From Candidatus Vecturithrix sp. (GTDB taxonomy: Bacteria > Moduliflexota > Moduliflexia > Moduliflexales > Moduliflexaceae): 64,000 nucleotides of DNA. Of this stretch, positions 1-64,000 are shown piece by piece; position 1 is the stretch's first letter; each line of letters opens with the position of its first letter. The stretch spans positions 5,048,545 to 5,112,544 of the forward strand of contig JAXGYF010000001.1 in NCBI GenBank assembly GCA_040772385.1. Reading direction: 5' to 3'. Below the pieces are notes generated by a model. That model saw nothing but the letters and a program-made list of their open reading frames with translations, was not told the DNA's origin and did no database searches. A program made the translations under genes and the position numbers.

Positions 1-1138
1 AGTCATGATACCGCCGTGATAGCCGTCAATTGCGGCCCGCAATGAGGCCAAATCTTTCGCGCTGCGTTGGCGGTACGGATCAGGATACACATCCGGCGGC
101 ACATCATTGACGATCGTGACAGAGCCTTTTTTGAGATTGAAGTTTTTCTGCCCCTCATTCGACATGCAGATTTCGAGCCAGCTTAACGCCAGTTCCGGAT
201 GCGGCGCGCCTTTGGCGAGTGGAAAGCTATCGGCATGACCAAACCACAGATCTTTGGGAATCGCGGTGGCGCTGAAGTCTTTCTCAGGCTCCATCCCAAT
301 TGCCAGGTAATATCCTAACACCCAGTCGCCCATCCAATACATCGCCGCTTGCCCGTCTTTCAGCAACGCGCCGGCTTCATCCCAGCTTTTGGTGGCATGA
401 AAGGGGTAGAAATAGGGAATCAGAGCTTTATATTTTTCCATGGCATCGCGGAAGGTCGGATCTGTTTTGAAATCGATCATTCCGGTATTGGCCTTTTCAT
501 AAAAATCCGGACCGCCAGCAGCAATCAAACACATATCGTAGGGATATGTGGCCCAGACTTTTTCCCGTGTGCCTAAAGAAATCGGAGCGATATCCGGTTT
601 GGCCTCTTTAATTTTTTTACAGGTTTCAAGCAAGGCATCATAGGTTTCCGGCGGAGTCAGTCCGAGTTCTTCAAACAGCGGTTTGTTGTACCACAACCAG
701 TTTGTACGATGCGCATTAATCGGCACAGAATAGACTTTGCCGTCAAATTTCAGGCTTTTGACCCAGGCCGGGTTAATGCGGCTTTCAAAATTGGTTTTTT
801 CCCAGAGATCGTTGATTTCTTCCAGATAGCCGGCATCAATATAACTTTTCTGCTGGTTGCCCTGATGATCCTGGAAAATATCAGGCGGATTGCCGGATTC
901 AAGATTGCCCATCAGCACCGCCAGCATATTGGCTCCACCGCCGCCAGCCACAGGATTTTCAAGAATATTCACATTCGGATGTTTTTCCTTGAATAGTTTA
1001 AAAAGTTCATCAATCGCTTCCTTCTCGCCGCCTGCCGTCCAATAATGGAAGATGATGAACTCGTCGGCCGCAAATAACTGCACGGCTCCTACACACATAA
1101 TTGCCAAAACAAGTCCGAGAATACCAAGCTTTTTCATT
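1..1138 (-). CDS. ABC transporter extracellular solute-binding protein (family 1, sugar-type); C-terminus runs off the window start
   Basis: Manual minus-strand translation from the ATG at 1136-1138 gives MKKLGILGLVLAIMCVGAVQLFAADE..., a signal peptide followed by SBP-like sequence. It is absent from the ORF track because no stop codon falls inside the window. Confidence 0.7.
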
Positions 1139-1354
1139 GCACTCCCTCCTGTTGTGCAGGTTTTTATACTTGCCTGAGCAGCATAGACGCCTGCCTGTTC
1201 TCGTTATAAAGATAATTTGACGCCGATTCTCTCCGAATGAAGAGCGTTGCATATTCTTGACCAGGGAAGGAAAAGTCTGTCAAGAAAATTTTCATTTAAA
1301 AATTCTCCATTTTCACTTGAAGCTCCTATTTTTCAGAAAGATATTTGCCAGTCA

Positions 1355-1389
1355 AAAAAACCGAGTTTTTTGGAAAAACTCGGTTTTTC
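1355..1389. terminator. Palindromic hairpin AAAAACCGAGTTTTTTGGAAAAACTCGGTTTTT (REP-type-1 family, bidirectional terminator-like)
   Basis: Perfect inverted repeat flanked by A and T runs. It is one member of a family of seven such copies in this window. Confidence 0.6.
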
Positions 1390-1392
1390 GTT

Positions 1393-2562
1393 TTATCTCA
1401 TAAAAAAGGGAAAATCCTCGGCCTGTCCGATCTGTTCCTGCCCACGTTTGCGCTGGATTTCGGTTTTGGCAGCCTTTACGGCATCCGTGCCTTCGAAGAG
1501 TTCGATCCAGTGTGAAAAGCTCACCTCTGCGCCCGGTTGGATTCGGGCGACACGTCTGCCTTCACGTTCTATTCTGCGAGGATTCGGTAAATCCGAACAG
1601 GGATTGAAGCCGGCTACATAGCCATCGCGCATTCCGCTGCAGCGTTTCCAGAGGATCGTATAGGGCAGCGTCGCAACCTGGTAACTGACTTTTGCCGCTA
1701 AATTCTCGGCAGCATTAACGAGCAGTTGGTGCGCAAAGCCGTGTTCATCCGGGCAGCCTTGCAACAGAAAGACTTGCTCAATAAATCCGGGCGTGGGGCC
1801 GGGGAAGGTGTTAAGATTTTGAATTCCGGCGGCGGCAAATTGATCGCGCGGCACAAGTTTATCGTAAGTTCCCAGAAATTGCGAACCTGCTTCCAGAAAA
1901 GGGGGGCCAAAATTGGTGTGATACAGCATTTCATATTCTCCGTCCGCGTCGCCGAGATTCGAGAGCGTATCTTCAATGCGAATCCGCGCGCGCCCTTTTT
2001 CCAGAATCAGTTGTGTGTGCAATACGTAATTGACACCGAAGACGATCTGTTCAGGAACGTCGCCCTCGATCATGAGTGTCTCATCCTGACAGCGCAGCGC
2101 AACCCGACTGGCCGGGGTCCAGCCGACTTTGCCGTGCAGGGGCAAGAAAATACGGTCGGTGTTCCCCATGTTATTGATAATTTCATCATCCCCCATAGCT
2201 CCTGACCATTCGATGCCGCAGCGATTGAGAAATTCGTTAAACCCGTAATGGCATCCACGTCCGCCCATTTCCAGCAGATGGATGTACTGCGGATGCACAA
2301 TTTCCCGTACCGGCGACTGCCAGCCAAGCGGATACGGGCCGAAACGTCCGTCAATAATTCCCATGCCGCGAGTAGGGCATACGCGCAGAGTCAGCAGGCC
2401 GTTGGAAATTTCAATCATTTCGACACCCGTCTGGCGTCCGCCGCTCAGCGTCATTTTACGGCAATAGGCTGTGTTGTCAAAGCCGAATTCAGGCCCCGGA
2501 ATGCAGAAATCAGAGGCTGAAAAAGAGGCATTAGTCTCTGTGATGATCCAAATTTTTTCCAT
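1393..2562 (-). CDS. Conserved protein of unknown function (DUF4432 / aldose-epimerase-like fold, frequently sugar-operon associated)
   Basis: 389-aa ORF co-oriented with the GH4 glycosidase and sugar-binding-protein genes. The family call rests on recall only. Confidence 0.35.
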   Translation of the reverse strand: MEKIWIITETNASFSASDFCIPGPEFGFDNTAYCRKMTLSGGRQTGVEMIEISNGLLTLRVCPTRGMGIIDGRFGPYPLGWQSPVREIVHPQYIHLLEMGGRGCHYGFNEFLNRCGIEWSGAMGDDEIINNMGNTDRIFLPLHGKVGWTPASRVALRCQDETLMIEGDVPEQIVFGVNYVLHTQLILEKGRARIRIEDTLSNLGDADGEYEMLYHTNFGPPFLEAGSQFLGTYDKLVPRDQFAAAGIQNLNTFPGPTPGFIEQVFLLQGCPDEHGFAHQLLVNAAENLAAKVSYQVATLPYTILWKRCSGMRDGYVAGFNPCSDLPNPRRIEREGRRVARIQPGAEVSFSHWIELFEGTDAVKAAKTEIQRKRGQEQIGQAEDFPFFMR

Positions 2563-2575
2563 GATGAATACCCTA

Positions 2576-2610
2576 AAAACTGGGTTTCTTCAAGAAACCC
2601 GGTTTTTTTA
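2576..2610. terminator. REP-type-1 hairpin AAAAACTGGGTTTCTTCAAGAAACCCGGTTTTTTT
   Basis: Inverted repeat with a T-tract, same family as 1355-1389. Confidence 0.6.
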
Positions 2611-2612
2611 TT

Positions 2613-3977
2613 TTAGCGAATATATCCAAGATAGTCCTGTTGATATTCAAGAATCGCGTCTAAGGCGGCCTCGGCTGCGGCCACATGATCAACCACCGGA
2701 TCGACTAATAACGCTTGCAAGGCCAATTCGCGCGAACCGGCCAGCACTGCTTCAACAGTCAAATCGTTCACTGCAACCTGATTATTGAGCAATCCCGCAA
2801 ATCCTCTGGGCAATTTCCCAAGTTTAACGCCGTGTACGCCATCTTTATCAACCGTCGCCGGAACTTCAACGACCATTTCGGATGTTAAATTCTCGATCAA
2901 ACCGTTATTGGGAATATTGACTGCCAGTTCTTCTTGATGAGAATCGGTTAAAATGCCCTCGATAATCGGGATTTCGCGCCAGTATTCAATTTCCAGGGTT
3001 CCCTTGATTCTCGATTCCGGCACTTGCTCCAAACACCATTTTTTGTAAAAGTTGTAGAAATCTAAGATGCCTTTGTGATCAACCACCGAATGCGCCCATT
3101 GGATATATTCGCCCACATGGCTGTCAGTGGTAATCGGCAGCAGTCCGAATTTTTCCAGAATCACCTTAAACAATTCGCGTTCGGCCCAGATATGCTGCCG
3201 ACTGGGAAGCCGTTCACCGCTGCCGCGTGCTGCATCCAGCATCTCTTTCATCGCGCCCAGATTTTCATAAGATTGTTCCGGCAGACGCTCAAAATAGGCC
3301 GGAGCTTTGGCGCGGATTTCAGGATACGCGTCTTTGTCTGTATCTTTATAGATCGCTTCGAGCAGCACGCTGAAATGATTCAATCCGCCAGCCTTGATCT
3401 GAAGATTCTTCCAGGGTGTGTTTAAAATTTTCGGCAAGTGTTCCATTAAAGAAACGACTTCATGACACAAGCCAACGACTTTGAGTTCAGGGAATTTACG
3501 TGAAATTGCCAGACAGATACGGGTCATAGGGTTGCTGAGATTGAACAAATAGGCTTCTGGACAAAGTTTCTGAATGTCGCTGCAAATCTCAAGAATCGGG
3601 GGGATAATTCGCAAAGAATGGAATAATCCGCCAGGGCCGCCGTTTTCGCCGTACACCTGATGAATACCGTATTGCAGCGGGATTTTCCAATCCTGTTCCC
3701 ACAATTCATAACGGTTGCCGATTTCAATGGCAAGAATGCAAAAATCCGCTCCTCGCAGTGCTTCCTGCCGCGAAGTCGTCGCAACCAGGGTATATTGAAG
3801 TTGATTGTCTTCCATATATCGCCGGGCAATCCTCTCAACTTTGCTCAGAGCCTGTGGATTAATATCGTGCAGCACGACTGTACTGCCTTGCAACGCTTTG
3901 TTTTTGAAAATATTACCGACTGAACCAAGTCCAAACATTGCGCTTCCTGCGCCAATCAGAACAATTTTATTGCTCAT
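2613..3977 (-). CDS. Glycoside hydrolase family 4 (NAD+/Mn2+-dependent alpha-glucosidase / alpha-galactosidase / 6-phospho-glycosidase type)
   Basis: N-terminal Rossmann motif MSNKIVLIGAGSAMFG and the GH4 GLCHEV Cys-His motif. Start is placed at the ATG 3977-3975, which has an upstream GGGG/AGAGG RBS; the ORF track gives a longer 4010 start. Confidence 0.85.
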   Translation of the reverse strand: MSNKIVLIGAGSAMFGLGSVGNIFKNKALQGSTVVLHDINPQALSKVERIARRYMEDNQLQYTLVATTSRQEALRGADFCILAIEIGNRYELWEQDWKIPLQYGIHQVYGENGGPGGLFHSLRIIPPILEICSDIQKLCPEAYLFNLSNPMTRICLAISRKFPELKVVGLCHEVVSLMEHLPKILNTPWKNLQIKAGGLNHFSVLLEAIYKDTDKDAYPEIRAKAPAYFERLPEQSYENLGAMKEMLDAARGSGERLPSRQHIWAERELFKVILEKFGLLPITTDSHVGEYIQWAHSVVDHKGILDFYNFYKKWCLEQVPESRIKGTLEIEYWREIPIIEGILTDSHQEELAVNIPNNGLIENLTSEMVVEVPATVDKDGVHGVKLGKLPRGFAGLLNNQVAVNDLTVEAVLAGSRELALQALLVDPVVDHVAAAEAALDAILEYQQDYLGYIR

Positions 3978-4106
3978 GATTTTTCCCCTCTTAGAAAGAT
4001 TGTTAAACACTACAACAGATTTGAAAATAGAATGAATGTCTTTACTATAATACTTTGGGACTGAAATTCATATTAACAAAGCGTGTCGGATAATAGTTCC
4101 CCAAAA

Positions 4107-6521
4107 CTAAATTACGTGTTCGGTACGAGCGATAATATCATCTTGCGTATCCGGCGCTAAGGTCGTGAAAAATGCGGAATATCCGGCGACGCGCACGATC
4201 AGATCGCGGTATTGCTCAGGGTGCTTTTTGGCGTCGAGCAGCGTAGCGCGATCCACAATATTATACTGCACGTGCCAGCCTTTTAAATCAGTGAAAAACG
4301 TGTGCAGCATCGCAATGAGCTTTTTCTTCTCCTGCTCTTGTTTGATGGCGGTCGGCGACAATTTCTGATTCAAGAGCACACCGCCTAAAATCTTGTTGGT
4401 CGGGAGTTTGGCAATTGACTTAAAGACCGCTGTAGGGCCGAGTTCATCGGTGCCTGAAGAGGGCGAACTCCCTTCAGCCAGGGGTTGAAAGGCTTTTCTA
4501 CCGTCTGGCGTAGCCGGGACAACCGCTCCGGATGGCACATTCGCGGAAATACTTGAGGTTCCGGCGTAATACCGACAGCCAATCGGGCCGCGTCCGTAGC
4601 GCGTGGTGTGATATTTTTTAAGCTCATTGATATAATCCATGTAGGCTTCACGCAGCAAAATATCCACATAATTCTCATCATTGCCGAATTTGGGCGCGTA
4701 ATTCAGCAGAATTTGCCGCACTCTTTCCCCTTCAGTTTTTTCAAAATTGGTTTCCAGATGGCGCAGGAGTTCCGCTTTAGAAATTTTCTGTTCCTCAAAT
4801 ACCAGCTTTTTGATGGCTGCCAGAGAATTGCCGAGGTTCGCAATGCCGACTTGTAAGCCGGAGATAAAATCATATTTTGACCCGCCTTCTTTGATGGTTT
4901 TGCCTCTTTTTAAACAATCATCCACAAAAGCCGAACAAAGAATATCAGGCACTTCTTCCTCTAGGATCGTATCCACAGCCGTATCAATCGCCACACCGGC
5001 CCGGGCGTAATATTTAACCTGTTGCTGCCAGGCTCGCAACACATCATCAAAGGACTCGAAGTCAGTTAATTTCCCACGTCCTTTCTTAAAGGTATTGCCA
5101 GACATAGTATCTTTCCCGTCATTCAGGGCTGCGAGCAACACACGCATAAAGTTCAAAAAATGCATCCCGGTGCAGCGATAGCCCCATTTACCAGGTACAG
5201 CCACCTCAATACAGCCGATTGCAGAATAATTATACGCATCTTCTTTGTCAACTCCAAGTTTAAGAAAAGAAGGGATCACAATTTCATCATTGTTAAAGGC
5301 CGGCATTCCAAAGCCTTTTTCAATGACTTGCAGACATTCGAGCATAAACTCGTCGCTGATATGCTTATGATAGCGAATTGAGAGATTCGGCTGTGTTAAT
5401 TTCGTTTCGCCTACTGAGCGCAGAATAAGATAACTAAGTTCATTTACTGCGTCTTCACCAGTAACGGTTTGGCCGCCGATGGTCACGTTTTGATATAACG
5501 GACTTCCCGCGGAAAATCGGGTATGGGACCAGGAGCGAATCTTCAAAAAGGAAAGAAGTTTGATCCAGGTATTTTCTAACAATTCCATGACAAAATCATC
5601 CGTGATTTTTTCCTCCTGTTTATCCTGTTTATAGAAAGGATAGAGATATTGATCCATGCGTCCCAGGGAAACGGAATGGCCGTTACTCTCGATTTGCAGC
5701 ACAAGTTGGATAAAATAAGCCAGTTGCAGGGCCTGGTAAAAATCTTGCGGCGGATACTGTGCAATCTGGCGGCAGTTTTCATGAATTCTGATCAATTCGG
5801 CTTTGCGTTCTGAATTGTTCTCCTGTTCACTCATAGAAAGGGCGAGTGCGGCGTAACGATTGATAAAATCGCACAAAGCGCGTAAGCTGATTTCCACGGC
5901 CTGATAAAACTGCGCTTTTTTGAGATCCGCCCAATCCGTCAGGTCGAGTTGTTTACGTTTAAATTCCACTTTATCCAGATACCCCTGGATGCCGAGTTTC
6001 AGGATTTTTTCAAAATTGACCGCAATATGCCCATCGCCTGAGGTTAAATTGCCTTCAGCGCGGATGATGCCGGCCGCATGGATCTCGCGCAGCGTGTCCG
6101 TCATCAGTTCCCGTCCCTTTTCCAGTGTGGTTTTTCCGTGCCAATAGGCGCAAATCTCTTTTAATTCCTCTTTGGTTTCCTCTGAAAGATAAAAGGCATC
6201 GCCGGGACGTTTGTCAAATTCATCCAGTTCTTTGAGAATCCATTCAACCGCATATTCGGGAAAAATCGGCGCGGCTCTCAATTTTGACGATTGATTGCCC
6301 ACAATCAATTCGCCGCCATCAATAAAAACAGTCATTTCCTGCAAGGTTTTTTCCAGCGCGAACGCACGTCTGAGAATGACCGGTTTCGCCGCGTGCTGCT
6401 GGTAAGCTTCAGTATAAAATCGGGCGCGTTCGGTGCAGACCGTGGGTCTGGCGTTTAACACCTGTTCGCGTAGAGTGTGAATACGTGTTGATAAACCTGG
6501 TTTGGTAGCAATGTGTATCAT
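4107..6521 (-). CDS. Glycyl radical enzyme, pyruvate formate-lyase superfamily, dehydratase/lyase clade (CutC / glycerol-dehydratase / HypD-like Cys-x-Glu active site)
   Basis: 804 aa. The C-terminal glycyl radical motif RVAGYSAFF is present. A single catalytic Cys in GCIEVAVPG, rather than the CC pair of PFL, points to the dehydratase/lyase clade. The cognate activase gene lies just upstream. Confidence 0.9.
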   Translation of the reverse strand: MIHIATKPGLSTRIHTLREQVLNARPTVCTERARFYTEAYQQHAAKPVILRRAFALEKTLQEMTVFIDGGELIVGNQSSKLRAAPIFPEYAVEWILKELDEFDKRPGDAFYLSEETKEELKEICAYWHGKTTLEKGRELMTDTLREIHAAGIIRAEGNLTSGDGHIAVNFEKILKLGIQGYLDKVEFKRKQLDLTDWADLKKAQFYQAVEISLRALCDFINRYAALALSMSEQENNSERKAELIRIHENCRQIAQYPPQDFYQALQLAYFIQLVLQIESNGHSVSLGRMDQYLYPFYKQDKQEEKITDDFVMELLENTWIKLLSFLKIRSWSHTRFSAGSPLYQNVTIGGQTVTGEDAVNELSYLILRSVGETKLTQPNLSIRYHKHISDEFMLECLQVIEKGFGMPAFNNDEIVIPSFLKLGVDKEDAYNYSAIGCIEVAVPGKWGYRCTGMHFLNFMRVLLAALNDGKDTMSGNTFKKGRGKLTDFESFDDVLRAWQQQVKYYARAGVAIDTAVDTILEEEVPDILCSAFVDDCLKRGKTIKEGGSKYDFISGLQVGIANLGNSLAAIKKLVFEEQKISKAELLRHLETNFEKTEGERVRQILLNYAPKFGNDENYVDILLREAYMDYINELKKYHTTRYGRGPIGCRYYAGTSSISANVPSGAVVPATPDGRKAFQPLAEGSSPSSGTDELGPTAVFKSIAKLPTNKILGGVLLNQKLSPTAIKQEQEKKKLIAMLHTFFTDLKGWHVQYNIVDRATLLDAKKHPEQYRDLIVRVAGYSAFFTTLAPDTQDDIIARTEHVI

Positions 6522-6554
6522 AATTATCTTCCCTCAATATTTTCCCCTCATCCC

Positions 6555-6800
6555 TCCCAGGAGCTGACAGGAATAGGTATTTTGTGCTGATGCCTCGTCC
6601 GGCCCAGCCATCAATGGCCGGTCTCAAAGCTGAAGCAGGCTGAAGCCCGCTCCCAAATTCCACAGGACGCTTCGGCGTCCTTCAACGTTGAGACTGGCGA
6701 TTGATCGCCAGGAGACAAGGCACACGAGTTTGCCCCTCACGTGATACCTACCCCTGGCAGCCTCCCAGGAGGCAGGGCTGTTAAGTTCTAAGACCTCACC
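6555..6800. repeat. Repeat family A intergenic element (contains near-palindrome CTGGCGATTGATCGCCAGG and GCTGAAGCAGGCTGAAGCCCGCT)
   Basis: Related copies occur at 20725-20885, 31745-31835, 35925-35965 (partial) and 37120-37215. This copy sits between the GRE-activase and GRE genes. Confidence 0.7.
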
Positions 6801-6816
6801 CCCGGCCCCTCCGAGA

Positions 6817-7710
6817 TTATCCTCCTATCATGACAATAAGCCCCTTGTTTTTGGCGTATTCAACGTAAGATTGTATTTCGTCTTCTGACACTGAGGCGGC
6901 CGGAAGGTCGTAGGTTCGGCCTAACAGTGCGTATTTCTGTCGCCCCAGAGCATGATAGGGGATCAAATGAACTTCGTGAATATTGGTCAACGAGGCAGCA
7001 AAGTCAATAATAGCGCACATTTCAGTTTCGCTATGGTTAAATCCAGGAATGACCGGAATGCGAGCGACAACCGGAACCTGCGCTGTTTCCAACTGCTTGA
7101 AATTCGAGATGATCAGGTCTAATCTCCCTCCGGTTGTAGTCTGAAATTTTTCAGGATCAGTATGTTTCAGGTCTGCCAGAAACAGATCGATATATTGGAG
7201 ATGTCTTTCGATCTGTTGCCAGGGCACGTGCAGACAGGTTTCCACGGCAACATGAATATCTAAGTTTTTGAGCTGCGGCAGTAATTCCGATAATATCTCC
7301 GGTTGGGCAAACGGTTCACCCCCGGAAACGGTCACTCCGCCGCCGCTTTTGCTGTAAAACGGAAGGTCTTTGCTGATTTCTGTCAGGATGTCCGTCACGC
7401 TCTTCTCTTCGCCGATCACCGTAATCGCTTTCGATGGACACACATCGTTAAAGGCGAAAGGCTGTTTGAGATGGTCGCGTTGCAGTCTGACCTGTCCATT
7501 ATCATTTATAAACTCCTGAAACTGTGAATGCTGGACGCATTCGAGACAGCCAATACATTTACGCGGTTCGAACATGAGATCATAGCCAAAAGATTGACTT
7601 TCAGGATTACTGCACCAGGAACAGCGCAAAGGACAGCCCTTGAAAAAGATCACCGTGCGAATGCCTGCGCCGTCATGCGTGGAAAAGCGTTGAATATTAA
7701 AAATCATCAA
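6817..7710 (-). CDS. Glycyl-radical enzyme activating enzyme (radical SAM)
   Basis: The CPLRCSWC CX3CX2C motif lies near the N-terminus, and a Gly-rich SAM motif GGGVTVSGGEP is present. The 297-aa size fits a GRE activase. Confidence 0.9.
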   Translation of the reverse strand: MMIFNIQRFSTHDGAGIRTVIFFKGCPLRCSWCSNPESQSFGYDLMFEPRKCIGCLECVQHSQFQEFINDNGQVRLQRDHLKQPFAFNDVCPSKAITVIGEEKSVTDILTEISKDLPFYSKSGGGVTVSGGEPFAQPEILSELLPQLKNLDIHVAVETCLHVPWQQIERHLQYIDLFLADLKHTDPEKFQTTTGGRLDLIISNFKQLETAQVPVVARIPVIPGFNHSETEMCAIIDFAASLTNIHEVHLIPYHALGRQKYALLGRTYDLPAASVSEDEIQSYVEYAKNKGLIVMIGG

Positions 7711-8122
7711 ATGGGGTACTCCATATATTCATCAATGGTGCTCAAACATTTTTTAGTTACCCCCCTCAATCCCACGCAAGTGAGGGAGACCAATCCCTTT
7801 CCCCGCGCTTATAGGGAGAATAAGAGAAGAGCGCAGCATAAGTTATCTGGGGTATTTTCATTTGAAGATTGAAGTGCTTCATTTAAAAGTCAAGGGATTT
7901 TTGATAAAATTTTCATGCTGATTTTTAGGGATATTTTATTTTACGTAATTTCAAAAAATCTCTGCTTCTGAGAAATCCTTTGTACTTACTGAGAAGAAAT
8001 AAGTTGACACTTGCACGCAGATATTTATGATTGTGTTGAGCAGTGATATGCTATGCATATGACGTATTTTAAGTCAGATTGAAATCAACTTCTATATTCC
8101 AAAGACAGGGAGGATAAGTCAC

Positions 8123-9028
8123 ATGAGAGAATTACTTATTCTGTTCGGGGCCTTGATTGGGTGGATACTTGGCTATGTTTTCCAACTCTATATACCCAAA
8201 AAGAGGAGAGAAAAAGGATTGGATCTCCAAAGGGAACTTGAAGAAGCCAAAGAGACGAATCGCCGCCTTGAAGCCCGACTCAGCCAATATCACAACCTGG
8301 AAGAACAACTCAATACTTGCAAAACCCAACGACAGCAGCAAACTGAAGAACTGGAAAATGTTCGCGCGAAACTCACCTCAGCCGAAGCACAGATTGCAAC
8401 CTTACAACAAGGGATAGCTTCCCTGGAGCAGAGAATTGAAACAGAAACACCAGCCTCTCCGGCAGAAGTCTCGCCGGAGATTAAGACGCAAACGCCTCCA
8501 ATAGAAACCTTTTTGGACATTGGAACGACAATTCCCACAATAGTTGAACGAGAAACTCCGCAAGACGTTGAAGTCGAAACGGTCTCTCCCGAAGTTGAAA
8601 TACATGTCCCTGAGAAAGTTCAATCAGAAACTACACCAGCCGAAACCTCGCAAGCGGTTATAGCAGAAACGTTGTTCGAAGACTCATCACCAGCGACAGA
8701 CGTAGAAATACCTTCAGAAGACATTCACCCGGAAAGCGAATCGAAATTATCGCGTTCAACTCCTGAAAAACCGGATAATCTTCGTAAAATTGAAGGAATT
8801 GGCCCCAAAGTTGCTCAACTCCTGAATGAAGCCGGCATTTTGACTTTCGAACAGCTCGCGCAAACCGAAAGCGACCGTCTACGAACTATTCTGGAAGAGG
8901 CCGGAGGTGTCTTTAAAGCCATGGATCCGGCAAGCTGGCCCGAACAAGCAGGTTTAGCTGCGAAAGGTGATTGGGAAGCGTTGAAAATCCTGCAAGACCA
9001 ACTCGACGGCGGACGCTATAAATCCTGA
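8123..9028 (+). CDS. Membrane-anchored coiled-coil protein with a C-terminal helix-hairpin-helix-like domain
   Basis: An N-terminal TM helix is followed by a long acidic coiled-coil and low-complexity region. The C-terminus carries an HhH-like motif, LRKIEGIGPKVAQLLNEAGILTFEQLA. A GGAGG RBS lies upstream. Confidence 0.5.
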   Translation: MRELLILFGALIGWILGYVFQLYIPKKRREKGLDLQRELEEAKETNRRLEARLSQYHNLEEQLNTCKTQRQQQTEELENVRAKLTSAEAQIATLQQGIASLEQRIETETPASPAEVSPEIKTQTPPIETFLDIGTTIPTIVERETPQDVEVETVSPEVEIHVPEKVQSETTPAETSQAVIAETLFEDSSPATDVEIPSEDIHPESESKLSRSTPEKPDNLRKIEGIGPKVAQLLNEAGILTFEQLAQTESDRLRTILEEAGGVFKAMDPASWPEQAGLAAKGDWEALKILQDQLDGGRYKS

Positions 9029-9165
9029 CATAGCCTCTGGAGACCAACTCTTGTGGTGGTGTCTCCTCATGGTTTTTTTATTTCTAAAGAGTTATAGAGA
9101 AATGAAACAGGTATAAACACAACTTTAACATTGTGAGTGTTGGCGCATAAAAAGGAGGGAATACG

Positions 9166-10167
9166 GTGACTATGAAAAAATTCATCAATGATCCGGCGAA
9201 TTTGACACGGGAACTGTTGGAAGGGTATTGCCTGGCTTACCCTGATAAGGTTGCTCTCAAATCGGAAAAGCTCGTGGTACGAGCAACTCCCAAGCCAGAA
9301 GACAAAGTGGCGATTGTGACGCTCGGCGGGGCCGGCCATGAACCGGCGTTGAGCGGATTTGTCGGTGAAGGTATGCTGGATGTGAGTGTGGTCGGCGATA
9401 TCTTTGCCGCCCCTGGACCGCCCAAAGTACTCGAAGCCCTGCGCATGATGAACCGGCCGGCCGGAGTCTTGCTTGTGGTGCTCAACCATGCCGGCGATGT
9501 GATGAGCGCAAATATGGCGATGCAGATGGCAAAAAAAGAGGGATTGAACGTCAAAATGCTTCTCACGCATGAAGATATTGCGCCGGGCCTTGATGCACCG
9601 GCTGAAGATCGCCGCGGACTTGTCGGGTGCGTTCCGTTGTATAAAATCGCCGGAGCCGCAGCAGAGGCTGGAAGATCCCTGGAAGAAGTTTATGCGTTGG
9701 CCGAACGTTTCAATCAGAATATGGCGACCCTGTCCGTGGCATTAAAAACTGCCACTCATCCGGTTTCAGGCGAATATATCTCCACCCTGGAAGAGCATGA
9801 AATGGAAATCGGCATGGGGCAGCATGGCGAAGGCGGCGGCGGACGTATGAATGTCAAAACAGCAGATGAAACCGCTGAAATCATGCTGGAAAAACTGCTC
9901 AAGGCTATTCAGGCCAGACGCGGCGATCAAGTCTTTGTGATGCTGAACGGCAGCGGCGCAACCACCTTAATGGAGATGTTTATTGTCTATCGTCAGGTCA
10001 AACACCTGCTGGATCAGAAAGGCATTGAAGTGGTTGATGCAATGGTGGATGAATATCTGACCGTGCAGGAAATGGCCGGCTTCCAGATGTTCGTGGCTAA
10101 GATGGATGATGAATTGACAGTGTTGTTACAAGCGCCGTGCAATACCCCTTACTGGGTCGTGCGATAG
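9166..10167 (+). CDS. dhaK: Dihydroxyacetone kinase, DhaK subunit (Dak1 domain)
   Basis: A Dak1-like sequence with a GGGH-containing motif (LGGAGHEPALSGFVGEGMLD). It has a GTG start with a strong AAGGAGGG RBS. Confidence 0.8.
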   Translation: MTMKKFINDPANLTRELLEGYCLAYPDKVALKSEKLVVRATPKPEDKVAIVTLGGAGHEPALSGFVGEGMLDVSVVGDIFAAPGPPKVLEALRMMNRPAGVLLVVLNHAGDVMSANMAMQMAKKEGLNVKMLLTHEDIAPGLDAPAEDRRGLVGCVPLYKIAGAAAEAGRSLEEVYALAERFNQNMATLSVALKTATHPVSGEYISTLEEHEMEIGMGQHGEGGGGRMNVKTADETAEIMLEKLLKAIQARRGDQVFVMLNGSGATTLMEMFIVYRQVKHLLDQKGIEVVDAMVDEYLTVQEMAGFQMFVAKMDDELTVLLQAPCNTPYWVVR

Positions 10168-10198
10168 ACACGGATTTGACTCCGTTCAGAGTTCAGGA

Positions 10199-10232
10199 GA
10201 AAAAACCGGGTTTCTCAAAGAAACCCGGTTTG
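10199..10232. terminator. REP-type-1 hairpin AAAAACCGGGTTTCTCAAAGAAACCCGGTTT
   Basis: Same palindromic family as the other six copies. Confidence 0.6.
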
Positions 10233-10314
10233 TAGAGGTTTGACTTTGCTCAGTGTGCGCGGTCTGTCGAGCGGAGTCGAGACCGGAGTAAGTTCAGATC
10301 TGAAAATCTCTTGC

Positions 10315-11019
10315 TCAAGCAGGTAATCTGGTCAACATATTGAGCACCAGAGTTGCTGAGTTTTGAGCGGCGGTGGTCATGCAGGCGTGGTACATGGCAG
10401 GGCTGGCTTCAGCCGTCACCAGATCGGAGATCGAGCGGATAATCACAAAGGGCGTTTGAAAGAGATAACAGGTTTGGGCAATCGCCGCGCCTTCCATTTC
10501 TACAGCCATGACTTCCGGGAATTTCTGGCGAAGCGCACTAATCTGCTCATGCTGGTGGATAAAGGAATCGCCGGAGATAATCTGTCCCTGATGAATGCTG
10601 ATCTGTGCCTGCTCAGGTAACGAGTCGCACGCCAGCGCGACGAAGGTTTTATCCGGAAAGTAGGCGGCCGGCATCCGCGGAATCTGACCGTATTCATATT
10701 GAAAGATGGTGGCGTCCGCATCGTGATGCCGGACTTCCTTTGAGACCACAATATCTCCAACGCGCAGCACTTCCGGCGGAAATCCGCCGGCCACGCCGGT
10801 ATTGATCACCGCGTCCGGGTGGAATTTATCAATGAGCAAGGTCGCGCCTACGGCCGCATTCACTTTGCCAATCCCGCACAACAGCAAGGCAACCTCGTGT
10901 CCGCCCAGCCGACCGGTGTGATAGTGAAGCGGGCCGTATGCGGTCACGTGCTCTGCTTCCAGTCGGTGTTTCAAGTGCTCTAATTCTTCCGCCATGGCGG
11001 CAATCATTCCGATTTTCAT
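10315..11019 (-). CDS. mtnN: 5'-methylthioadenosine / S-adenosylhomocysteine nucleosidase
   Basis: A 234-aa sequence of the PNP_UDP_1 family. Motifs MKIGMIAAMAEE, GIGKVNAA and AVEMEGAAIAQ are typical of MtnN/Pfs. Confidence 0.8.
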   Translation of the reverse strand: MKIGMIAAMAEELEHLKHRLEAEHVTAYGPLHYHTGRLGGHEVALLLCGIGKVNAAVGATLLIDKFHPDAVINTGVAGGFPPEVLRVGDIVVSKEVRHHDADATIFQYEYGQIPRMPAAYFPDKTFVALACDSLPEQAQISIHQGQIISGDSFIHQHEQISALRQKFPEVMAVEMEGAAIAQTCYLFQTPFVIIRSISDLVTAEASPAMYHACMTTAAQNSATLVLNMLTRLPA

Positions 11020-11035
11020 ATTGTGCTTACTCCTA

Positions 11036-11211
11036 TGAAACTACAAGGATTTCTCATAAGCAAGGATGTGTTATCCCTGGTTATGTGAAATCCCTGTAGT
11101 TTCACCTGCCTGGTGAGCATTCCGCTCATGATAACTCCTTTGAAACTACAAGGATTCCTCATAAGCAAGGATTGTTATCCCTGGTTATGGGAAATCCCTG
11201 TAGTTTCACCC
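11036..11211. repeat. Two tandem copies of repeat family B stem-loop element (CTACAAGGATTTCTCATAAGCAAGGAT...CCCTGGTTATGnGAAATCCCTGTAGTTTCAC)
   Basis: Each 65-70-bp copy is internally palindromic. Further copies lie at 17040-17111 and, partially, at 37008-37045. Confidence 0.7.
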
Positions 11212-11448
11212 TGCCGGGTTAAGCATACGCTCATTGATACTGCTCAAGGAATCAACCTGTCATTCTGCCTAATCGTGTCAACAAGAATGTATGCGAAAAT
11301 TATGACGACGCGCCGTGAAAACTTTCTTGACATGCGATGGCTTTTGTTATTCATCATTCGCAGAAGATGACATCATTTGCTTGGCATGGTATCTGTTTGG
11401 CGATGCCGTGATTTATAATCCTTGTTTCCAAAAGAAGAGGAAAGCATC

Positions 11449-12096
11449 ATGAAAACTGTGATTGATATTGAAGATCTAAAGCGGATGGTCAATGGCGCGA
11501 TTGCCCAAATTCGAGCGCAGCATGCGTACCTGTCGTCCTTAGACGCTGCAATTGGCGACGGAGATCACGGTACGACTATTTTGCGCGGCATGAATAATCT
11601 GGCCAATGTGCTGGAAACCACCTCAGCCAGCGATTTGAAAAGCTTGCTCTCTGAACTTGGCTGGTCTTTTTTGGGCGTTGATGGCGGCGCTTCGGGACCC
11701 TTATTGGGCAGTTTCTTGTTGGGAATGTCAGAAGCGGTTGGTGAACAGATGACACTGGATTGTCAGGCTTTTGCCGCGATGTTCGCCGGCGGATTGGCCT
11801 CGATTCAGCAGCAAACCAGAGCCAAAGCGGGCGATAAAACCTTGCTCGACGCGCTTATTCCGGCTGTTGAAGCCCTGCGCAATGCCGCTGCCGATGGTGA
11901 TCGCATTCTTACAGCTTTGCAAAACGCCGTCAACGCCGCCGAAGCAGGCGCAATCGCCACCAAAGAGATGCAGGCGCGGATGGGCAGGGCTAAAAATCTG
12001 GGAGAACGTGCCATCGGACACCAGGACCCCGGAGCAACCTCAATAGTCTTAATTTTCAAGGGTTTTTTGGAAGGATTGTCACAACCACCACAATGA
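11449..12096 (+). CDS. dhaL: Dihydroxyacetone kinase, DhaL subunit (Dak2, ADP-binding)
   Basis: A Dak2-like sequence with DAAIGDGDHGTT and LGVDGGASGPL motifs. The start is placed at the ATG with a GAGGAAAG RBS; the ORF track gives a longer 11422 start. Confidence 0.8.
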   Translation: MKTVIDIEDLKRMVNGAIAQIRAQHAYLSSLDAAIGDGDHGTTILRGMNNLANVLETTSASDLKSLLSELGWSFLGVDGGASGPLLGSFLLGMSEAVGEQMTLDCQAFAAMFAGGLASIQQQTRAKAGDKTLLDALIPAVEALRNAAADGDRILTALQNAVNAAEAGAIATKEMQARMGRAKNLGERAIGHQDPGATSIVLIFKGFLEGLSQPPQ

Positions 12097-13532
12097 TCAT
12101 CAATTCAAGTTTACGAACAAAGATTTCTTTTGCGGTCGGATTGGTTATTTTTATTGTGCTGGGAACAAGCACCTTTGTTCATATTCAACAGTTAGAACGG
12201 GATTATCTGCAAGCGGTTGAATGGCGCGCTGAAGCTCTGTCGCAGGGGATTCTCAACCAGATTATGAACAACCAGGAATATGATCCGAAGTATTATATTC
12301 ATAATCCCGGCCTGTTAGGCGTGTTTTCGTTGCAATGTATGCAATTATATGAGCGCAATAGAGCGCAGAATGTCGCGCATATCAGTATTATTAATGCGGC
12401 CAACGTCATCGCGGCGCATAACGACAGAAACCTCTGGGACACCCCGATAGAGAATGCTCTGCTCCGTGAGAGTCTTGAGCGGCAGGAATTAGTGACTGTC
12501 CTCGCCGGAAATACCTATCATACCCTTGTGCCGATTGTGTGGAATCGAAATATTTATTTGGGAAGCATTGATATTGGGTTTCCCAAGCAGGTCGTTGACC
12601 GCAAAGCGCGGGAATTGATGATGAATTCGGCGATCTTATTCTGTATTTATTTGATTATGGCGGTTTTTGCCAGTTCGACCCTCATGCATATCATGTTGAG
12701 AAATATCAGTCGTATTCGCCAGGGGATCGAAACGCTGTTTCAGGATCCTACCTATACTCTGCCGCCGGTGAAAGGGGAATTCAATGTGATTGTCGAAAAG
12801 ATTAATGAATTAGTTACTAATGTAGCGGCAATGAAAAAATATGAAGACGAGCTGGAGAAACGGGAACGTATGGCGGTGCTAGGCGAGATGGCCCTGGGCG
12901 TGGCGCATGAGATTAAAAATCCTCTCACCTCAATCAAAGGTTTTACCCAGATGTTGCAGCGCACAGCCCCGGACAATGCCAGAACAGTCAAGTACCTGGA
13001 TTTAATCGACGCGGAACTCAATCGGGTCAATAAGCTGCTGAATGAGCTGCTTGTGTATGGAGGCCGGACGTCATTACAATTCACAGAGGCAGATCTGGAA
13101 CAGATTATTTCGGAATTCATTGATAAATTACACATAAACCATCCCCAAATCCGCGTGAAGAAACGTCTGCAAGGACAAAACTTTCGGGTACGGCTTGATA
13201 AGCACAAAATGATTCAGGTCTTTGATAATCTGCTCAATAACGCGGTTGAGGCCCTGAGCGAGAGAGAGAAGCCAGTGATTGGCATTTTTATGCAGGCGCG
13301 AGAAACAGGCGTGACAATTACTTTTATGGATAATGGCTGCGGCATTCAGACCGCCTATCTTGACAAGGTGCTGCATCCCTTTTTCACCACCAAACCAAAC
13401 GGCTATGGCTTCGGATTGGCGATTTCCTATAAAATCCTTGAACAACACGGCGGTAATTTGCAATTGTTTTCGCGTGAGGCGTGCTATACCAAAATTGTCC
13501 TCACGCTGCCAAAATGTCAGGCCCAAAAATGA
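12093..13532 (+). CDS. Sensor histidine kinase (two N-terminal TM segments, HisKA + HATPase_c)
   Basis: The H-box HEIKNPLTSIKGF is followed by N, G1 and G2 boxes (NLLNNAVEA, DNGCGI, GYGFGLAIS). It overlaps the dhaL stop by 4 nt. Confidence 0.8.
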   Translation: MIINSSLRTKISFAVGLVIFIVLGTSTFVHIQQLERDYLQAVEWRAEALSQGILNQIMNNQEYDPKYYIHNPGLLGVFSLQCMQLYERNRAQNVAHISIINAANVIAAHNDRNLWDTPIENALLRESLERQELVTVLAGNTYHTLVPIVWNRNIYLGSIDIGFPKQVVDRKARELMMNSAILFCIYLIMAVFASSTLMHIMLRNISRIRQGIETLFQDPTYTLPPVKGEFNVIVEKINELVTNVAAMKKYEDELEKRERMAVLGEMALGVAHEIKNPLTSIKGFTQMLQRTAPDNARTVKYLDLIDAELNRVNKLLNELLVYGGRTSLQFTEADLEQIISEFIDKLHINHPQIRVKKRLQGQNFRVRLDKHKMIQVFDNLLNNAVEALSEREKPVIGIFMQARETGVTITFMDNGCGIQTAYLDKVLHPFFTTKPNGYGFGLAISYKILEQHGGNLQLFSREACYTKIVLTLPKCQAQK

Positions 13533-13616
13533 TCCTACGTGAGTTGTGTCATGACACTTCGACTCCGCTCAGTGTCCGGAGCGGGGGTCGAGACATAAAT
13601 CATTCAGGATGTCTAT

Positions 13617-14957
13617 ATGAAATATAAACTGCTGATTACAGATGACGAACAGAGCGTCAGAATTTTCTTAAAAGATCTGTTTCTTGAGGAAGGATTTGAT
13701 GTCTGTGAAGCCAAAGATGGCAAAGAAACCCTTGAGGCCGTCAGAAATGACGCGCCGCATATTATTATTCTTGATCTTAAACTTCCGGATTTGAATGGCC
13801 TGGAGTTGATTTCACAGATCAAAAAAGAGCAGCCGCTTGCCGAAATCATCATTATTACAGCCCTGGGCACAGTCGAAAATGCGGTGAAAGCGATCAAATT
13901 CGGCGCGTATGATTTTATCACCAAGCCTTTTGATATCGAAACGATTCTGATCGTGGTCAAACGCGCGGTGGAATATATCACTGTCAGCCGCGAGAATATT
14001 GCGTTAAAGCAGTTACAAAAAAATAAAATCTATTTTGAGGAATTTATTGGGGAATCCGAAGAGATTCGCACTATTAAAAATCTGATTGTCAAACTCGCGC
14101 ACACGGACGTGCCTATTCTGATTACGGGGGAAACCGGGACAGGGAAAAATATTTTAGCCCAGCAGATTCATTTTACCTTATCGGCCCATGAAACGCCGCT
14201 GGCCTATATCAATTGCCCCGGGATTCCCGATTCGCTGTTTGAATCGGAATTTTTCGGACATGAAAAAGGGGCCTTTACCGGCGCAAATACCCAGAAAAAA
14301 GGACGTATTGAGGAAGCGCGCGACGGCACGTTGATTCTTGATGAAATCTCAGAGCTGCCCCTGAGCATTCAAGCCAAACTCTTAGATTTTCTACAAACCA
14401 GGAATTTTTACCGGGTCGGAAGTAATCACCAGATTTCGCTCAAAACCCGGGTTGTTGCTCTTTCGAATAAAAATCTTCAGGCCGAGATCGAACAAGGACG
14501 ATTTCGAAAAGACTTGTTGTATCGTTTGAATGTGATCCATCTGCACATCCCCCCGCTGCGGGAGAGAACTGAGGACATCATGCTGTTCGTCGAATATTTT
14601 TTGAAAACTTTCCGCAAACGGTATGCCAGGAACATCAGCGGAATTTCGGATTCCTGTCGACAGCTTCTGTTGAATTATCCCTGGCCGGGCAATGTGCGTG
14701 AATTGAAAAATGTGCTGGAACGCGCCTGCATTGTGTGCGAACATCCGATCATTGATGAACATGCCATCATTTTTGAAACCTCGCATCAGCAGTCAGCACC
14801 AAAAGATTTGAAGAACTTGATGAACGCTTATGAAAAACGTCTGCTGATTCAAGCCCTGGCCCGACATAATGGCAACCGGGTGAAAACCTCGGAAGAATTG
14901 CAGATTTCTCTGCGAAATTTGCACTATAAATTGAGTAAGTATCAGATTAGCGGCTAG
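13617..14957 (+). CDS. Sigma-54-dependent response regulator (REC + AAA+ sigma-54 activator + Fis-type HTH), NtrC family
   Basis: A REC domain with a DLKLPD phospho-acceptor region is followed by Walker A GETGTGKN and a GAFTGA-like segment. The C-terminal HTH region matches the NtrC-family layout. Confidence 0.85.
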   Translation: MKYKLLITDDEQSVRIFLKDLFLEEGFDVCEAKDGKETLEAVRNDAPHIIILDLKLPDLNGLELISQIKKEQPLAEIIIITALGTVENAVKAIKFGAYDFITKPFDIETILIVVKRAVEYITVSRENIALKQLQKNKIYFEEFIGESEEIRTIKNLIVKLAHTDVPILITGETGTGKNILAQQIHFTLSAHETPLAYINCPGIPDSLFESEFFGHEKGAFTGANTQKKGRIEEARDGTLILDEISELPLSIQAKLLDFLQTRNFYRVGSNHQISLKTRVVALSNKNLQAEIEQGRFRKDLLYRLNVIHLHIPPLRERTEDIMLFVEYFLKTFRKRYARNISGISDSCRQLLLNYPWPGNVRELKNVLERACIVCEHPIIDEHAIIFETSHQQSAPKDLKNLMNAYEKRLLIQALARHNGNRVKTSEELQISLRNLHYKLSKYQISG

Positions 14958-14990
14958 TGCAAGTTTTTGCACGTCATGGTGCAAGATTTT
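14947..14990 (+). promoter_or_regulatory. Candidate enhancer (UAS) for the sigma-54 regulator: TGCAAG / TTGCAC...GTGCAA half-site palindromes
   Basis: TGCAAGTTTTTGCACGTCATGGTGCAAG lies about 120 bp upstream of the -24/-12 element. This arm pattern is typical of NtrC-family activator sites. Confidence 0.4.
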
Positions 14991-15107
14991 TCGTGATGAT
15001 TTCCAGACAACGAATCTTTCGGAAAAAATCATGTTGCATCCATTTTTCTTGACAATAAGGGGAAATATTCCACATCAATAATCGTTATTTGTGCTACGGA
15101 GTTCCTG

Positions 15108-15123
15108 TTGGCATAATGTTTGC
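15108..15123 (+). promoter_or_regulatory. Sigma-54 (-24/-12) promoter TGGCATAATGTTTGCT upstream of the lactate permease gene
   Basis: GG and GC fall at the canonical spacing of TGGCAC-N5-TTGCW. The site is about 110 bp upstream of the ATG at 15232, and the adjacent gene encodes a sigma-54 activator. Confidence 0.55.
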
Positions 15124-15152
15124 TTTCTGTCATAACGTTGTGTCATAAAACA

Positions 15153-15187
15153 AGAAACCAGGTTTTTTTGAAAAAACCTGGTTTCTC
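15153..15187. repeat. REP-type-1 hairpin AAGAAACCAGGTTTTTTTGAAAAAACCTGGTTTCTC, here in a 5' leader
   Basis: Palindrome of the same family, located between the sigma-54 promoter and the lactate permease start. Confidence 0.55.
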
Positions 15188-15231
15188 CTTTGATTTGTCC
15201 TGCTCACAAGATAAACAAAAAATAAAGGAGG

Positions 15232-16932
15232 ATGGGTATGCCATTAGGAGTTCTTGCAATTATCGCTGCGATCCCCATTGTGTTAGTACTGGTATTGATG
15301 GTAGGGCTGCGTTGGCCTTCGACCAAAGCGATGCCGTTGGCGTGGGTCGTCACTGGGTTACTTGGCATGGTGATCTGGAAAATGTCACCTGGGTTTATTT
15401 TGGCTTCCACTTTAAGTGGGTTTGGGAGTGCAATCAATGTGTTAGTAATTGTTTTTGGCGCGGTGTTGATTTTATACACCTTGCGGGAAAGTGGTGCAAT
15501 GGATACCATCAGTTACGGGTTTCTGCATCTTTCTCGCGATCGCAGAGTTCAGGCGATTATCATTGCATTTATGTTCGGCGCGTTTATCGAAGGCGCGGCC
15601 GGGTTCGGTACTCCTGCGGCGTTGGCTGCGCCGCTGCTCCTCGGACTTGGTTTTCCGGCCATGGCTGCCGTCTGTCTGGCTCTGATCTGCAACTCTGTGC
15701 CTGTAACGTTCGGGGCGGTCGGCACGCCGATCTGGTTCGGCTTGACTCCTATAGAACCCTCGATTGAAGAGGCTATTGCTCAGGGAACGGCCAACGGCTT
15801 TACGACCTTTGACGGGTTTCTAAGAAACGTGTCTGTGTGGTCTGCGCTGATTCATGGGCTTGTTGCAATCGTTCTGCCGTTGTTTCTTGTCTGCTTTATG
15901 ACCCGTTTTTTTGGCAAGAATAAACTCTGGAGCGAAGGTCTGGGGGCCTGGCAATTCTCGCTATTTGCCTCAGTCTCATTTATTATTCCTTATTTTCTCA
16001 TGGCCGTGTTATTTGGTTCTGAATTTCCTTCCTTGATCGGCGGCTTGATCGGATTGGGAATCACCATGACCGGGGCGAAAAAGAAATGGTTTACGCCAAA
16101 GCGGGTCTGGGATTTTGCGGAACGATCGCAATGGGAAAAAGAGTGGGTCGGGGAAGTCGAACCCGGTTCGACAACCATCACGCCCAAAATGAGCCAGTTA
16201 GCCGCCTGGACGCCTTACATTTTGATTGCCATTCTCCTGGTACTCACCCGTGTGAATTTCCTGCCCTTCAAAGCATGGCTGAATACCTGGGGCAAAATCT
16301 CTTTCACTCATATTCTGGGGTATGAAACGGTGAATTTCAGTATGACTCCTCTCTATCTGCCAGGAACAATTCCGTTTACGCTGATCGCGATCATCACAAT
16401 TTTCCTGCATAAAATTCCGGCGGAGAAAGTTAAAATAGCCTGGACACAATCCTTTCAACGATTGAAAAGCCCAACGATTGCATTGTTATTTGCTGTCGCC
16501 ATGGTGGAAATTTTAAAACAATCAGGCGTCAATCCGGCCGGATATAAATCCATGCCATTGACGATGGCGTTGGCAGTGGCGGCCATTGTTGGCAAAACCT
16601 GGCCGTTCTTTGCCGCCTATGTCGGTTCTTTAGGGGCCTTTATTGCCGGCAGCAATACCGTCTCGAATCTGTTGTTTTCAAGTTTTCAATATGGACTGGC
16701 GTCCACCGTGGGCATCAGCCGCGAAATTATCGTGGCCTTACAAGCTGTGGGCGGCGCAATGGGTAATATGATCTGCGTGCACAATGTGGTGGCAGCGTTA
16801 GCAACGGTAGGTCTGGTCGGGATCGAAGGGCTTATCATTCGCCGTACCCTCGTTCCGATGATTTTATACGGCATTCTGGCCGGCACGCTTGGTTTGCTCT
16901 TCTCGTATGTCTTTTTTATTGGAATATTTTAA
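15232..16932 (+). CDS. L-lactate permease (LctP/LldP family)
   Basis: A 566-aa polytopic membrane protein whose N-terminal third (MGMPLGVLAIIAAIPIVLVL... through GFGTPAALAAPLLLGLGF) fits the lactate permease family. The internal ORF at 15120-15767 is an overlapping artefact. Confidence 0.8.
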   Translation: MGMPLGVLAIIAAIPIVLVLVLMVGLRWPSTKAMPLAWVVTGLLGMVIWKMSPGFILASTLSGFGSAINVLVIVFGAVLILYTLRESGAMDTISYGFLHLSRDRRVQAIIIAFMFGAFIEGAAGFGTPAALAAPLLLGLGFPAMAAVCLALICNSVPVTFGAVGTPIWFGLTPIEPSIEEAIAQGTANGFTTFDGFLRNVSVWSALIHGLVAIVLPLFLVCFMTRFFGKNKLWSEGLGAWQFSLFASVSFIIPYFLMAVLFGSEFPSLIGGLIGLGITMTGAKKKWFTPKRVWDFAERSQWEKEWVGEVEPGSTTITPKMSQLAAWTPYILIAILLVLTRVNFLPFKAWLNTWGKISFTHILGYETVNFSMTPLYLPGTIPFTLIAIITIFLHKIPAEKVKIAWTQSFQRLKSPTIALLFAVAMVEILKQSGVNPAGYKSMPLTMALAVAAIVGKTWPFFAAYVGSLGAFIAGSNTVSNLLFSSFQYGLASTVGISREIIVALQAVGGAMGNMICVHNVVAALATVGLVGIEGLIIRRTLVPMILYGILAGTLGLLFSYVFFIGIF

Positions 16933-16946
16933 TGTGATTTTTGGGT

Positions 16947-16978
16947 AAAAACCGAGTTTTTTCAAAAAACTCGGTTTT
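16947..16978. terminator. REP-type-1 hairpin AAAACCGAGTTTTTTCAAAAAACTCGGTTTT
   Basis: Palindrome directly after the lactate permease stop codon. Confidence 0.6.
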
Positions 16979-16989
16979 ATACGTATCAA

Positions 16990-17017
16990 TGACAATTTTA
17001 TTTTATGAGAATTGTCA
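16990..17017. promoter_or_regulatory. Operator-like palindrome TGACAATT-N12-AATTGTCA upstream of etfB
   Basis: Perfect 8-bp inverted arms in the etfB leader, adjacent to a family B repeat. Confidence 0.3.
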
Positions 17018-17039
17018 TGAGTTTACGATCGCCCGACAT

Positions 17040-17111
17040 CATGAAACTACAGGGATTTCACATAAGCACGGATAACACACTCTTGCTTATGAGTGTGATC
17101 CTTGTAGTTTC
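17040..17111. repeat. Repeat family B stem-loop element
   Basis: GAAACTACAGGGATTTCACATAAGCACGGATAACAC...CTTGTAGTTTCAC, ending just before the etfB start codon. Confidence 0.65.
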
Positions 17112-17126
17112 ACAGGAGAAAACTTT

Positions 17127-17930
17127 ATGAAAATAATTGTTCCGATTAAACAAGTTCCGGAAACCAGCAATGTGAAAATGGATGAAACCACCGGAACCAT
17201 GATTCGTGAAGGTGTTGAAAGTATTATCAACCCTCTCGATCTGTATGCAATTGAAATCGGCATCCAACTGCGCGAGGAATATGGCGGATCCCTCACGGCA
17301 ATCTCGATGGGGCCGCCAAGCTGCAAAAAAGCTTTAAAGGAAGCCATTGCCATGGGCTGCGACGACGCGATCCAGATCAGCCATAAAGCCTTTGCCGGCG
17401 CGGATACCTGGGCGACATCCTATGTGCTGTCGGAAACCATTAAACGCCAGATCGGGCAATTCGATCTAATCCTGTGCGGAGAACGGGCGACCGATGGCGA
17501 TACCGGACAGGTTGGCCCCGGAATTGCGTCATTCCTCGATTTGCCGCTCGCCACATATATCAGTAAAATTTATGCGATTGAAAACGGCAGTCATTTTCGC
17601 GTGAATCGCCTGATAGAAGGCGGCTACGAAGTCTTGTCGCTGCCTTTCCCGGCTCTGCTGACCGTCGTCAAAGAAATCAGCTTTCCGCGCCTGCCCACGC
17701 TGCGCGGCAAACAGAAAGCCAAAACCGTGGATATCCCTGTCATCACGCCGGACGTGATTGGGGCAAAACCGGAGTGTATCGGCCTAAATGGGTCGCCCAC
17801 GCAAGTCGTCAAGATTTTTCGCCCGCAAGTGTCCAGACAGGGAGAAAAATACGTGATCAAAGAAGAAGCTGATCTTGAAAACGCCGTCAATAAACTCGTG
17901 GATTTCTTGCAGCAAAAATTATTGATATAG
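17127..17930 (+). CDS. etfB: Electron transfer flavoprotein beta subunit (EtfB / LctB-like)
   Basis: MKIIVPIKQVPET... with a conserved AMP-binding region. It pairs with the etfA gene immediately downstream. Confidence 0.85.
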   Translation: MKIIVPIKQVPETSNVKMDETTGTMIREGVESIINPLDLYAIEIGIQLREEYGGSLTAISMGPPSCKKALKEAIAMGCDDAIQISHKAFAGADTWATSYVLSETIKRQIGQFDLILCGERATDGDTGQVGPGIASFLDLPLATYISKIYAIENGSHFRVNRLIEGGYEVLSLPFPALLTVVKEISFPRLPTLRGKQKAKTVDIPVITPDVIGAKPECIGLNGSPTQVVKIFRPQVSRQGEKYVIKEEADLENAVNKLVDFLQQKLLI

Positions 17931-18123
17931 TCTTTTGTCATGTCTTAAATGACGGGTTCGTACCGCGGACATCCTTGTCCGCAATGCCCGGACAGGGATG
18001 TCCGGGGTACATAACAACCCATCACTGTCAACTTGACAAAATAGCAGATACAATCAGAGCTTATGCAGCTTACTCAGATGAAACCATTCCGGTTACTCTG
18101 CGGACCGTTTATCTGGAAACGCT

Positions 18124-19146
18124 GTGAAACTTCTGGTTTTGAATATGGATTATCAAGGTGTATGGACATTATCAGAACAGAAAAACGGAATGATCCACTC
18201 TGTTTCTTACGAACTGTTGAACCGGGGGAAAGCCCTGGCGAAAAAGCTAGACGTTCCGTTAAGCACGGTGTTATTCGGGCATAATATCGCTGAAAGCGAA
18301 CTTCAGGAAGTGATCTATCGCGGCGCAGACCAGATCTACCTGGTCAATTATCCGATCTTCGCTCATTTTTTAGCTGAACCGTATCAAAAAGCATTGAAAT
18401 TTTTGATCAATCGATTTCGCCCTGAAATTATGATTGCGGCCGCGACAACCACCGGGCGCACGGTGATGCCCTATGTCGCCACGCAGATGTTCGCCGGATT
18501 AACGGCTGACTGCACGCTGCTGGATATTGAAGAAGGTACGCGCAACTTATTGCAGACCCGGCCCGCCATCGGCGGCAATATTTTAGCCACCATTAAAACG
18601 CCAAACGCGCGGCCACAAATGGCGACCGTGCGCCCCCGATCAATGAAACCGGCTGAACGCGACGTCTCGCGCACCGGTAAAATTATTCCGGTCGAACTCC
18701 CTGCCGACTGCCTGCAATCGCGTGTCACCTTTGAAGAATTTGTAGCAGACGCCTCGCTATGCACGCCGCTCCAGGATGCCGACATTATTGTGTCGGGAGG
18801 TCGCGGACTGGCCAAAGGCGAGAATTTTGCCCTCATTCGCAAACTCGCCAGGATGATCGGAGCGGAAATCGGCGCATCTCGTGACGCCGTTGATCGCGGA
18901 TGGATTGAATATCCGCATCAAATCGGTCTCAGCGGCAAAACCGTGTCGCCCAAATTGTATCTGACCTGCGGGATCTCCGGATCAATCCAGCATATTGCCG
19001 GAATGCAGACTTCTGAAACGATTGTCGCGATCAATAAAGATCCGGATGCCCAGATTTTCAAGCTTGCTGATTTTGGGATTGTCGGCGATTTATTCGAAGT
19101 TGTGCCTGCTCTTATTCGCAAACTTGAGGAAAGAACCGTATCATAA
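18124..19146 (+). CDS. etfA: Electron transfer flavoprotein alpha subunit (EtfA / LctC-like)
   Basis: C-terminal FAD-binding signature SGGRGLAKGENF...AEIGASRDAVDRGW...LYLTCGISGSIQHIAGM. The start could instead be the Met at 18145. Confidence 0.85.
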   Translation: MKLLVLNMDYQGVWTLSEQKNGMIHSVSYELLNRGKALAKKLDVPLSTVLFGHNIAESELQEVIYRGADQIYLVNYPIFAHFLAEPYQKALKFLINRFRPEIMIAAATTTGRTVMPYVATQMFAGLTADCTLLDIEEGTRNLLQTRPAIGGNILATIKTPNARPQMATVRPRSMKPAERDVSRTGKIIPVELPADCLQSRVTFEEFVADASLCTPLQDADIIVSGGRGLAKGENFALIRKLARMIGAEIGASRDAVDRGWIEYPHQIGLSGKTVSPKLYLTCGISGSIQHIAGMQTSETIVAINKDPDAQIFKLADFGIVGDLFEVVPALIRKLEERTVS

Positions 19147-19254
19147 AGTACGTAAAGGACTGGAAGTGCTTGAAGTGTAAGATTCCGTTTGACCTGCTTT
19201 CAAGTGTGGCGCGGCAATGCACTTCACTTACTTTCATTCACTTTTCACGCAGTT

Positions 19255-20682
19255 ATGACAAGAGCATATAACACAGTGACTCCGGCAATCGTCGCGGAAT
19301 TGAGGCGGATTGTCGGCGACCGCAATGTGCTGTTCGGCGATCCTGACCAATTAGAAGCGTATGGTCACGACGAAGTGGCTGATCCGCATTATGCCCATGC
19401 GCCTGAAGCGGTCGTAAAACCGGTGACGGCGGAAGAGATTTCCCGAATTATGCAATTAGCCAACCGGGAATTGATTCCGGTCACGCCGCGAGGGGCGGGC
19501 AGCGGACTCTCGTGCGGGGCTGTTCCGATCCATGGGGGCATTGTGCTCTCGGTGGAACGCATGAATAATGTGTTGGAGATCGATCCTGGTAATATGATGA
19601 TTACCGTCGAATCCGGGATTGTGACCAACCAAATCAATACCATCCTGGAAGAATATGGCCTGTTTTATGCCGGGTATCCGATGAGCCTGGAAACCTGCTT
19701 TATCGGTGGTAATGTCGCCGAAAATGCCGGCGGCGGAAAAGCCATTAAATACGGCGTCACCGATCGCTATGTGCATGGCCTGGAAGTCGTGCTGCCAACC
19801 GGCGAGATCATTGAATTAGGGGGAAAGCGGGTTAAGGATGTCACAGGCTATGATCTGCTGCACCTCATGGTGGGGTCTGAGGGCACGCTGGGAATTTTTA
19901 CCAAAGTCACACTGAAACTCCTGCCCCTTCCAAAAGCCAAAGTTGACTTGCTGGTGCTCTTCAAGACCGTCCAGGAGGCCATTGATATGGTGCCGGTTAT
20001 CATGACAGAAACCGGCATTATTCCGACCGCCATCGAATTTATGGATAAATTGTCTGCGCAAACCTCTTGCCAATATCTCAATGAACAATTTGCGTATCAA
20101 GAAGCCGGGGCCATGCTCTTAATCGAGCTGGATGGCACGAATGATGAGATTGTGGAACAGCAATACGAAGTTATTGGCGACACCTGCTTGAAGCGCGGGG
20201 CAATAGAGGTGTATGTGGCAGATAATTACACGACTCAGGAACGGGTTTGGAAAGTTCGCAGAAATATTGCCGAGGCCTTTAAAGTCTATAGCCCGGTGCA
20301 GAGCCTTGAAGATATTGTTGTGCCTTTCGCCCAAATCCCGGACTTAATCAGAGAAATTGATCTGCTCTCAAAGAAATATGGAGTGATTATACCAAGTTAC
20401 GGTCATGCCGGCGATGGCAACCTGCACTCGACCCCGATTAAGCCCCCTGAAATGACGATGGAACAATGGTACGAGATTTTGCCGAGCATTCTGGAAGACC
20501 TCTATATCAGTACCGCCAAATTGGGAGGGACAATCAGCGGCGAACACGGAATCGGGTCAAAACGCAAAGGGTTTATGAAGCTCGTCATGCAGCCGGAGGT
20601 GATTGATGTCATGAAACGGCTGAAGGTCACGTTTGATCCAAACAATGTCTTAAACCCGGGGAAAATTTTCCCTGAGAATTAA
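19255..20682 (+). CDS. FAD-dependent lactate dehydrogenase (GlcD / FAD-linked oxidase family; LctD-like partner of EtfAB)
   Basis: An FAD_binding_4 N-domain (RGAGSGLSCGAVP) precedes an FAD-linked oxidase C-domain. The gene lies downstream of etfBA and upstream of larA. The start is ambiguous between 19189 and 19255. Confidence 0.75.
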   Translation: MTRAYNTVTPAIVAELRRIVGDRNVLFGDPDQLEAYGHDEVADPHYAHAPEAVVKPVTAEEISRIMQLANRELIPVTPRGAGSGLSCGAVPIHGGIVLSVERMNNVLEIDPGNMMITVESGIVTNQINTILEEYGLFYAGYPMSLETCFIGGNVAENAGGGKAIKYGVTDRYVHGLEVVLPTGEIIELGGKRVKDVTGYDLLHLMVGSEGTLGIFTKVTLKLLPLPKAKVDLLVLFKTVQEAIDMVPVIMTETGIIPTAIEFMDKLSAQTSCQYLNEQFAYQEAGAMLLIELDGTNDEIVEQQYEVIGDTCLKRGAIEVYVADNYTTQERVWKVRRNIAEAFKVYSPVQSLEDIVVPFAQIPDLIREIDLLSKKYGVIIPSYGHAGDGNLHSTPIKPPEMTMEQWYEILPSILEDLYISTAKLGGTISGEHGIGSKRKGFMKLVMQPEVIDVMKRLKVTFDPNNVLNPGKIFPEN

Positions 20683-20724
20683 TTGAATCATCTGATGTAC
20701 TCCACCCCGGCCCCTCTCCAAAGG

Positions 20725-20885
20725 AGATCTGACAAGGGTAGGTATTTGATGCTGACGCCTCGTCCGCCCAGCCATTAATGGCCGGTCTCAAGGCCGAAGC
20801 AGGCTGAAGCCCGCTGCTGAATTCCGAAGGGCGCTTCAGCGTCCTTCGGCTTTGAGACTGGCGATTGATCGCCAGGACGGGTCTT
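20725..20885. repeat. Repeat family A intergenic element
   Basis: Near-identical to the 6560-6715 copy: CCTCGTCCGCCCAGCCATTAATGGCCGGTCTCAAGGCCGAAGCAGGCTGAAGCCCGCT...CTGGCGATTGATCGCCAGG. Confidence 0.7.
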
Positions 20886-20923
20886 TTGGGGAGGAGTTGG
20901 AGAGGGGATGCGTAATATGAATT

Positions 20924-22192
20924 ATGAAAGTAGATCTTAAATACGGCAAACAGGGATTGACTGTTGAATTTCCTGATGAACATGTGACCGTAATCGAACC
21001 GGAATTTGTCGCCGGTCTTGCGGATGAAAAATCCGCGTTTTTTGAGGCGTTGCGCCAGCCAATCGGCTCGAAGCCGCTCAAAGATCTGATTAAGCCGGAG
21101 GATACGATTGCAATCGTGTTCTCTGATTTGACGCGGCCGGTTCCGAATACACGGATTATTCCATGGTTATTGGAAGAATTAGCGTTTCATCCCAAAGAAC
21201 GCATCACGCTGATCAACGCTACCGGAATGCACCGGATTAATACGGAAGACGAACTGATCAGCATGCTGACGAAAGATGTGGTACAACAGTACCGGATTAT
21301 CAATCACGTTTCCACAGAGAAGGAAACGCTGACCTCTCTGGGGACAGATTCGTTTGGCGGCCCAATTTATGTCAATTCAGAGTATTATCGCGCCGATGTC
21401 AAAATTTTGACCGGCTTTATTGAACCGCACTTCTTTGCAGGCTTTTCAGGCGGGCCAAAAGCGGTGCTGCCGGGCGTGGCCGGCGCAGAAACCGTCATGT
21501 ACAACCATAACGCGCGCATGATCGGCGATCCAAAGGCCACGTGGGGCATTACCAAAGGAAATCCGCTCTGGGAAGAGATTCATGAAGTCGCTGTCATGAC
21601 CCACCCCACCTTTCTGATCAATGTCACTCTCAATAAAGATCGCGCGATCACCGGGATTTTTGCGGGCGACCTGGATCAAGCTCATGCGCAGGGCGTAGAA
21701 TTCGTCAGAAAAACTGCTATGCAGCCGGTCGAACACGCGTTTGATATTGTAGTCACCACCAATTCCGGTTATCCCTTAGATATTAATCTGTATCAAACCG
21801 TGAAAGGCATGTCTGCGGCCCGAAAAATCGTCAAAAAGGGCGGGAGCATTATCGCGGTGTCCGAATGTTGGGATGGGATTCCGGAACATGGCAACTATAA
21901 GAAAATTTTACATGAAGCGACCTCGCTTCAGAATATCCTGGATACAATTCATGCGCCCGGATACTCGCAATTCGATCAGTGGGAAGCGCAAATCCAGGCC
22001 ATGATTCAGCTCTGGGCCGATGTGTACCTCTATTCTTCGCTGTCTGAAGATGAAGTGAAAAAAACGCATATTACCCCAATTCCGAGCATTGAAGCGTGTG
22101 TTGCAGAATTGCAGCACAAATACGGTCCAAACGCCTTAATTGCCGTCCTGCCCGAAGGCCCGCAAACTATCCCGTATCTGCTTGAGAATTGA
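20924..22192 (+). CDS. larA: Nickel-pincer-dependent lactate racemase (LarA family, DUF2088)
   Basis: A 422-aa LarA-like sequence in the same orientation directly downstream of the EtfAB-LDH genes, matching the A. woodii lctF position. Confidence 0.8.
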   Translation: MKVDLKYGKQGLTVEFPDEHVTVIEPEFVAGLADEKSAFFEALRQPIGSKPLKDLIKPEDTIAIVFSDLTRPVPNTRIIPWLLEELAFHPKERITLINATGMHRINTEDELISMLTKDVVQQYRIINHVSTEKETLTSLGTDSFGGPIYVNSEYYRADVKILTGFIEPHFFAGFSGGPKAVLPGVAGAETVMYNHNARMIGDPKATWGITKGNPLWEEIHEVAVMTHPTFLINVTLNKDRAITGIFAGDLDQAHAQGVEFVRKTAMQPVEHAFDIVVTTNSGYPLDINLYQTVKGMSAARKIVKKGGSIIAVSECWDGIPEHGNYKKILHEATSLQNILDTIHAPGYSQFDQWEAQIQAMIQLWADVYLYSSLSEDEVKKTHITPIPSIEACVAELQHKYGPNALIAVLPEGPQTIPYLLEN

Positions 22193-22198
22193 GAATGA

Positions 22199-22236
22199 CG
22201 AAAAACCGGATTTCTTCAAGAAACCCGGTTTTTTTA
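22199..22236. terminator. REP-type-1 hairpin GAAAAACCGGATTTCTTCAAGAAACCCGGTTTTTTT
   Basis: Palindrome after the larA stop codon. Confidence 0.6.
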
Positions 22237-22368
22237 TAGGCTATTCTCTTATTCTTCACTTTTTCTGCTTGCCAAAAAATGCGCTATCGTATAGGGCGTT
22301 TTCACAACAACGCTTATGGCCTTGTCTGTCGTTCATCATTCTCAAAGAAGGCAGAAGGAGGGGAAAAC

Positions 22369-23523
22369 ATGAAACCTGTTGTCAGAGTATGCCTCAGTGT
22401 TTTGGTATGTTGGGGGTTAATCGTCAATACGGCCCATGCGGAAGATTCATCACGCAAATTGGGAGTGGACAAACGCCATGTGCTTGCCCAAGACATCCAA
22501 TTTTCGCCTTCAAATGAGGTGTTTCACTGGAAAATGGTGACACCCTGGTCAAGAGAGCTGCTTTTCTATGATATTGCCGCGCACTTCTGCGACAGCGTGC
22601 GTCTGGCTTCGGCCGGTCGTTTGGATATTCGGCCATTTTCAGCTGACGAGTTAGTCCCTGCCATGCAAACGTTCGATGCGGTCAGCCAGGGAATTGTCGA
22701 AGTCGGGCATGATTTTCCGGGCTACTGGAAGGAGAAAAATGAAGCCTTTGTAGCCTTTGCCTCTGTGCCTTTTGGGCTGGATGCCGAGGGGTATAACATC
22801 TGGCTCTATGAAAAAGGCGGACTTGAAATGCTGCAAGAGCTGTACGGCCGCTTCAATCTGTACGCCTTGCCCGGAGGGCAGGTCGGACAGGAAATGGGGC
22901 TGTTTTCCAACAAACGCGCCACGAAAATGGAAGATTTCGCCGGGATGCGCGTACGCACGGTTGGCTGGTATATGGAGATTCTTCACACCCTGGGCGCACT
23001 GGTCAGCCCGCTGCCCGGCGGCCAGGTCTATCTGGCCCTGGAACGCAACATGATTGACGCGGCAGAATTTTCGTCCCCGGCGATGAATTATGCCATGCGA
23101 TTTGACGCCGTGACAAAGTACAGCTTGCAGCCCGGCGTACACCAGCCGGGACTGCAGTGCAATCTCTTTTTCAACCAGGAGGCCTGGGACACGCTGCCGG
23201 AAGACCTGAAATGGATCGTAGATATTGCCGCGCGCGAAACCCAGCTTTGGAGCTACACCTGGGTCAATAACCTGAATGCCGAAGCCATTCGCAGATTTCA
23301 AGAACATATTGAAATCGTCATGATGGATCAAGCCACGCTGATTTCATTTCGAAAAATAACAAAACAGTACCTCGACGATTTGAAACAGCAAGATCCGGAT
23401 GTCAAGAAGGTGCTGGATTCTCAGGAAGCATTTCTCGAAGAGTATGCAGTGTGGCGCAACGCCAGAAGCGGCGCAGCCCCCTGGCCGTATAAAACCTATA
23501 TCTCCGGCAGAACCACAGAATAA
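22369..23523 (+). CDS. TRAP transporter substrate-binding protein (DctP family), orphan with no DctQM permease genes adjacent
   Basis: Signal peptide MKPVVRVCLSVLVCWGLIVNTAHA followed by a DctP-like fold. The ATG at 22369 has a GAAGGAGGGG RBS; the ORF track gives a longer 22279 start. Confidence 0.65.
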   Translation: MKPVVRVCLSVLVCWGLIVNTAHAEDSSRKLGVDKRHVLAQDIQFSPSNEVFHWKMVTPWSRELLFYDIAAHFCDSVRLASAGRLDIRPFSADELVPAMQTFDAVSQGIVEVGHDFPGYWKEKNEAFVAFASVPFGLDAEGYNIWLYEKGGLEMLQELYGRFNLYALPGGQVGQEMGLFSNKRATKMEDFAGMRVRTVGWYMEILHTLGALVSPLPGGQVYLALERNMIDAAEFSSPAMNYAMRFDAVTKYSLQPGVHQPGLQCNLFFNQEAWDTLPEDLKWIVDIAARETQLWSYTWVNNLNAEAIRRFQEHIEIVMMDQATLISFRKITKQYLDDLKQQDPDVKKVLDSQEAFLEEYAVWRNARSGAAPWPYKTYISGRTTE

Positions 23524-23705
23524 GCCGTTCGTCGTTCGCGCTTGAGCGCGTTCTTCCGCCTGAAGGCGGAACTACAAACGGAATAGGCCGTTCGTCGTTC
23601 GCGCTTGAGCGCGTTCTTCCGCCTGAAGGCGGAACTACAAACGGAATAGGCCGTTCGTCGTTCGCGCTTCAGCACGTTCTTCCGCCTGAAGGCGGAACGA
23701 CGAGC
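23523..23705. repeat. Three head-to-tail copies of a ~61-bp double-hairpin unit (repeat family C: GTTCGCGCTTGAGCGCGTTCTTCCGCCTGAAGGCGGAAC)
   Basis: Direct tandem repeats with no unique spacers. Each unit has two GC-rich stem-loops. They lie between the convergent TRAP-binding-protein and DeoR genes, and a fourth copy is at 29495-29560. Confidence 0.8.
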
Positions 23706-23714
23706 GTTGTGGTC

Positions 23715-24542
23715 TTAGGCCATTTGTACCTCTATCCCCAGCCTTTGCAGCGTCGCCTGGGCTTCTTCAGATAGCTCGTTATCGGTGATGACCATGTCAA
23801 AATCCTGCAAATCGGCAAAATAGGCCACCTTGACTTTGCCGAATTTGGTGGAGTCAACCACAAGAATTTTCGTTTTTGCCGATTGCAGTACGGCTTTTTT
23901 GGTGTCAATCTCATACGGATTCGCGCAGGTCACGCCTAAGGTCTCGCTGACGCCGGCTGCAGAAATAAAGGCTTTATCCGCTCGAATTTTTCGGATTAAA
24001 TTGATCCCGTCCGAACTTTCGAACATGAGGGTATTTTCGTGGAAATAGCCTCCGGCAAAAATCGGACGACAGTTCTTTTTGCGGTAAATATCCACTAAAA
24101 TGTTAAGCGCGTAACACAAGATAGTGACCGGGAAATCTTCGCGGATAAATTGGGAAATATTTTCTGTCGTTGAGCCGACATCAAGAATAATCGTATCATT
24201 TGGTTCAATCAGGGCGGCCGCTTTTTTCGCGATCTTGACTTTTTCTCGGGTGCGTTTGGTTTCTTCATTAGAGATAAAATATTTATCTTCATCCTCTTCA
24301 GATCCGTTCTCACTTTTTAGAATCGCTCCTCCAGAGATGAGTTCGATAATGTTGTCATCCGATAGCAGCGACAAATCTCGACGGATCGTCATTTCAGACA
24401 CGGCAAACTGTCTGGTGAGTTCTTTAATGCTCACCGCATTTTTCATTTTTAACAGATTAATAATCTGCTTAATCCTCTGGTTTTTATCGAATTGGTGCAC
24501 AGATTTTTTTACACAGGTGTTCATAAGTAACGACATTATCAA
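23715..24542 (-). CDS. DeoR/GlpR-family transcriptional regulator
   Basis: An N-terminal HTH with ...VSIKELTRQFAVSEMTIRRDL is followed by a DeoR C-terminal sugar-phosphate-binding domain. It is divergent from the ABC transporter operon. Confidence 0.8.
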   Translation of the reverse strand: MIMSLLMNTCVKKSVHQFDKNQRIKQIINLLKMKNAVSIKELTRQFAVSEMTIRRDLSLLSDDNIIELISGGAILKSENGSEEDEDKYFISNEETKRTREKVKIAKKAAALIEPNDTIILDVGSTTENISQFIREDFPVTILCYALNILVDIYRKKNCRPIFAGGYFHENTLMFESSDGINLIRKIRADKAFISAAGVSETLGVTCANPYEIDTKKAVLQSAKTKILVVDSTKFGKVKVAYFADLQDFDMVITDNELSEEAQATLQRLGIEVQMA

Positions 24543-24803
24543 AATCGTTGATATAATCTCGACGGAAATTGTTACATATTTACCATGTTAAATCTAACAA
24601 AGAGACTTGTCAAGAAGTTAATAGATCTTTCCCCTGATAGAAGGAAAAATTTCATCAAATAAAAGGGAATGTAAAAAATATTTCTCAACAAGAATTCTTC
24701 TTGACATAGATAAATTCATTTCTTATGGTGTTAAAGGATTATCAAGAACTGTGACGATAATCTCAAACCAATCATTTTAACCTTAAAGAAAGGAGTCACC
24801 ATT

Positions 24804-25763
24804 ATGCAGAAAAAATTAGGGATAATCAGTGTATTCATGGTCTTGACTGTCACTCTTTTAGGTCTTGAAGGCGCGCTTGCCCAGGAAAAAATTTTGCTGG
24901 GCTTTTCACATGTCGCCATGAACTGCCCGTATTACCTGGCGATGGAACAGGCGGCAAAGGATACGGCGGCGGCTCGCGGCGCAGACATTATTGTATTGAA
25001 TGCGGAAGAAGATATTTCGAAACAAATCGCTGACATTAACAGTCTTTTTGTGAAGGGGATCAAAGGGTTGATCGTGAATTCCACGACAGAATACGGAACG
25101 ATGCCTGTGATTAAAATTGCGAATGGGATGGGGATTCCGGTTGTGGCAATTGATCGCCCGTTGTATGGCGATTATCTGGCGTATGTGGGAATCGATCAGT
25201 GGAAAGCCGGAGAATTACAAGGGGAATATATCACGAAAGAACTTTTGCCCGATGGCGGCAATATTGTGCTGATTATCGGCGACCCCGGATGCCCGGCCTC
25301 AATCGGTCGCGGAAACGGCATGAAGAGCATCCTGGATAAACCTGAAAACGCTGGTAAATATAAAATCCTGGCAACCTATAAAGCCAGTTACAACATGATG
25401 CTGGGGATGCAGAAGATGGAAGAAGCGATCGCGGCGTTTAAGGATGAAATTGATCTTGTGTATTGCGCGAATGATTCGATGGCCTTAGGGGCATTGGAAG
25501 CATTGCGTCAGGCTAAAATGACAGATGTGCTGGTATGTGGAGTTGATGGCCAGAAAGAAGCGTATGAAGAGATCCTTAAAGGCGACCAATATAAATCAAC
25601 CGTGATTAATAATCCGACGGAGATTACCATAAAAGCCGTCAATCTGTTGATAGATTATCTTGAAAAAGGCGAAGAACCAGCAGAACGCGATGTCATTACC
25701 GGAACAATTCTCGTGACGCCTGAGAATGTGAAAGAATACTACGATCAGAATTCGGTGTTCTAA
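24804..25763 (+). CDS. Sugar ABC transporter periplasmic binding protein (RbsB / Peripla_BP_4 family)
   Basis: A signal peptide precedes a ribose-binding-protein-like sequence. It is the first gene of a binding-protein, permease, ATPase, permease operon. Confidence 0.85.
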   Translation: MQKKLGIISVFMVLTVTLLGLEGALAQEKILLGFSHVAMNCPYYLAMEQAAKDTAAARGADIIVLNAEEDISKQIADINSLFVKGIKGLIVNSTTEYGTMPVIKIANGMGIPVVAIDRPLYGDYLAYVGIDQWKAGELQGEYITKELLPDGGNIVLIIGDPGCPASIGRGNGMKSILDKPENAGKYKILATYKASYNMMLGMQKMEEAIAAFKDEIDLVYCANDSMALGALEALRQAKMTDVLVCGVDGQKEAYEEILKGDQYKSTVINNPTEITIKAVNLLIDYLEKGEEPAERDVITGTILVTPENVKEYYDQNSVF

Positions 25764-25778
25764 GCGTATTGGCTTTCA

Positions 25779-25900
25779 TGAGAGAACCCGTTTAAGCTTT
25801 AGTAACTACTTCGCGTTGACGCAAAGGCTCCTTTGCGCTCCTGTTTCAGTTGTATACTTATTTACGAAATCATGTAGTAGTTACTTAAACGGGTTCTCTT
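25779..25900. other. Long intercistronic inverted repeat (~28-bp arms AGAGAACCCGTTTAAGCTTTAGTAACTACT / AGTAGTTACTTAAACGGGTTCTCT around a ~60-bp loop)
   Basis: A perfect long hairpin between the binding-protein and permease genes. It probably acts as an mRNA-stabilising or attenuating stem-loop. Confidence 0.6.
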
Positions 25901-25957
25901 TTCATTTTCGGTTGTTCTGCTTCTCACTTAGAAGTCTTGTAATCATGGGAGACGCCT

Positions 25958-26965
25958 ATGTCGCACAAAATCATTCCCATAATATCGAATTACGGCTTAT
26001 TTTTCATTTTACTTCTACTGATTATCTTTTCATCAATTCTGTCGCCGCTCTTTTTCTCGTACCTGAACATTACGAATTTACTCATCCAATCGAGCTTTAC
26101 CGGAATTTTGGCTATTGGAATGACATTTGTGATTCTCACCGCCGGCATCGATCTGTCCGTCGGAGCGATTGTCGGATTTTCTTCGATTCTGTTTGCGTCG
26201 TTGTTACATGGGGCGATCTTTACCTTCATGCCGGATACGATTTTTATATATGAGGGCGCTCCGAAATTAACCCCGGTCTTCCCCATGCCGTTCAATTTTG
26301 TGTTTGTGCTGTGTATTGGCGTATTGATTGGTTTTCTCAGCGGCTTGATGTCATATAAATTGGGCATCCATTCTTTTATTATCACCCTGGCGGTCATGAT
26401 TTTTACACGAGGATTGGCGATTTCTTACACTCACGGTCAACCGCTGTTTGGCATGCCTGAGTATATCAATTTTCTGGCGTATGGACAATTTCTGCGTATT
26501 CCGATGCCAGTGATTGTCTGGATTATTGCGTCGCTTTTTTCCTTTTTGCTCTTGAAGTACACACGTTTTGGGCGGGGAATTTATGCGGTCGGCGGCGGAG
26601 AGGAAGCCGCGCGGTTATCCGGGATCAATCCGGGACTGTACCGTATCTTTCCTTTCATGGCTTCGGGGTTTTTTGCAGCCCTGGTGGGTGTCATGATGTC
26701 GGGACGCATGGCCTGTGGGGACCCTAAAATTGCTGAAGGATGGGAATTAGATGCGATTGCGGCGGTGGTGATTGGCGGCACCAGTCTGTTTGGCGGCAGA
26801 GGCGGGATTGGAGAAACGGTGGTCGGCGTGCTGATCATGGGCTTGATTATTAATATGATGAATTTATTGGAAATTTCCGCCTATCCCCAACAAATGGTCA
26901 AGGGCGTCATTATCATTCTGGCCCTCGCCTCGCAAAATTTTATGATGAAGAGGAGCTATACATGA
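25958..26965 (+). CDS. Sugar ABC transporter permease (RbsC/BPD_transp_2 family)
   Basis: A polytopic membrane protein with a GIDLSVGAIVG motif. Confidence 0.85.
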   Translation: MSHKIIPIISNYGLFFILLLLIIFSSILSPLFFSYLNITNLLIQSSFTGILAIGMTFVILTAGIDLSVGAIVGFSSILFASLLHGAIFTFMPDTIFIYEGAPKLTPVFPMPFNFVFVLCIGVLIGFLSGLMSYKLGIHSFIITLAVMIFTRGLAISYTHGQPLFGMPEYINFLAYGQFLRIPMPVIVWIIASLFSFLLLKYTRFGRGIYAVGGGEEAARLSGINPGLYRIFPFMASGFFAALVGVMMSGRMACGDPKIAEGWELDAIAAVVIGGTSLFGGRGGIGETVVGVLIMGLIINMMNLLEISAYPQQMVKGVIIILALASQNFMMKRSYT

Positions 26966-28488
26966 GCCAACCGGGAGAATCCGAAACCTTATTATTAGAA
27001 GTGAAAAACATCGAAAAGACGTATCCGGGCGTGCGTGCGCTGGATAATGTGAATTTTGATGTGCGCCGCGGAGAAGTTCACTGCCTGGCTGGCGAAAACG
27101 GGGCCGGAAAATCCACGTTGATCGAAATTATCGGCGGCACGCATAAAGCGGATCAGGGCGCAATTTTACTTAATGGCGTTCCTGTCGAGTTTGCCAGCCC
27201 GAAGCATGCTCAGGAACATGGGATTGCTGTCTTACATCAGGAATTACCGGTGCTTCCCTATCTGACAGTCGCAGAAAATATTTTCCTCGCCCGGCAGCCG
27301 CGAACGAAATTGAAAACCGTGAATTATGCCGAGATGAACCGGCAGGCCAAACAGTGGTTGGATATGATCGCCGCTGATATTCATCCAAAAACCCTGTTAG
27401 GAAAGCTGCCAGTGGCAAAACAACAGATCGTGAGCATTGCTAAAGCTCTTTCCCTTGAAGCAAAGGTCATTATTCTAGATGAACCCTCGGCTGTGTTGAC
27501 CAATGTGGAACTGAAACGATTATTTGAAATTATTCAGGACTTAAAAAAAGAAGATCGCGGCATCGTGTATATTTCCCATCGTCTGGAAGAAATCTTCGAA
27601 ATCGGCGATCGTGTTACGGTGTTACGCAATGGGGGGCTGGTTGGGACCAAAGATATACGCGAGACCACCAAAGAATTGTTGATCAAAATGATGGTGGGCA
27701 AAGACATTGCTGAAAATGAATGGCTGGCGCATGAGACGGTGGTCAAATCTCGATTGCAGAAGAGTTTTTCCGTCAAAGGACTGACGCGCCAGGGCGTGCT
27801 TCAAAATATTTCTTTTGACGTGCATGCCGGAGAAATTCTCGGTATTTTCGGACTGGTCGGGTCAGGCCGAACGGAATTGGCCCGTGCGATTATCGGAGCA
27901 GACCCGCTTGACGCCGGGGAAATCTTTGTACAGCAGAAAAAGGTTCAGATTCGTTCCCCGAAAGAAGCCATTCGATCCGGAATTTGCCTGGCACCCGAAG
28001 ATCGCAAATCGCAAGGCTTATTGTTAGGAAAATCAGTGCAAGAAAATATCACGCTGCCCAATTTGAAAAAACTTAAAGGCATATTCATGCTGAGTTATAA
28101 CAAAATCACGGCATACGCCACTGACTTTGTCCGTAAACTGAATGTCGCCACTCCCTCAGTTCATCAAAAAGTCCGCTTGTTAAGCGGGGGCAACCAACAA
28201 AAAGTCGTTCTGGCCAAATGGCTTGGCATGAATTCACAGGTCTTTATTTTTGACGAACCCACCAGGGGCATTGATGTTGGCGCAAAAGAGGAAATTCGCA
28301 CTTTGATCCGGCAATTAGCGCAAGAAGGAAAGGCGATTATCCTGATCTCCTCGGAATTGCCTGAAATCATGAGTATGGGGGATCGGATCATCGTGATGCA
28401 CAAAGGCGCGGTTACCGGAGAGTTGTTGCGCGAACACGCGACCAAAGAAAAATTACTTGCCTATTCGATGGGGGTGACGCCAGCATGA
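26962..28488 (+). CDS. Sugar ABC transporter ATP-binding protein with duplicated nucleotide-binding domains (RbsA-like)
   Basis: Two Walker A motifs (GENGAGKST and GLVGSGRTE) and two ABC signatures (LSGGNQQK and one in the N-terminal domain). Confidence 0.9.
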   Translation: MSQPGESETLLLEVKNIEKTYPGVRALDNVNFDVRRGEVHCLAGENGAGKSTLIEIIGGTHKADQGAILLNGVPVEFASPKHAQEHGIAVLHQELPVLPYLTVAENIFLARQPRTKLKTVNYAEMNRQAKQWLDMIAADIHPKTLLGKLPVAKQQIVSIAKALSLEAKVIILDEPSAVLTNVELKRLFEIIQDLKKEDRGIVYISHRLEEIFEIGDRVTVLRNGGLVGTKDIRETTKELLIKMMVGKDIAENEWLAHETVVKSRLQKSFSVKGLTRQGVLQNISFDVHAGEILGIFGLVGSGRTELARAIIGADPLDAGEIFVQQKKVQIRSPKEAIRSGICLAPEDRKSQGLLLGKSVQENITLPNLKKLKGIFMLSYNKITAYATDFVRKLNVATPSVHQKVRLLSGGNQQKVVLAKWLGMNSQVFIFDEPTRGIDVGAKEEIRTLIRQLAQEGKAIILISSELPEIMSMGDRIIVMHKGAVTGELLREHATKEKLLAYSMGVTPA

Positions 28489-29486
28489 AGCACGCACGTA
28501 CCAGTCAGAAAAGTTATCGGCTTAGCTCTGTAAAAACCGCGCTCGGCCCTTATGTGGTGCTGATGCTCTTGATCATCATCGCCTCGATTCTTGCGCCCGG
28601 ATTTTTAACAGTGCAAAATGTGTTGAATTTACTCAGAAGTTTTTCCTTTCTCGGATTTATCAGTATTGGTATGACCTTTGTGATCCTCTCGGCCGGCATT
28701 GATTTATCCGTCGCTTCGGTTCTTGCGCTGTGTGGGGTCGTAACCGCTCTCCTCCAGCATTGGGGCATCTATTTAGGCTATACCGACGAGCTTTCCTTTA
28801 TCTATCCTGTGCCCTTGATTTTTTTTACTGTGCTCGTCATCGGCGCGGCGCTCGGCTTTATAAACGGACTGGTTATCGCAAAATTGAAAATTGCTGATTT
28901 TGCGGCGACTTTGGGTATGATGGTCTTTGCCAGAGGATTGGCATTTGCTATCAGCGGGGGGCGGACGATCTTTGGCGTGAGTGAAGCAACGCTCTTTATG
29001 GGACGGGGCACAATCGGAAACATCCCCTTTGTCGCACTTTTGTGGATTGCGGCGATTCTGATCAGCGGGTTTGTCCTGAAATACACAATTTTCGGAAAAA
29101 ACCTCTATGCCAGCGGAGAAAATCCTGAAGCAGCCAGACTGTCAGGAATCAATCCTGATTTTTATAAAATCGCAGTCTATACGATCTCCGGATTTTTGGC
29201 CGCCCTGGCCGGAATCTGCATGACCGGACGTTTGAACGTCGGCGAACCCCGAGTCGCACAGGGCTGGGAATTGGATGCGATTGCAGCGGTCGTGATTGGC
29301 GGCACATCTTTTGCCGGAGGAGAGGGAGGAATCGTCAAAACCATTGTCGGCGTTATGATTATCGCCTTGATCCGAAACATCCTGAGTTTACTCGGTATTC
29401 TGCCGGAACCTCAGCAGATGATCATGGGTGTTGTGTTGTTAGGGGCTGTGATCCTCCAACACTGGAGCGCCAAAAGAGAGGTATAA
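28485..29486 (+). CDS. Sugar ABC transporter permease (second RbsC-like subunit)
   Basis: Paralog of the 25958-26965 permease, with GIDLSVASVLA and GWELDAIAAVVIGGTS motifs. Confidence 0.85.
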   Translation: MKHARTSQKSYRLSSVKTALGPYVVLMLLIIIASILAPGFLTVQNVLNLLRSFSFLGFISIGMTFVILSAGIDLSVASVLALCGVVTALLQHWGIYLGYTDELSFIYPVPLIFFTVLVIGAALGFINGLVIAKLKIADFAATLGMMVFARGLAFAISGGRTIFGVSEATLFMGRGTIGNIPFVALLWIAAILISGFVLKYTIFGKNLYASGENPEAARLSGINPDFYKIAVYTISGFLAALAGICMTGRLNVGEPRVAQGWELDAIAAVVIGGTSFAGGEGGIVKTIVGVMIIALIRNILSLLGILPEPQQMIMGVVLLGAVILQHWSAKREV

Positions 29487-29494
29487 TATGAACT

Positions 29495-29560
29495 TCTATG
29501 CTCGTAGTTCGCGCTTTAGCGCGTTCTTCCGCCTGAAGGCGGAACTACGAACTCATCTAC
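29495..29560. repeat. Single copy of the repeat family C double-hairpin element
   Basis: CGTAGTTCGCGCTTTAGCGCGTTCTTCCGCCTGAAGGCGGAACTACG. Confidence 0.7.
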
Positions 29561-29587
29561 GCTAACTTACCAGGAACTCTATTCATT

Positions 29588-30355
29588 ATGAACACATACG
29601 ACACACAGAAAAGATTTACAGAAAAAGTGGCCATTATTACCGGAGCCGGACTGGGGATGGGACGCCAGACAGCGTTGGATATGGCAGCAGAAGGGGCTAA
29701 CATTGCTGCGGTTGATATTCTTGAAGACCATATTGGCTCGCTACAGCAAGAGATCGAAACAGGCGGCGGGCAATGCCTTGCCATCCGCTGTGATATTGCC
29801 GACCGGCAGCAAGTGGAGGCGATGGTCAAAAAAACCTTCAAAACTTTCGGGCGGATTGATATTCTGATTAACAACGCCGGGTTGCTGATTCCGGGTACAA
29901 TTGAGGAAACCACGGATGAATTGATTGATAAAACCCTGGCTATTAATGTCAAAGGCGTGTTATATGCCATCCGGGCCGTGACGCCGATTATGAAAGCCCA
30001 GAAATATGGCCGAATCGTGAATGTTGCTTCCATCACAGGGAAACGGGGAGATAACTCTACGATCTTTGTCTATGGCGCATCCAAAGGTGCGGTGATCTCG
30101 CTTACCCGTTCGACCGCCAGACAACTAGGGCCTTTTGGCATTACCTGCAACGCCATCGCGCCCCATGCTGTCATGACAGAGATGATGAAATATTGGGATG
30201 AAGACAAAAAAGCGCGCATGGCGGAATCCATCCCGCTCAAACGCCTGGGCACCGTCGCAGATATGTCCAATCTGATGAGGTTTCTGGCGTCCGATGAAGC
30301 CTCGTTTATTACCGGAGAAACGATAAATATTAACGGCGGTTATTATATGGATTGA
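29588..30355 (+). CDS. Short-chain dehydrogenase/reductase (SDR) family oxidoreductase
   Basis: TGAGLGMG cofactor-binding motif, NNAG, and the catalytic YGASK Tyr-x3-Lys. The protein is 255 aa. Confidence 0.85.
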   Translation: MNTYDTQKRFTEKVAIITGAGLGMGRQTALDMAAEGANIAAVDILEDHIGSLQQEIETGGGQCLAIRCDIADRQQVEAMVKKTFKTFGRIDILINNAGLLIPGTIEETTDELIDKTLAINVKGVLYAIRAVTPIMKAQKYGRIVNVASITGKRGDNSTIFVYGASKGAVISLTRSTARQLGPFGITCNAIAPHAVMTEMMKYWDEDKKARMAESIPLKRLGTVADMSNLMRFLASDEASFITGETININGGYYMD

Positions 30356-30401
30356 CAAATTTATGTTGTTCTTGATAGTGGTGAATTGTAGAAAAAACCG
30401 A

Positions 30402-30427
30402 GTTTTTTCAAAAAACTCGGTTTTTAA
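30402..30427. terminator. REP-type-1 hairpin AAAAACCGAGTTTTTTCAAAAAACTCGGTTTTT
   Basis: Palindrome after the SDR gene. Confidence 0.6.
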
Positions 30428-30457
30428 GAGAATACGCAACATCTACAAGGAGGAACT

Positions 30458-30769
30458 ATGGCAGAGAAAAATACAGAGGCATTAGGAATGATCGAAACGC
30501 GAGGGTTCGCCGCTATGGTGGAAGCTGCTGATGCAATGGTGAAAGCGGCAAAGGTGGACCTGGTGGGCTATGAAAAAATCGGCGGCGGCTATGTGACGGC
30601 TATTATCAGAGGCGATGTCGCGGCTGTGAGAGCCGCTGTTGACGCAGGAGCCCGCGCGGCCGAACGTGTCGGAGAAATCGTATCCACCCATGTTATTCCC
30701 CGGCCTCACGGTAATGTGGATTGTGCGCTGCCGCTTGGCCGCAAGCCTGAAGAAGGGAAAGAGTTATGA
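30458..30769 (+). CDS. BMC shell protein, BMC-H (PduA/EutM-like hexamer)
   Basis: Canonical BMC domain: [58 protein letters not shown]. Confidence 0.9.
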
Positions 30770-31398
30770 ATATTGACGTAAGAACCTATATTTTTTTAGA
30801 TTCATTGCAATTACAAATGGCCTCGTTTCTTGCGACGATTTCACGCGGCTATTATCCGGTGGCGGATCAGGCCTGCTGCATCATTGAAATCGCTCCTGGC
30901 ATTGAAATTAACCGCTTAACGGATATTGCCTTAAAAGCGACCAATGTTGCGCCCGGCTTGCAGGTGGTCGAACGCGCCTTTGGACTGCTGGAAGTTCATT
31001 CGGATGAACAAGGCGATGCGCGTCAGGCCGGCGAAGCTATTTTGCAAGAAATCGGGAAAACCGAAGCCGATCGTCTCAAACCGCGCATTTTGACCAGCCA
31101 ATTGATTCGCCATGTTACCGATCATCACGCTCAATTGATTAACCGGACGCGCTATGGCAACATGGTGCTGCGCGGCGACACCTTATATATTCTGGAAGTC
31201 GAACCCGCTGGCTACGCGTATTACGCCGCGAATGAAGCAGAAAAGGCGTCGCATATCAACATTATCAATGTCCAGGGGTTCGGAAAATACGGTCGTGTGT
31301 ATATTGCCGGTGACGAGGCTGAGGTGATTGAAAGTCAGACAATCGTCGAGGCTCGTTTAGAGGGCCTGACAGGTCGAACAGTTTCATCTTCTGATTAA
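30766..31398 (+). CDS. Probable tandem-BMC-domain shell protein (BMC-T)
   Basis: A 210-aa protein with two BMC-like halves ([22 protein letters not shown]... and [31 protein letters not shown]...). The call rests on manual pattern matching alone. Confidence 0.55.
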
Positions 31399-31409
31399 CA
31401 AGTGAGGAT

Positions 31410-31715
31410 ATGAACATGGCAGAACAACAGACAGATGCTTTAGGCATGATTGAGACCCGCGGATTTGCGGCCATGGTGGAAGCCGCTGATGCAATGGTCA
31501 AGGCCGCAAAAGTCGAACTGATTGGATATGAACAGATTGGCGGCGGTTATGTGACCGCCATCGTGCGCGGTGATGTGGCGGCCGTACGCGCTGCCGTTGA
31601 CGCTGGTGCGCGCGCGGCAGAACGGATCGGCGAAATCGTCTCAACGCATGTTATTCCACGGCCCCATACAAATGTGGACAACGCCCTGCCGCTCGGGCGC
31701 CAGGCGCAAGAATAA
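31410..31715 (+). CDS. BMC shell protein, BMC-H (second paralog)
   Basis: Near-identical core to the 30458 gene: [58 protein letters not shown]. Confidence 0.9.
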
Positions 31716-31744
31716 CAAGGCTTAAGCCTTGACATCAATGTCAA

Positions 31745-31835
31745 GGCTCAAAGCAAAAGCAGGCTAAAGCCAGCTAGAGTGCGCTTTAGCGTACTTCAGC
31801 TTTGAGCCTGGCGATTGATCGCCAGGCTTAAGTCT
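31745..31835. repeat. Repeat family A element (partial) plus a CTTAAGCCTTGACATCAATGTCAAGGCTCAAAG hairpin, inside the BMC operon
   Basis: Contains AAGCAGGCTAAAGCCAGCT...CTGGCGATTGATCGCCAGGC. Confidence 0.6.
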
Positions 31836-31847
31836 GAAAGGAAAACC

Positions 31848-32153
31848 ATGGTACTGGCACGTGTCGTAGGGACGGTCGTCTCAACGCATAAAAGCAAAAA
31901 AATTGAAGGGATCACATTTTTACTCCTGGAACACCTGGACCCATCTACCATGCAAGGGAAAAATAGTTACATCGTGGCCATGGATGCGGTTGGAGCAGGA
32001 ACAGGGGAAGTCGTGTTTTACGTTAGCGGGAGCAGCGCACGCATGACGCCCGTCACTGAAGGAAAACCGGCGGACGCCTCAATTATCGCTATTGTTGATA
32101 GCATTGAAAAAGACGGGCAGTATGTGTATCAGAAAGCCAGGGAGGAGCGATGA
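31848..32153 (+). CDS. BMC vertex protein, BMC-P (EutN/CcmL family), paralog 1
   Basis: MVLARVVGTVVSTHK... is typical of EutN_CcmL. Start is placed at the ATG with an AAGGAAAACC RBS. Confidence 0.85.
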   Translation: MVLARVVGTVVSTHKSKKIEGITFLLLEHLDPSTMQGKNSYIVAMDAVGAGTGEVVFYVSGSSARMTPVTEGKPADASIIAIVDSIEKDGQYVYQKAREER

Positions 32154-32437
32154 TTCTTGCAATGGTTGTGGGGACAGTTGTCAGCCGTGAACGCGCTGAT
32201 GGTCTCGAGGCCCCTACCTATCTCTTAGTCGAACGCTGCGATCAGCAAGGAACCGGCAAACGCGATTTTCTGGTCGCTCTGGATTTAATTGGGGCCGGAT
32301 ACGGGGAAGTTGTGCTCCTGAGTCAGGGCAGTGCGGCCCGTCAAACACCGACTACCGATGATCGCCCGATTGATGCAGCCATCGTCGGCCTTGTTGATCT
32401 GATCGATCAAGAAAACAAGGTACTCTACCGGAAATAG
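32150..32437 (+). CDS. BMC vertex protein, BMC-P, paralog 2
   Basis: MILAMVVGTVVSRER...ALDLIGAGYGEVVLLSQGSAAR. Confidence 0.85.
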   Translation: MILAMVVGTVVSRERADGLEAPTYLLVERCDQQGTGKRDFLVALDLIGAGYGEVVLLSQGSAARQTPTTDDRPIDAAIVGLVDLIDQENKVLYRK

Positions 32438-32490
32438 GCGTACCACACGCAGGAATGAACATTTCATTTATGTAGGAGAAGAAAAGGATT

Positions 32491-33912
32491 GTGGAAACGC
32501 TTGAACAAAATATTCGCGTTTTAGTTGAACAAGTCTTACAAGAGATCCATCCGCACAGTGTGCAATCCGAACCACCCTCTGAAAGCGGAATTGGGGTGTT
32601 TGCAGACATCAACAGCGCCATTGCTGCGGCTCGTATTGCCCACAACGAGTTGATGAAGCTGACGCTGGAAACCCGAAAAGCTCTCATTCAGAACATGCGA
32701 CAGACCATTCTGGATCACAATGAAGTGCTCTCAAAAAAGGCGGTCGAAGAAACAGGGCTGGGACGTTGGCAAAATAAACTCGCCAAGCACGAATTGGTCG
32801 CCCTGAAAACTCCGGGCGTGGAAGATCTGGAGCCGGTGTCATATACCGATGATCACGGCCTGACCCTGGTTGAACGCGCGCCTTATGGCGTCATCGGCGC
32901 GATTACGCCCAGTACGAACCCTTCTTCGAGCATTGTGAATAACAGCATCGGGATGATTGCGGCCGGAAATGCGGTCGTCTTCAATCCTCATCCTGCCGCC
33001 AAAACGATTTCAGCCATGACTATCTCTCTGCTAAACGAGGCGATTGTTCGGGCTGGCGGACCGCGTAACCTCCTTACGGCGATTGCAGCGCCAACTATTG
33101 AATCAGCGCAAGCCCTGATGAAACATCCCTATGTTGATTTGTTAGTGGTGACAGGCGGACCGGCGGTGGTGCGCGTGGCGATGAACAGCGGCAAAAAAGT
33201 CATTGCCGCGGGGCCGGGGAATCCGCCCTGCGTGGTGGATGAAACCGCAGATATCGAGAAAGCCGGCAAAGATATTGTGGATGGGGCCAGTTTCGACAAT
33301 AACATTGTGTGTATCTGTGAAAAAGAAGTATTGGTCGTAGCCTCGGTTGCCGACCGCTTAAAAACCGTGATGAAAATGCACGGCGCGTATGAACTGAATG
33401 AAGAGCAGATCGCGCAGATCACGAAATTAGTGATTGCTGAGCCTGGCGGTCCGGGCAGAGAAGGTGTTCCAAATAAAAAATATGTTGGCAAAACCCCAGA
33501 ATATATTGCAAAAGAGATCGGATTAAAGATTCCTGAGTCTATAAAACTCCTGCTGTGTGAAGTCGGACGCGAACATCCGCTGGTCTGGACCGAACAACTC
33601 ATGCCCGTCTTACCGCTTGTCCGCATGAGAAGCGTTGATGACGCCATTGAGTTAGCGGTTGAGTGCGAACATGGATTCCGGCATACCGCAATCATGCACT
33701 CCCTGAACATTAAAAAACTCTCGAGAATGGCGCGGATGATGAATTGTTCAATCTTTGTCAAAAACGGTCCCTGTTATGCAGGTCTGGGGCATGGCGGGGC
33801 TGGATTTACCTCGTTTACCATTGCCAGCCCCACGGGCGAAGGCTTAACCCGCGCTCGCACCTTTACGCGCGAACGACGCTGTACGCTGGTTGATTATTTT
33901 CGAATTGTCTGA
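32491..33912 (+). CDS. CoA-acylating aldehyde dehydrogenase (PduP/EutE-like) with an N-terminal encapsulation-peptide-like amphipathic helix
   Basis: The N-terminus LEQNIRVLVEQVLQEI is followed by an ALDH fold with a catalytic Cys in NNIVCICEKEV. Its position among shell genes supports the call. Confidence 0.85.
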   Translation: METLEQNIRVLVEQVLQEIHPHSVQSEPPSESGIGVFADINSAIAAARIAHNELMKLTLETRKALIQNMRQTILDHNEVLSKKAVEETGLGRWQNKLAKHELVALKTPGVEDLEPVSYTDDHGLTLVERAPYGVIGAITPSTNPSSSIVNNSIGMIAAGNAVVFNPHPAAKTISAMTISLLNEAIVRAGGPRNLLTAIAAPTIESAQALMKHPYVDLLVVTGGPAVVRVAMNSGKKVIAAGPGNPPCVVDETADIEKAGKDIVDGASFDNNIVCICEKEVLVVASVADRLKTVMKMHGAYELNEEQIAQITKLVIAEPGGPGREGVPNKKYVGKTPEYIAKEIGLKIPESIKLLLCEVGREHPLVWTEQLMPVLPLVRMRSVDDAIELAVECEHGFRHTAIMHSLNIKKLSRMARMMNCSIFVKNGPCYAGLGHGGAGFTSFTIASPTGEGLTRARTFTRERRCTLVDYFRIV

Positions 33913-33974
33913 ATAGAACACAGATTAGACTGATTGATCAGTCTCATCAGTCCAATCAGTGTTCTATTCCCCCT

Positions 33975-34253
33975 ATGAAATTAGGAAAAGTGATCGGACG
34001 AGTGGTCTGCACTCAAAAGTTAGAATATTTTGACGGCCTGAAATTGCTGCTGGTGCAGCCGCTCGATGAACAGCAGCGCGCCGCCGGCGATGCCCTGGTT
34101 GCGGTTGATACGGTTCAAGCCGGCGAGCAGGATCTGGTATTTTATGAAACCAGCAAAGAAGCCGGCTGGGCTTTGCCGGCATGGTACACCCCGGCTGATG
34201 CTGCCATTATGGGTATTATCGATCACCTGGAAGCAGGAGGAACGCCGTCATGA
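33975..34253 (+). CDS. BMC vertex protein, BMC-P, paralog 3
   Basis: MKLGKVIGRVVCTQK...AVDTVQAGEQDLVFY. Confidence 0.85.
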   Translation: MKLGKVIGRVVCTQKLEYFDGLKLLLVQPLDEQQRAAGDALVAVDTVQAGEQDLVFYETSKEAGWALPAWYTPADAAIMGIIDHLEAGGTPS

Positions 34254-34519
34254 TCCTGGGAAAAGTCGTTGGCAATGTGGTATCAACCGTCAAATGTCCT
34301 GATTATGATGGGTATAAATTACTGATTGTCCAGCCTGTTGATCCTGCCGGAGCGCCCAGCGGCAAGTCTCTGCTGGCGGTGGATGCCGCGCAGGCCGGCA
34401 TTGGGGATACGGTGCTGGTGATTGATGAAGGCGGCTCTGGCAGAGCCGTTTTGGAGGCTTCTGACAAACGCACGATCCGCACTGTCATTGCTGGCATTGT
34501 GGATGAAGTGTCTGTTTGA
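34250..34519 (+). CDS. BMC vertex protein, BMC-P, paralog 4
   Basis: MILGKVVGNVVSTVK...AVDAAQAGIGDTVLV. Confidence 0.85.
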   Translation: MILGKVVGNVVSTVKCPDYDGYKLLIVQPVDPAGAPSGKSLLAVDAAQAGIGDTVLVIDEGGSGRAVLEASDKRTIRTVIAGIVDEVSV

Positions 34520-35142
34520 ATATCATGGCAGAACAATCTCTTGAAAAACTTGTTGAAAATATTGTCAGAGAAATGTTGACCCGACAGGCGTCAGCCTCCT
34601 CTGATCCTGCGTCGTCTCAAGCAGAGGTGTCCCAGGCCAAAACGGTGAACGAGAAAGACCAGGTGCGGCGCGTGGCGATTGGCTCGGATCATGGTGGATT
34701 TGAGGCCAAAGAAACGCTGAAGATCTATTTACAGGGCCTGGGGTATCAGATCATGGATGTGGGCACGTATTCCAAAGAGAGCGTTGATTACCCTGATATT
34801 GCCGTGAAAGTCGCCCGGAAAGTTACCAGCGGCGATTGTGAGCGCGGCATTATGATTGACGGCGCGGGCATCGGATCGTCCATGGTGTGCAACAAAGTGT
34901 GCGGCATCCGCGCGGCCTTGTGTTATGATCTGCGCACGGTGGTCAACAGCCGGGAACATAACAACGCCAATGTCTTAACCTTAGGCGGCCCGCTGCACAG
35001 CGCGGATCAATTGTGCGAAATGGCAAAGGTCTGGCTGGAAACCAGATTTGGCGGAGGAAGACACTGGCCCAGAATCAATAAGATGATGGCTATTGAACGA
35101 AGGGAACGCCCTTACGAGGAACGAAAACATGGATCAGAATGA
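34516..35142 (+). CDS. rpiB: Ribose-5-phosphate isomerase B (RpiB/LacAB family) with a ~60-aa N-terminal extension (amphipathic helix plus Ser/Ala-rich linker)
   Basis: Core [14 protein letters not shown]...[26 protein letters not shown] matches RpiB. The extension [28 protein letters not shown] looks like an encapsulation peptide. Confidence 0.8.
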
Positions 35143-35917
35143 ACTCATTGAAAAAATTACCAAAGAAGTGATGCAACGTTTACAGGCCGAACTCAGCCGG
35201 CAGGGGATGGGAACCGCCGTGCCGGCGGCCGGCGGCGTTCAGCTTTCAGCGGCTGAACTGGCAAAATATATTGATCACACCCTCTTAAAACCGGATGCCC
35301 TGCAAGGTGCGATTGATAAGGTTTGTGAAGAGGCGATTCAATATAAATTCAAATCCGTCTGCGTCAATTCAACCTGGGTGCCTTATGTGGCGAAAAAGCT
35401 GCAACGTACCGGCGTGCTGGTGTGCTCGGTGGTCGGATTTCCATTGGGCGCGATGGAGAGCCGCGCGAAAGCTTTTGAGACGCGTCAGGCGATTGAAAAC
35501 GGCGCGCGGGAGATTGACATGGTCATCAATGTCGGCGCGTTAAAATCCGGAGATTTGAAAACCGTGGAAGAAGACATTCGCGCCGTGCGGCGGGCTACGC
35601 GCGGCACCACCATTCTGAAAGTGATTCTTGAAACCTGCCTGTTGAAGGATGAGGGAAAAGTGATTGCCTGCGAGCTTGCCAAAAAAGTCGGCGCAGATTT
35701 TGTGAAAACCAGTACCGGATTTGCCGGCGGCGGTGCGACCGTGGAAGATGTGACCTTAATGCGGCGGGTTGTCGGCCCGAATATCGGCGTCAAAGCCAGC
35801 GGCGGTGTGCGCGACTACGAGACAGCTATTGCCATGATTGCCGCCGGCGCGACCCGGCTCGGCACGTCGTCCGGCGTCGCCATTGTCACCGGCGCACAGG
35901 GGAAAGGCGCGTATTAA
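35129..35917 (+). CDS. deoC: Deoxyribose-phosphate aldolase (DERA) with an N-terminal encapsulation-peptide-like extension
   Basis: The DeoC core ([25 protein letters not shown], Schiff-base Lys in DFVKTSTGF) is preceded by [19 protein letters not shown]. Start is placed at the ATG with a GAGGAA RBS; the ORF track gives a longer 35093 start. Confidence 0.85.
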
Positions 35918-36021
35918 GGGCGTATTAAGTCCGCCCAGCCATCAATCGCCAGGAGACCGGGTACACGAGGTTGTCCTTCAAGTTATCCCTCCCCCTGTCA
36001 GCGCAGGGAGTTTATGTCCCT

Positions 36022-37008
36022 TTATTTATCGAGCGGACTCTTGACCGCGAGTGCGCCTGTTTGCATGACATGCGTGTAGATCATGGTGGTTGATACCTCT
36101 TCATGTCCGAGTAACTCCTGGACGATATGGATGTCATAGCCGTCTTCCAGCAGATGCGTGGCAAAACTGTGGCGGAACGCATGGCAGGTGACGCGTTTGG
36201 AAAGACCTGCGGCGCGGGCAGCCTGTTTGACAGCGCGCTGGAATCCTTCCCCGCTGGCATGATCGCGATAGGCCTTTCCGGATTGGGGATCGGTCGAAAG
36301 GGTTGCTGAGGGAAATACGTATTGCCAGATCCAGGCGGTTTCGGCGTGAGGATATTTTCGGGCCAGAGCAAAGGGCAAAGGCGTCCTGCCATGGCCAGCT
36401 TTCAGGTCATCTTCATGTAAGCGTTTGACCCTGGCAAGGTGATGCTGCAAAGGTTCTTGTAACACATCCGGCAGCATAGTGCGTCGGTCTTTCATCCCTT
36501 TACCGGAGCGGACGGTGATCTCACGCCGGGCAAAATCGAGGTCCTTGATGCGTAAGCACAGACATTCCATCATACGCAAACCGCTGCCATACAGCACCTG
36601 AGCCATGAGTTGATAGGTGCTTGAAAGCTGGTTGAGCACCCGTTGCACCTCTTCTCTGGTCAAGACGGTCGGAATATAGCTGGACTCTTTGGCTCGCTGA
36701 ACATGAATTTTGCCGGGCAGATCGATATTCAGGACTTTGCGATAGAGCAGAATGAGCGCGCAGAGCGCCTGACGCTGGGTCGTCGCCGTGACATGGCGTT
36801 TTACAGCTAAATGAGTGAGAAAGGCCTCGATCTCTGTTGTCCTCATCGTTGCCGGATGACGATAGCCATGAAAGCGTAGATATTGACGAATCCAGTCGAG
36901 ATACACTTCCTCCGTCCGCGGCGAATAGTGCTTGAAACGTATGGTTTTCCGGACTTGATCCAGCAGTTTGTTCAGTTCATCTGTTGATAACGTTCGTGTG
37001 CGATTCAT
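36022..37008 (-). CDS. intI: Integron integrase (IntI, tyrosine recombinase with the integron-specific additional domain)
   Basis: The IntI-specific insertion [24 protein letters not shown] aligns, by recall, to IntI1 [20 protein letters not shown]. Catalytic motifs [39 protein letters not shown] and a C-terminal AVKSPLD are present. Confidence 0.85.
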
Positions 37009-37215
37009 AAGAAACTACAAGGATTTCTCATAAGAAAAGGATTTCATTCAATCGTTCCAGAATCACAACAACGAATTCGTTCGTTTCTCAATTTGTTGTT
37101 GTGCTGGACAAGATTTCCTGGTGATCAATCGCCAGTCTCACAGCGGAAGGACGCTGAAGCGCCCTCCGGAATTCAGCAACGGGTTTCAACCTGCTTCAGC
37201 TTTGAGATCGGTCAT
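37008..37215. repeat. Inter-intI spacer with a partial family B repeat (37008-37045), hairpin CACAACAACGAATTCGTTCG...GTTGTTGTG, and a family A repeat (37120-37215)
   Basis: Direct sequence comparison with the other copies of families A and B. Confidence 0.6.
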
Positions 37216-37269
37216 TGGGTTGGATAGGCTTCCAGTAAGAAATTCTTGGCATTTCCTGACATCCACCAG

Positions 37270-38253
37270 TCAGCCTCTCCCATCCAGCGGACTTTTTATT
37301 TGTTGTCCGATCTTGTTCAACACATGCGAATAGATCATTGTGGTTTCCACATCCTTATGGCCTAACAGTTCCTGGACTGTTCGGATATCATAGCCGTCTT
37401 CCAGGAGATGCGTGGCAAAGCTGTGGCGCAGGGTACGACAATCGGCCGGTTTTGTGACCCCGGCAATATTTGCTGCTTCCTTGACCGCGCGTTGGAGCGT
37501 TGACTCATCGAGATGATGTCGCCGGGTTATGCCTGAGCGGGGATCCGCAGAGAGCTTACTGGCCGGGAAGACATATTGCCAGTTCCAATTTTTGTTGTCC
37601 GATTGATATTGCTGGGCCAGAATTGGCGGCAGGTAGACCGTGCCGCAGCCTTGCTTCAGATCGTATTCATGCAAAGCTCTGTCATAGCTCAGTTGCAACT
37701 TGATCAGCGGTTCCAGGCTGTGAGGCAGCACGGTGACATGATCTTCGTGTCCCTCGATGGTTCGTACCTGAATCTGGCTCTGCTTGAAATTCAGGTCATT
37801 CACGCGAAGTCGGAGACATTCCAGTACCTGGAGCCCGGCGCCATAGAGGAGGCGAATTGGAAGCTGATAGGCCGGAACGACCGCATTCAGGATGCGGTAC
37901 ACCTCATCTTTGGAGAGGATGTTTGGGAGATGCTGAGGGCATTTAGCGTACAAACGGTTGAGGTGTTCGGCGGTCTCTTCCATCTGAAGCACCTCGCGAT
38001 ACAAAAAACTCAGGGCACTCAGGGCTTGATTTTGGGTTGAGGCAGCCACGCCATCGTTGGCGGCCAGGTGAGTTAGAAAGGTCTTCACTTCTGCCACGCC
38101 CATATTTTGCGGATGCCGCTTCTCATGAAACAGAATAAAGCGTCGAATCCACTGAATGTAGGTCTTTTCGGTCCGTTTGGCGTACTCCAGCGTTTGGAGG
38201 AGATCGCTGACCTGATCAAGCAATTTTTTTTGCTGAGGCGGGTGGAGTGCCAT
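37270..38253 (-). CDS. intI: Integron integrase (second IntI paralog, tandem with the first)
   Basis: Carries the same additional domain ([25 protein letters not shown]) and catalytic region ([37 protein letters not shown]...IKSPLDG). The ORF track extends to 38322; the Met at 38253 gives a typical IntI length. Confidence 0.8.
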
Positions 38254-38473
38254 GGTATTCTTTCCCCCTACATCAAGGTTCTTTAGTAGAATTTCACCAG
38301 GACATGCCTTTTTGCTTGACAAAAATTGAAAAAACCCGAAGATTTTTTTACACCTGCATAACTACAAGAACAGAGGAATACGTAAGAATTTTCAGTGGAG
38401 ATGTTTTTGTCAAGTATTTTCTTCCGGGAAACTCTCTTTTCGTGTATGAACGCGAGGGGGGGGCATCAGAGTG

Positions 38474-38849
38474 TATGAAAACCCGATCGACATTGAAGCG
38501 AGGGCAACGAGGCACGCTCAAACTGGCTCAGCACTATGGCGACCAGTTATTATATGTGCGGTACCGGTATGATCCGGTTCGGAAGAAACGTTTAAAAACC
38601 GTTGAACTGATTATTGAGGAAACTGATTGGGAGCCTGCTGAACAGTTTGCGCCGGATCAGATTGTTGGGGTTCAGGTTGCCATGGAAGAGACCGCTCTTC
38701 AGAAAGCGATTAGAAAGGCCGGAGGGGTCTGGAACCGACGTCGGAAAGTGTGGGAGGTTCGATACGATCGAGTGTGTGAGTTAGATTTGGAAACTCGAAT
38801 GGTTGCCGAAGTTGAAGAGATGTATGCAGCGGTGCAGGGGGTTGAGTAG
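38474..38849 (+). CDS. Hypothetical protein, first ORF downstream of the intI upstream region (possible cassette)
   Basis: An ORF with no recognisable domains. The start at the MKTRSTLKRGQRG Met is inferred, and the track ORF begins earlier at 38247. Confidence 0.3.
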
Positions 38850-38924
38850 GCTGCGGCGGATGCACTGTTGTTTTTTCTAGGCGACACAAGTTTCGTCTCA
38901 GAAACAAGACGAGAGAGAGGTTCT

Positions 38925-39100
38925 GAAATGTTTCGTATATACGAAACAAGTTTATTATATGCGAAACATGTTGCGTATATAATAAACCGGAGCACATGGC
39001 TGGCGGAAAAGTTTCGTATATACGTAACTTTTTTTGTGTCGTATATACGTAACAAATTTCGTATATACGTAACATGTTACGTATATACGAAACGGTTTCG
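38925..39100. repeat. Array of ~6 copies of a perfect 16-bp palindrome TTTCGTATATACGAAA (variants GTTACGTATATACGTAAC, TGTCGTATATACGTAAC) within ~180 bp
   Basis: Copies at about 38931, 38962 (degenerate), 39011, 39037, 39056 and 39077, with irregular 5-15-bp spacing, lying immediately left of the IS91-like element end. Confidence 0.8.
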
Positions 39101-39266
39101 GCCGCAAGTACGCAGCCTAATTCCTGTTGAACAAAGCCGCAGGGCGGCAGAAGAGTTTCGTGCTCCTCCCCACCATTTTTCTCTTGCCATGATCTGAACA
39201 GGTGTCATCCTCCTCCATGATGTATTCATCCTGCGTATGAACCTCATTCATCATGGAGGAGATACG

Positions 39267-40133
39267 ATGACCGCTCTGAGACACCGTTTCATTGAAGACC
39301 TGCAATTGCAGGGGAAGTCCGACCGGACGCAACAGGCCTACGTCCGCGCCGTGCGGATGCTGGCCGACCACTTCCACACCCCGCCGGATCAGCTCACCGA
39401 CGAGCAGATTCGGCAGTATTTCCTGTACGTCAAGAACACTCGACACTGGTCGTTTTCGACCATGAAACAGGCCCTGTGCGCTATCAAGACCTTGTATACG
39501 CAGACGCTGCACCGGGACTGGGGCATTCTGGACGTGATTCGTCCGCCGACATCGCAGACGCTGCCCGATGTCCTGACCCACGACGAGGTGCAGCGGCTGC
39601 TTCAGGCGGTGCGTCTGCCGCACTATCGGCTGTGCTTGACCACGATCTACTCGTGCGGATTACGCCTGACCGAAGGCGCCCAACTCCGGGTCACGGACAT
39701 TGACAGTGCCCGGATGCTCGTGCATGTGCGCCACGGGAAAGGGGACAAAGACCGCTATGTGCCGTTACCCCAACGTACCCTGGAGCTGCTGCGCCAGTAT
39801 TGGCTGACGCACCGCCATCCGGTGTGGCTGTTTCCGGCTGGCGGCGCTGGGCCGGTGCAGCGCCAGCCTGCTTCCGCCCCTCTCTCCGTCAGCACGCTGC
39901 AAAAAGCCTGTCGTCTCGCGAAGCAGGAGGCCGGGATCACCAAAACCGTCTCGGTCCACAGTCTGCGCCATGCCTATGCCACCCATCTGCTGGAAGCCGG
40001 CGTGAGCCTGCGCATGATTCAAGCCTATCTCGGACATACCTCTCCCCAGACCACGGCTCGTTACACGCATCTGACCTCCCAGGCGCAGACCAGCGCGGGC
40101 GTCGTCATTGACACCCTGATGCAGGATCTCTAA
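39267..40133 (+). CDS. Tyrosine recombinase (phage-integrase family) encoded upstream of the IS91-family transposase
   Basis: C-terminal catalytic region HSLRHAYATHLLEAGVSLRMIQAYLGHTSPQTTARYTHL. Such upstream recombinase genes occur in a subset of IS91-family members. Confidence 0.8.
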   Translation: MTALRHRFIEDLQLQGKSDRTQQAYVRAVRMLADHFHTPPDQLTDEQIRQYFLYVKNTRHWSFSTMKQALCAIKTLYTQTLHRDWGILDVIRPPTSQTLPDVLTHDEVQRLLQAVRLPHYRLCLTTIYSCGLRLTEGAQLRVTDIDSARMLVHVRHGKGDKDRYVPLPQRTLELLRQYWLTHRHPVWLFPAGGAGPVQRQPASAPLSVSTLQKACRLAKQEAGITKTVSVHSLRHAYATHLLEAGVSLRMIQAYLGHTSPQTTARYTHLTSQAQTSAGVVIDTLMQDL

Positions 40134-40154
40134 GCCCCTCATCGGAGGCCCGAG

Positions 40155-41291
40155 ATGCTGGAATTGGCTGACATCTTCCAGGCCTACGGTCCCGCGTATG
40201 AGGCGAAATACGGCGACCGCATGCCGCCCAGCCATCACGACGCGCTGTGGGACATCGCCCACTGCCGCACGCCCCTGATGGGGGGCGAGGTGTTCTGGTG
40301 TGCCCAGTGCCAGGACTTTGTCTACAGTTATCATTCCTGCGGCAACCGCCATTGTCCCAAATGCGGCGGTGACCGGGCCGACGCCTGGCGCGACGCCCAA
40401 CTCAAGAAGCTGCTCCCCGTGCCGTATTTTCTCGTGACGTTCACTCTGCCCCATTCCCTCAACGCCATCGCCCGTTCCCATCAACACGTGATCGATGACC
40501 TGCTCTTCAAAACGTCCGCGGATGCACTCCACACGCTCGCCTTGAATCCGGAGTGGCTCGGCGGCACGATTGGCATGGTGGGCGTCCTCCACACCTGGGA
40601 TCGGGCGATGGGCTATCACGTGCATGTCCATTATCTTGTGCCGGCCGGGGGGATCGATCCGGGCACCGGGGCCTGGATCCCCTCCCATCCGAAATTTCTC
40701 GTGCCCGCCTCGGCCCTGCGCGAGGTCTTCCGGGCCAAATTTCGCGACGCCCTGTACGCCGCCGATTCAGCCCTCTTCGCCCAGGTCCCGCCGGAGACCT
40801 GGAGCAAACAGTGGGTCGTGCACTGCAAGGCCGTCGGAGACGGACGCACGGCCCTGAAATACCTGGCCCCCTACGTCGCCCGCGTGGCCCTCTCGAATCG
40901 GCGACTGGTGACACTCGATGAGGGACAGGTCACGTTCCGCTATAAGCCCCACACGAGGCCCTGGACGACCATGACGCTCGACGTGATGAGCTTCATGCAG
41001 CGCTTCTTACAACACGTCCTGCCCAAAGGCTTCCAGAAAATCCGGTACACCGGCTTCCTGCACCCCAACGCCCGCACCATGTTCACGGCCCTACAAGCGC
41101 AGCTCGTCGCAGAGGCCGCCTCCGAGCGTCTGCCAGAGGTGCTGGCCGCCACGTTCGGCCTGGAGATCGGCAACGGGACGCCCAACGACGACCCGCCTGA
41201 CGACCCCCCGCGCGGTTGTCCGCACTGCGGTGGTCCGCTGGCCTTCGTCGGTCGCTTCCCTCGCGCCCCCCATCGACGAGGTCCTCCATGA
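40155..41291 (+). CDS. IS91-family transposase (N-terminal Zn-binding domain plus Y2 HUH transposase domain)
   Basis: CxxC...CxxC zinc-binding region (WCAQCQD...CGNRHCPKCG), an HUH-like HVHVHYLVP, and the catalytic Tyr region KYLAPYVARVALSNRRL. Confidence 0.8.
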   Translation: MLELADIFQAYGPAYEAKYGDRMPPSHHDALWDIAHCRTPLMGGEVFWCAQCQDFVYSYHSCGNRHCPKCGGDRADAWRDAQLKKLLPVPYFLVTFTLPHSLNAIARSHQHVIDDLLFKTSADALHTLALNPEWLGGTIGMVGVLHTWDRAMGYHVHVHYLVPAGGIDPGTGAWIPSHPKFLVPASALREVFRAKFRDALYAADSALFAQVPPETWSKQWVVHCKAVGDGRTALKYLAPYVARVALSNRRLVTLDEGQVTFRYKPHTRPWTTMTLDVMSFMQRFLQHVLPKGFQKIRYTGFLHPNARTMFTALQAQLVAEAASERLPEVLAATFGLEIGNGTPNDDPPDDPPRGCPHCGGPLAFVGRFPRAPHRRGPP

Positions 41292-41708
41292 CACGACGAA
41301 TACAACAGCGGACGATTGCCCCACCACGACGGGTTCGGAAAGTCTCCATTTTTCGGCGCACCGTCCCCGTCTGCCCATCGCCCAATGATCGCCTCATCTC
41401 TGTCCGATCACCAGGTGTTCACGGCCTCAACCTTCCATCATGGAGGTACTTGTCGCGAACAACGAAGAGGCATCTTCCCCCATCTGTGCCCCGCACACCG
41501 TCTCCACACTCACGTCATTTCGGAGCAAAATCCAAATAAGACCTTCTGAGAATTTTTTCCTTGACATGATGGGAAATCGCCCCCATATAACGAGGGGTGG
41601 GCTTGTTCAACAGAGATTATGTGCCGGATACTCGTCACATGAATCTTTAATCCGTTAGAACCTCCTTATAATAAGAGAAATTTACTCAATAAATCATAAG
41701 ATTATGTT

Positions 41709-44114
41709 ATGAATATACCACCAAGATTACAACATAGAATTGTTGATTTTCTTATATCTCTTCCGAGTATTCATGATAATAATAGTCAACGATCATTAAT
41801 CTACCAAGCCGGTCTAGATACAGAGTTACAAGGTCAGATTTCATTTGATAAACCAGCTATGCAGTTTGCCCTCTTCCTTGTGTCAACCTTAATAAAATAT
41901 GGTAAACTTAGTGATGGGCGATACGCTATTGAAGCTATTTTGGAGGCAGCAAAGAATTTTGTAGGACAAGATAGGAAAATATATTGTGAAACATTGATAA
42001 ATGAACTGCATGATTATACAATTGAAAAAGCTGATACACCATTATCAGATGATATCCCATTTTTAAAAAAGAGAAATTCTATAGTAGATGCTAAATACGA
42101 TCCCAAATTAGTCACAGAAATAAGGATAACTCCACCTGACTTGACTAATCAACAACAGTTACAAAATACTGGTGATAATTCTTTTGAGATAGATGCTTTT
42201 AAATCAAAGCTCTTAGATTATGAATTGAGTCAGTTAGGCTTACCTTCCTTGATTTTCCATCGGAACAATTTAGAAAGTGAGGGATTGCAGCTTATTCGTG
42301 AGGGTATTCTGCCTGTCATTTTGATTCAAGGTCTCCCTGGCTATGGAAAGACTGTATTGCTTGGTGAACTTGCCAAAAAGATTGGCCATGAATTTCAATA
42401 TACTTTGGTGTTAAATTTTTCTGGTCCAGCTTCTATAGAACCTTCTTATGTCATCGAAGAAATAAATACATTTCTCAATAAACTTGGCCGTGGTATTGAT
42501 ACAGAAATACTCAGAAAACAGAGTACTCAACGCTCTCTTCAAATTCTTATTCCTCAGATGATGGATCTACATCTTCTTCTACTTTTAGACGCAGTAGATG
42601 GTGTACCTCCTGGACAAATTGAAACATTTTTGCAATTCTTAACGGCAACCCCTAAAAATCGACTCATTATGACCGCTCGTTATAGAATCGTAAATAGGTC
42701 GAATGCTCATATATTACATGTGCCTCCATTATCGAACAAAGAAACTGCCGATTTTGTTGAACAGTATACTAAATCAATGAAGATCGGGGTTAATATAAAG
42801 GATTTATTGGAAAAACTCCCCAACAACATTAAAGAACATCCTCAAGCATTAAGCATGATTTTAGCAAATTTAGTTGATATTCCATTTGAACTTTTAGTAA
42901 TGCAAAGCTTCCATGACGATACATTAATCCTTCAACAGTTGGCTAAAAACATCCTTCTTGCTATAGATAAGGAAGTGTTGACTTGTTTAGTATTTATGAT
43001 AGTATTAGATGATCTTGACTTTATGGATACCCTTAAAATTTTAGAAATAAATCCTCCTAAAGGTCTGGTGAATTCTATTAATCTGTTATTGGAAAAGTCT
43101 TTGATTTATCGCCATGAAAATTCTTATCGTGTGCCTTCAATTATACATGAAGGGGTATTAAATTTAATTCCTGATATTGCAGAGACTATTCTAAATCAAA
43201 TAGGTTATATCTTAGAATTAAAAATCAACAGAATGCATTTACAAAGGGTATCAGATCATTTTGATAATCTTATTCCCATAGTTGTTACTATTATTCATCA
43301 TTTTTATCAAATGCGATCTTATGAATGGGTAACTAAACTTGTTATTGATGAATTCTTAGAATTTATCAATATGCGGGGTTTTTGGAAAGAATATTGGCTC
43401 ATTTTACGAATATCTTTTGATGCTGCAAAAAGAATAAACCAATTAAATATCTTTTCCAAAATAGGGTTTAGGATTGCTCGTAAATCTTTACAAATCCACG
43501 ATATTGATACTGGGAGTCAGGTATTAAGTGATGTGGAACGAGTTATTGGTGTTGATGGTAATACAATGGAGCATGCAGAATTTTGGAGTCATAAAGCTCT
43601 TTTCACCGAATTAACTGGATATACGGAGAATGCCAAAGAAGAACTACTGAAAAGTCTCCAAATTCGAGAATCGCTCTATGATGCTGAAGGTATTGCTGTT
43701 ATCCAAAAACTTTTAGGTAATATTCATTTGCGTTTAAAAGAATCAGATATAGCACGTCAATATTATGAGTCAGCATTGATATCTATCAATGAAAATACTT
43801 CCCAATTCAAACATATTATCGAAGTGGAAACGAGTCTCGCTTTGTGTGATCTGATAGATAATAAATTGGAATCGGCTGAATCCACACTTAGAAAAGTTAT
43901 TCAAAATTGTAAGAGTAAAGGCTATTTAGCTGGACTATCAAGAGCTTACTACAATTTGGCTTTAGTACTTGATCGTCAAAAACGTGTTGCTGAAGCTTTT
44001 TATTATGCTGAAATTGCTTCTAAGGAAGCTTTAAAAACAGATAAAGATATTATACTCGGTTCAGGAATACTTATGTGGCGATTAAAAAATTTAAAAGGAA
44101 CCTCTTGTAAATAA
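41709..44114 (+). CDS. STAND-class NTPase (NB-ARC-like P-loop) with an N-terminal alpha-helical adaptor/effector-associated-like domain and C-terminal TPR-like repeats
   Basis: Walker A LIQGLPGYGKTVLLGELAKK, Walker B HLLLLLDAVDG, a helical C-terminal half with TPR-like periodicity, and a 100-aa N-terminal helical domain. AT-rich at ~36% GC. Confidence 0.65.
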   Translation: MNIPPRLQHRIVDFLISLPSIHDNNSQRSLIYQAGLDTELQGQISFDKPAMQFALFLVSTLIKYGKLSDGRYAIEAILEAAKNFVGQDRKIYCETLINELHDYTIEKADTPLSDDIPFLKKRNSIVDAKYDPKLVTEIRITPPDLTNQQQLQNTGDNSFEIDAFKSKLLDYELSQLGLPSLIFHRNNLESEGLQLIREGILPVILIQGLPGYGKTVLLGELAKKIGHEFQYTLVLNFSGPASIEPSYVIEEINTFLNKLGRGIDTEILRKQSTQRSLQILIPQMMDLHLLLLLDAVDGVPPGQIETFLQFLTATPKNRLIMTARYRIVNRSNAHILHVPPLSNKETADFVEQYTKSMKIGVNIKDLLEKLPNNIKEHPQALSMILANLVDIPFELLVMQSFHDDTLILQQLAKNILLAIDKEVLTCLVFMIVLDDLDFMDTLKILEINPPKGLVNSINLLLEKSLIYRHENSYRVPSIIHEGVLNLIPDIAETILNQIGYILELKINRMHLQRVSDHFDNLIPIVVTIIHHFYQMRSYEWVTKLVIDEFLEFINMRGFWKEYWLILRISFDAAKRINQLNIFSKIGFRIARKSLQIHDIDTGSQVLSDVERVIGVDGNTMEHAEFWSHKALFTELTGYTENAKEELLKSLQIRESLYDAEGIAVIQKLLGNIHLRLKESDIARQYYESALISINENTSQFKHIIEVETSLALCDLIDNKLESAESTLRKVIQNCKSKGYLAGLSRAYYNLALVLDRQKRVAEAFYYAEIASKEALKTDKDIILGSGILMWRLKNLKGTSCK

Positions 44115-44123
44115 GGAGTATGT

Positions 44124-44342
44124 ATGTGGTTTCAAGAAAGTAGTGAGATTATCACTCGATTATTCAGTTTATCAATTTTGTACTATGAGGCTAGTGGTGA
44201 CGCTAATTGTAATTGGCGAGAATTGGACAAGCAACTCACAATAGAAAAAGAATTTCTTTTATCAAATGGTCATGATTTGATAGGAATAGATGCTATTTTT
44301 GAAGAAGTCAACATGATTATTGGGTTTATCCTAAGTAAATAA
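44124..44342 (+). CDS. Small hypothetical protein (72 aa) immediately downstream of the STAND NTPase
   Basis: An ORF tightly coupled to the STAND gene, starting 10 nt after its stop with a GGAG RBS. Confidence 0.35.
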   Translation: MWFQESSEIITRLFSLSILYYEASGDANCNWRELDKQLTIEKEFLLSNGHDLIGIDAIFEEVNMIIGFILSK

Positions 44343-44449
44343 ACTATAGCATTATTCATTCCCGTTGATCGTAACCCTGACAGGGTTCCAAACCCTGTCA
44401 GGGTTGTAAATGATCAATGTCGATGCATAATGCTATATTACGCTGAGAT

Positions 44450-46405
44450 ATGTGGAAAGAAGAGACGATAAATAAGCTTAAAATTCTTTTAGATGTTGCG
44501 AGAAGGGAGGTTCCTTATTATACAAGTATATTACCTCCAGTATCCATTCAATTACCGGATGATATTTTTGGTTACCTTAAAAATTTTCCTCTCCTTTCTC
44601 GTCAAATTTTGCAAACTCAAAAAGCACTATTATGTTCTTCACATGGAGATATATCTTCTTGGCGCAAAATACGAACCACAGGGACTACAGGTGAACCGGT
44701 AGAAGTTATTTTAAATAAAGAGACTTGGACACTTGAAAGTGAGTTGTTTGCCTCACATATAGATCGTTATTTACAACGCCTTGATTGGCATCAAAAAAAG
44801 ATATTTTATTTAAATCTACATCCTAGTGCAAGCTCCCGAACTCTTCCTTCTAAATGGCATGATGAAGCACAAATGATAAAATGGAATCTAATTCGAATTT
44901 GGCAATTATCTGATGAAAAATTTATGAATTCCATTGAATGCCTTAATGAAAGTATTATTACTACCATGGCTTCTGTCGTAGAACTCATTTGCTCTCGCAT
45001 ATTAAAATCAGGCATCATAAACAAAATTCATCCTTCCCTTATTGTTTTATCAGGAGAAACTATCCTTCCAGAGACAAGAATGCTTATAAACGAGGTGTTT
45101 AAATGTCCTGTTACCTCTCTCTATACAATGGCTGAGGTTGGAATTATTGGATCAGAACAAATAGATCCAAATGTTTATCAAGTAGAAGAATCTGCTGTAA
45201 TAGTAGAAATTGTTGACGAAAACGGTAATCGAGTTCCTCAAGGAATTGAAGGAGAGATTATTATTACCCCTTTAAACAATGTGGTAATGCCACTTATTCG
45301 GTATCGTACTGGAGATCGGGGTTATTGGGTTGACATTGATTCGTCTCCTCCAATTTTTAGATTAGTTGAGGCTCGCCGTTCCTATCACTTGATTACAGAA
45401 AATAATGCTTCGATGAACGTTGTTAGATTTACAAAGATGTTAGCTTCTCTCAATGTTGATCGTTATCGGATGGATCAGAAACAGGATGGGACTGTTATTT
45501 TCTCTTATTATTCTCAAAAGAGCGCATTTAGTGAAATGGACTATTCCCTTGTTAAATCAGTAATTCGTGGTGCCTTTGGTCCTGAAGTCAGGATAGAGTT
45601 TTATCAGGTTGAAGATCGTAACACTCTTAGTCAAGCTCCAGATCAGATTCAACCATCACGAGAATATATTACTTCTCCTAACGCGGAACCATTAGACCCG
45701 AGTTTAGTAAAATTAGCTTCTTGGCTTCGTCAACAATTATTTGATGAGATCCAGATAGATGCCGCTATTCTTACGGGCTCTGCCCTTGATCATAGGACAA
45801 CAACTCGTTTTAGCGATATTGACTTAGTAGTTTTAGTTCAGAATAATCCAATGGACTCTTATTGGATTAAGGTATCACGTAACCTTATATCTCATATTCC
45901 ACAGCTTTCCATAAATTTTGACTATATACGTGGTCTTTCATATCGCTCACCATTGCTTGCTTGTCGTTTATTATGTGAACAAATCCCAGTAATTGGTAAA
46001 GTAGATGAATATATTCTGCCATGGCCTAAACTGGAAAATTTACGACTTCAAGGATTATATTGGTCTCAAGATACTATCGGAACACTTTGGTTAAGGCTTG
46101 TAAATTTAAAAGTATTAAGTATGGATCCAATACGTGAGGCATGGATAGCTACAAAGCTTATTCTGGAGGCTCTTCGTTACCGTTATCTTGTTCGAAGTGA
46201 GCACGAGACATCATCTGTTTGCATATTAAATAAGCTAGAGAAAGATATTGAAATTCCGGATTTATGGAAAAGAGACTTATTTGACATGTTTAATGTTGCA
46301 AGAGAACATCTCCCTCCACCTCTCATTAATAGTAATATAGTTGAACATTATTTACAATTAGCTTTGTCATATATTCGTTTTATTCAGATTGACTTAATGC
46401 GATGA
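44450..46405 (+). CDS. Fusion protein: PaaK/F390-synthetase-like adenylate-forming enzyme (N-terminal ~430 aa) plus minimal Pol-beta-type nucleotidyltransferase domain (possibly followed by a HEPN-like helical region)
   Basis: ANL motifs IRTTGTTGEPVEV and IRYRTGDRGYW. A C-terminal GSALDHRTTTRFSDIDLVVLV minimal nucleotidyltransferase signature. The tail carries an RYLVRSEH R-x(4-6)-H-like motif. Confidence 0.6.
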   Translation: MWKEETINKLKILLDVARREVPYYTSILPPVSIQLPDDIFGYLKNFPLLSRQILQTQKALLCSSHGDISSWRKIRTTGTTGEPVEVILNKETWTLESELFASHIDRYLQRLDWHQKKIFYLNLHPSASSRTLPSKWHDEAQMIKWNLIRIWQLSDEKFMNSIECLNESIITTMASVVELICSRILKSGIINKIHPSLIVLSGETILPETRMLINEVFKCPVTSLYTMAEVGIIGSEQIDPNVYQVEESAVIVEIVDENGNRVPQGIEGEIIITPLNNVVMPLIRYRTGDRGYWVDIDSSPPIFRLVEARRSYHLITENNASMNVVRFTKMLASLNVDRYRMDQKQDGTVIFSYYSQKSAFSEMDYSLVKSVIRGAFGPEVRIEFYQVEDRNTLSQAPDQIQPSREYITSPNAEPLDPSLVKLASWLRQQLFDEIQIDAAILTGSALDHRTTTRFSDIDLVVLVQNNPMDSYWIKVSRNLISHIPQLSINFDYIRGLSYRSPLLACRLLCEQIPVIGKVDEYILPWPKLENLRLQGLYWSQDTIGTLWLRLVNLKVLSMDPIREAWIATKLILEALRYRYLVRSEHETSSVCILNKLEKDIEIPDLWKRDLFDMFNVAREHLPPPLINSNIVEHYLQLALSYIRFIQIDLMR

Positions 46406-46422
46406 GGTAAAGCAGAGAAAGG

Positions 46423-46534
46423 TTCTAACGATCTGCTTGCACCGGAGCGCAAAGGGCGGGCGGAAAAATGGGTTGCTGAATGTCGGGCTTGGGTGCCGCC
46501 CGCCCTTTCCGCCCGGTGAAGCAGGGCGTTCGGC
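46423..46534 (+). other. attC-like cassette recombination site (~110 bp): TTCTAAC ... GGGCGGGCGG ... CCGCCCGCCC ... GCAGGGCGTTCGGCG
   Basis: An imperfect inverted repeat with an RYYYAAC-like 5' end and a GTTCGGC 3' end. It sits immediately after the stop of the 44450-46405 gene. The same architecture recurs at 55512-55621, 59898-60008 and 61102-61215, and the 3' end alone matches at 63986-63992. Confidence 0.55.
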
Positions 46535-46564
46535 GTGTACGCTTTGTAGAAAAGGAACAAATCT

Positions 46565-47389
46565 ATGGATGCTAATAATGAAAAAATACAAGGCGAAGTT
46601 AAATGGTATGATCCTCATAAAGGATATGGGGTGCTTGTTGATGATAATCAAAATGAATATTTTATTCACCATACAAATCTAAGCTTTGAACAAAAACAAC
46701 TATTTGCCTTTGAGCGAGTCGCATTTCTCTTAAAACCACGACAACATGGTAAAGAAGGTCTTGAAGCATATGAGATAGATATACTCCCTCCATCCCCTGT
46801 CGAAGAAAACGATGAGCACTCGATTCGGGTTCAGGATATTCTACGCAAAATGCAAGGGTGGTTTAGAATGCGTGCTTCATTTCAACGAGAATATGCTGAA
46901 CAAAAAGCTAAATGGAATGTTTGGGATGATATGGCTGATGAATATATCGAATTTCAAGAACCATTGATACATATTCAGAATACATTTAATTTAGAAATGA
47001 TTCCTGCCCATCCTGACATAATCGCTAAAGCCTTTACTCCTGGGAATGATATGCCAGTTGGGGCGTTTACACGAGCAGTAGATATTGATGATTATGAAAG
47101 ACGTAGAGGAGTTTACGCCTGTATGGGAAATGATGAATTGATTCTTATTGTTCATGCGTTCTATAAAAGTCGTAAGACTCGCATAGATTGCTGGAGGGCT
47201 AAAATATTTCGTCGCAGAGATGGAAAGATTATCTCAATGCCTGATAAAGGAACATACACAGGACATTTCAAAAGAAATATCTGGAGAGAGCGGTTTGATT
47301 ATTTTTTACAGGATATTCAGCATATGATGGCAATAGCGACACGAAACAGAATGAGTACAAACGATATGGATATAAATGATCTTTTTTAA
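46565..47389 (+). CDS. Cold-shock-domain protein with a C-terminal extension of unknown function (274 aa)
   Basis: The N-terminal GEVKWYDPHKGYGVLVDDNQNEYFIHHTNL matches CspA-type RNP1/RNP2 motifs. The remaining ~200 aa are unassigned. Confidence 0.6.
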   Translation: MDANNEKIQGEVKWYDPHKGYGVLVDDNQNEYFIHHTNLSFEQKQLFAFERVAFLLKPRQHGKEGLEAYEIDILPPSPVEENDEHSIRVQDILRKMQGWFRMRASFQREYAEQKAKWNVWDDMADEYIEFQEPLIHIQNTFNLEMIPAHPDIIAKAFTPGNDMPVGAFTRAVDIDDYERRRGVYACMGNDELILIVHAFYKSRKTRIDCWRAKIFRRRDGKIISMPDKGTYTGHFKRNIWRERFDYFLQDIQHMMAIATRNRMSTNDMDINDLF

Positions 47390-47556
47390 GAATTTTGAAT
47401 TATGGATACTGCTCGCTTTATTATACGATGCAAAATATGTCCACCTGTGCAAAGCTAAATTTATAAAAATTTATAGACAAAGATCATCTGGGTATGAGAA
47501 TACGGTTGAGACGGGAAAATTGTCAAGAAGAATCCTAACGCCAGAGGAGGTCTCTC

Positions 47557-49088
47557 ATGAACGCCTATAAAATTCGTATCAATATTGAAATCACGCCAAC
47601 CACCGACACACCACATTCCTGCCCTACTCACCGTGACGATGGGGGGCTTGAGGTCGTCATTCCAGAAACGGAGGCGAGCAGCATCGATCTCTGTGAGCGA
47701 CGCCTTCTGGAGACCAGCCATCCGGCGATTCGTGACGCCCTGGCCCGCCATTTGAGTGCCTTGTCAAAAAAAAAGCCTTGGCCCACGGAACTGACACAAT
47801 GATTCGTGACAAGGCGTATCCATATTGGGTTGATGGGGAAGTTGGTCGCTTCGAATTTACGACCCATCAGGTGTGTGATGGCGAGCGGACGCTGTATGAC
47901 ACCGCCTCCGAGTTCTTTCCTCAACGAGGACGATGGGAATGGTACAAGACAAGCGGGTTCAAAGAAGTGGCCTATATCCATGGTGTGACGGAAGCCTCCT
48001 ACCGGAAAACCAGTCGGTGGCTCAATCGTGTGCGCGATCAGTCGGAGCGCGAGGGCACCCCGGCGCGCAGTCTTCAAGCCCAGGCGGAAGGGGAAGGCAT
48101 CAGACTGTGAGAGACGCTTGACCGCAAAGCGAGTCAAATTTTGGCGATCTCTCATGTCTCCGAGTCCAATGGCCGAATGAGTGTGCCGGACGTCCTGCCC
48201 CCGTCCTCGTCGCCAACGATCCCCCAGGTTCGAGTGGACGCGGCGATTGAGAGGTGTCAGCACCGCATGAAGACGCCTCAGAACCTCTGGAGCAATCCAG
48301 TGCCTTACGAAATGCCGGAACTGACCGTGAACCTGTCGGTGGATGATGTAGGCGTGAAACGGCAAAAGGCTGAACGGGGCTCGTCAGCGCCCCCTCCATC
48401 TCCCCCTGGTCAAGGGAACAAGACACGCACGTATGCTCACACGACCGTGGTGCATCTTGAGCGACAAGGACAGACCTATGTGCTGGCAGGCCATGGCATG
48501 ACCGCTGTCTTTCGCGTGGTGCTGGCATTTTTACTCTCAAATAATCTGAAGGCGTGCCATCTTCAATTTTTTACCGATGGGTATGGGGTGTTACATGAGG
48601 CCATTCGTCGCAGCTTTTCGTGGTGTTCGACGATGGTCATTGTGGTGGATTGGTATCATGTTCTCAGGAAGTGCCAGGTGCAACTCAGTCTGGCGTTCAC
48701 AGGGCGAGAGCGTCGCAATGCCGTCTTGAAGGAGGTATTGCCTCTCTTGTGGCATGGACTGGTTGATCACGCCATTCGCGTTCTCACCTCACTCGATATG
48801 AAGCAGGTCAAAGATCCCAACGCTCTCGCCAGATTAGTCGGCTATTTTGAGCGTAATCGTGCGCATATCCCCTGTTATGCCGTCAGGAAAGAACTTGGCT
48901 TACGAAATTCCAGTCAGATTGGCGAAAAAATGAATGACTTGCTGGTGTCAGAGCGTCAAAAGCATCACGGGATGAGTTGGTCGATTGCCGGCTCTGTTGG
49001 CCTGGCAGCTCTTGCTGCCCTGGGAAGGAACAAGGAATATGCCCAATGGTTTGACGAAGGGGATATTCCGTTTAAGCTTGTCGCATAG
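47557..49088 (+). pseudogene. IS transposase remnant split over three reading frames (47557-47802, 47778-48110, 48141-49088); family uncertain, possibly ISKra4/ISAzo13-like
   Basis: Three consecutive ORFs in different frames, GC-rich at ~58% within an AT-rich array. The family assignment is from recall and is weak. Confidence 0.4.
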
Positions 49089-49091
49089 GCA

Positions 49092-49281
49092 TACAGGAGC
49101 TTTGCACAGGTGGAAATTTATCTTTGTGAAGCAACTTACGGAGAAATTCTTGAAGAAGGAAAAGATGGATTAATTGCTCTTCGTGAGAATCAAAAATTAT
49201 TCATATTAGGCAAGCCTGGTTCGGGTAAAACCACTTTTCTCAAATATATCGTGATAGAGGCAATTGATAACTTACCATTCG
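49092..49281 (+). pseudogene. N-terminal fragment of a NACHT/STAND NTPase gene (Walker A FILGKPGSGKTTFLKYI), truncated on both sides by IS insertions
   Basis: Manual translation gives ...EILEEGKDGLIALRENQKLFILGKPGSGKTTFLKYIVIEAIDNLPFA, stopping at the IS1634-like element boundary. Confidence 0.55.
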
Positions 49282-51300
49282 CTTAATAAAATCTAATAAT
49301 GGTGAATTTCAAGATTTTGATACAAAACATCATCCAATCCTAATCTGTTCAAGATCTCTTTTTGGAGTTCTGATAGAGGCGTAAGATGACGGATTATGTG
49401 ATCCTTCAGATGAATAATTGTCAGGGTAATCCCCTCAAATGCCTTCAGCAACCGTTCGCTGGTCGGCCTGTTAGTGGTCTTTCGTATATTCTCAGGATGC
49501 AATCCTGGGAAAGCCTTCTTTTCCCGCTCTAATGAACGTCTTACAACAAACTCGATACGCGTTAACGTTCGAACTCCCAATGTCAATAAGTGGTTTAAGC
49601 CTTTGACTTGATCCGGTTCCGTCACATACATCGGAGCAATATTCAAACGGTTTTTGAGACGATCGAAGAGCCGTTCAATTCGACATTCTTGCCGGTATAA
49701 TCGTACCGCATCTTCCAAACATCACCTGTCACCGGACGTATCAGTCACGTAGGCTCTCCACCCGAACGGCTCCTTGACGTGCTCAATCTTCGCGGCATCC
49801 CGGGTAACAGCCGTGATGTGATAGCGAATGCTTTCGACCACCTCTTGTTGACGATTCGCCCCTCCTCGGCCTCGGCCCCTGTATTTCGTTGTACGCTCAA
49901 CTTCGCGTTCATACTCAACACGAAGCAGACCGTCAACCCGATGCTGCTTCTCAATCGCCTCAATGGCAGCCTTCAAACTCTGCTCATCGGTTATCTGTTT
50001 TTTCCCTCGGCCACGCGGCGGGGTAAGGGCATACAGTTTCTGCTCGGCCTGGTCCAAACGGGTATCGAACCCACGTTCCTGCTGCCCGGCATGATTGAAG
50101 GACTTGACGACCAACACCCGTTCAGTCCATTCAAGCGTCTGGCCGTTGACCACCCCGGAGCACCGACGTTCAACCTCATACCCTGCGGCCACGATGGCCT
50201 CTTCACCGTTGGCATCTGTGACCACCACAGGTTGAAGGGCTTTCTCCTTTTCCAGGGCAATACCGTCTCGAACCCACTCTGCCATCACTTCCGGCGTCTT
50301 CCCGGTTTGAGGCAGAGGGCAAAGATAATGACCGCCCAGCCCTTTAATATGCAAACGCGTCTCAATGGCACTGAGCTTGCAATCGCCAACATAGAGAACG
50401 CCCTGTCTCTCAAGGACGGCATGAATGCGATTAATCACCGGAACATATAAGCCGTCATCCGCACGCTCGCCTGACACGACATCGGTCGCTAGCGGCATAC
50501 CAAGCGGATCAAGTGCCCCTGTCATGAGCTTGATGTGAGGTAAACTCGGGTCGTCTTTACTATGACCGAATTGAAAAAGACCTCCCTCCCTCACCTCATG
50601 GTAGCCCGAAACCGTCGTCGCGTCACACCTAACGACATCCGTTTCTAAATCATAGGCACGGATGCTCTTCTGATTTAGCTCGGCCTCGATCGGTTCCCAA
50701 TACGACGGCTTGCTCAAGTTCTTCAGCAAAATACCCAGGCGGTCATCCGTAAAATCAAGCTCCCTGACAGTTTGGCCACTCACCGTGCTCAACGTCTGCT
50801 CCAGGTTCTTCACATACTGCCTGACGACGACTTTTCGATGATCGCCCTCAGAAAGAATATAGGCTAACCAGATCACCGCTGTCCAGCCCCAGCTTAATTC
50901 ACGCTGTTTCCAATGGACCGGAATATGGTTGTCGAGAACCTCAGGTAAGCCCATCTGAACCAGCACTCCAATGATTAACACAATATCATCGACCCGCTCT
51001 GAGCGAATCTCGAAGTCTTTTCTTGACTCAACGTGCTCTTTTGTTAACATACGCCTCTATACCTCCTGTGATTTTTTTCTATCATCGCCTCACAGAGGGG
51101 CATATTGCGCAAATTAAATTTTACCTGTCAAAATAAAGCGAATGATGAGTGATAATAATATTGATAAGAAGTTAACTCAAATTCCTATTTTTGTGCCTTT
51201 AAGAAGCTTTGCTGAGTCAGGCTTATCCCTATTTGAATTCATTGTTCGCCAGTTTAAAATTTGTAATTTCCCTGATGCTGGCCCTTTTATTGAAACGATC
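49282..51300 (-). mobile_element. IS1634/IS4-like insertion sequence inserted in the NACHT gene; its transposase reading frame carries an in-frame TGA
   Basis: ORFs 49722-51050 and 49293-49718 are in the same frame, separated by the TGA at 49722-49724. Together they give a ~585-aa DDE transposase-like protein (C-terminal ...GWRAYVTD and ...YRQECRIERLFDRLK). The element boundaries are approximate. Confidence 0.55.
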
Positions 51301-52274
51301 TTGAGAAAAAGAGGTAATTTTAAGCTAACACCTCAGGTTTTCGCTCGACTGAAAGAGAACAATTTACCTAAGAAATATCTGAGTAAATTAAAAAATTTGG
51401 AAAATAAAGAATTCTCTACTGAAGAAGAGCTTTTTACTAATGTCCAAACATTTGTAGATGATAATAAAATTTTTGAAGAATATAAGGCATTATTTTTGCG
51501 ATACGCAAAAAACGAAAAGTGGAAAACTATTATTTTATGTGATGGATTAGATGAAGTTCCTAAAAAAGAAGACAAACGACAGAAAATTATTCAAGAATTA
51601 ATTGATTTCAGTAATGAATTTGAGGAAAGTCAGTTTGTTATCACATGTCGTATTGCTGCCTCAGAATATCATTTTGAAGGTTTTACCTATGTTGAAATTG
51701 CAGATTTTGATGAAAAACAAATTGCCTCTTTTATTAGGAATTGGTTTATGAATAGTTCTTCATTGGCGAACAATTTTCTCGAAGAGTTTGGGAAAATTGG
51801 TAATGAACGACTTCGTGATCTTGCTAGAACCCCTCTGATTCTTACACTTTTATGTATTTCTTATGAGAACACTCTTGAACTACCAATTCGACGCTCAGAA
51901 ATTTATAAAGAGGCTCTTGATGCATTATTGGTGAGATGGAGTGCTACTCGGGGAATTAAACGAGATGAAATATATAACCATTTATCTCTTGGCAGAAAAC
52001 AACAAATGTTTGCCCGTATTGCTGCGGAGACTTTCCAAAAGAGTCAGTATCTCATTAAACAAGAAGTTCTGGAAGAAAAAATTATTAAGTATTTAAGAAA
52101 TTTACCGCAAGTAAGTATGGATGAAGAGATTAATGGAACAGCAATTCTTAAAGCTATTGAATCCCAACATGGGATTTTTGTTGAGAGAGCCCAGGGCATT
52201 TACTCATTTTCTCATCTAACCTTTCAAGAATATTATGCCGCAAAATATATTTATGAACACCTTGATAAAGATAT
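51142..52274 (+). pseudogene. C-terminal fragment of the NACHT NTPase gene (Walker B ILCDGLDEV, TCR sensor, TPLILTLLC), truncated at its 3' side by IS91-family copy 2
   Basis: The 51142-52341 ORF lacks a Walker A motif. Its last residues (...LNKAAGRQKSFASLPTIFLLP) are encoded by the IS91-like left end. Confidence 0.6.
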
Positions 52275-52415
52275 GTTGAACAAAGCCGCAGGGCGGCAGA
52301 AGAGTTTCGCGTCCCTCCCCACCATTTTTCTCTTGCCATGATCTGAGGCGGTGTCATCCTGCTCCATGATGTATTCATGAGATCTCTGAACCTCTTTCAT
52401 CATGGAGGCCCTCCT

Positions 52416-53282
52416 ATGACCGCTCTCAGACACCGATTCATCGAAGACCTGCAGTTGCAAGGCACGTCTGACCGGACGCAACAGGCGTACGTCCGCGCGG
52501 TGCGGATGCTCGCCGAACACTTTCACACCCCGCCGGATCAGCTCACGGACGAGCAGATTCGGCAGTATGTCCTGTACGTCAAAAACACCCGACACTGGTC
52601 GTGTTCGACCATGAAACAGGCCCTCTGCGCCATCAAAACCTTCTACACCCAGACCGTACACCGGGAGTGGGGTCTGCTGGACGTGATTCGCCCGCCAAAA
52701 TCGCAGACCCTGCCCGATGTCCTGACCCACGACGAGGCGCAACGACTGCTTCAGGCGGTGCGCCTGCCGCACTACCGGCTGTGCTTGACGACCATCTACT
52801 CGTGTGGCTTGCGCCTGACTGAAGGCGCCCAGCTCCGGGTGACAGACATCGACAGCGCCCGGATGCTCGTGCATGTCCGCCGCGGCAAAGGGGACAAAGA
52901 CCGGTATGTGCCCCTCCCACAGCGCACCCTGGAACTCCTGCGCCAGTATTGGCTCACGCACCGCCATCCAATCTGGCTCTTTCCGGCCGGTGGGGCCGGC
53001 CCGGTGCAGCGTCACCCCGCCTCGACGCCCATCTCCGTGAGCACGCTGCAAAAAGCCTGTCGCCTCGCGAAGCAGGAGGCGGGCATCACCACACGGGTGT
53101 CGGTCCACAGTCTGCGCCATGCCTACGCCACCCATCTGCTGGAAGCCGGGGTCAGCCTGCGGATGATTCAAGCGTATTTGGGACATACGTCGCCCCAAAT
53201 CACGGCCCGTTACACCCATCTCACCTCCCAGGCCCAGACCAGCGCGGGCGCCGTCATTGACGAGCTGATGCAGGATCTGTAA
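52416..53282 (+). CDS. Tyrosine recombinase of IS91-family copy 2
   Basis: Paralog of the 39267-40133 gene. Confidence 0.8.
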   Translation: MTALRHRFIEDLQLQGTSDRTQQAYVRAVRMLAEHFHTPPDQLTDEQIRQYVLYVKNTRHWSCSTMKQALCAIKTFYTQTVHREWGLLDVIRPPKSQTLPDVLTHDEAQRLLQAVRLPHYRLCLTTIYSCGLRLTEGAQLRVTDIDSARMLVHVRRGKGDKDRYVPLPQRTLELLRQYWLTHRHPIWLFPAGGAGPVQRHPASTPISVSTLQKACRLAKQEAGITTRVSVHSLRHAYATHLLEAGVSLRMIQAYLGHTSPQITARYTHLTSQAQTSAGAVIDELMQDL

Positions 53283-53309
53283 CCCTCCACACATCTTAGG
53301 AGGCAACGG

Positions 53310-54446
53310 ATGCTGGAATTGGCCGACATCTTTCAGGAATATGGCCCTGCGTATGAGGCGACGTACGGCGACCGCATGCTGCCCAGCCACCGGGATGCGC
53401 TGTGGGATATCGCCCACTGCCGCACGCCTCTGATGGGGGGCGAGGTGTTCTGGTGCGAGCACTGCCAGGATGTTGTGTACAGCTACCACTCCTGCGGCAA
53501 CCGCCATTGTCCGAAATGCGGCGGCGACCGGGCCGATGCCTGGCGCGACGCCCAACTCAAGAAGCTGCTGCCCGTCCCCTATTTTCTCGTGACCGTCACC
53601 TTGCCCCATGCCCTGAATCCGATGGCGCGATCGCACCAGCAGCTCGTCTATGATCTGCTGTTCAAAACATCGGCGGACGCGCTCCAGACCCTGGCCCTGA
53701 ATCCAGAGTGGCTCGGCGGCACGATTGGCCTGGTGGGCGTCTTACACACCTGGGATCGGGCGATGGGGTATCACGTGCATGTCCACTATCTTGTCCCAGC
53801 CGGCGGGATCGATCCGGACACCGGAGCATGGATGCCGTCGCATCCGAAATTCTTGGTCCCCGCTTCGGCCCTGCGGGAGGTCTTCCGGGCGAAATTCCGC
53901 GACGCTCTGCACGCCGCCGATCCGGCCCTCTTCGCGCAGGTCCCACCCGAGACCTGGAGCAAACAGTGGGTGGTGCACGGCAAGGCCGTCGGAGACGGAC
54001 GCACCGCCCTGACATATCTGGCCCCCTACATTGCCCGCGTCGCCCTGTCCAATCGGAGACTGGTCGCCCTGGAAGCCGGGCACGTCACGTTCCGCTATAC
54101 GCCGCGCACGAAGCCCTGGAGGACCATGACGCTCGACGTCATGCGCTTCATGCAGCGCTTCTTACAGCATGTGTTGCCCAAAGGCTTCCCAAAAATCCGG
54201 TATACCGGCTTCCTGCACCCCAACGCCCGGACCACGCTGGCGGCCCTCCAGGAGCAGCTCGCCACAGAGGCCGCTGACGAACGCCTGCCAGCGGCGTTGG
54301 CGGCCACCTTCGGTCTGCAGATTGGCGCCAGCGCGTCCGACGACGCCCCCCCTGACGAGACGCCACGCTGTTGTCCGCACTGCGGCGGGCCGCTGGCCTT
54401 CATCGGCCGCTTCCCGCGATCCCCTCATCGCCGAGGTCCCCCATGA
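53310..54446 (+). CDS. IS91-family transposase, copy 2
   Basis: Paralog of the 40155-41291 gene. Confidence 0.8.
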   Translation: MLELADIFQEYGPAYEATYGDRMLPSHRDALWDIAHCRTPLMGGEVFWCEHCQDVVYSYHSCGNRHCPKCGGDRADAWRDAQLKKLLPVPYFLVTVTLPHALNPMARSHQQLVYDLLFKTSADALQTLALNPEWLGGTIGLVGVLHTWDRAMGYHVHVHYLVPAGGIDPDTGAWMPSHPKFLVPASALREVFRAKFRDALHAADPALFAQVPPETWSKQWVVHGKAVGDGRTALTYLAPYIARVALSNRRLVALEAGHVTFRYTPRTKPWRTMTLDVMRFMQRFLQHVLPKGFPKIRYTGFLHPNARTTLAALQEQLATEAADERLPAALAATFGLQIGASASDDAPPDETPRCCPHCGGPLAFIGRFPRSPHRRGPP

Positions 54447-54829
54447 CACCACGAGCCCGACACCTCACCGTCATCTTCCCACAACCGGTTCGGAAAATCC
54501 TCTTTTTCCGGCGCATCGTCCTCGTCTGCCCATCGCCCGGAAATCGCCTCATGGCGGTGCGAATACACCATACTCACGGCCTCGATATTCCCTTCTGGCG
54601 GCACTCGCCGCGCGCATGCAAGGGGCACATTCCGCCATTCCCGAGGATTTTTCAGCCTCCACAGCCTGGTCATTTCGGAGCAAAATCCAAAGAACACATT
54701 CTCCATATTTTTTCCTTGACATGTCGGCAGATCGCCCCCATACAAAGAGGGGTGGGCTTGTTCAACAGAGATTATGTGCCGGATTCTCGTCACATGAATC
54801 TTTAATCCGTTAGCAGGGAAAAGGTGAGA

Positions 54830-55060
54830 AGGAAGACGAGCACGCACGACACATGCAACACAAACGTCGCGAAACAAAAAACTTGACACCCGAAGATCGA
54901 AGAGAGAACATGTAAGCAAGAGACAACGACACAAAGAAACACCCAATACACAAACAGGCAAGCAAGAAACACACAAGGAAGGAAGAAACAAACAAACAAG
55001 TAAGTAAGTAAGCAAGCAAGAAAGCAACCAACAAACAAACAAGCAACAAGCAACAAGAGA
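54830..55060. repeat. AC-rich low-complexity / microsatellite-like tract (CAAACAAG, AAGCAAGC, AAGTAAGT units)
   Basis: About 230 bp of strand-asymmetric A+C-rich simple sequence, immediately right of IS91-family copy 2 and upstream of hicB. Confidence 0.7.
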
Positions 55061-55069
55061 GGAGAACGA

Positions 55070-55273
55070 ATGAAATTACGAATTCTACTTGAGCCAAGTG
55101 ATGAAGGAGGCTATACGGTCATTGTGCCCGCTCTTCCTGGATGTATCAGCGAAGGAGATAGCCGAGAAGAGGCGTTGAGAAATATTCAGGAAGCGATCAC
55201 CTTATATCTTGAACCGATCGAAGATGATCTGGACTTTATGCCACAGGCTGAACTCTTGGAGCTTGCCGTATGA
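55070..55273 (+). CDS. hicB: HicB-family antitoxin (UPF0150)
   Basis: MKLRILLEPSDEGGYTVIVPALPGCISEGDSREEALRNIQEAITLYLE. Confidence 0.8.
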   Translation: MKLRILLEPSDEGGYTVIVPALPGCISEGDSREEALRNIQEAITLYLEPIEDDLDFMPQAELLELAV

Positions 55274-55497
55274 GTAAAGTACCGAGTGTGAATTATGAGC
55301 AAGTGATTCGGGCGTTGCGTCGAGATGGATGGGTCGTTGTTCGGCAGCATGGCAGCCATATTCGCCTACAAAAACAATTACCCGCAGAAACGTTAAAATT
55401 AACAGTTCCGGCTCACCGCCCGATTAAACGAACGACCTTAGCGCATATTTTGAAACAAGCCAGATTATCGGTGGAACGGTTCAAGAAGCTCTTATAA
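55270..55497 (+). CDS. hicA: HicA-family mRNA interferase toxin (YcfA-like)
   Basis: ...VIRALRRDGWVVVRQHGSHIRL..., overlapping the hicB stop by 4 nt. Confidence 0.8.
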   Translation: MSKVPSVNYEQVIRALRRDGWVVVRQHGSHIRLQKQLPAETLKLTVPAHRPIKRTTLAHILKQARLSVERFKKLL

Positions 55498-55511
55498 TGA
55501 GCGAAGAGCAG

Positions 55512-55621
55512 ATCTAACAATGGCTTGCAGGTGACGCGGGAAGGCGGGCGGAAAAATTGGTTGCTATCATTCAAGCTTAGTTGCGCCCGCCTTCCCGCGC
55601 CCCTGAAGCGGGGCGTTCGAT
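55512..55621 (+). other. attC-like site (ATCTAAC ... GACGCGGGAAGGCGGGCGG ... GCCCGCCTTCCCGCG ... GGGGCGTTCGAT)
   Basis: A perfect RYYYAAC 5' core and the cognate GTTCGAT at the 3' end. Nested inverted repeats. It begins 15 nt after the hicA stop. Confidence 0.6.
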
Positions 55622-55778
55622 TTCCCCATGTATAGTTCAAGCCAAATCGTCATCATTATAAAATCATATCGGCATGACAAACAAAGTTGACAAATTTCTT
55701 GATGCCTGTATAGTGAAATTAATTTGTTTGCTGATAATGCAAAAATGAATCAGGTGGCATATAGGTGAATGTAAGAAT

Positions 55779-56087
55779 ATGAATATACTACAACAAATAC
55801 CTTGGCTTGAGATAGGGCTATATTTTAGCATGATAATGGGTATGGCCGCCAAATATCTCTATGATGAACTTAGTTTAGTCAAAAGAAAAAAGTTCAGGTT
55901 CCGTAAGTGGCAATTTCTTCGACCTATTATCATTTCTCCAATTGTGTTTGGGGTAATTTATGGTCTTACTGATGAGACTACTTCTCCTATACTCCTATTC
56001 ATGTTTTCTTTTCAAAATGGTTTCTTTTGGCAAACAATTTTAAATAAACCTGAAACAAGAGATTCAAGTAACTTTGATGCTTTCTAA
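55779..56087 (+). CDS. Small integral membrane protein (3 predicted TM helices)
   Basis: Hydrophobic segments LEIGLYFSMIMGMAAKYLY, IISPIVFGVIYGL and ILLFMFSFQNGFFW. It overlaps the start of the next gene. Confidence 0.45.
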   Translation: MNILQQIPWLEIGLYFSMIMGMAAKYLYDELSLVKRKKFRFRKWQFLRPIIISPIVFGVIYGLTDETTSPILLFMFSFQNGFFWQTILNKPETRDSSNFDAF

Positions 56088-56109
56088 AACTTCTATGAGG
56101 GTGAATACA

Positions 56110-56988
56110 ATGCCAATAATTCCAATACCTTATCATTTCAGTACAACAATCACACAAAAGGATCTATTCATTAACCGGAAAAATGATATTGGTAAAATTG
56201 TTCGAGCATTATCTGGATTTCAGATGAACAACATTTCTGTCATTGGCGAAAGGAAAATAGGAAAATCTTCGTTGCTTTATTATATTTCGAAGTATGAAGA
56301 ATTGCCAGATATAAAGACAGTATTCTTCGATTTTCAAAATAAAGCTGAAGCAAAGATTTTTTATGAACAAATTTGCTCAGAACAAATTACGGATTCTTCA
56401 CAAAAAATAGCGTATTTTCTTGATGAACTTGAATCCGCCTCAAGCTTCGGAGAAACTTTTTTTAAAAAGTTACGCTCTGTTGCCAATAAACCTAATATTG
56501 CGTTAGTTACAGCATCAAGAGCCCCACTATCTACAATTTGTCCCGAGTTTTCTGATGATTCCTCTCCCTTTTATAATATTTTTGTTCCACAAAGTTTAAC
56601 GAATTTTTCTAAGGAGGATACTATCGAACTAATAACAGAAACACCAAAAAGAGTGGGATTGAAACTAAAGCCCGAACAATTTTTTACTCATGACGAAATT
56701 AGATTAATTGTTAAACTCTCAAATTGCCACCCATGGAAGATTCAACTCTACAGCTACTATTTCTTTGAAGCAAAAGTCAACAATATCATCGAAAAAAATG
56801 AAGTTAAGCTGCAAATTAGAGAGGCTTTAAAAATGCAAAGTGGGCAAAAAGAATTGCTGCCCGTCTTAAATTCAGATATTGATATTAGAGAAGTTCTGTC
56901 TACAGATGTTAGCCCTTTGATAAAAAATCTTTTCCAGTTTTTGATCGAAATAGCAACTGAATATGCCACGAAAAAATATATCGGCTAA
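56110..56988 (+). CDS. P-loop ATPase of the Arch_ATPase / AAA-like family
   Basis: FINRKNDIGKIVRAL...VIGERKIGKSSLLYYI (Walker A) and IAYFLDELE (Walker B). The start could be the upstream Met at 56074. Confidence 0.5.
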   Translation: MPIIPIPYHFSTTITQKDLFINRKNDIGKIVRALSGFQMNNISVIGERKIGKSSLLYYISKYEELPDIKTVFFDFQNKAEAKIFYEQICSEQITDSSQKIAYFLDELESASSFGETFFKKLRSVANKPNIALVTASRAPLSTICPEFSDDSSPFYNIFVPQSLTNFSKEDTIELITETPKRVGLKLKPEQFFTHDEIRLIVKLSNCHPWKIQLYSYYFFEAKVNNIIEKNEVKLQIREALKMQSGQKELLPVLNSDIDIREVLSTDVSPLIKNLFQFLIEIATEYATKKYIG

Positions 56989-57022
56989 ACTTCCTTATAT
57001 GTTAAACATATTCAATCCATAA

Positions 57023-57233
57023 TTGTGATGTGAAGGCACATCGTGGAGTGTTTTGGTGAAAGCACTCCATAAAAATTGAAAAAGGATGTACTGCAATCAC
57101 ATCGTAGCCTATTATGATCCTGTTTTTTCGTAATATGGCGTTTTTTCAGATAAGCTGCTGATACGCCGACTCTACGAAGTGCTTGCACGAATGTAGTAAA
57201 TCATCCTAAGCTACGATGTGCCTTCACATCACA
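57023..57233. repeat. MITE-like ~210-bp element bounded by perfect 20-bp terminal inverted repeats GTGATGTGAAGGCACATCGT / ACGATGTGCCTTCACATCAC
   Basis: A perfect 20-bp inverted repeat at 57023-57042 and 57214-57233. A third partial copy, CACATCGTAGC, lies inside. Confidence 0.55.
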
Positions 57234-57254
57234 CATAATAATATTCATATAATT

Positions 57255-58835
57255 ATGATCTCGTTAAATAAAGTACTAGAGCTTCTTGGAATTATCAAGC
57301 AATTGCGTTCATGTGAAACATTAGCGGAAATTGCTAAACAAGAGGATAATTTACAGAAAGCAAGTGTAGGGTTACTATTCAAGAAAGAACTAAATACATT
57401 ACGAAAGATTGTTGCCGATATTAACAAGTTTTTGACAGTCAGCAACAAGATTGAGAAGCATGAGCTATTAGAAGAAATAGTTGCTTTAATCGAAGGAACT
57501 GAATATTATCTAAACCCTAAGTTGGCTGGTGTAATTTATGGACTGATTTATCTTGTAATTTTTGTTGTATTGGCTAGTATAACTATAACTCCATTTCAAG
57601 CGATTATTATCGTTTTTTCATTAGGAGTTTTATCCTATTTTTCGATGGGATTCATTTATACGCTTTACATATTCCCCTTCTATAATAAAAGCTTATCTTT
57701 GATCTTGAAGGAAGAAGAATTACTTATTGCTTCTTTAAATATCAAACACATCCCGAACAATTATATAGTAGGACCTCCTATTCGGCCTGGAAAACATAAT
57801 CTGTTCGTTGGGAGGGAGTTAATTTTTAGGAGGATTTTGGGGTTATTAGAGAATCAATTTGATAAACCATCTATTATTCTACACGGGCAACGAAGAATGG
57901 GCAAAACCTCAATACTATATCACATAGAAGACTATTTCAAAAACTCCTCTACTAAATTTAATATTATCACAATATTGGCCGATATGCAATCTGTTACGCA
58001 AGTCAAAAATGTAGGTGAGTTTCTTTATAATGTCTGTCGAATAATTCGAAATACAGTAAGTAAATATGGAGTAATGGTAGAACTCCCCACTGTTGAATCT
58101 TTTGAAAAACGACCGTTTCTTAGATTTGACGAGTTTTTGGATGAATTAACTAAGCTCATATCTCCGTATAGTTACATCTTTTTAATGTTAGATGAATTCG
58201 AGGAAATAGAGTATAAAATAAAGCAAGGTATCTTTCAAAAAAATCTGCTGGAAGAATTTCGAAGTATAATGCAACATCGAGAAAAGCTGTTCCTAATTTT
58301 TTCAGGTTCACATGCTTTGAATGAGATGTGCAAAGATTTTTGGTCTCCATTTTTCCACATAGCAGAGCCTATTAAAATAGGGTATTTATCTGACGAAGCT
58401 GCAACAAGACTGATAACCACTCCATGGGAGAATTTTCCCATTAGCTATGAGTTAGCCGCAGTGAAGGAAATTATGCGAATTACCGGCAATCAACCGATGC
58501 TAATTCAGGTTATTTGTCGTACACTCATAGATCAAATGAATGAACAGTTGGATTCACAACAAATTCTTCCATATAAGTTTCCAAAACTTAGAATCCAAAA
58601 TGTACATGAGGCGATTGGGCAAAGTCTGACTGGAAGTTATTATTTTGAGGCAATGTGGAACAGTTTGGAGAAATCAGAGCAAATGCTATTAACAAATATG
58701 GCAAGAGGGAAGGAAGAGACATCTCAGAATATTGACGATGATGTAGTACATTCGCTTCAAAAAAAGGAATTGCTGACCAATGATAATAAATACAGAATTC
58801 CCTTGTTGCATGATTGGATTCGAGAGAATAAATAG
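57255..58835 (+). CDS. Membrane-anchored P-loop ATPase (N-terminal TM helices plus Arch_ATPase/AAA-like domain)
   Basis: LFVGRELIFRRILGLLE...ILHGQRRMGKTSILYHI (Walker A), IFLMLDEFEE (Walker B), and TM helices at about residues 90-150. Confidence 0.5.
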   Translation: MISLNKVLELLGIIKQLRSCETLAEIAKQEDNLQKASVGLLFKKELNTLRKIVADINKFLTVSNKIEKHELLEEIVALIEGTEYYLNPKLAGVIYGLIYLVIFVVLASITITPFQAIIIVFSLGVLSYFSMGFIYTLYIFPFYNKSLSLILKEEELLIASLNIKHIPNNYIVGPPIRPGKHNLFVGRELIFRRILGLLENQFDKPSIILHGQRRMGKTSILYHIEDYFKNSSTKFNIITILADMQSVTQVKNVGEFLYNVCRIIRNTVSKYGVMVELPTVESFEKRPFLRFDEFLDELTKLISPYSYIFLMLDEFEEIEYKIKQGIFQKNLLEEFRSIMQHREKLFLIFSGSHALNEMCKDFWSPFFHIAEPIKIGYLSDEAATRLITTPWENFPISYELAAVKEIMRITGNQPMLIQVICRTLIDQMNEQLDSQQILPYKFPKLRIQNVHEAIGQSLTGSYYFEAMWNSLEKSEQMLLTNMARGKEETSQNIDDDVVHSLQKKELLTNDNKYRIPLLHDWIRENK

Positions 58836-58853
58836 ATAATCATAGACTAAGAA

Positions 58854-58995
58854 ATCGAACAAAGCAATGCACGTGACTTCGGCCCGCTGTCGCCAATTTC
58901 CGCATACGCCTCTCGCATAACAGTTTGGTGGCAGCATCAAATGCGTTGCCCGTCGTGAGGAGCGGGCCAAAGCCACGTGATTGCAGGCGTTAGGC
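58854..58995 (+). other. attC-like site of a second type (ATCGAAC ... CACGTGACTTCGGCCCGCT ... AGCGGGCCAAAGCCACGTG ... GCGTTAGGC)
   Basis: It ends in a perfect GTTRRRY core, GTTAGGC, with an 18-bp inverted repeat inside. It starts 19 nt after the stop of the 539-aa gene. Confidence 0.5.
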
Positions 58996-59052
58996 CAGTC
59001 AAATGGACTGTAATGAAATAATCGCAAGAAAAAGAGATGAGCTACGAGTACC

Positions 59053-59430
59053 TTGAAAAGAGACAACAATATCATGCATAAGTACACATCACGCTCAGCA
59101 ATACAACATCGTGCCATTCAGGCATGTCTCTTCTCGCTTTTTCTTGGCGTGGTCACAGGACTTGTCGTGGGCGGTATCATGATGTCGATTGCTTGGGAAC
59201 ATAATCCTCAAGGAGAGTTTCATGGATATGGAACGATTCATTGGGGACATTGGTTCTTACTTGGGTTTTTATGGTTCATTCCCACCTGTGTTGTGGCCAC
59301 CCTGCTGTATGCATGTTTTGCTGTAGGAACTGTGTTTGTTATCTCACGTGGTCGAAGGGGTTTTTCGTACCTGTGTGAGGAATCACAACATCAAGAACAT
59401 GAGAAGAAAAGAAAACTTGACGGGATATAA
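59053..59430 (+). CDS. Small integral membrane protein (cassette ORF)
   Basis: Three hydrophobic helices; GC about 42%. Confidence 0.4.
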   Translation: MKRDNNIMHKYTSRSAIQHRAIQACLFSLFLGVVTGLVVGGIMMSIAWEHNPQGEFHGYGTIHWGHWFLLGFLWFIPTCVVATLLYACFAVGTVFVISRGRRGFSYLCEESQHQEHEKKRKLDGI

Positions 59431-59515
59431 ATGTTGCTATATGCATCGGTTCTTGGGCGATAAAGGCGTAGAACATCCCTAAAAATGGCGGTGTACGCGT
59501 ACACAAAAAGAGGCT

Positions 59516-59875
59516 ATGGCAACCTATAAAGACCAACTTCTCAAGGCATTATCCGAAAGTGGGTGGGAACAACTTGAGGTGAACGAGGAGGGGATCGACT
59601 GGTGGGGCGATGAAATGTGGAAGATGCGATCAATTCGAGAACAGTGGGGGATGGAACTCTATCTCACATTTCTTGTTGATCCTCTCTGGGAGGGACCACG
59701 AAAAAAGAGCCAAGGGATTTGGGCAATTCTGGCAACATCCGAATTCCCGACCGATTGGCGGCAACCTCATGGCAAAATTGCGACACTCTCTATGGCAAAA
59801 CGAAAATTTGGACCAAAACTAAACGCATTTATTCGTGATATTCATGCCTACAGGATTGCACAACAGAGGGTATAA
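59516..59875 (+). CDS. Hypothetical protein (cassette ORF)
   Basis: An ORF with an AGAGG RBS that ends 22 nt before an attC-like site. Confidence 0.4.
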   Translation: MATYKDQLLKALSESGWEQLEVNEEGIDWWGDEMWKMRSIREQWGMELYLTFLVDPLWEGPRKKSQGIWAILATSEFPTDWRQPHGKIATLSMAKRKFGPKLNAFIRDIHAYRIAQQRV

Positions 59876-59897
59876 GCATTTTAGAATCAAAGGGTTG

Positions 59898-60008
59898 GCC
59901 TAACACTCGCTTGCAGGGGACGCACAACAGCGGGCGGGGAAAATGGGTTGCCAGATGTCAAGCGCGGCTGCGCCCGCTGTTGTGCGCCCCTGAAGCGGGG
60001 CGTTCGGC
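59898..60008 (+). other. attC-like site (GCCTAAC ... CGCACAACAGCGGGCGG ... GCGCCCGCTGTTGTGCG ... GGGGCGTTCGGC)
   Basis: A perfect RYYYAAC and a GTTCGGC end, with the same architecture and length as 55512-55621. Confidence 0.6.
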
Positions 60009-60044
60009 GTCTTTTATAGCAACGTCAAATAACATAGGTAACAT

Positions 60045-61094
60045 ATGAGAATATTTGGCATTGACGATGATGGAACATTCAAAGAATATGGAGAAATACC
60101 ATTCCAACAGGAACATACAGAAGCTCTACTTGAGAGTTGGTTAGAAGCCAATCCCCAAAATATTCTTGAAGACGGTAATTTGCTCATTATTGGGCGACAA
60201 GTGACCACAAATTTAGGTAGTGTCATTGATTTGCTCGGTATTGACCGACAAGGCGATCTCGTCGTCCTTGAATTAAAACGGGATCGAACCCCGCGAGAAA
60301 CGCTTGCGCAAGTTTTAGAGTATGCCTCTTTTGTAGAAGAACTCGGAGCTGAACAATTAGAAACCATTCTACGAAACTATCTCAACGACGAATCTATCAG
60401 TTTAGCCGAATACCATCAACAGTATTTCACCATTGCCCCAGAAGAAGCGGTCGTCTTGAACAATGATCAGCGATTAGTCATTGTCGGTCAGCGTATCACC
60501 GAAGACATCCTGCAAACAGCCCTATTTTTACGGAAAAAAGGCCTACGTGTCACCTGTTTAGAATTCTCATTTTTCAAAACAGCCGAAGGGCTGAAACTTC
60601 TCTCATATGATATTGTGGTTGGCAGAGAGACTTACAACGTCAAACAAATTGCGTCAGGAGCCTTACCAATCATCTCACGGGAGGCATTTCTGGCCTCTTT
60701 AGATGATACCGGACGAGAGGTCTTTCAAACGATTTTAACCTATGCTGATGAGGAAGCCTTACCCATTCATTGGGGGAGTAAGGGATTTTCGCTCAATGTT
60801 GATAAGCATGGGATGCATGTGGCTATTTGCTTTGGCTATCCTCCGCATTCCGTCTATAAACAATCATTATATACAGCGCTTGTTGGACGAGGCGGGTTAC
60901 TCAGTAAACTCACTATCCCTGAAGAACAGATCACGCAATTATGGCAAAAAGCGGAATCTACCGGGTTATTTCAACGTGCTGGAAAAGAATTAAAATGTGT
61001 ACTTGACAAAGAGTTCTCACACGAGCAAATCAAGGTCATCGTAGCATGGCTGAAAGATGTTGTCGCAATGGTTCAACAATATGAGACGAAGTGA
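60045..61094 (+). CDS. PD-(D/E)xK nuclease-superfamily protein (NucS/DUF91-like N-terminal domain) with a C-terminal extension
   Basis: GSVIDLLGIDRQGDLVVLELKRDRTPRETLAQVLEYASF contains the D...E-L-K catalytic triad typical of restriction-endonuclease-like folds. Confidence 0.5.
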   Translation: MRIFGIDDDGTFKEYGEIPFQQEHTEALLESWLEANPQNILEDGNLLIIGRQVTTNLGSVIDLLGIDRQGDLVVLELKRDRTPRETLAQVLEYASFVEELGAEQLETILRNYLNDESISLAEYHQQYFTIAPEEAVVLNNDQRLVIVGQRITEDILQTALFLRKKGLRVTCLEFSFFKTAEGLKLLSYDIVVGRETYNVKQIASGALPIISREAFLASLDDTGREVFQTILTYADEEALPIHWGSKGFSLNVDKHGMHVAICFGYPPHSVYKQSLYTALVGRGGLLSKLTIPEEQITQLWQKAESTGLFQRAGKELKCVLDKEFSHEQIKVIVAWLKDVVAMVQQYETK

Positions 61095-61101
61095 TAAGAA
61101 C

Positions 61102-61215
61102 GCCGAACAAGGCGTTTGCAGCGGACTCCGGGAAGGCGGGCGGAAAAATTGGTTGCTCTTTCCCGAAGTTTGGTTGCGCCCGCCTTCCCGAAGCCGCTGA
61201 AACGCGGTCATTAGT
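61102..61215 (+). other. attC-like site (GCCGAAC ... GCGTTTGCAGCGGACTCCGGGAAGGCGGGCGG ... CCGCCCGCCTTCCCGAAGCCGCTGAAACGC), 3' core degenerate or disrupted
   Basis: The 5' half is typical of the family. A 3' GTTCGGC-like core is not found, and the sequence runs into the GC-rich block. Confidence 0.45.
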
Positions 61216-61995
61216 GTGCCAAGCGAAGCTTGGTGTATCTTGCAGGGTGCAAGTCCCTGCCGGGACCCACCCGTAGCGAGTGTTGCGTCATGGGCGGACA
61301 TGAGAGTGGTGATGGTATGCAGGTCTTTGAGGCACGGAAGGGGACACCCGGACACAGACGACTCCTGAAACCTCAAGACCTCTCATGGAACACGCATGAC
61401 GAAGCGTCCACAGCGAATCGTGCAGGCCGTAGGGGAGACCGTGACTCCCTGAACGTTGACATCGCTCCGAACTCGCTCTTTCAGTCGTCGAGGGAGGTCA
61501 CGCAGACCGACGACTCTCTCAAGCATCCGTGAGGAGAGCATGGCCACCGCTGAGGCGACCCGTGAGTGCAAGGATGTGGCGGGCTGGCGGAGTTCACTGG
61601 AAACGGTGGCATGGATGAAGAGATACAGACAAGCACGTGGGAAGCCCCGGAGATTGTCTCACATTCCAACGTGAGAACAGACGTGGAGTCCCCTCACCGG
61701 GAAAGCGTCTGCTCCGAGGTGGCGGATGCCCTCGTCGTACTCCGAGGAGGAGAAAGACCGCTCCATGGGAAAGGGGGGCACGGGAGGACGTAGCCGTACA
61801 GGAAACGTCTGCCGGACATGCAGGGTCGGAGACCAGGAGCCAACCTCACTGCGGGGAAGAGCACATCAGGAAATGAAGTGACTTGTCTGACACGGAAGCG
61901 AGTCCAACCGAGGAGCCTTGTGAGGGAACACTTCACGCAGGGATCTGTGCGGGGGGAGCCGGGTGACCGGCTTTCCTACCGCGTCGCCCTCTTTT
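61216..61995 (+). other. GC-rich (~58%) ~780-bp segment without a credible ORF, wedged after an attC-like site; candidate ORF-less group II (class C-attC-like) intron or other structured RNA / foreign fragment
   Basis: Only short overlapping ORFs on both strands. The 5' end begins GTGTGCC..., and a GNRA-capped hairpin GAGCCGGGUGACCGGCUUUC lies near the 3' end. The composition is discordant with the flanking ~38% GC cassettes. Confidence 0.3.
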
Positions 61996-62038
61996 AGGAT
62001 ATTAACATGGATTTAAGAATCAGGAGATCGAGATAATC

Positions 62039-63457
62039 ATGAGTAAGCTTTTGAGAGTATGGATGTACATCAAAACAAGGAAACTGAGATCGGTTGTCAT
62101 TCTTTTCTTTCTGTGTATTCTTTTCGGCTCGACGTACTTCTCTTTCGAATATGGATACATGTTTCACCCTCCAACAGCCAGGATTCCTCTTGGAAGCCAT
62201 TTTCCAGATCTGCCTCCCGATGAACGGCATCATTACCTTGAGTTTTTCGTTGATCATGACGAGCCCTCTAGGGGGACATTTATGGGATTTTTTCGGCTCA
62301 GTCCGAATTTTCAAAAAGGCTCGGAAGTGATTTTCTATCTCACAGACGGTCAGCAGGAAAAGGTTGGCCTTTCACCATGGGACGAATATTTTGAAGGAAA
62401 ACTTGAAGGGCTCTCTTACGTCACCATCTGCCGACGAGGGCATTATCCGATATTGTTTCCTGAGGTGTTCGATGCCGAGGGAAAGCCAGATTTGAAGGAG
62501 GCACTTCAGCTCTATGGAACATCCCAACAAATTGAAGACATTGAAACTGTGCGCTTGGCGATGCTTGCCAAAGGACTCATTCCTCCTCATGGAAAAATTA
62601 TGCTCTACGGAACCTCTGGAGGAGGGATTCTTATCGAGCAATATCTCGCGAAATATGGGAGAAACGTCTCACGCGCTTTGATCGAAGCCTCATACGGTGG
62701 CGATGTCTTCAGAAAACGAAAAGGCTCATATGACGACTGGCTCCTAGACAGGATGGCAACGCACTCTCCAGAGACATTGGCAAAACTCACTGAAATCGTT
62801 GAGTCGGGAGATGTGGATCGAACACAATTTTCCTTCCTGCTTCAGCGGCCATGTTATTTTTCGTTTCAAGGTGAACAATTCGTTCTGGACCTCATTGACG
62901 ATGTGCACTCCGGAGGAAAATGGGCATACTGGAAAGCGTTATGTCATCCTGGCTACAATTTCACGGTTGTTGATTTCATGATGCAGCTTCCCATTGAATT
63001 GGCCGTGAAGGTCAGATGCTATGAAATACTGGGAGAACGTATTGTTGAATACCGGAAGAGGACGTCGAAGCGAATCAATTTGATGTATGAATGGGCACAG
63101 CATACGATTTCTGATTTCATCACGGCGAGGGAAATGGGAGCAATCAGCGCTGTGAATCTTGGAATTGAGGGGCAGCGACAGGCGTTCACAGGGGAAATTG
63201 TCTTCATGGCCGCCGATGGCGACCACGTGTTCCCAAGTGAAGCCGTTCAATTGTCCGCCATGGAATACCCGACATCCCGTTTCGCCCTTTTTCATGATAC
63301 TCACATCTTTGGAGTGGAGGACAACCAACAGTATTATCGTGATGTCCGCCGAACGTTCTTCGAGCATGGACTACACTCACCTGAATTCGACACGGTGATG
63401 TCTGATGGACGTCAATTGAACAGGGAAGAGAGTCGAACACATGATGGCAGCTCTTAA
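62039..63457 (+). CDS. Alpha/beta-hydrolase-fold protein with N-terminal TM/signal anchor (GxSxG nucleophile elbow GTSGG)
   Basis: IMLYGTSGGGILIEQY and an N-terminal hydrophobic segment VVILFFLCILFGSTYF. Confidence 0.45.
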   Translation: MSKLLRVWMYIKTRKLRSVVILFFLCILFGSTYFSFEYGYMFHPPTARIPLGSHFPDLPPDERHHYLEFFVDHDEPSRGTFMGFFRLSPNFQKGSEVIFYLTDGQQEKVGLSPWDEYFEGKLEGLSYVTICRRGHYPILFPEVFDAEGKPDLKEALQLYGTSQQIEDIETVRLAMLAKGLIPPHGKIMLYGTSGGGILIEQYLAKYGRNVSRALIEASYGGDVFRKRKGSYDDWLLDRMATHSPETLAKLTEIVESGDVDRTQFSFLLQRPCYFSFQGEQFVLDLIDDVHSGGKWAYWKALCHPGYNFTVVDFMMQLPIELAVKVRCYEILGERIVEYRKRTSKRINLMYEWAQHTISDFITAREMGAISAVNLGIEGQRQAFTGEIVFMAADGDHVFPSEAVQLSAMEYPTSRFALFHDTHIFGVEDNQQYYRDVRRTFFEHGLHSPEFDTVMSDGRQLNREESRTHDGSS

Positions 63458-63513
63458 CGACCGTTGGCATGGGCTGGAGTCAGCCTTGTTTTCAACACCG
63501 AGTATGAAAAGTC

Positions 63514-63735
63514 ATGTGTCGTGATAAAACCATTCAGTACGAGATCTTTGAACAAATGGCACACAACTCAACGAAGTTGAATCTCCCTGAAGAAGATGAG
63601 AGGAAAGACTTGATAGACACGAAAAAGAAGAAAGACATGCTCATGGGTGATCCCCAGAGTTATTCCGGGAATCATGGAAAATGGAACGAATTTATCATCA
63701 GTTGGAGGATGTCACTGAAACAAACGTTAAGTTGA
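63514..63735 (+). CDS. Small hypothetical protein (cassette ORF)
   Basis: ORF only. Confidence 0.25.
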   Translation: MCRDKTIQYEIFEQMAHNSTKLNLPEEDERKDLIDTKKKKDMLMGDPQSYSGNHGKWNEFIISWRMSLKQTLS

Positions 63736-63899
63736 ATCGAGAAGCATGGGATCTGTGGTGGAACCAGGAACAACAAGAATGTGATTCAATACCGTAAAAG
63801 CTGGGAACAGGAGAGGATGAACACTTAAATGTTGGTATTTAAAAAGAATTGGGGGCTAACAATGGCTTGGAGGACGATTTCAAGCCCGCTGGCGTCAAT

Positions 63900-63992
63900 T
63901 CACGAAATGAGCATGTCTTAAGGCTCAGAGGAATTTCAGGCGTGGTCGGCGTCGGTCAGGGCGGGCTTCAAACGCCTCAAGCCGGGCGTTCG
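63900..63992 (+). other. Probable attC-like site at the window edge (…CAGGGCGGGCTTCAAACGCCTCAAGCCGGGCGTTCGGCG)
   Basis: Shares the GGGCGTTCGGCG 3' end and the GGGCGGGC motif of the other sites. Its 5' boundary is unclear. Confidence 0.4.
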
Positions 63993-64000
63993 GCGTAAAA

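Follow-up and report, generated by a model that had tools for sequence, protein, structure and literature searches.

A probable SPU2 metabolosome locus

We found that the 64-kb stretch of DNA analysed here (the window, to which all positions refer) very probably carries an intact sugar-phosphate-utilising metabolosome locus of the SPU2 subtype, whose bacterial host is a relative of the KSB3/Modulibacteria lineage. Ten intact open reading frames, all on the plus strand, exactly span positions 30458-35917. They encode two BMC-H proteins, one CcmP-like BMC-T(dp) protein (Tdp), four BMC-P proteins, an aldehyde dehydrogenase (AldDH), an RpiB-family protein (RPI) and DeoC (DERA), in the order H-Tdp-H-P1-P2-AldDH-P3-P4-RPI-DERA. 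Pfam and NCBIfam searches bore out this gene content, as first proposed in the initial annotation, with PF00936 and PF03319 matches for the shell genes. The SPU class proposed there was likewise upheld, and the subtype was added because the locus is syntenic with catalogued SPU2 loci, among which are its nearest relatives (PMC8217296), and because the published description of SPU2 fits it.

[quoted passage not shown] A BMC-Ts gene is also part of the description (PMC8217296, PMC11585597). The locus departs from it only in having no BMC-Ts and in its linked sugar ABC transporter, SDR and DeoR regulator. No BMC-Ts was found in the 64-kb window by tblastn with the BMC-Ts proteins of related loci, and the same approach detected no PduL, PduS/RnfC-like protein, TIM or Zn-ADH in the window; in Pfam scans, PF06130 and PF00465 had no match among the larger window ORFs. 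The locus is of a typical, catalogued kind, and the features at first flagged as odd are normal for SPU2. In view of work from 2021 (PMC8217296) and 2024 (PMC11585597), the label "poorly characterised" given to the SPU class is outdated. The SPU2 organelle is presumed to degrade DNA-derived deoxyribose phosphate.

Shell proteins

The first BMC-H gene (30458-30769, plus strand; PF00936, 1.3e-32) encodes a hexamer shell protein with the KAAK and PRPH interface motifs, and its product is 87% identical to that of the second (PF00936, 1e-32). The longest ORF of the latter spans 31410-31715, with the start most likely at 31416, in agreement with the gene call on the near-identical Logan contig L001. 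Between them, the tandem-domain gene (30766-31398, plus strand; PF00936, 2.4e-5) encodes a CcmP-like double-stacking gated trimer, which scored 272 bits against the NCBIfam CcmP model and thus falls below the cutoff of 340. Its closest match among solved structures was the BMC-T of the Haliangium ochraceum HO system (5v76, 236 bits; 5v74, 221 bits), and the CcmP structures 5lsr/4ht5 reached 232 bits. Glu69-Arg70 lies at what we take to be the position of the CcmP gating pair. In the catalogue, the orthologues U27_02021 and U14_01672 are entered as "Tdp_petrol2 ccmPlike, SPU2".

The four BMC-P genes, all on the plus strand, are P1 (31848-32153; PF03319, 8.6e-25; positional orthologues 57-82% identical), P2 (32150-32437; 4.5e-24), P3 (33975-34253; 3.5e-25; orthologues 48-78% identical) and P4 (34250-34519; 5.5e-23; orthologues 50-75% identical). 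The most likely start of P1 is 31848 (the alternative being 31815), again in agreement with the L001 gene call. With pairwise identities of 29-46%, they are four distinct paralogues, as had been claimed. Judging by orthology, P2 belongs to the green clade "kermit_spu2like", the 95-aa orthologues of UASB270 and UASB14 being labelled P_kermit_spu2like in the catalogue tree. The presence of four BMC-P genes, earlier considered unusual, turned out to be the rule for the subtype: P1-P2-P3-P4 occur in the same order in 58 of the 61 complete related loci.

Cargo enzymes and their N-terminal tags

The CoA-acylating AldDH (32491-33912, plus strand; PF00171; NCBIfam PRK15398, 679 bits) keeps the FDNNxxCxxEKE Cys motif, and the BMC AldDH structures 5jfl and 4c3s align with it from residue 31-33. 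The signature enzyme DERA (35129-35917, plus strand; PF01791; TIGR00126, 288 bits) starts at a conserved ATG at 35129 (MDQNELIEK...), the longest ORF opening with a TTG at 35093. Its alignment with the solved DERA 8qps (291 bits) begins at residue 43; the motifs DMVIN, VKTSTGF and VKASGG are conserved, DMVIN and VKASGG being identical. The RPI gene (34516-35142, plus strand; PF02502, 1e-49) likely starts with the ATG at 34525.

Each of the three cargo proteins has an N-terminal helix-plus-linker extension, the catalytic domain starting at residue ~33-38 in AldDH, 52-53 in RPI and 55 of the ORF in DeoC, which agrees with the extensions reported initially. The AldDH motif is conserved across related loci. 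RPI has an N-terminal encapsulation peptide followed by a linker of ~30 aa, and DERA a conserved helix with a ~20-aa linker; 65 of 69 orthologues have the DERA helix motif, whose hydrophobic positions are near-invariant, and in an AF2 model of low confidence (mean pLDDT 48) residues 3-24 form a helix and a disordered segment follows. Helical amphipathicity, proposed earlier as a check on the extensions, was clearly significant for RPI (4/2000 shuffles reached its hydrophobic moment of 0.74) and weak for AldDH (150/2000) and DERA (223/2000). In addition, the hydrophobic-moment peaks coincide with the tag motifs, which are conserved across phyla, and the linkers are rich in Pro/Ser/Ala/Gly. These sequence features support the view that the extensions are of the encapsulation-peptide kind, and the three proteins are therefore expected in the interior of the shell.

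Alignment of RPI with the Clostridium thermocellum RpiB 3ph3 showed that CGTG is replaced by DGAG: Asp takes the place of the catalytic Cys66 and Ala that of Thr68, as in all 65 relatives. The Cys66-to-Asp change has been published for all SPU RPIs, and the SPU6 homologue, whose R5P isomerase activity was negligible, was found in complex with DERA, itself active on dR5P (PMC11585597). Thus, of the annotation "ribose-5-phosphate isomerase B", the family held and the enzyme activity was not supported. By analogy with SPU6, RPI probably acts as a partner of DERA or as a packaging factor, and not as an R5P isomerase.

Related loci and known systems

About 80 loci, spread over at least five phyla, have the conserved core order. 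By AldDH identity, the nearest are those of Candidatus Vecturithrix granuli UASB270 (81%), Candidatus Moduliflexus flocculans UASB14 (78%) and KSB3 (71%), and the first two are assigned to SPU2 in the catalogue trees (Sutter et al. 2021, PMC8217296). UASB270 and UASB14 share the gene set and order of the window, (H)-Tdp-H-P1-P2-AldDH-P3-P4-RPI-DERA, with 85-86% identity for Tdp and 64-82% for P1-P4; they have the same three cargo N-terminal motifs, neither PduL nor BMC-Ts in the locus, and upstream SDR and sugar-transporter genes. Unlike the window, they have one BMC-H each in the locus DNA examined, encode a Zn-ADH upstream, and, where the window has its intI genes after DeoC, carry genes for GntR or an SMP-30 lactonase.

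In Bacteroidota, Spirochaetota and Atribacterota, SPU2 loci (such as Bacteroidetes GWA2_32_17, L079) have in common with the window BMC-P genes of the same four positional orthogroups, a CcmP-like Tdp, an N-tagged AldDH, an RPI with Asp66 and a DERA with the ELIxKITxEVMxRL helix. They differ in that a PduT-like BMC-Ts gene separates P2 from AldDH (70/80 related loci) and in having TetR rather than DeoR regulators; Bacteroidota RPIs have no N-terminal tag, and RPI and DERA are fused in four loci. BMC-Ts is also absent from five KSB3-lineage relatives (L002-L005, L013), within the locus DNA examined, which points to a stable lineage variant. A PduS/RnfC-like flavoprotein is encoded in 11 and TIM in 4 of the 80 loci.

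Among SPU systems, only the SPU6 BMC of a Chloroflexi bacterium has been studied biochemically (Dwyer, Sutter and Kerfeld 2024, PMC11585597). Like the window, it has a signature DERA with an N-terminal helical extension, an RPI with Cys66 changed to Asp, AldDH and BMC-T(dp), and no PTAC (PMC11585597). However, its AldDH has a C-terminal tag and lies near EUT3 in the tree, whereas the tag of the window AldDH is N-terminal; its Tdp belongs to a different clade, and it has a BMC-P triplet instead of four genes. The HO loci, whose shell serves as a structural model system, resemble the window in having several BMC-P genes and an AldDH akin to those of SPU types, but the main HO locus contains no DERA or RPI. 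EUT and PDU systems likewise pair an aldehyde-generating signature enzyme with an acylating AldDH (EutE/PduP family, PRK15398) inside the shell and target cargo by amphipathic N-terminal helices. In contrast to the window locus, they recycle CoA (PduL or EutD) and NAD+ (alcohol dehydrogenase) within the shell, and as a rule contain a single BMC-P and lack BMC-T(dp).

Upstream regulator, transporter and SDR

A DeoR-family regulator gene (23715-24542, minus strand; Pfam DeoRC, 9.7e-44, and HTH_DeoR) is divergent from the transporter and BMC genes. It is the probable regulator of the BMC locus: orthologues 52-71% identical adjoin SPU2 cores in six Spirochaetota and Atribacterota loci (L040, L049, L051, L055, L067, L069). 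The 16 genes from 24804 to 35917 are all on the plus strand and closely spaced, an arrangement that would suit an operon. The first of them make up a CUT2-type sugar ABC transporter (24804-29486; Pfam Peripla_BP_4, two BPD_transp_2 and two ABC_tran domains), with an RbsB-like binding protein (24804-25763), two permeases (25958-26965 and 28485-29486) and a double-domain ATPase (26962-28488). The binding protein scored 143 bits against the RbsB model, far below the cutoff of 337, and no substrate was therefore assigned. The SDR gene follows (29588-30355, plus strand; adh_short_C2, 1.2e-62). Its Rossmann motif begins at residue ~13, and no encapsulation-peptide-like extension was found (hydrophobic-moment control not significant, 859/2000 shuffles), so the SDR is probably cytosolic.

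Sugar ABC transporters or SDRs also flank the cores of KSB3-lineage and Spirochaetota loci. Transporters do so in L002, L019 and L051 (33-48% identity) and SDRs in L004, L031 and L050 as well as L002 and L019 (~30-34%); with only 30-48% identity, the linkage is analogous, not orthologous. The UASB270 and UASB14 transporters, at 33-43% identity, are probably not orthologues of that in the window. The Pfam identities of the regulator, transporter and SDR stood as annotated, that they belong with the BMC locus is plausible, and the "ribose-type" designation was left with a score under the cutoff. Neither deoxyribokinase nor phosphopentomutase is encoded near the locus, and the sole nucleoside phosphorylase found lies ~20 kb upstream, so a path from the transporter substrate to dR5P is not visible.

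Alternative readings

The initial annotation had the locus abutting an integron that cut it off before PduL and ADH genes. Two genes for integron-type integrases (TIGR02249, 440 and 406 bits; cutoff 265) do begin 105 bp past the DeoC stop, a position at which no related locus has intI genes, and the absence of PduL and ADH from the window was confirmed; the locus might thus be an unusual, truncated SPU locus that lost these genes on integron insertion. However, where related loci extend past DeoC, this is their last core gene, so the locus is not cut short by the integrase genes, and the genes that follow are unrelated between lineages (GntR in L002, SMP-30 lactonase in L004 and L019, TetR in 10 Bacteroidota loci). 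PduL occurs in just 4 of 80 related loci, all Atribacterota, and PTAC and ADH are normally missing from SPU2 (PMC8217296). As for the integron itself, no attC site or cassette array was detected, and one of the two intI genes lacks three catalytic residues. Truncation is largely refuted and, in our estimate, very unlikely. The neighbouring region is compositionally mosaic, with two IS91-family units, STAND NTPase genes and the catalytically degenerate intI, and a locus bordering such a mobile, defence-rich region and having no BMC-Ts could be a decaying or non-functional remnant. We give this almost no credence: the ten ORFs are intact, catalytic and interface motifs and tags are conserved, the Ts-less architecture is common to KSB3-lineage relatives, and L001, from an independent sequencing run, has both BMC-H, BMC-Tdp, P1, P2 and AldDH at 97-100% identity.

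A different question is whether the organelle processes a sugar phosphate other than DNA-derived dR5P. Such a sugar would be imported by the transporter and modified by the SDR (in relatives, by Zn-ADH or lactonase), and the RPI-like protein with its Asp would act as a true isomerase, either preparing the aldolase substrate or removing an aldolase product. Consistent with this, sugar ABC transporters, SDRs, Zn-ADH and SMP-30 lactonase recur by KSB3-lineage and Spirochaetota SPU2 cores; the RPI phosphate- and sugar-binding residues other than Cys66 and Thr68 are conserved in ~64 of 65 sequences, which suggests that ligand binding is retained, and Dwyer et al. leave activity on rare sugar phosphates open (PMC11585597). 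Yet the flanking genes are only weakly similar across lineages and absent from Bacteroidota SPU2 loci, the aldolase fits the deoC equivalog model and the solved DERA with its catalytic motifs conserved, and in SPU6 it is dR5P on which DERA acts, its RPI partner being inactive on R5P (PMC11585597). We regard another substrate as unlikely, and favour deoxyribose phosphate breakdown by an SPU2 organelle.

Proposed working of the organelle

In BMC shells, BMC-H proteins tile the facets, CcmP-like BMC-T(dp) proteins form a large gated pore and BMC-P proteins are the vertex pentamers. Here, the two near-identical BMC-H proteins would tile the facets, the four BMC-P orthogroups would supply the pentamers and BMC-T(dp) would give the shell its large gated pore. 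Inside, the acylating AldDH would convert trapped acetaldehyde, CoA and NAD+ to acetyl-CoA and NADH, and the RPI-like protein would most likely bind DERA and aid core packing instead of isomerising R5P. Since PduL, alcohol dehydrogenase, PduS and BMC-Ts are all missing from the locus, acetyl-CoA, CoA, NAD+ and NADH would have to cross the shell, probably via the BMC-T(dp) pore. On its cytosolic side, the system probably comprises the divergently encoded DeoR regulator together with the sugar ABC transporter and the SDR. SPU subtypes that have no PTAC typically encode BMC-T(dp) (Dwyer et al., PMC11585597).

Gene content and shell proteins

Open reading frames between 24 and 40 kb of the window were assigned to families by Pfam and NCBIfam scans. 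Every gene that the initial annotation had claimed for the microcompartment locus was recovered at its proposed position, all on the forward strand. The shell set consists of two BMC-H genes (30458-30769 and 31410/31416-31715; PF00936, E ~1e-32), a tandem-domain gene, Tdp (30766-31398), and four BMC-P genes, P1 (31848-32153), P2 (32150-32437), P3 (33975-34253) and P4 (34250-34519), which match PF03319 with E = 5.5e-23 to 3.5e-25. The two PF00936 BMC-H and four PF03319 genes fall inside 4 kb; the BMC-H pair is 87% identical, and P1 to P4 are 29-46% identical to each other. The cargo set comprises an acylating aldehyde dehydrogenase, AldDH (32491-33912; PF00171; PRK15398, 679 bits), a member of the RpiB family, RPI (34516-35142; PF02502, E = 1e-49), and, adjacent to it, the DeoC-type aldolase DERA (35129-35917; PF01791; TIGR00126, 288 bits with the cutoff at 117), the enzyme that only SPU loci have. 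The GC content of the locus is ~0.52.

Tdp scored 272 bits with the NCBIfam CcmP model, below its cutoff of 340 bits, and 232-236 bits against solved CcmP and Haliangium BMC-T structures (232 for the CcmP structures). By these alignments, Tdp is classed as a BMC-T(dp) of the double-stacking CcmP kind, and Glu69-Arg70 occupies what we take to be the position of the CcmP gating pair.

The locus is assigned to the SPU2 subtype

Related loci were collected by an AldDH-based scan with one genome per species, which yielded 80 loci. The best AldDH matches came from UASB270 (Ca. Vecturithrix, 81%), two Ca. Moduliflexus MAGs and UASB14 (78%) and a KSB3 MAG (71%), and the next ones (64-73%) from Spirochaetota, Bacteroidota, Atribacterota and one Victivallales MAG. 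A short contig that came from an independent sequencing run carries an identical AldDH with the six upstream shell genes. Mapping the window proteins onto all loci revealed a common core order, H, Tdp, H, P1, P2, (PduS-like), (BMC-Ts), AldDH, P3, P4, RPI, DERA. The core of one Ca. Moduliflexus MAG carries TrmO-like methyltransferase and Mrr restriction endonuclease genes between BMC-P2 and AldDH (L003, 8595-9988).

In the catalogue of Sutter et al. 2021 (PMC8217296), the sugar-phosphate-utilising subtype SPU2 comprises 53 loci from Bacteroidetes, Spirochaetes, Atribacteria, Moduliflexus flocculans, KSB3 and Vecturithrix (Supplementary Data 2). AldDh, PF01791 and PF02502 are its only enzymes, with TIM, PTAC or ADH in few loci, and the shell includes a CcmP-like BMC-T(dp) and a BMC-Ts (PMC8217296). 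The expected pentamers are a BMC-P triplet, drawn from the grey, orange and green clades, with a second green copy besides; the window has four BMC-P, and the orthologues of P2 are green. In an extract of the catalogue trees (PMC8217296), the UASB270 and UASB14 orthologues of the window Tdp are named SPU2, Tdp_petrol2 ccmPlike, and those of P2 are placed in the green clade P_kermit_spu2like, SPU2. The nearest loci by sequence and core order belong to taxa named in the SPU2 description. The SPU class proposed in the initial annotation was therefore right, since DERA, RPI, AldDH and the CcmP-like Tdp match SPU2 and the locus is syntenic with catalogued SPU2 loci. Describing this class as poorly characterised misjudged the state of knowledge, as SPU2 was catalogued in 2021 (PMC8217296) and SPU6 biochemistry was reported in 2024 (PMC11585597). 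Judged by gene content and order, the locus is an SPU2 locus, of a well-catalogued kind with minor lineage variation, namely the lack of a BMC-Ts.

Only in this missing BMC-Ts does the locus truly depart from the SPU2 description. Among the 80 related loci, 70 have a PduT-like BMC-Ts, 11 a PduS/RnfC-like flavoprotein and 4 TIM; tblastn gave no BMC-Ts match anywhere in the 64-kb window. The gene is also missing from the compared locus DNA of all five KSB3-lineage relatives (L002-L005 and L013) and of three Paludibacter/Bacteroidales loci. The nearest catalogued relatives thus share the variation, which looks like a lineage variant and not like a ground for exclusion from SPU2.

The four BMC-P genes had been regarded as unusual. 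They are unusual only against all BMC types, where the mean is 1.7 BMC-P per locus; within SPU2 they are the norm, as 58 of the 61 related loci in which the whole stretch between Tdp and DERA is present have four BMC-P with best matches in the order P1-P2-P3-P4. P1 to P4 are thus four old orthogroups, conserved in at least five phyla, and no peculiarity of the window locus. The exceptions are one locus with three BMC-P and two with five, in which the shell module is duplicated; in these two Bacteroidales SPU2 loci (L048 and L054), a tandem module H-Tdp-H-P1-P2, then H-Tdp-(H)-P1, accounts for the five.

Taken alone, the locus matters little: it adds a further intact member to SPU2, and the filamentous KSB3/Modulibacteria of anaerobic reactors, to which its host is related, already have loci in the published catalogue. 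It is of modest value as an example of a minimal SPU2 architecture, with three tagged proteins, without internal cofactor recycling and without a BMC-Ts.

N-terminal extensions of the cargo proteins

The initial annotation had ascribed N-terminal amphipathic extensions to all three cargo proteins, and the comparison with structures and relatives agreed. Solved DERA structures (8qps) align with the protein read from 35129 only from residue 43 onwards, for BMC-type AldDH structures the alignment begins at residue 31-33, and the RpiB fold of RPI begins at residue 52. The cysteine motif FDNNxxCxxEKE is common to AldDH and the BMC-type structures. In DERA, the motifs DMVIN, VKTSTGF and VKASGG are conserved; from established DERA knowledge, we take these to hold Asp102, the Schiff-base Lys167 and Lys201.

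The 42-residue DERA extension starts with a near-invariant ELI(D/E)KIT(K/R)EV(M/L)x(R/K)L across related loci (65 of 69 ORFs), with hydrophobic residues at positions 2, 3, 6, 10, 11 and 14, that is, a helical repeat, followed by a variable linker with a median of ~21 residues. The conservation of this motif fixes the true start of DERA, which is the ATG at 35129. Among the AldDH N-termini, (L/T)ExxIRxLVxxV(V/L) is the common pattern. RPIs from KSB3-lineage, Spirochaetota, Atribacterota and Victivallales loci carry the tag and those from Bacteroidota lack it. This agrees with the catalogue, in which a third of the SPU2 RPIs are reported to bear encapsulation peptides, as are all AldDh and about half the aldolases (PMC8217296).

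The hydrophobic-moment peak fell on the conserved motif of each tag. Compared with shuffles, it was clearly significant for RPI (0.74; 4/2000) and weak for AldDH (0.54; 150/2000) and DERA (0.58; 223/2000), and the SDR used as a control was unremarkable; amphipathicity analysis thus did not speak against the proposed tags. A single-sequence AF2 model of DERA placed a helix at residues 3-24 followed by disorder, with a mean pLDDT of 48, too uncertain to carry weight. The stronger argument for the predicted tags is the conservation of the helix pattern across phyla, and not the hydrophobic moment.

Four Bacteroidota SPU2 loci encode RPI, the tag helix, a linker and DERA as a single ORF (L029, 12068-13342; L032, 4048-5325; L034, 12070-13347; L035, 12067-13341); RPI-DERA fusions have been published for SPU3.

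The RpiB-like protein carries an altered active site

Alignment of RPI with C. thermocellum RpiB showed that the catalytic CGTG is replaced by DGAG. Cys66 is Asp in all 65 related RPIs and Thr68 is Ala in 64 of them, while Asp9, His10, His99, Asn100, Arg133, His134 and Arg137 (E. coli numbering) are kept. The numbering follows an E. coli RpiB reference that we presume to be correct and that agrees with the C. thermocellum alignment. The two substitutions are no new observation, having been published for all SPU RPIs together with activity data: the Asp is present throughout, and an SPU6 homologue showed negligible ribose-5-phosphate isomerase activity and formed a ~1:1 complex with DERA, which was active (Dwyer, Sutter and Kerfeld 2024, PMC11585597). 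The authors suggest that RPI may serve core packaging (PMC11585597). Given the Asp substitution and these SPU6 data, ribose-5-phosphate isomerase B denotes family membership and not function; of the earlier label, the family stands (PF02502, 1e-49) and the functional part does not. Together with the question of why four BMC-P orthogroups are kept, the role of the Asp-type RPI is a class-wide SPU question that the minimal architecture of this locus sharpens.

The locus ends at DERA and borders a mobile region

The locus had been described as cut off by intI genes. In the relatives whose DNA continues beyond DERA, the core stops at this gene, and what comes next varies by lineage: UASB270 has GntR, UASB14 and a spirochaete have an SMP-30 lactonase, and ten Bacteroidota have TetR. 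PduL was found in only 4 of the 80 loci, all from Atribacterota, 3' of DERA (PF06130 confirmed in L040), and integrase genes beside DERA in none of the 80. The integrase genes therefore lie beyond the natural end of the locus, and truncation was rejected on the comparison with the 80 related loci. The reported absence of PduL and alcohol dehydrogenase from the window was itself correct: none of PTAC, alcohol dehydrogenase and TIM was found in the 64 kb.

The two intI genes (36022-37008 and 37270-38322) form a tandem pair on the reverse strand, the second being the upstream copy. Both match TIGR02249 (440 and 406 bits for the two copies, cutoff 265), are 47% identical to each other and align over their full length with VchIntIA (2a3v), including the IntI-specific WxYxFPS...DP insertion. 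The copy at 36022-37008 retains all six R-K-H-R-H-Y catalytic residues. Three of the six are lost from the copy at 37270-38322 (the Arg of GLRxxE is Gln, GKGGKNR is IEGHEDH and HxxR is RTLR), which is probably inactive because the first Arg, the GKGxK lysines and the first His are gone. A direct and inverted repeat search returned no attC-like repeats, and an unvalidated heuristic for RYYYAAC...GTTRRRY stem-loops, used at two thresholds, gave none near intI and no excess over shuffles. Instead of cassettes, the neighbourhood holds IS91-family units and large genes for STAND NTPases. The two intI genes of the supposed adjoining integron are thus real, but calling it an integron overstated the case, as no attC or cassette array was detected.

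An unannotated ORF of 200 aa (38247-38849) is followed by seven copies of an 18-bp palindrome, GTTTCGTATATACG(A/T)AAC, at 38930-39093, mostly with 20-bp spacing. The block sits between this ORF and the left end of an IS91-family unit, and the palindrome occurs nowhere else in the window (14 strand-matches versus 0.02 expected); it looks like a putative multi-site protein-binding array.

Two IS91 units of ~2.5 kb (39125-41658 and 52274-54813), 87-89% identical and with a GC content of ~0.60, bracket low-GC STAND NTPase genes. In each unit, a tyrosine recombinase (298 aa in one, 301 aa in the other) precedes a transposase of the IS91/Y2 family (378 aa). The low-GC (0.33-0.38) genes between and after the units (41709-47389, 51142-52341 and 56074-58835) include an EAD8-NACHT/NB-ARC-TPR STAND NTPase (801 aa), a cold-shock-domain protein, further NACHT/nSTAND/AAA proteins and a 651-aa protein that weakly matches AMP-binding and Pol-beta nucleotidyltransferase domains. 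In sharp compositional contrast to the BMC locus, these genes look like a mobile defence island. The BMC locus hence borders a mobile, defence-rich region.

Upstream genes and a proposed pathway

Pfam placed a DeoR regulator, an RbsB-like CUT2 ABC transporter and an SDR upstream of the core. Sixteen genes (24804-35917) are co-oriented with short gaps, the DeoR gene being divergent. In six Spirochaetota/Atribacterota loci, a DeoR orthologue (52-71% identical) stands next to the SPU2 core, and transporter and SDR genes beside other SPU2 cores are only 30-48% identical to those of the window. The earlier suggestion that the upstream genes belong with the locus gains support from the co-orientation and from the DeoR synteny, and the linked DeoR regulator and sugar ABC transporter offer a practical handle for induction experiments. 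Promoter and terminator scans of 23.5-39.3 kb did not rise above shuffles (24 versus 18 for each); a TTGACA-16-GATAGT site (30352-30379) and a stem-loop (35993-36021) are candidates only.

In the pathway that we propose, deoxyribose-5-phosphate would enter the shell, where tagged DERA would release glyceraldehyde-3-phosphate and acetaldehyde; tagged AldDH would trap the acetaldehyde as acetyl-CoA, making NADH, and the tagged RPI-like protein would bind DERA. With no PduL, ADH or PduS/Ts anywhere in the window, CoA and NAD(H) would have to exchange with the cytosol, for which the CcmP-like trimer is the obvious route. SPU subtypes lacking PTAC typically encode a BMC-T(dp), a possible exit for acetyl-CoA (Dwyer et al. 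2024, PMC11585597). The scheme draws on the gene content of the window and the biochemistry of another subtype, from which we infer substrate, cofactor traffic and transporter role.

A different reading takes the KSB3-lineage organelle for a stripped-down SPU2 hard-wired to the ABC importer and the SDR, which would process an imported sugar derivative instead of DNA-derived deoxyribose-5-phosphate and in which RPI would be a working isomerase. The lack of BMC-Ts, PduS, PTAC and ADH would then force all cofactor traffic through the CcmP-like gated trimer. We consider this reading improbable and retain the DERA-based pathway on deoxyribose-5-phosphate.

No sugar kinase or phosphopentomutase was found near the BMC locus. 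The only nucleoside-catabolic gene in the window, a PNP_UDP_1 nucleoside phosphorylase (10315-11019, reverse strand), lies ~20 kb upstream of the BMC locus, flanked by Dak1/Dak2 dihydroxyacetone kinase subunits (9166-12096). A PFL-like glycyl-radical enzyme (804 aa) and its radical-SAM activase (4107-7710, reverse strand) stand beside a GH4 glycosidase and a DUF4432 protein; with no shell genes nearby, this cluster does not qualify as a microcompartment of the GRM type. A sigma-54 two-component system (12093-14957) precedes a lactate-utilisation cluster (15232-22192) encoding a lactate permease, EtfB, EtfA, an FAD-linked oxidase and the lactate racemase LarA.

What the first reader, a model, noticed from the sequence alone, without database searches (positions are those of the whole stretch)
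36022..64000. Chromosomal integron with two tandem intI genes and a cassette array of at least 26 kb, heavily colonised by IS elements
Two co-oriented integron-integrase genes both carry the IntI-specific extra domain. They lie on the minus strand immediately right of the BMC locus. Everything to their right is on the plus strand and AT-rich (~36-42% GC, against ~50% in the core). It is organised as small gene sets, each ending in a ~110-140-bp imperfect palindromic site. Two site types are visible: four sites of an RYYYAAC ... GTTCGGC type and one ending in a perfect GTTAGGC. That is the architecture of a sedentary chromosomal integron. Tandem intI genes are unusual, and the first one has no array of its own. 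The 3' core GTTCGGC deviates from the GTTRRRY consensus at position 4. This may mark a distinct attC lineage.
Basis: partly seen in the sequence, partly recalled or inferred. Interest (0 to 1): 0.8.

Follow-up and report, generated by a model that had tools for sequence, protein, structure and literature searches.

The report
Integron with a split two-integrase platform
This is a genuine chromosomal integron (a bacterial gene-capture system), but its recombinase appears to have split into two conserved partner genes, one keeping the DNA-cutting residues and the other keeping only the residues of the non-cutting role, next to a previously undescribed small gene and an array of palindromes at the capture site.

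Summary
Two co-oriented genes (36022-37008 and 37270-38253, minus strand) both pass the integron-integrase model. To their right lies a plus-strand array with five complete attC sites and one truncated one, colonised by two IS91+integrase units, two other ISs and an ORF-less group II intron. Each testable cassette begins with the reverse complement of its own inverse core, which is the signature of G|TT cassette recombination.

The main new result is that the tandem pair is a conserved module, not an accident. The same order (intI-A, intI-B, divergent 124-aa orfX, palindrome array, attI) recurs in six other loci. One of these is Ca. Vecturithrix granuli (KSB3).

IntI-A keeps all catalytic residues and the attacking-subunit contacts, but has degraded the P232/H240 pocket that non-attacking subunits use. 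IntI-B keeps that pocket in 13/13 members, but has lost R135 (11/13), H267 (13/13) and often K160, K209 and Y210. It is still under purifying selection (dN/dS about 0.15).

I infer a two-subunit integrase, with A cutting and B structural. No experiment has tested this. orfX belongs to a large uncharacterised family that is almost always followed by 14-bp palindromes.

Novelty: a new variant of a known kind.

The parts
36022..37008 (-). intI-A: integron integrase, 328 aa, with all catalytic residues (R135 K160 H267 R270 H293 Y302, VchIntIA numbering) and the attacking-subunit contacts K-R-K-Y-W. The non-attacking pocket is degraded (H240 to D).
   Evidence: TIGR02249 439.8 bits; residue table; orthologs next to IntI-B in L001-L004, L085, L087
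37270..38253 (-). intI-B: integron-integrase paralog, 327 aa from the ATG used by the 99%-identical P0001. It carries R135Q, K160E and H267R, and keeps R270, H293, Y302 and the P232/H240/H241 pocket.
   Evidence: TIGR02249 405.6 bits; alignment to 2A3V; clade alignment; dN/dS 0.14-0.19
38254..38474 (.). Divergent control region with two invariant motifs: TTTTTnCTTGACA on the orfX/cassette strand, and GTCAAGCATTTTC, whose complement carries TTGAC on the intI-B strand. These are face-to-face -35-like elements.
   Evidence: alignment of six loci; sequence. Promoter function is inferred.
38475..38849 (+). orfX: 124-aa protein of an uncharacterised family with no Pfam, NCBIfam or PADLOC hit. It is conserved between intI-B and attI.
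38928..39098 (.). Array of about 7 palindromes (core TTCGTATATACGAA) spaced 20-25 bp apart. Candidate binding sites of the orfX protein.
   Evidence: (D6/D7); the same array lies after orfX in L001-L004 and L096 and, as WTC-N8-GAW palindromes, across the family
39099..39128 (+). attI: CGGCCGCAAGTACGCAGCCTAATTCCTG|TT, with the crossover between G39126 and T39127. Homologous to ...GGCGGCAAGTATGCCGTCTATTTCCTG|TTAGCC in L004.
39127..41654 (+). IS91-family unit 1 (tyrosine recombinase without the IntI insertion, 39237-40133, plus Y2 transposase, 40155-41291), inserted exactly at the attI crossover. It begins TTGAAC and ends ...AATCCG.
   Evidence: circle-junction hairpin z -5.8
41655..46528 (+). 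Cassette 1: EAD8-NACHT-TPR STAND NTPase (41709-44114), a 72-aa ORF, and a 651-aa AMP-binding/Pol-beta NTase-like protein (44450-46405). It begins TTAGAA, complementary to its own R'' TTCTAAC. Most of its attC (S1, 46423-46534) lies inside the cassette; the last six bases of S1 (46529-46534) belong to the next cassette.
46529..47540 (+). Remnant of cassette 2. It begins TTCGGC, encodes a cold-shock-domain protein (46565-47389), and is cut by IS insertions.
47557..49088 (+). Degenerate ISKra4-like transposase split over three ORFs
49293..51050 (-). IS1634-family transposase (two ORFs)
51142..52275 (+). NACHT NTPase gene fragment truncated by IS91 unit 2
52276..54809 (+). IS91-family unit 2 (recombinase 52377-53282, Y2 transposase 53310-54446). 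It is 85% identical to unit 1 and has the same ends: G|TTGAAC ... AATCCG|TTAG.
54810..55615 (+). HicB/HicA toxin-antitoxin cassette (55070-55497), preceded by A-rich low-complexity DNA. Its attC is S2 (55512-55621), with R' GTTCGAT.
   Evidence: (D3)
55616..58989 (+). Cassette with a 102-aa ORF and two nSTAND2-like NTPases (56074-56988, 57216-58835). It begins TTCGAT, complementary to its own R'' ATCGAAC. Its attC is S6 (58854-58995, R' GTTAGGC).
58990..60002 (+). Cassette with two small ORFs (59053-59430, 59516-59875). It begins TTAGGC, complementary to its own R'' GCCTAAC. Its attC is S3 (59898-60008).
60003..61213 (+). Cassette with a NucS-like nuclease (60045-61094; PADLOC candidate defence family PDC-S11). 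It begins TTCGGC, complementary to its own R'' GCCGAAC. Its attC S4 (61102-61213) has lost its R' box.
61214..61984 (+). ORF-less group II intron. It starts GTGTG, its domain V-VI lies at 61911-61984, and it has the same orientation as the cassettes.
   Evidence: RF00029 37.5 bits, full-length match, E 1.5e-5
61985..63988 (+). Cassette with a 472-aa protein of unknown family (62039-63457) and a 73-aa ORF. Its attC is S5 (63854-63994). The 5' boundary of the cassette is obscured by the intron.
63989..64000 (+). Start (TTCGGC...) of a further cassette that runs off the window

Best explanation
This is a sedentary chromosomal integron of a KSB3/Modulibacteria-like bacterium. Cassettes are exchanged by IntI-type recombination at G|TT between attI and folded bottom-strand attC hairpins. 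Most cassettes carry candidate defence or addiction genes.

The platform is unusual. The integrase function is divided between two co-inherited paralogs. IntI-A is the attacking (cleaving) subunit that sits on the R box. IntI-B is a dedicated non-attacking subunit that sits on the L box and holds the extrahelical T with its intact Pro-His-His pocket. In ordinary integrons one protein plays both roles within a homotetramer.

A small conserved protein (orfX) is transcribed towards the array from a conserved promoter-like element, and probably binds the palindrome array that lies immediately before attI.

Shown: the anatomy, conservation of the module, the residue patterns, purifying selection on intI-B, the cassette-boundary rule, and covariation in the attC stems. 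Inferred: the A/B heteromer, the DNA binding by orfX, and promoter function.
For: Integron identity.
- TIGR02249 scores.
- Five complete attC hairpins, found only in the array.
- Bottom-strand folds with z from -5 to -7.5 for S1-S4, and two single-base bulges (T and C) on the 3' arm.
- 11 of 30 stem pairs carry compensatory changes among S1-S4.
- Four window cassettes, plus cassettes in L002, L006 and L096, start with the exact complement of their own R''.

Conserved module.
- The intI-B + intI-A tandem occurs in the window, L001, L002, L003, L004, L085 and L087.
- None of about 65 other IntI loci has a tandem pair.
- The A and B clades are each monophyletic, with congruent branching.

Not a pseudogene. 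intI-B has dN/dS of 0.14-0.19, against 0.09-0.17 for intI-A.

Reciprocal degeneration, read against the roles published for VchIntIA (PMC3053210).
- A (n=7): catalytic RKHRHY kept in 7/7 and attacking contacts K145/R157/K209/Y210/W219 kept in 7/7, but P232 kept in only 3/7 and H240 in 2/7.
- B (n=13): P232/H240/H241 kept in 13/13, but R135 kept in 2/13, H267 in 0/13, K160 in 8/13, K145 in 5/13, K209 in 5/13 and Y210 in 7/13.
- 15 ordinary IntIs are canonical at nearly all of these positions.

orfX.
- Conserved at 52-69% identity beside intI-B.
- Palindromes follow the gene in nearly all of 80 metagenomic homolog loci: three or more downstream in 37/64, against 2/64 upstream.
- Their sequence differs between lineages.
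Against: - No biochemical or genetic test exists, and heteromer formation is inferred from residue patterns only.
- Two B-clade members (P0007, P0009) keep R135 and K160, and most keep K160 and Tyr302, so some B proteins might still cleave.
- Two A-clade members (L085, L087) keep H240, so A might still fill both roles.
- One locus (L084) has IntI-B and orfX without IntI-A, and one (L006) has a degraded IntI-A.
- The residue counts are not phylogenetically independent.
- orfX also occurs with a single ordinary IntI (L096) and, mostly, with no recombinase nearby. It is therefore not specific to the two-integrase platform, and its role at attI is unproven.
- The IntegronFinder attC covariance model could not be run.
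Confidence: 0.6

Rival explanations
1. IntI-B is a regulator rather than a synapse subunit. As a cleavage-dead integrase it would bind attI, attC or IntI-A and damp or gate recombination, in a dominant-negative or repressor-like way, keeping a large array stable.
For: Loss of catalytic residues with retained fold and purifying selection. Its position next to the control region and attI. Integrase inactivation is reported to be common in soil and freshwater integrons, and to correlate with lack of LexA control (PMC3108266).
Against: It does not explain why IntI-A has degraded exactly the non-attacking pocket (P232/H240) that IntI-B keeps in 13/13. A pure inhibitor would not release IntI-A from needing that pocket.
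Confidence: 0.22
2. IntI-B is a decaying duplicate or the relic of a second integron, with no present function.
For: Catalytic residues are lost. No array lies between the two genes. L084 and L006 show that the platform can degrade.
Against: The ORF is intact in all clade members examined. dN/dS is 0.14-0.19 at dS 0.6-1.7. The tandem order is conserved in 7 loci down to about 65% identity, with congruent A and B trees. The PHH pocket and the IntI insertion are perfectly conserved.
Confidence: 0.07
3. The region is not an integron. The recombinases are Xer-like, and the repeats are REP-like or terminator hairpins.
For: The IntegronFinder attC model could not be run. The R' core GTTCGGC departs from GTTRRRY. 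The bulged base nearest the R box is C, not the usual G.
Against: TIGR02249 is passed while the XerC/D models fail. VchIntIA is the best solved relative. The hairpins occur only in the array, one at the end of each gene set. The stems covary. The cassette-start/R'' complementarity rule holds. G to C at that extrahelical position has only minor effects experimentally (PMC2727003).
Confidence: 0.02

Closest known systems
Sedentary chromosomal integrons, e.g. the Vibrio cholerae superintegron (VchIntIA, VCR attC sites; PDB 2A3V)
   Same: An IntI with the specific insertion. attI followed by a co-oriented array of AT-rich cassettes. A lineage-specific homogeneous attC family: S1-S4 here and in Ca. 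Vecturithrix, comparable to VCRs. Bottom-strand hairpins with extrahelical bases. Toxin-antitoxin and defence-type cassettes.
   Different: Two integrase paralogs with reciprocal loss of the attacking and non-attacking features, instead of one protein. A conserved extra gene (orfX) and a palindrome array lie between intI and attI. The cassettes are large and multi-gene (up to 4.9 kb). The extrahelical bases are T and C rather than T and G.
XerC/XerD heterotetramer at dif
   Same: Two paralogous tyrosine recombinases that would occupy different half-sites of one synapse.
   Different: XerC and XerD are both catalytically active and each exchanges one pair of strands. Here only one paralog keeps the catalytic set, which fits the single strand exchange of attC recombination. 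The pairing here is inferred, not demonstrated.
Class 1 attI1 with accessory IntI1-binding direct repeats (DR1/DR2); phage att sites with Xis/IHF arrays
   Same: Repeated protein-binding sites immediately beside the crossover site.
   Different: Here there are 6-13 fourteen-bp palindromes. They co-occur with a separate small protein family even where no integrase is present, so they are probably not IntI sites. No similarity to Xis or IHF was found.
Group IIC-attC introns
   Same: A group II intron lodged at an attC site of a cassette array.
   Different: Published IIC-attC introns insert in the bottom strand, opposite to cassette transcription, and encode a reverse transcriptase (PMC3001079). 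This one is ORF-less and on the cassette strand, and the attC has lost its R' box.
IS91-family elements with an upstream tyrosine recombinase gene (e.g. the annotated pair on Herpetosiphon aurantiacus plasmid CP000876)
   Same: A Y2 HUH transposase (NF033538, 365.8 bits) preceded by a phage-integrase-family gene.
   Different: Four of five copies seen here (window unit 1, both L006 units, right end of window unit 2) abut cassette boundaries exactly at G|TT without duplication. That is how a cassette or a site-specific integrating element behaves, not what is expected for rolling-circle insertion next to GAAC/CAAG (the GAAC/CAAG preference is from my own knowledge).

Membership tests
Integron integrase (IntI) | Tyrosine recombinase that passes the IntI-specific profile, including the additional domain of about 35 aa near the C-terminal catalytic region | tested here: met
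   TIGR02249 full-length: 439.8 bits (IntI-A) and 405.6 bits (IntI-B) against a cutoff of 265. The IS91-associated recombinases match only in two pieces, at 177-186 bits. Gap-free alignment to VchIntIA across residues 188-245.
Integron integrase (IntI) | Complete catalytic set R-K-H-R-H-Y | tested here: met
   Result for IntI-A: RKHRHY.
Integron integrase (IntI) | Complete catalytic set R-K-H-R-H-Y (IntI-B) | tested here: not met
   IntI-B: Q-E-R-R-H-Y. In its clade R135 is kept in 2/13 and H267 in 0/13. IntI-B is a family member by descent, but probably not an active recombinase.
attC recombination site | Imperfect palindrome with R''(..AAC) and R'(GTT..) boxes, folding as a bottom-strand hairpin with extrahelical bases on the R''/L'' arm | tested here: met
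   Five complete sites. DNA folds with z -2.6 to -7.5 for the five complete sites and the truncated S4, and bulged T and C 7 nt apart on the 3' arm in S1, S3 and S4. 11/30 pairs compensatory.
attC recombination site | Match to the IntegronFinder attC covariance model | not testable with these tools
   The model is not available here, and Rfam holds no attC family.
attC recombination site | Core consensus GTTRRRY / RYYYAAC | tested here: inconclusive
   GTT and AAC are invariant. Position 4 is C in GTTCGGC (x3) and GTTCGAT, and A in GTTAGGC and GTTAGAA. This is a mild departure.
Integron (functional platform + cassettes) | Cassettes bounded at G|TT, so that each cassette's first bases pair with its own inverse core (a circular intermediate) | tested here: met
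   Window: TTAGAA/TTCTAAC, TTCGAT/ATCGAAC, TTAGGC/GCCTAAC, TTCGGC/GCCGAAC. The same rule holds in L002, L006 and L096.
Integron (functional platform + cassettes) | Recombination activity of the integrase on attI and attC | not testable with these tools
   Needs an in vivo or in vitro assay.
Sedentary chromosomal integron | Chromosomal location, long array, homogeneous attC sites shared within a lineage | tested here: met
   Flanked by core metabolic (BMC) genes. An identical orfX protein is recorded on a 7.29-Mb NCBI contig. The array is at least 24.9 kb. attC family 1 is shared with Ca. Vecturithrix.
Group IIC-attC intron | Insertion in the bottom strand of attC, opposite to the cassettes, with an intron-encoded RT | tested here: not met
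   Domain V-VI lies on the plus strand. There is no RT ORF within 61214-61984. Published rule from PMC3001079.
IS91 family | Y2 HUH transposase with a zinc-binding N-terminal domain | tested here: met
   PF04986 + PF14319; NF033538 365.8 bits.

The most novel reading that the evidence does not exclude
The integron integrase of this lineage is an obligate two-protein enzyme. IntI-A would be the cleaving, R-box subunit. IntI-B would be a catalytically dead, L-box subunit that holds the extrahelical T. This hard-wires the attacking/non-attacking asymmetry that ordinary IntI homotetramers achieve by conformation. A platform-encoded DNA-binding protein (orfX) on a palindrome array would shape attI. 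In addition, an IS91+recombinase element may have learned to enter integrons at the G|TT crossover like a cassette.
Probability: 0.5. Interest if true: 0.85.

Novelty: new variant of a known kind. Interest (0 to 1): 0.78.

Why it matters
Integron recombination is unusual among tyrosine-recombinase reactions. Only one strand of a folded hairpin is exchanged, and two of the four identical subunits must stay inactive.

A natural system in which those two roles are carried by separate, reciprocally degenerated paralogs would be a ready-made genetic dissection of that asymmetry. It would show which residues matter for each role and how strand choice and directionality are enforced. It could also offer a controllable two-component cassette-capture tool.

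The work also shows that integron platforms can carry further conserved parts, here orfX and its palindromes. Standard integron annotation (intI plus attC) does not look for these.

orfX belongs to a family of about 3000 sequence clusters with no annotation, so a function found here would carry over widely.

The IS91+recombinase units at G|TT suggest a new route by which transposons colonise integrons.

Tried and rejected
- Rfam, at gathering and at E-value thresholds, has no attC family. It gave only the sub-threshold group II intron hit and chance miRNA matches on the hairpins.
- The IntegronFinder model could not be run. I used my own anchored hairpin scan instead. The first, strictly anchored version missed S2, S5 and S6. 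The relaxed version recovered them.
- The window's 350-aa IntI-B ORF is not on record as an exact protein. The real start is the ATG at 38253.
- I considered that the palindromes are IntI-B sites or part of the IS91 end, and rejected both. They lie outside the repeat shared by the two IS91 copies, and they accompany orfX homologs where no integrase exists.
- I considered that the IS91 left end abuts a GAAC target, as in classical IS91, and rejected it. Cassette 1 starts TTAGAA, complementary to its own R'', directly after the unit's right end, which puts both boundaries at G|TT.
- I considered that the IS91 unit carries a canonical attC. Its circle junction folds well, but the bulges lie on the opposite arm from true attCs, so this is left open.
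- I tried to rebuild the R' box of S4 across the intron. No GTT-containing joint could be made.
- Literature searches for tandem or inactive IntI paralogs, Moduliflexus integrons, and accessory proteins at attI found nothing relevant in the held library. One search was wasted on word-start matches to 'intifada' and 'intima'.
- PADLOC did not recognise the STAND NTPases.

Full report
**1. What is in the window**

ORF listing and profile searches show two co-oriented minus-strand genes, here called intI-A (36022-37008) and intI-B (37270-38253).
- Both match the NCBIfam integron-integrase model TIGR02249 end to end: 439.8 and 405.6 bits against a cutoff of 265. Their XerC, XerD and XerA scores are far below those models' cutoffs.
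- The best solved relative of IntI-B is VchIntIA (PDB 2A3V, E 4e-86). The alignment has no gap through the integron-specific insertion.
- The two proteins are 47% identical.
- To their left is a bacterial microcompartment locus: three BMC-domain genes, four EutN genes, an aldehyde dehydrogenase, RpiB and DeoC.

**2. The array is a real cassette array**

*Hairpin sites.* Direct-repeat search picked out a repeated element of about 110 bp. My own scan looked for AAC...GTT sites with paired arms.
- It found five complete sites, all between 46 and 64 kb: S1 46423-46534, S2 55512-55621, S6 58854-58995, S3 59898-60008, S5 63854-63994.
- Three shuffles of the region gave no hit with a score of 10 or more.
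- The 36 kb left of the integrases gave only two unrelated 63-nt hairpins.
- A sixth site, S4 (61102-61213), has its 5' arm, its loop and most of its 3' arm, but no R' box.

*Folding.* Folded as single-stranded DNA, the bottom strands form long imperfect hairpins. The z-scores are -5 to -7.5 for S1-S4, and -2.6 and -3.5 for S5 and S6. In S1, S3 and S4 two single-base bulges, a T and a C 7 nt apart, lie on the 3' arm. That is the arm where canonical attC sites carry their extrahelical bases.

*Covariation.* Among S1-S4, 11 of 30 predicted pairs keep pairing through changes on both sides.

*Cassette-boundary rule.* This is the strongest single argument. If the sequence is cut at every G|TT, each testable cassette begins with the exact reverse complement of its own inverse core:

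| Cassette starts with | Own R'' |
|---|---|
| TTAGAA | TTCTAAC |
| TTCGAT | ATCGAAC |
| TTAGGC | GCCTAAC |
| TTCGGC | GCCGAAC |

. The same rule holds in related loci L002, L006 and L096. This is what a circular cassette intermediate recombined at G|TT predicts.

*The GTTCGGC core.* The TTCGGC part belongs to the next cassette, so the core is not a property of an attC lineage. The same attC family in Ca. Vecturithrix ends in GTTAGAA. A C in place of the usual extrahelical G had only minor effects in experiments on VCR (PMC2727003).

*Cassette contents.*
- STAND NTPases: EAD8-NACHT-TPR, and two nSTAND2-like proteins.
- An AMP-binding/Pol-beta-NTase-like protein.
- A cold-shock-domain protein.
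- A HicB/HicA toxin-antitoxin pair.
- A NucS-like nuclease that matches the PADLOC candidate defence family PDC-S11 (E 5.5e-41).
- Several proteins with no match.

Cassette DNA is 32-38% GC, and the inserted mobile elements are 53-64% GC.

**3. Mobile elements in the array**

- Two IS91-family units: 39127-41654 and 52276-54809, 85% identical. Each carries a tyrosine recombinase without the IntI insertion and a Y2 transposase.
- A degenerate ISKra4-like transposase (47557-49088).
- An IS1634-family transposase on the minus strand (49293-51050).
- An ORF-less group II intron (61214-61984). It starts GTGTG, and its domain V-VI matches RF00029 over the full model at 37.5 bits, just under the gathering score of 40.
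  - It lies on the cassette strand. Published group IIC-attC introns sit in the bottom strand and encode an RT (PMC3001079).

These elements make up about 9.4 kb of the 24.9 kb from attI to the window end.

**4. The tandem integrases are a conserved module**

*Catalytic residues.* The pairwise alignment shows that IntI-B lacks three catalytic residues: GLR to GLQ (R135), GKG to IEG (K160) and HxxR to RxxR (H267). IntI-A has all six.

*The IntI-B clade.* A database search found a small clade of IntI-B-like proteins at 64-99% identity. It includes the annotated integron integrase of Ca. Vecturithrix granuli, of candidate phylum KSB3. All members share such losses.

*Genomic context.* The contigs that encode them show the following.

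| Loci | Arrangement |
|---|---|
| L001 (= L012, Ca. Vecturithrix), L002 (2.7-Mb contig), L003 (10.1-Mb contig), L004/L005, L085/L086, L087 | Same as the window: IntI-B directly followed by an IntI-A ortholog |
| L006 | IntI-A degraded |
| L084 | No IntI-A; IntI-B C-terminally shortened |

.

*Specificity.* About 65 other integron-integrase loci were pulled from one genome per species. None has two full-length IntI genes side by side.

*Phylogeny.* In a neighbour-joining tree the A and B clades are each monophyletic. Their internal branching is congruent (window with L001, L002 with L003), as expected for co-inheritance.

*Selection.* intI-B is not decaying. Its dN/dS is 0.14-0.19 at dS 0.6-1.7, similar to intI-A at 0.09-0.17.

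**5. Reciprocal degeneration**

Larouche and Roy (PMC3053210) summarise the VchIntIA-VCR structure as follows.
- The non-attacking subunits hold the extrahelical T12'' in cis, with P232, H240 and H241.
- The attacking subunits contact G20'' in trans, with Q145, W157, K209, Y210 and W219.

I read these columns in an alignment of 7 IntI-A, 13 IntI-B and 15 ordinary IntI sequences.

| Residue set | IntI-A (n=7) | IntI-B (n=13) |
|---|---|---|
| Catalytic R135, K160, H267, R270, H293, Y302 | all six kept in 7/7 | R135 2/13; K160 8/13; H267 0/13; R270 13/13; H293 and Y302 12/13 (missing only in the truncated L006 copy) |
| Attacking-subunit contacts 145, 157, 209, 210, 219 | K-R-K-Y-W kept in 7/7 | K145 5/13; R157 12/13; K209 5/13; Y210 7/13; W219 13/13 |
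| Non-attacking pocket P232, H240, H241 | P232 3/7; H240 2/7; H241 7/7 | P-H-H kept in 13/13 |

- The ordinary IntIs are canonical at nearly all of these positions: 14 of 15 have P-H-H.
- Each paralog has therefore lost what only the other role needs. This is the pattern expected if A has become the dedicated attacking subunit and B the dedicated non-attacking subunit of one synapse.
- It fits the chemistry of attC recombination, in which only one strand is exchanged and the L-box-bound monomers are inactive even in ordinary integrons (PMC2727003).
- It also fits the attC sites here, which keep the extrahelical T.

Caveats:
- The counts are not phylogenetically independent.
- Two B members keep R135 and K160.
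- Two A members keep H240.
- H267 to Arg alone need not abolish catalysis. Type IB topoisomerases have a basic residue at that position (from my own knowledge).
- Nothing has been tested experimentally.

**6. orfX, the palindrome array and attI**

*Palindromes.* After orfX comes an array of about 7 palindromes with the core TTCGTATATACGAA (38928-39098). They are enriched well beyond chance and are present in L001-L004.

*attI.* After the array the related loci read:
- L002: GTATATCC...GGATATAC-agct-G|TTAGAAC
- L003: ...cgct-G|TTAGTC
- L004: ...GGCGGCAAGTATGCCGTCTATTTCCTG|TTAGCC

The window has the homologous CGGCCGCAAGTACGCAGCCTAATTCCTG|TT at 39099-39128. This is the attI, with the crossover at 39126|39127.

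*Control region.* The intergenic control region carries two invariant motifs, TTTTTnCTTGACA and GTCAAGCATTTTC. These are face-to-face -35-like elements. Promoter function is inferred.

*The wider family.*
- The family is large: 2964 clusters at 50% identity with E up to 1e-3.
- In 80 metagenomic loci, nearly every homolog is followed by 14-bp palindromes of the form WTC-N8-GAW. Three or more lie downstream in 37 of 64 loci, against 2 of 64 upstream. The sequence differs between lineages.
- Most homologs have no recombinase nearby.
- Some sit beside a single ordinary IntI: L096, with 13 palindromes and then attI ...AAATTG|TTAGCA; also L015, L024 and L033.
- Others sit beside other tyrosine recombinases: L093, L136, L137 and L150.

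I conclude that orfX plus its palindromes is a protein/binding-site module that several integron lineages have recruited next to attI. What it does there (architecture, directionality or regulation) is unknown.

**7. IS91 + recombinase units at the crossover**

- Unit 1 lies exactly between the G of attI and the TTAGAA that starts cassette 1.
- Both units in L006 lie exactly between the final G of an attC and the TT of the next cassette. That cassette's start, TTAGCG, pairs with its own R'' CGCTAAC.
- All copies begin TTGAAC and end ...AATCCG, with no duplication.
- Unit 2 has the same ends, but its left side is inside a NACHT gene.
- A reconstructed circle junction folds into a 70-nt hairpin with AAC/GTT at its base (z -5.4 to -5.8). 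Its bulges lie on the opposite arm from true attC sites.
- Conservative insertion at G|TT points to site-specific recombination, by the unit's own IntI-like recombinase or by the integron's, rather than to rolling-circle transposition. This is an inference.

**8. Known or new**

- In the held literature I found extensive work on integrase inactivation by mutation (PMC3108266).
- I found no description of a conserved active/inactive IntI pair, of orfX, or of integrons in Moduliflexus or KSB3. The library is incomplete, so this is absence from what was searched, not proof of absence.

**9. Verdict**

| Claim | Confidence |
|---|---|
| The object is an integron | about 0.97 |
| The two-integrase + orfX platform is a conserved, selected module | about 0.9 |
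| A and B act as attacking and non-attacking subunits of one enzyme | about 0.6; best-supported mechanism, not shown |

Overall this is a new variant of a known kind. It is of high interest to the integron and site-specific-recombination field.

Noticed in passing
window 39127-41654 and 52276-54809; L006 about 5031-7626 and about 1364-3256: IS91-family units (IntI-like tyrosine recombinase plus Y2 transposase) are inserted exactly at the G|TT crossover of attI or attC, without duplication. They always begin TTGAAC and end AATCCG. The circle junction folds as a 70-nt hairpin. They may enter integrons by site-specific recombination rather than by rolling-circle transposition.
   Followed up: partly
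window 61214-61984: An ORF-less group II intron (RF00029 37.5 bits against a gathering score of 40) on the cassette strand, abutting an attC that has lost its R' box. Known IIC-attC introns lie on the opposite strand and encode an RT.
   Followed up: partly
L007-L011, L088-L167 (metagenomic orfX homologs): The orfX family (about 3000 clusters, no annotation) is almost always followed by 14-bp palindromes WTC-N8-GAW, e.g. ATCTCCATGCAGAT and GGATGCCGGCATCC in soil and Methylomirabilota contigs. Usually no recombinase is nearby. In L093 and L136/137/150 a non-IntI tyrosine recombinase follows about 340 bp downstream.
   Followed up: partly
window 11039-11101 and 11144-11205: Two copies, 105 bp apart, of a 63-nt near-perfect hairpin (GAAACTACAAGGATTTC...GAAATCCCTGTAGTTTC) in an intergenic region. 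It is unrelated to the attC sites and could be a small RNA or a REP-like element.
   Followed up: no
window 54814-55060: About 250 bp of A-rich low-complexity DNA (AAGC/AAAC/AAGG repeats) between the right end of IS91 unit 2 and hicB.
   Followed up: no
window 37060-37105 (minus strand, between intI-B stop and intI-A start): A hairpin, CACAACAAC...GTTGTTGTG, in the 262-bp spacer between the two integrase genes. It could be a terminator or attenuator separating their expression.
   Followed up: no
window 23537-23695: A cluster of alternating GC-rich palindromes (CGCGCTTGAGCGCG / CCGCCTGAAGGCGG), picked up by the palindrome scan.
   Followed up: no
L002 1040-5235: The related integron array in L002 carries two RT-encoding group II introns (RVT_1 + GIIM) on opposite strands. 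Introns therefore recur in this integron lineage.
   Followed up: no
L001 3618-6878 and window 41709-44114; L084 97-492: EAD8-NACHT STAND NTPases recur as attI-proximal cassette genes in the window, in Ca. Vecturithrix and in L084.
   Followed up: no

Follow-up and report, generated by a model that had tools for sequence, protein, structure and literature searches.

An IS91-family element with a tyrosine recombinase gene inserts at integron core-like sites and has ends that fold like attC

Insertion sequences of the IS91 family (IS91, IS801 and IS1294) encode a transposase with a zinc finger and an HUH-Y2 domain, have two different structured ends and generate no long target duplication. The classical target of IS91 is GTTC/CTTG. 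In IS91 and ISCR elements the transposase gene lies between an upstream terIS end and a downstream oriIS end (PMC13393415). ISCR elements are IS91 relatives linked to integrons, and an attC was noted at the end of ISCR28 (PMC12772301). ISCR1, found beyond the 3' conserved segment, captures neighbouring genes and has no recombinase gene. Invasion of integron attC sites in a fixed orientation is described for IS1111-attC elements (PMC9229058) and for group IIC-attC introns (PMC3001079). The former use an IS110-family DEDD transposase, the latter a reverse transcriptase/ribozyme, and neither has an IntI-like recombinase. Neither of them is known to have been described with attC-like ends.

The window, i.e. 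the whole 64-kb stretch of DNA that was analysed, contains two copies of an element that shares the transposase type, the dissimilar structured ends and the absence of a long target duplication with IS91, IS801 and IS1294. Unlike the canonical members of the family it carries an additional tyrosine recombinase gene (Table 1). Each copy is a complete autonomous member of a widespread IS91-family subgroup that combines this recombinase with an HUH-Y2 rolling-circle transposase. The ISfinder IS91-family entries with two ORFs, one of them integrase-like (e.g. ISWz1 and ISShvi3), presumably belong to the same subgroup. Matches to ISWz1 occur as adjacent pairs of truncated copies in the same direction (PMC11322121). 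The two ORFs may be the reason for this pairing. In the papers searched, neither a preference of the subgroup for attC or attI sites nor a likeness of its ends to attC is mentioned.

Table 1. Features of the two element copies and of the surrounding integron (positions in the window)
Feature	Position	Strand	Description
Integron integrase IntI_A	36022-37008	-	TIGR02249 439.8 bits (cutoff 265); canonical catalytic residues
Integron-integrase paralog IntI_B	37270-38322	-	Adjoins array; TIGR02249 405.6 bits; catalytic Arg, Lys and His substituted
attI-like simple-site half	39114-39125	+	AGCCTAA-TTCCT; immediately left of copy 1
Element copy 1, complete	39126-41656	+	Left-tip GTT to right-junction GTT; bounds taken from separate copies that are flanked differently
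Left end of copy 1	39126-39148	+	GTTGAAC (39126-39132), AAA, hairpin GCCGC-AGG-GCGGC (39136-39148); terIS side by orientation
Tyrosine recombinase, copy 1	39237-40133	+	298 aa; Phage_int_SAM_4 + Phage_integrase; IntI/Xer-like
IS91-family HUH-Y2 transposase, copy 1	40155-41291	+	378 aa; N-terminal zinc finger; Zn_Tnp_IS91 + Y2_Tnp
Right end of copy 1	41599-41656	+	oriIS side; subterminal inverted repeat, bulged hairpin, spacer, GTT
First cassette after copy 1	41657-46534	+	Ends in canonical attC 46423-46534
EAD8-NACHT-TPR gene	41709-44114		First cassette
Acyl-CoA-ligase-like/nucleotidyltransferase gene	44450-46405		First cassette
Decayed array stretch	46535-52274	+	Without attC
Cold-shock-domain (CSD) gene	46565-47389		Decayed stretch
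ISKra4-like transposase remnant	48141-49088		Decayed stretch
NACHT gene pieces	49113-49265 and 51142-52273		Decayed stretch
IS1634-family element	49293-51050	-	Split transposase; between the NACHT pieces
Element copy 2, complete, diverged lineage	52275-54811	+	Left tip 52275-52281; internal complement 54760-54766; right-junction GTT 54809-54811
Tyrosine recombinase, copy 2	52377-53282	+	91.9% aa identity to copy 1; dN/dS 0.086
IS91-family transposase, copy 2	53310-54446	+	85.4% aa identity to copy 1; dN/dS 0.133; HUH and tyrosine pair intact
hicBA genes	55070-55497
Canonical attC of the hicBA cassette	55512-55621	+
Further attCs	58854-58995, 59898-60008, 63854-63994

The unit has a length of 2.53 kb. 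A single BLAST alignment (2549 columns, 24 gap columns) relates positions 39125-41658 to 52274-54813 as a direct repeat. A sequence-only reading had proposed two diverged direct copies of an IS91-family element with a tyrosine recombinase gene, and alignment, ORFs and boundaries all agree with it. The identity of about 88% given there is confined to the outermost 112 nt on the left and 158 nt on the right, whereas the overall value is 84.1% (83.8% with MAFFT). The ORFs are 85-87% identical and the stretch 41292-41500 merely 65%. With a dS of ~0.55 and dN/dS ratios of 0.09 and 0.13 the copies are indeed no recent duplication.

The boundaries were derived from Logan contigs with different flanks, namely L001-L003 (100%-identical copies) and L021-L023 (85-88% relatives). 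The block common to all of them starts with GTTGAAC (39126) and ends with ...AATCCGTTA (41657). The sequence shared by these copies is limited to this block, and the bounds proposed earlier hold. The adjoining bases vary (T, T and C before the block; G or T after it), and one of the two GTTs bounding copy 1 is derived from the target. Both window copies share the octamer tGTTGAAC, of which only GTTGAAC recurs in other copies. This heptamer is present whatever the flank and is replaced by GTTGGAC or ATTGAAC in other lineages. Thus, it is the core-site-like tip of the element itself and not an IS91 target GAAC as previously supposed.

In copy 1, the right end starts with the inverted repeat GGGCTTGTTCAAC (41599-41611), which is the complement of the left tip. 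It is followed by a bulged hairpin (41612-41648), AATCC (41649-41653) and GTT (41654-41656). The terIS and oriIS sides are placed as in IS91 and ISCR elements (PMC13393415). Four lineages have this end architecture in common, and their transposases share 39-54% identity with that of the window copy. In all four, the layout of the left end is the same with a covarying hairpin, and the hairpins lie 10 nt from the left and ~5-8 nt from the right tip. With its sequence GTTGRAC, the left tip conforms to the integron core GTTRRRY. The complement of the tip, GTYCAAC (RYYYAAC), is located ~45 nt inside the right end, ahead of the bulged hairpin and a short unpaired spacer. Tip and complement covary (GTTGAAC/GTTCAAC and GTTGGAC/GTCCAAC; ATTGAAC/GTTCAAT in a Bradyrhizobium plasmid copy), which does not prove base pairing because the ends of any insertion sequence bound by one protein covary.

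The ends of the element imitate attC and their joined junction folds attC-like. The same bulged hairpin is obtained from the joined ends of all four lineages (z-scores -4.4 to -7.8). Boxes, stems and one extrahelical base of the right end are conserved. In the sense strand this extra base belongs to the 3' arm, whereas the host attCs of the window carry theirs on the other arm; the fold is therefore not a canonical attC. A single-ORF, IS1294-like copy from an E. coli plasmid has the left 'GAAC + hairpin' and the right tip TATACGT in common with the element. It lacks, however, both the inverted repeat of 12-13 nt between left tip and subterminal right end and the attC-like fold of the joined ends (z = -1.9).

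The transposase scores 365.8 bits against the NCBIfam model transpos_IS91 (cutoff 125) and 21.6 bits against the ISCR clade model (cutoff 925). In addition to the zinc-binding domain, both copies retain H155/H157/H159 of the HUH motif and the two tyrosines Y236/Y240, and these residues are invariant across 12 sequences. In the recombinase, the catalytic R, K, HxxR, H and Y are all present and conserved. The nearest solved structure is the integron integrase VchIntIA (IntI4; PDB entry 2A3V, E = 6.5e-34). Nevertheless, the recombinase is not a true integron integrase: the two copies match TIGR02249 in two stretches with 186.2 and 177.3 bits, below the cutoff of 265, and the alignment to both IntIs of the window reveals that the ~29-residue IntI insertion between patches II and III is missing. 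The recombinase gene is directly 5' of the transposase gene in 56 of the 60 relatives with sufficient upstream DNA. The family comparison comprises ~60 relatives and ~90 related loci, mostly on short metagenome contigs. Some loci are possible assembly chimeras across the repeat: L002 joins the left flank of copy 1 to another right flank, and L066 and L069 cease to be identical after the right end.

In this Candidatus Vecturithrix-like genome, two upstream intI genes and the canonical attCs downstream assign both copies to a chromosomal integron. The attC array is on the strand opposite to intI, and the attI is assigned by its position. Copy 1 occupies a site of attI type that separates the intI genes from the first cassette. 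With copy 1 taken out, this site reads AGCCTAATTCCT-GTTAGAA. By its position and a resemblance to attI1 (GCCCTAAAACAAAG|TT), the segment to the left of copy 1 is considered attI-like. The five canonical attCs of the window have lengths of 110-142 nt with extra bases on the 5' arm, and toxin-antitoxin and STAND-type cassettes are among those of the array. Copy 2 ends on the right at a GTTAG site and on the left borders on the interior of a NACHT gene. This gene is cut at codon 377, in agreement with the interruption noticed earlier. Its ~247 C-terminal residues were not found anywhere in the 64-kb window, and its attC is missing as well. The loss of the 3' part indicates some rearrangement at the left end of copy 2.

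Among 36 unique right flanks, the positions following the element are G (36), T (36), T (36), A (32) and G or T (25 and 11), then A/G in 28 and C/T in 28. The right end thus abuts GTTA(G/T)RY, which has the properties of the target sequence, in 32 of the 36 and not GTTC or CAAG. T precedes the left tip in 23 of 32 unique flanks, a preference of the target. An attC-like hairpin at or above the 95th percentile of the controls is found in the left flank of 23 of 36 loci; the remaining 13, copy 2 included, are not attCs. A pair of empty and filled sites shows that insertion is precise at a single GTT: the uninterrupted sequence GCGCG-GTT-AGTC of L048 is present in L044 with the element inserted and GTT on both sides, one GTT before and two after. 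Insertion of the subgroup is oriented and takes place at the GTT of heptamers that resemble the integron core (consensus T^GTTA(G/T)RY), and its commonest targets are the R boxes of attC, or attI. Compared to the canonical family, with GTTC/CTTG at the oriIS end and no duplication, the target is a variant, a 7-nt integron-core type instead of a 4-nt one; the IS1294-like copy abuts CAAG. In attC specificity and fixed orientation the element is comparable to IS1111-attC elements and group IIC-attC introns, whose enzymes are unrelated to its own.

Both the window and L022 have the element in sense orientation, at R' or attI; in L022 several direct copies are present in one array, each at an attC. 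In ~20 loci it is antisense, at the R'' box of the host attC. One of these, L013, has a bona fide intI (480 bits) with the array on the strand opposite to the element and an attC split just after the R'' box. In L071, a single attC of 70 nt has a left end of the element at each foot. Insertion is independent of the polarity of the host attC. Copies also occur in non-integron sites and on rhizobial plasmids, and the insertions outside attCs include one inside an IS110-like gene and one inside a GGDEF gene. In L021, 69 nt of the right end are duplicated in tandem, with the inner junction at CTTG on the minus strand. The suggested link to integrons is real, but it is not gene capture of the ISCR type; the elements insert into integron recombination sites. 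As a whole, this reading of the identity of the element, its integron-site target and its integron context is probably correct.

In CTX phage, single-stranded circles are produced by an HUH replication protein, and their folded hairpin is the substrate that Xer recombinases integrate. Rolling-circle single-stranded DNA and single-strand exchange at a folded site may serve as a working model for the element. The transposase would nick the right end (oriIS side), displace the minus strand as far as the left end (terIS side) and release a single-stranded circle. The joined ends would form the attC-like hairpin, and the IntI-like recombinase would exchange one strand between GTT and R box, in the manner of attC x attI recombination or of the integration of CTX phage. 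Replication would complete the insertion. By this analogy the element would use its own recombinase and an integron R box where CTX phage uses host XerCD and dif. That the recombinase carries out integration is proposed tentatively and falls a little short of probable. Because element and target have GTT in common, the product is the same whether the crossover is of the IntI type (G|TT) or the junction of the HUH type (5' or 3' of GTT), and the sequences do not tell which enzyme joins the element to its target.

A rather unlikely alternative is that the HUH-Y2 transposase acts alone, a mechanism proposed for IS91, with a nick at the right end, termination at the left tip and strand transfer into single-stranded DNA beside a motif resembling that tip. 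The attCs would then be hot spots merely by their RYYYAAC/GTTRRRY boxes and frequent single-strandedness, and the recombinase would have another job, e.g. excision between flanking R-box-like heptamers or resolution of multimers. The invariant HUH motif and catalytic tyrosines fit this mechanism. So do a target resembling the left tip, which is a general habit of IS91, the ends shared with the IS1294-like element and the CAAG abutted by its right end. The insertions outside attCs, the indifference to attC polarity and the inner junction of L021 at CTTG, one of the two tetranucleotides of the classical IS91 target, point in the same direction. On the other hand, the shift from a 4-nt target to the 7-nt integron core occurs exactly in the subgroup with the IntI-like recombinase, and the canonical element compared here lacks the attC-like fold of its joined ends. 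Furthermore, the recombinase is better conserved than the transposase (91.9% versus 85.4% identity; dN/dS 0.086) and retains all catalytic residues, and must therefore have a DNA site in the element as its substrate.

It is improbable that the copies are passive gene cassettes moved through their own attC by the host integron integrase. Like cassettes, the element is bounded by GTT cores and found in arrays, and possesses complementary RYYYAAC/GTTRRRY boxes, a spacer that is unpaired, an extrahelical base in the stem and a loop of variable sequence. The boundaries fall on G|TT core sites, R''/R' boxes complementary to each other and a bulged stem are present at the right end, and copy 1 and both L022 copies are in sense orientation at canonical crossover points of intI-bearing arrays, as expected for R' crossover at attI/attC with one polarity. 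This polarity does not apply overall, since in the ~20 antisense loci the host attC is split at the R'' box, where bottom-strand recombination by IntI does not cut, and the intI of L013 fixes the array in the orientation opposite to the element. In addition, one attC is occupied at both feet, and copies outside integrons and on plasmids are unlike cassettes. The element differs also in having two genes instead of one and its extra base on the other arm. Conservation stops at its tips and not at the canonical cassette boundaries of antisense arrays.

The 10.6 kb between the two copies are an ordinary, partly decayed cassette array and not the cargo of a composite transposon. Adjacent DNA is reportedly carried by IS91/ISCR elements when termination fails (PMC5714925), and the flanks of copy 2 are non-contiguous. 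The sequence-only reading, in which the direct copies mobilise the STAND/PaaK-MNT/CSD module as a composite or one-ended rolling-circle transposon, is nevertheless most improbable: the interval contains an attC of its own as well as gene fragments and the remnants of two further IS, the outer flanks (attI side versus low-complexity DNA and hicBA) are unrelated and form no interrupted target, the interval proteins are single-member clusters on one contig only, in the syntenic L023 the element is likewise located on the attI side but followed by other cassettes, L022 has its direct copies at separate attCs, and the window copies are 16% diverged. The block was not seen elsewhere among the protein clusters and in L023. 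The direct orientation of the copies results from site-specific and oriented insertion into the array. The two copies are members of long-diverged lineages that separately invaded one chromosomal integron. Copies identical at 100% are found with at least three other flanks, which suggests recent activity of the element.

Both copies encode the same pair of intact enzymes. A tyrosine recombinase related to IntI and Xer proteins (Y-rec; Phage_int_SAM_4 and Phage_integrase domains) is followed after 21–27 nt by an IS91-family HUH-Y2 transposase (Zn_Tnp_IS91 and Y2_Tnp domains; 365.8 bits on the NCBIfam IS91 model, cutoff 125). The assignment as a Y2 transposase stands: the HUH histidines and the pair Y236-x3-Y240 show no variation across the two copies and ten relatives. 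In Y-rec, the catalytic Arg, Lys, His-x-x-Arg, His and Tyr (the Y of RYTHL) are all kept. The copies are 84% identical over their whole length and 65% over the 209 nt 3' of the transposase gene; the value of ~88% given by the sequence-only reading applies to the terminal segments only. A dS of ~0.55 and dN/dS ratios of 0.086 (Y-rec) and 0.133 (transposase), together with the intact genes, indicate two old lineages under purifying selection and no in-place duplication, in agreement with the earlier view that the duplication is not recent. The exact copy 2 transposase is absent from the contig index.

Positions of the repeated element and of the integron features in the window
Feature	Position	Strand	Model
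Integron integrase genes (IntI_A and IntI_B)	36022-37008 and 37270-38322	minus	TIGR02249
Direct copies of the 2.53-kb unit (copy 1 and copy 2)	39125-41658 and 52274-54813	plus	
attC sites, 110-142 nt	46423-46534; 55512-55621; 58854-58995; 59898-60008; 63854-63994	plus	
IS1634-family element, transposase split into 442-aa and 141-aa ORFs	49293-51050	minus	

The exact transposase of copy 1 is present on eight short contigs of the public-run collection Logan, three of which carry a 100%-identical element in different flanks. Further junctions were obtained from 85–88%-identical relatives on three long-read contigs (L021–L023). In all these copies the common block begins with GTTGAAC (39126) and ends with ...AATCCGTTA (41657); T or C stands in front of it, and G or T comes after it. 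Since the flanks differ, the boundaries first proposed are correct to within one base, and no shared sequence runs beyond them. The copy 1 lineage was recently active. Contig L002, which joins the left flank of copy 1 to a right flank with a GGDEF gene, was set aside as evidence of rearrangement because short-word assembly can be chimeric across a 2.5-kb repeat. The same caveat applies to contigs L066 and L069, which are 100% identical over 4.9 kb and diverge at the right tip; they were set aside as evidence of co-mobilised upstream DNA.

IntI_A and IntI_B score 439.8 and 405.6 bits on their model (cutoff 265). All five attC sites have RYYYAAC and GTTYGNN boxes and carry their extra bases in the 5' arm, as in the canonical top-strand geometry; among the cassettes are a hicBA pair and several STAND NTPases. 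Copy 1 is located between the integrase genes and the first cassette. Removal of the element leaves AGCCTAA-TTCCT-GTTAGAA, a putative unoccupied attI (AGCCTAATTCCT-GTTAGAA) assigned by its position, which we take to share the layout of the attI1 simple site (GCCCTAA-AACAAA-G/TT).

In the array-side integrase IntI_B, GLQ replaces GLR, IEGHEDH replaces GKGxKDR and RTLRH replaces HxxRH, all at catalytic positions. These substitutions are common to the orthologue in the related integron L022 (1684–2556); IntI_A and the IntI of locus L013 are canonical. Judged from its sequence, IntI_B may represent a conserved paralog of IntI with altered catalysis. Six copies of the 18-nt palindrome GTTTCGTATATACGAAAC in direct and inverted orientation are located at 38928–39105, between the intI_B gene and the attI-like site; they may serve as operators or as accessory binding sites of attI. 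Their arrangement is kept in L023, and the left flank of contig L003 finishes in the motif (...GATATACGAAAC abutting GTTGAAC). In another attC repeat of the array (61100–61215), the R'' box is GCCGAAC and the GGCGGGCGG arm is conserved, with no recognisable R' box after it. A group II intron, suspected in this repeat near 61.2 kb because the sequence begins GTGTG, is not supported by Rfam or Pfam; Rfam yields nothing across the entire window, and ORF 62039–63457 has zero matches in Pfam, NCBIfam and PADLOC. PADLOC places the cassette ORF 60045–61094 in its candidate defence family PDC-S11 (E = 5.5e-41), and this ORF also matches a NucS_C nuclease domain; the adjoining ORFs 56074–56988 and 57216–58835 encode nSTAND2-type NTPases. 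The pyruvate formate-lyase of the source genome shares a 90%-identity cluster with its counterpart in Candidatus Vecturithrix (phylum Candidatus Moduliflexota). In the housekeeping part of the window, two 297-nt direct copies (30458–30754 and 31416–31712; 76% identical) are 958 nt apart.

The sequence-only reading had suggested that the two copies could mobilise the STAND/PaaK-MNT/CSD module in the 10.6 kb between them. This composite-transposon proposal is rejected; no sign was found that the interval has moved as a unit. The bracketed genes have no confident PADLOC defence-system assignment. The first cassette after copy 1 (4.9 kb) encodes an EAD8-NACHT-TPR protein and an acyl-CoA-ligase-like/nucleotidyltransferase fusion and ends with its own attC. 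No attC is present in 46535–55511, which holds a cold-shock-domain (CSD) gene, an ISKra4-like transposase remnant, a split NACHT gene, copy 2 and hicBA. The P-loop part of the NACHT gene (49113–49265) is parted from the remainder (51142–52273) by the IS1634-family element. The ISKra4/ISLre2-like remnant (48141–49088) lies just upstream of that element in a GC-rich block (47.4–49.1 kb). From copy 2 to hicB, ~250 nt (54814–55060) are A/C-rich and of low complexity with a 4-nt period (AAAC/AAGC/AAGT); comparable T/C-rich and (ATGTT)n tracts flank the element of L021 on both sides (~3880–3964 and 6573–6660).

The left tip of copy 2 ends the NACHT gene at codon 377. A 60%-identical homologue (P0142) extends 247 residues past this point, and these C-terminal residues are found nowhere within the window. 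In L022, the order is NACHT-type C-terminus, attC, copy of the element. The simplest history of copy 2 would be insertion at the R box of a cassette boundary and subsequent deletion from its left end into the NACHT cassette. The two copies in L022 are likewise direct repeats within a single array, and both are located at attCs. In L023, from a different metagenome, the element occupies the attI-side position too, followed by other cassettes. The repeat pair is thus the product of two independent insertions into the integron, and the direct orientation of the copies results from oriented, site-specific insertion.

A peptide-pattern scan in which context was not a selection criterion yielded relatives at 16 loci in genomes and 70 in metagenomes. 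Most of the transposases are 35–54% identical to the query, and three loci reach 69–88%. The relatives found in the genome collection are 35–51% identical only, and no close DNA relative was found in PLSDB. The Y-rec homologue ends <200 nt before the transposase start in 56 of the 60 loci whose upstream DNA is long enough. Plasmids of Herpetosiphon aurantiacus and Clostridium estertheticum have an annotated pair of recombinase (named xerA or integron integrase) and IS91 transposase, as rhizobial plasmids also do; the subgroup therefore reaches Chloroflexota, Bacillota and Alphaproteobacteria.

One end architecture is present in four lineages (KSB3, deltaproteobacterial, acidobacterial and betaproteobacterial). 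The left end consists of GTTGRAC, NAA and a 5–7-bp hairpin with a 3-nt loop. The right end consists of GTYCAAC (the reverse complement, extended to 12–13 nt), a 12–16-bp stem with one extrahelical base, CTTWATWC and GTT. The left tip and its internal complement covary: column pair 9/67 is UA in five and CG in five sequences, column pair 2/74 is GC in six and AU in four, and a Bradyrhizobium plasmid copy has ATTGAAC/GTTCAAT. Joined in silico and folded as single-stranded DNA, the ends adopt one shape in the four lineages (z = -4.4 to -7.8) with an outer stem, an asymmetric internal loop, a bulged inner stem and a terminal loop. This is the layout of an attC, i.e. R boxes, an unpaired spacer, L boxes with an extrahelical base and a variable loop.

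Just inside the right end, a rightward TTGACA...CATATAAC in copy 1 (41561–41591) and CATACAAA in copy 2 (54716–54747) might drive transcription into the downstream cassette. Motifs of this type are also present in L021–L023. The candidate was found by eye, and the promoter scan made no call at 41561–41591 (TTGACA...TATAAC). In a betaproteobacterial genome (L012), one of five copies has a 1.4-kb insertion (5229–6637) that precedes the inverted repeat and hairpin of the right end and lies ~145 nt inward of that end.

The canonical reference was an IS1294-like single-ORF element of the E. coli plasmid pXH992_2, the ends of which are defined from thousands of copies. Its left end starts with GAACCACG followed by a hairpin and its right end finishes in ...CCTATACGT, abutting CAAG; the deltaproteobacterial lineage of the Y-rec subgroup ends ...CTTTATACGTT. 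Both the left GAAC with its hairpin and the right tip TATACGT recur in the subgroup, and its DNA ends are thus homologous to IS1294-like ends. Judging by this sequence likeness, the transposase probably processes them as in IS91. The joined ends of the IS1294-like element, on the other hand, have no attC-like fold (z = -1.9, outer stem absent). Accordingly, core-site-like boxes, the attC-like fold and a 7-nt target accompany Y-rec.

The target is evident from 36 unique right flanks. These begin with GTT throughout, followed by A in 32, G in 25 or T in 11, A or G in 28, and C or T in 28. The consensus is GTTA(G/T)RY, with complete agreement with GTTRRRY in 15 of the 36. T precedes the left tip in 23 of 32 flanks. 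GAAC at the left end had been taken for the IS91 target; the heptamer GTTGAAC belongs to the element itself and differs among lineages. Neither GTTC/CTTG nor GAAC/CAAG was found after the right end in the 36 flanks. In 23 of 36 left flanks, an attC-like hairpin (an RYYYAAC box with complementary arms; 55–138 nt) reaches precisely to the junction and scores no lower than the 95th percentile of control GTT positions. An empty site in L048 (...TATGCGCG-GTT-AGTCAAG...) corresponds to the filled site in L044 (...GCGCG-GTT-GGACTAAATCC... and ...TTAACTC-GTT-AGTCAAG...). There is one GTT before and there are two after insertion, which is therefore precise. This target is an R-box-like GTTAGTC inside another gene and not an attC.

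Host attC polarity was read from the arm with the extra bases, a rule confirmed in the window by gene orientation and intI position. At ~20 loci the host attC is bottom-strand relative to the element, which is then inserted between the R'' box and the remainder of the attC. L013 independently confirms this orientation: its right-hand part contains a plus-strand, bona fide intI (480 bits), the cassette ORFs run on the minus strand, and a 100-aa cassette ORF has the TTA of the right-flank GTTA as its stop codon. Sense orientation of the element, at R' or attI, is seen in the window and in L022. In L071, a single 70-nt attC has an element left end against each foot. Thus, the left end faces the attC stem and the right end faces the R box on either strand, and insertion is independent of attC polarity. 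A host IntI selects the bottom strand. Insertion into either strand is consequently not explained by the host IntI, and the pattern is explained by the element's own enzymes.

The proposed mechanism begins with rolling-circle copying that would start at the right end (oriIS), stop at the left end (terIS) and yield a minus-strand circle. This step is modelled on IS91 (PMC5714925), with the end orientation taken from ISCR elements (PMC13393415). The ends, joined as ...AATCC-GTT-GAAC..., would fold into an attC mimic, and integration would occur at GTT. Because GTT is common to element and target, the integrating enzyme is not readable from the sequences. We tentatively favour the IntI-like Y-rec, the closest solved structure of which is the integron integrase VchIntIA. 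The integron-core target coincides with possession of Y-rec and the attC-like fold, and Y-rec is the better conserved of the two proteins with its catalytic residues kept. Furthermore, it is devoid of the ~29-residue IntI-specific insertion. In integron integrases, strand choice is set by extrahelical bases, which this insertion recognises, so that the observed blindness to polarity is expected of Y-rec.

Integration by the transposase in a pathway of its own is less likely. It is supported by the end homology to IS1294, by the insertions outside attCs and by an aberrant right end in L021 (6434–6572), where the last 69 nt (inverted repeat, hairpin and tip) are tandemly duplicated. The duplication has its inner junction at CTTG on the minus strand (...TTCCGTT/CAAGGAGG) and could be an abortive rolling-circle event. 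Building on integration by Y-rec, a more speculative reading is that the unit is a self-mobilising "autonomous cassette", a two-enzyme integron parasite of many phyla. The rolling-circle enzyme would make a single-stranded circle whose joined ends fold into the attC mimic. Any attC or attI, whichever the strand, would then offer an R box at which the IntI-related recombinase integrates the circle.

Elements that invade attCs (IS1111-attC elements and group IIC-attC introns) are known, and ISfinder lists IS91-family members with an integrase-like ORF. Within the searchable literature, no description of the recombinase-bearing subgroup or its target was found, nor any of attC-like conserved ends, the R-box target or polarity-independent insertion. 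Of two passing remarks that were found, one (PMC12772301) notes attC sites at the end of ISCR28.

For the window the lesson is modest, since its repeats are independent insertions and not a transposon with a defence module. For the family, a large IS91 subgroup of several phyla is built around integron core sites, with the R box as target and with ends that imitate attC. Such units will receive the labels "IS91" and "cassette" alike in annotation. They break cassette-array assemblies, part arrays from attI and from whatever promoter precedes it (copy 1 is such a case), and seed array deletions, as presumably happened at copy 2. They offer a concrete, testable case of an HUH endonuclease and a tyrosine recombinase cooperating on single-stranded DNA. 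Integrons are the main gene-capture platforms of bacteria. If the units are indeed autonomous cassettes, the Y-rec lineage could bear on the origin of integron integrases and attC sites, and read-through at the left end could give neighbouring genes an attC-like end, one possible route to new cassettes.
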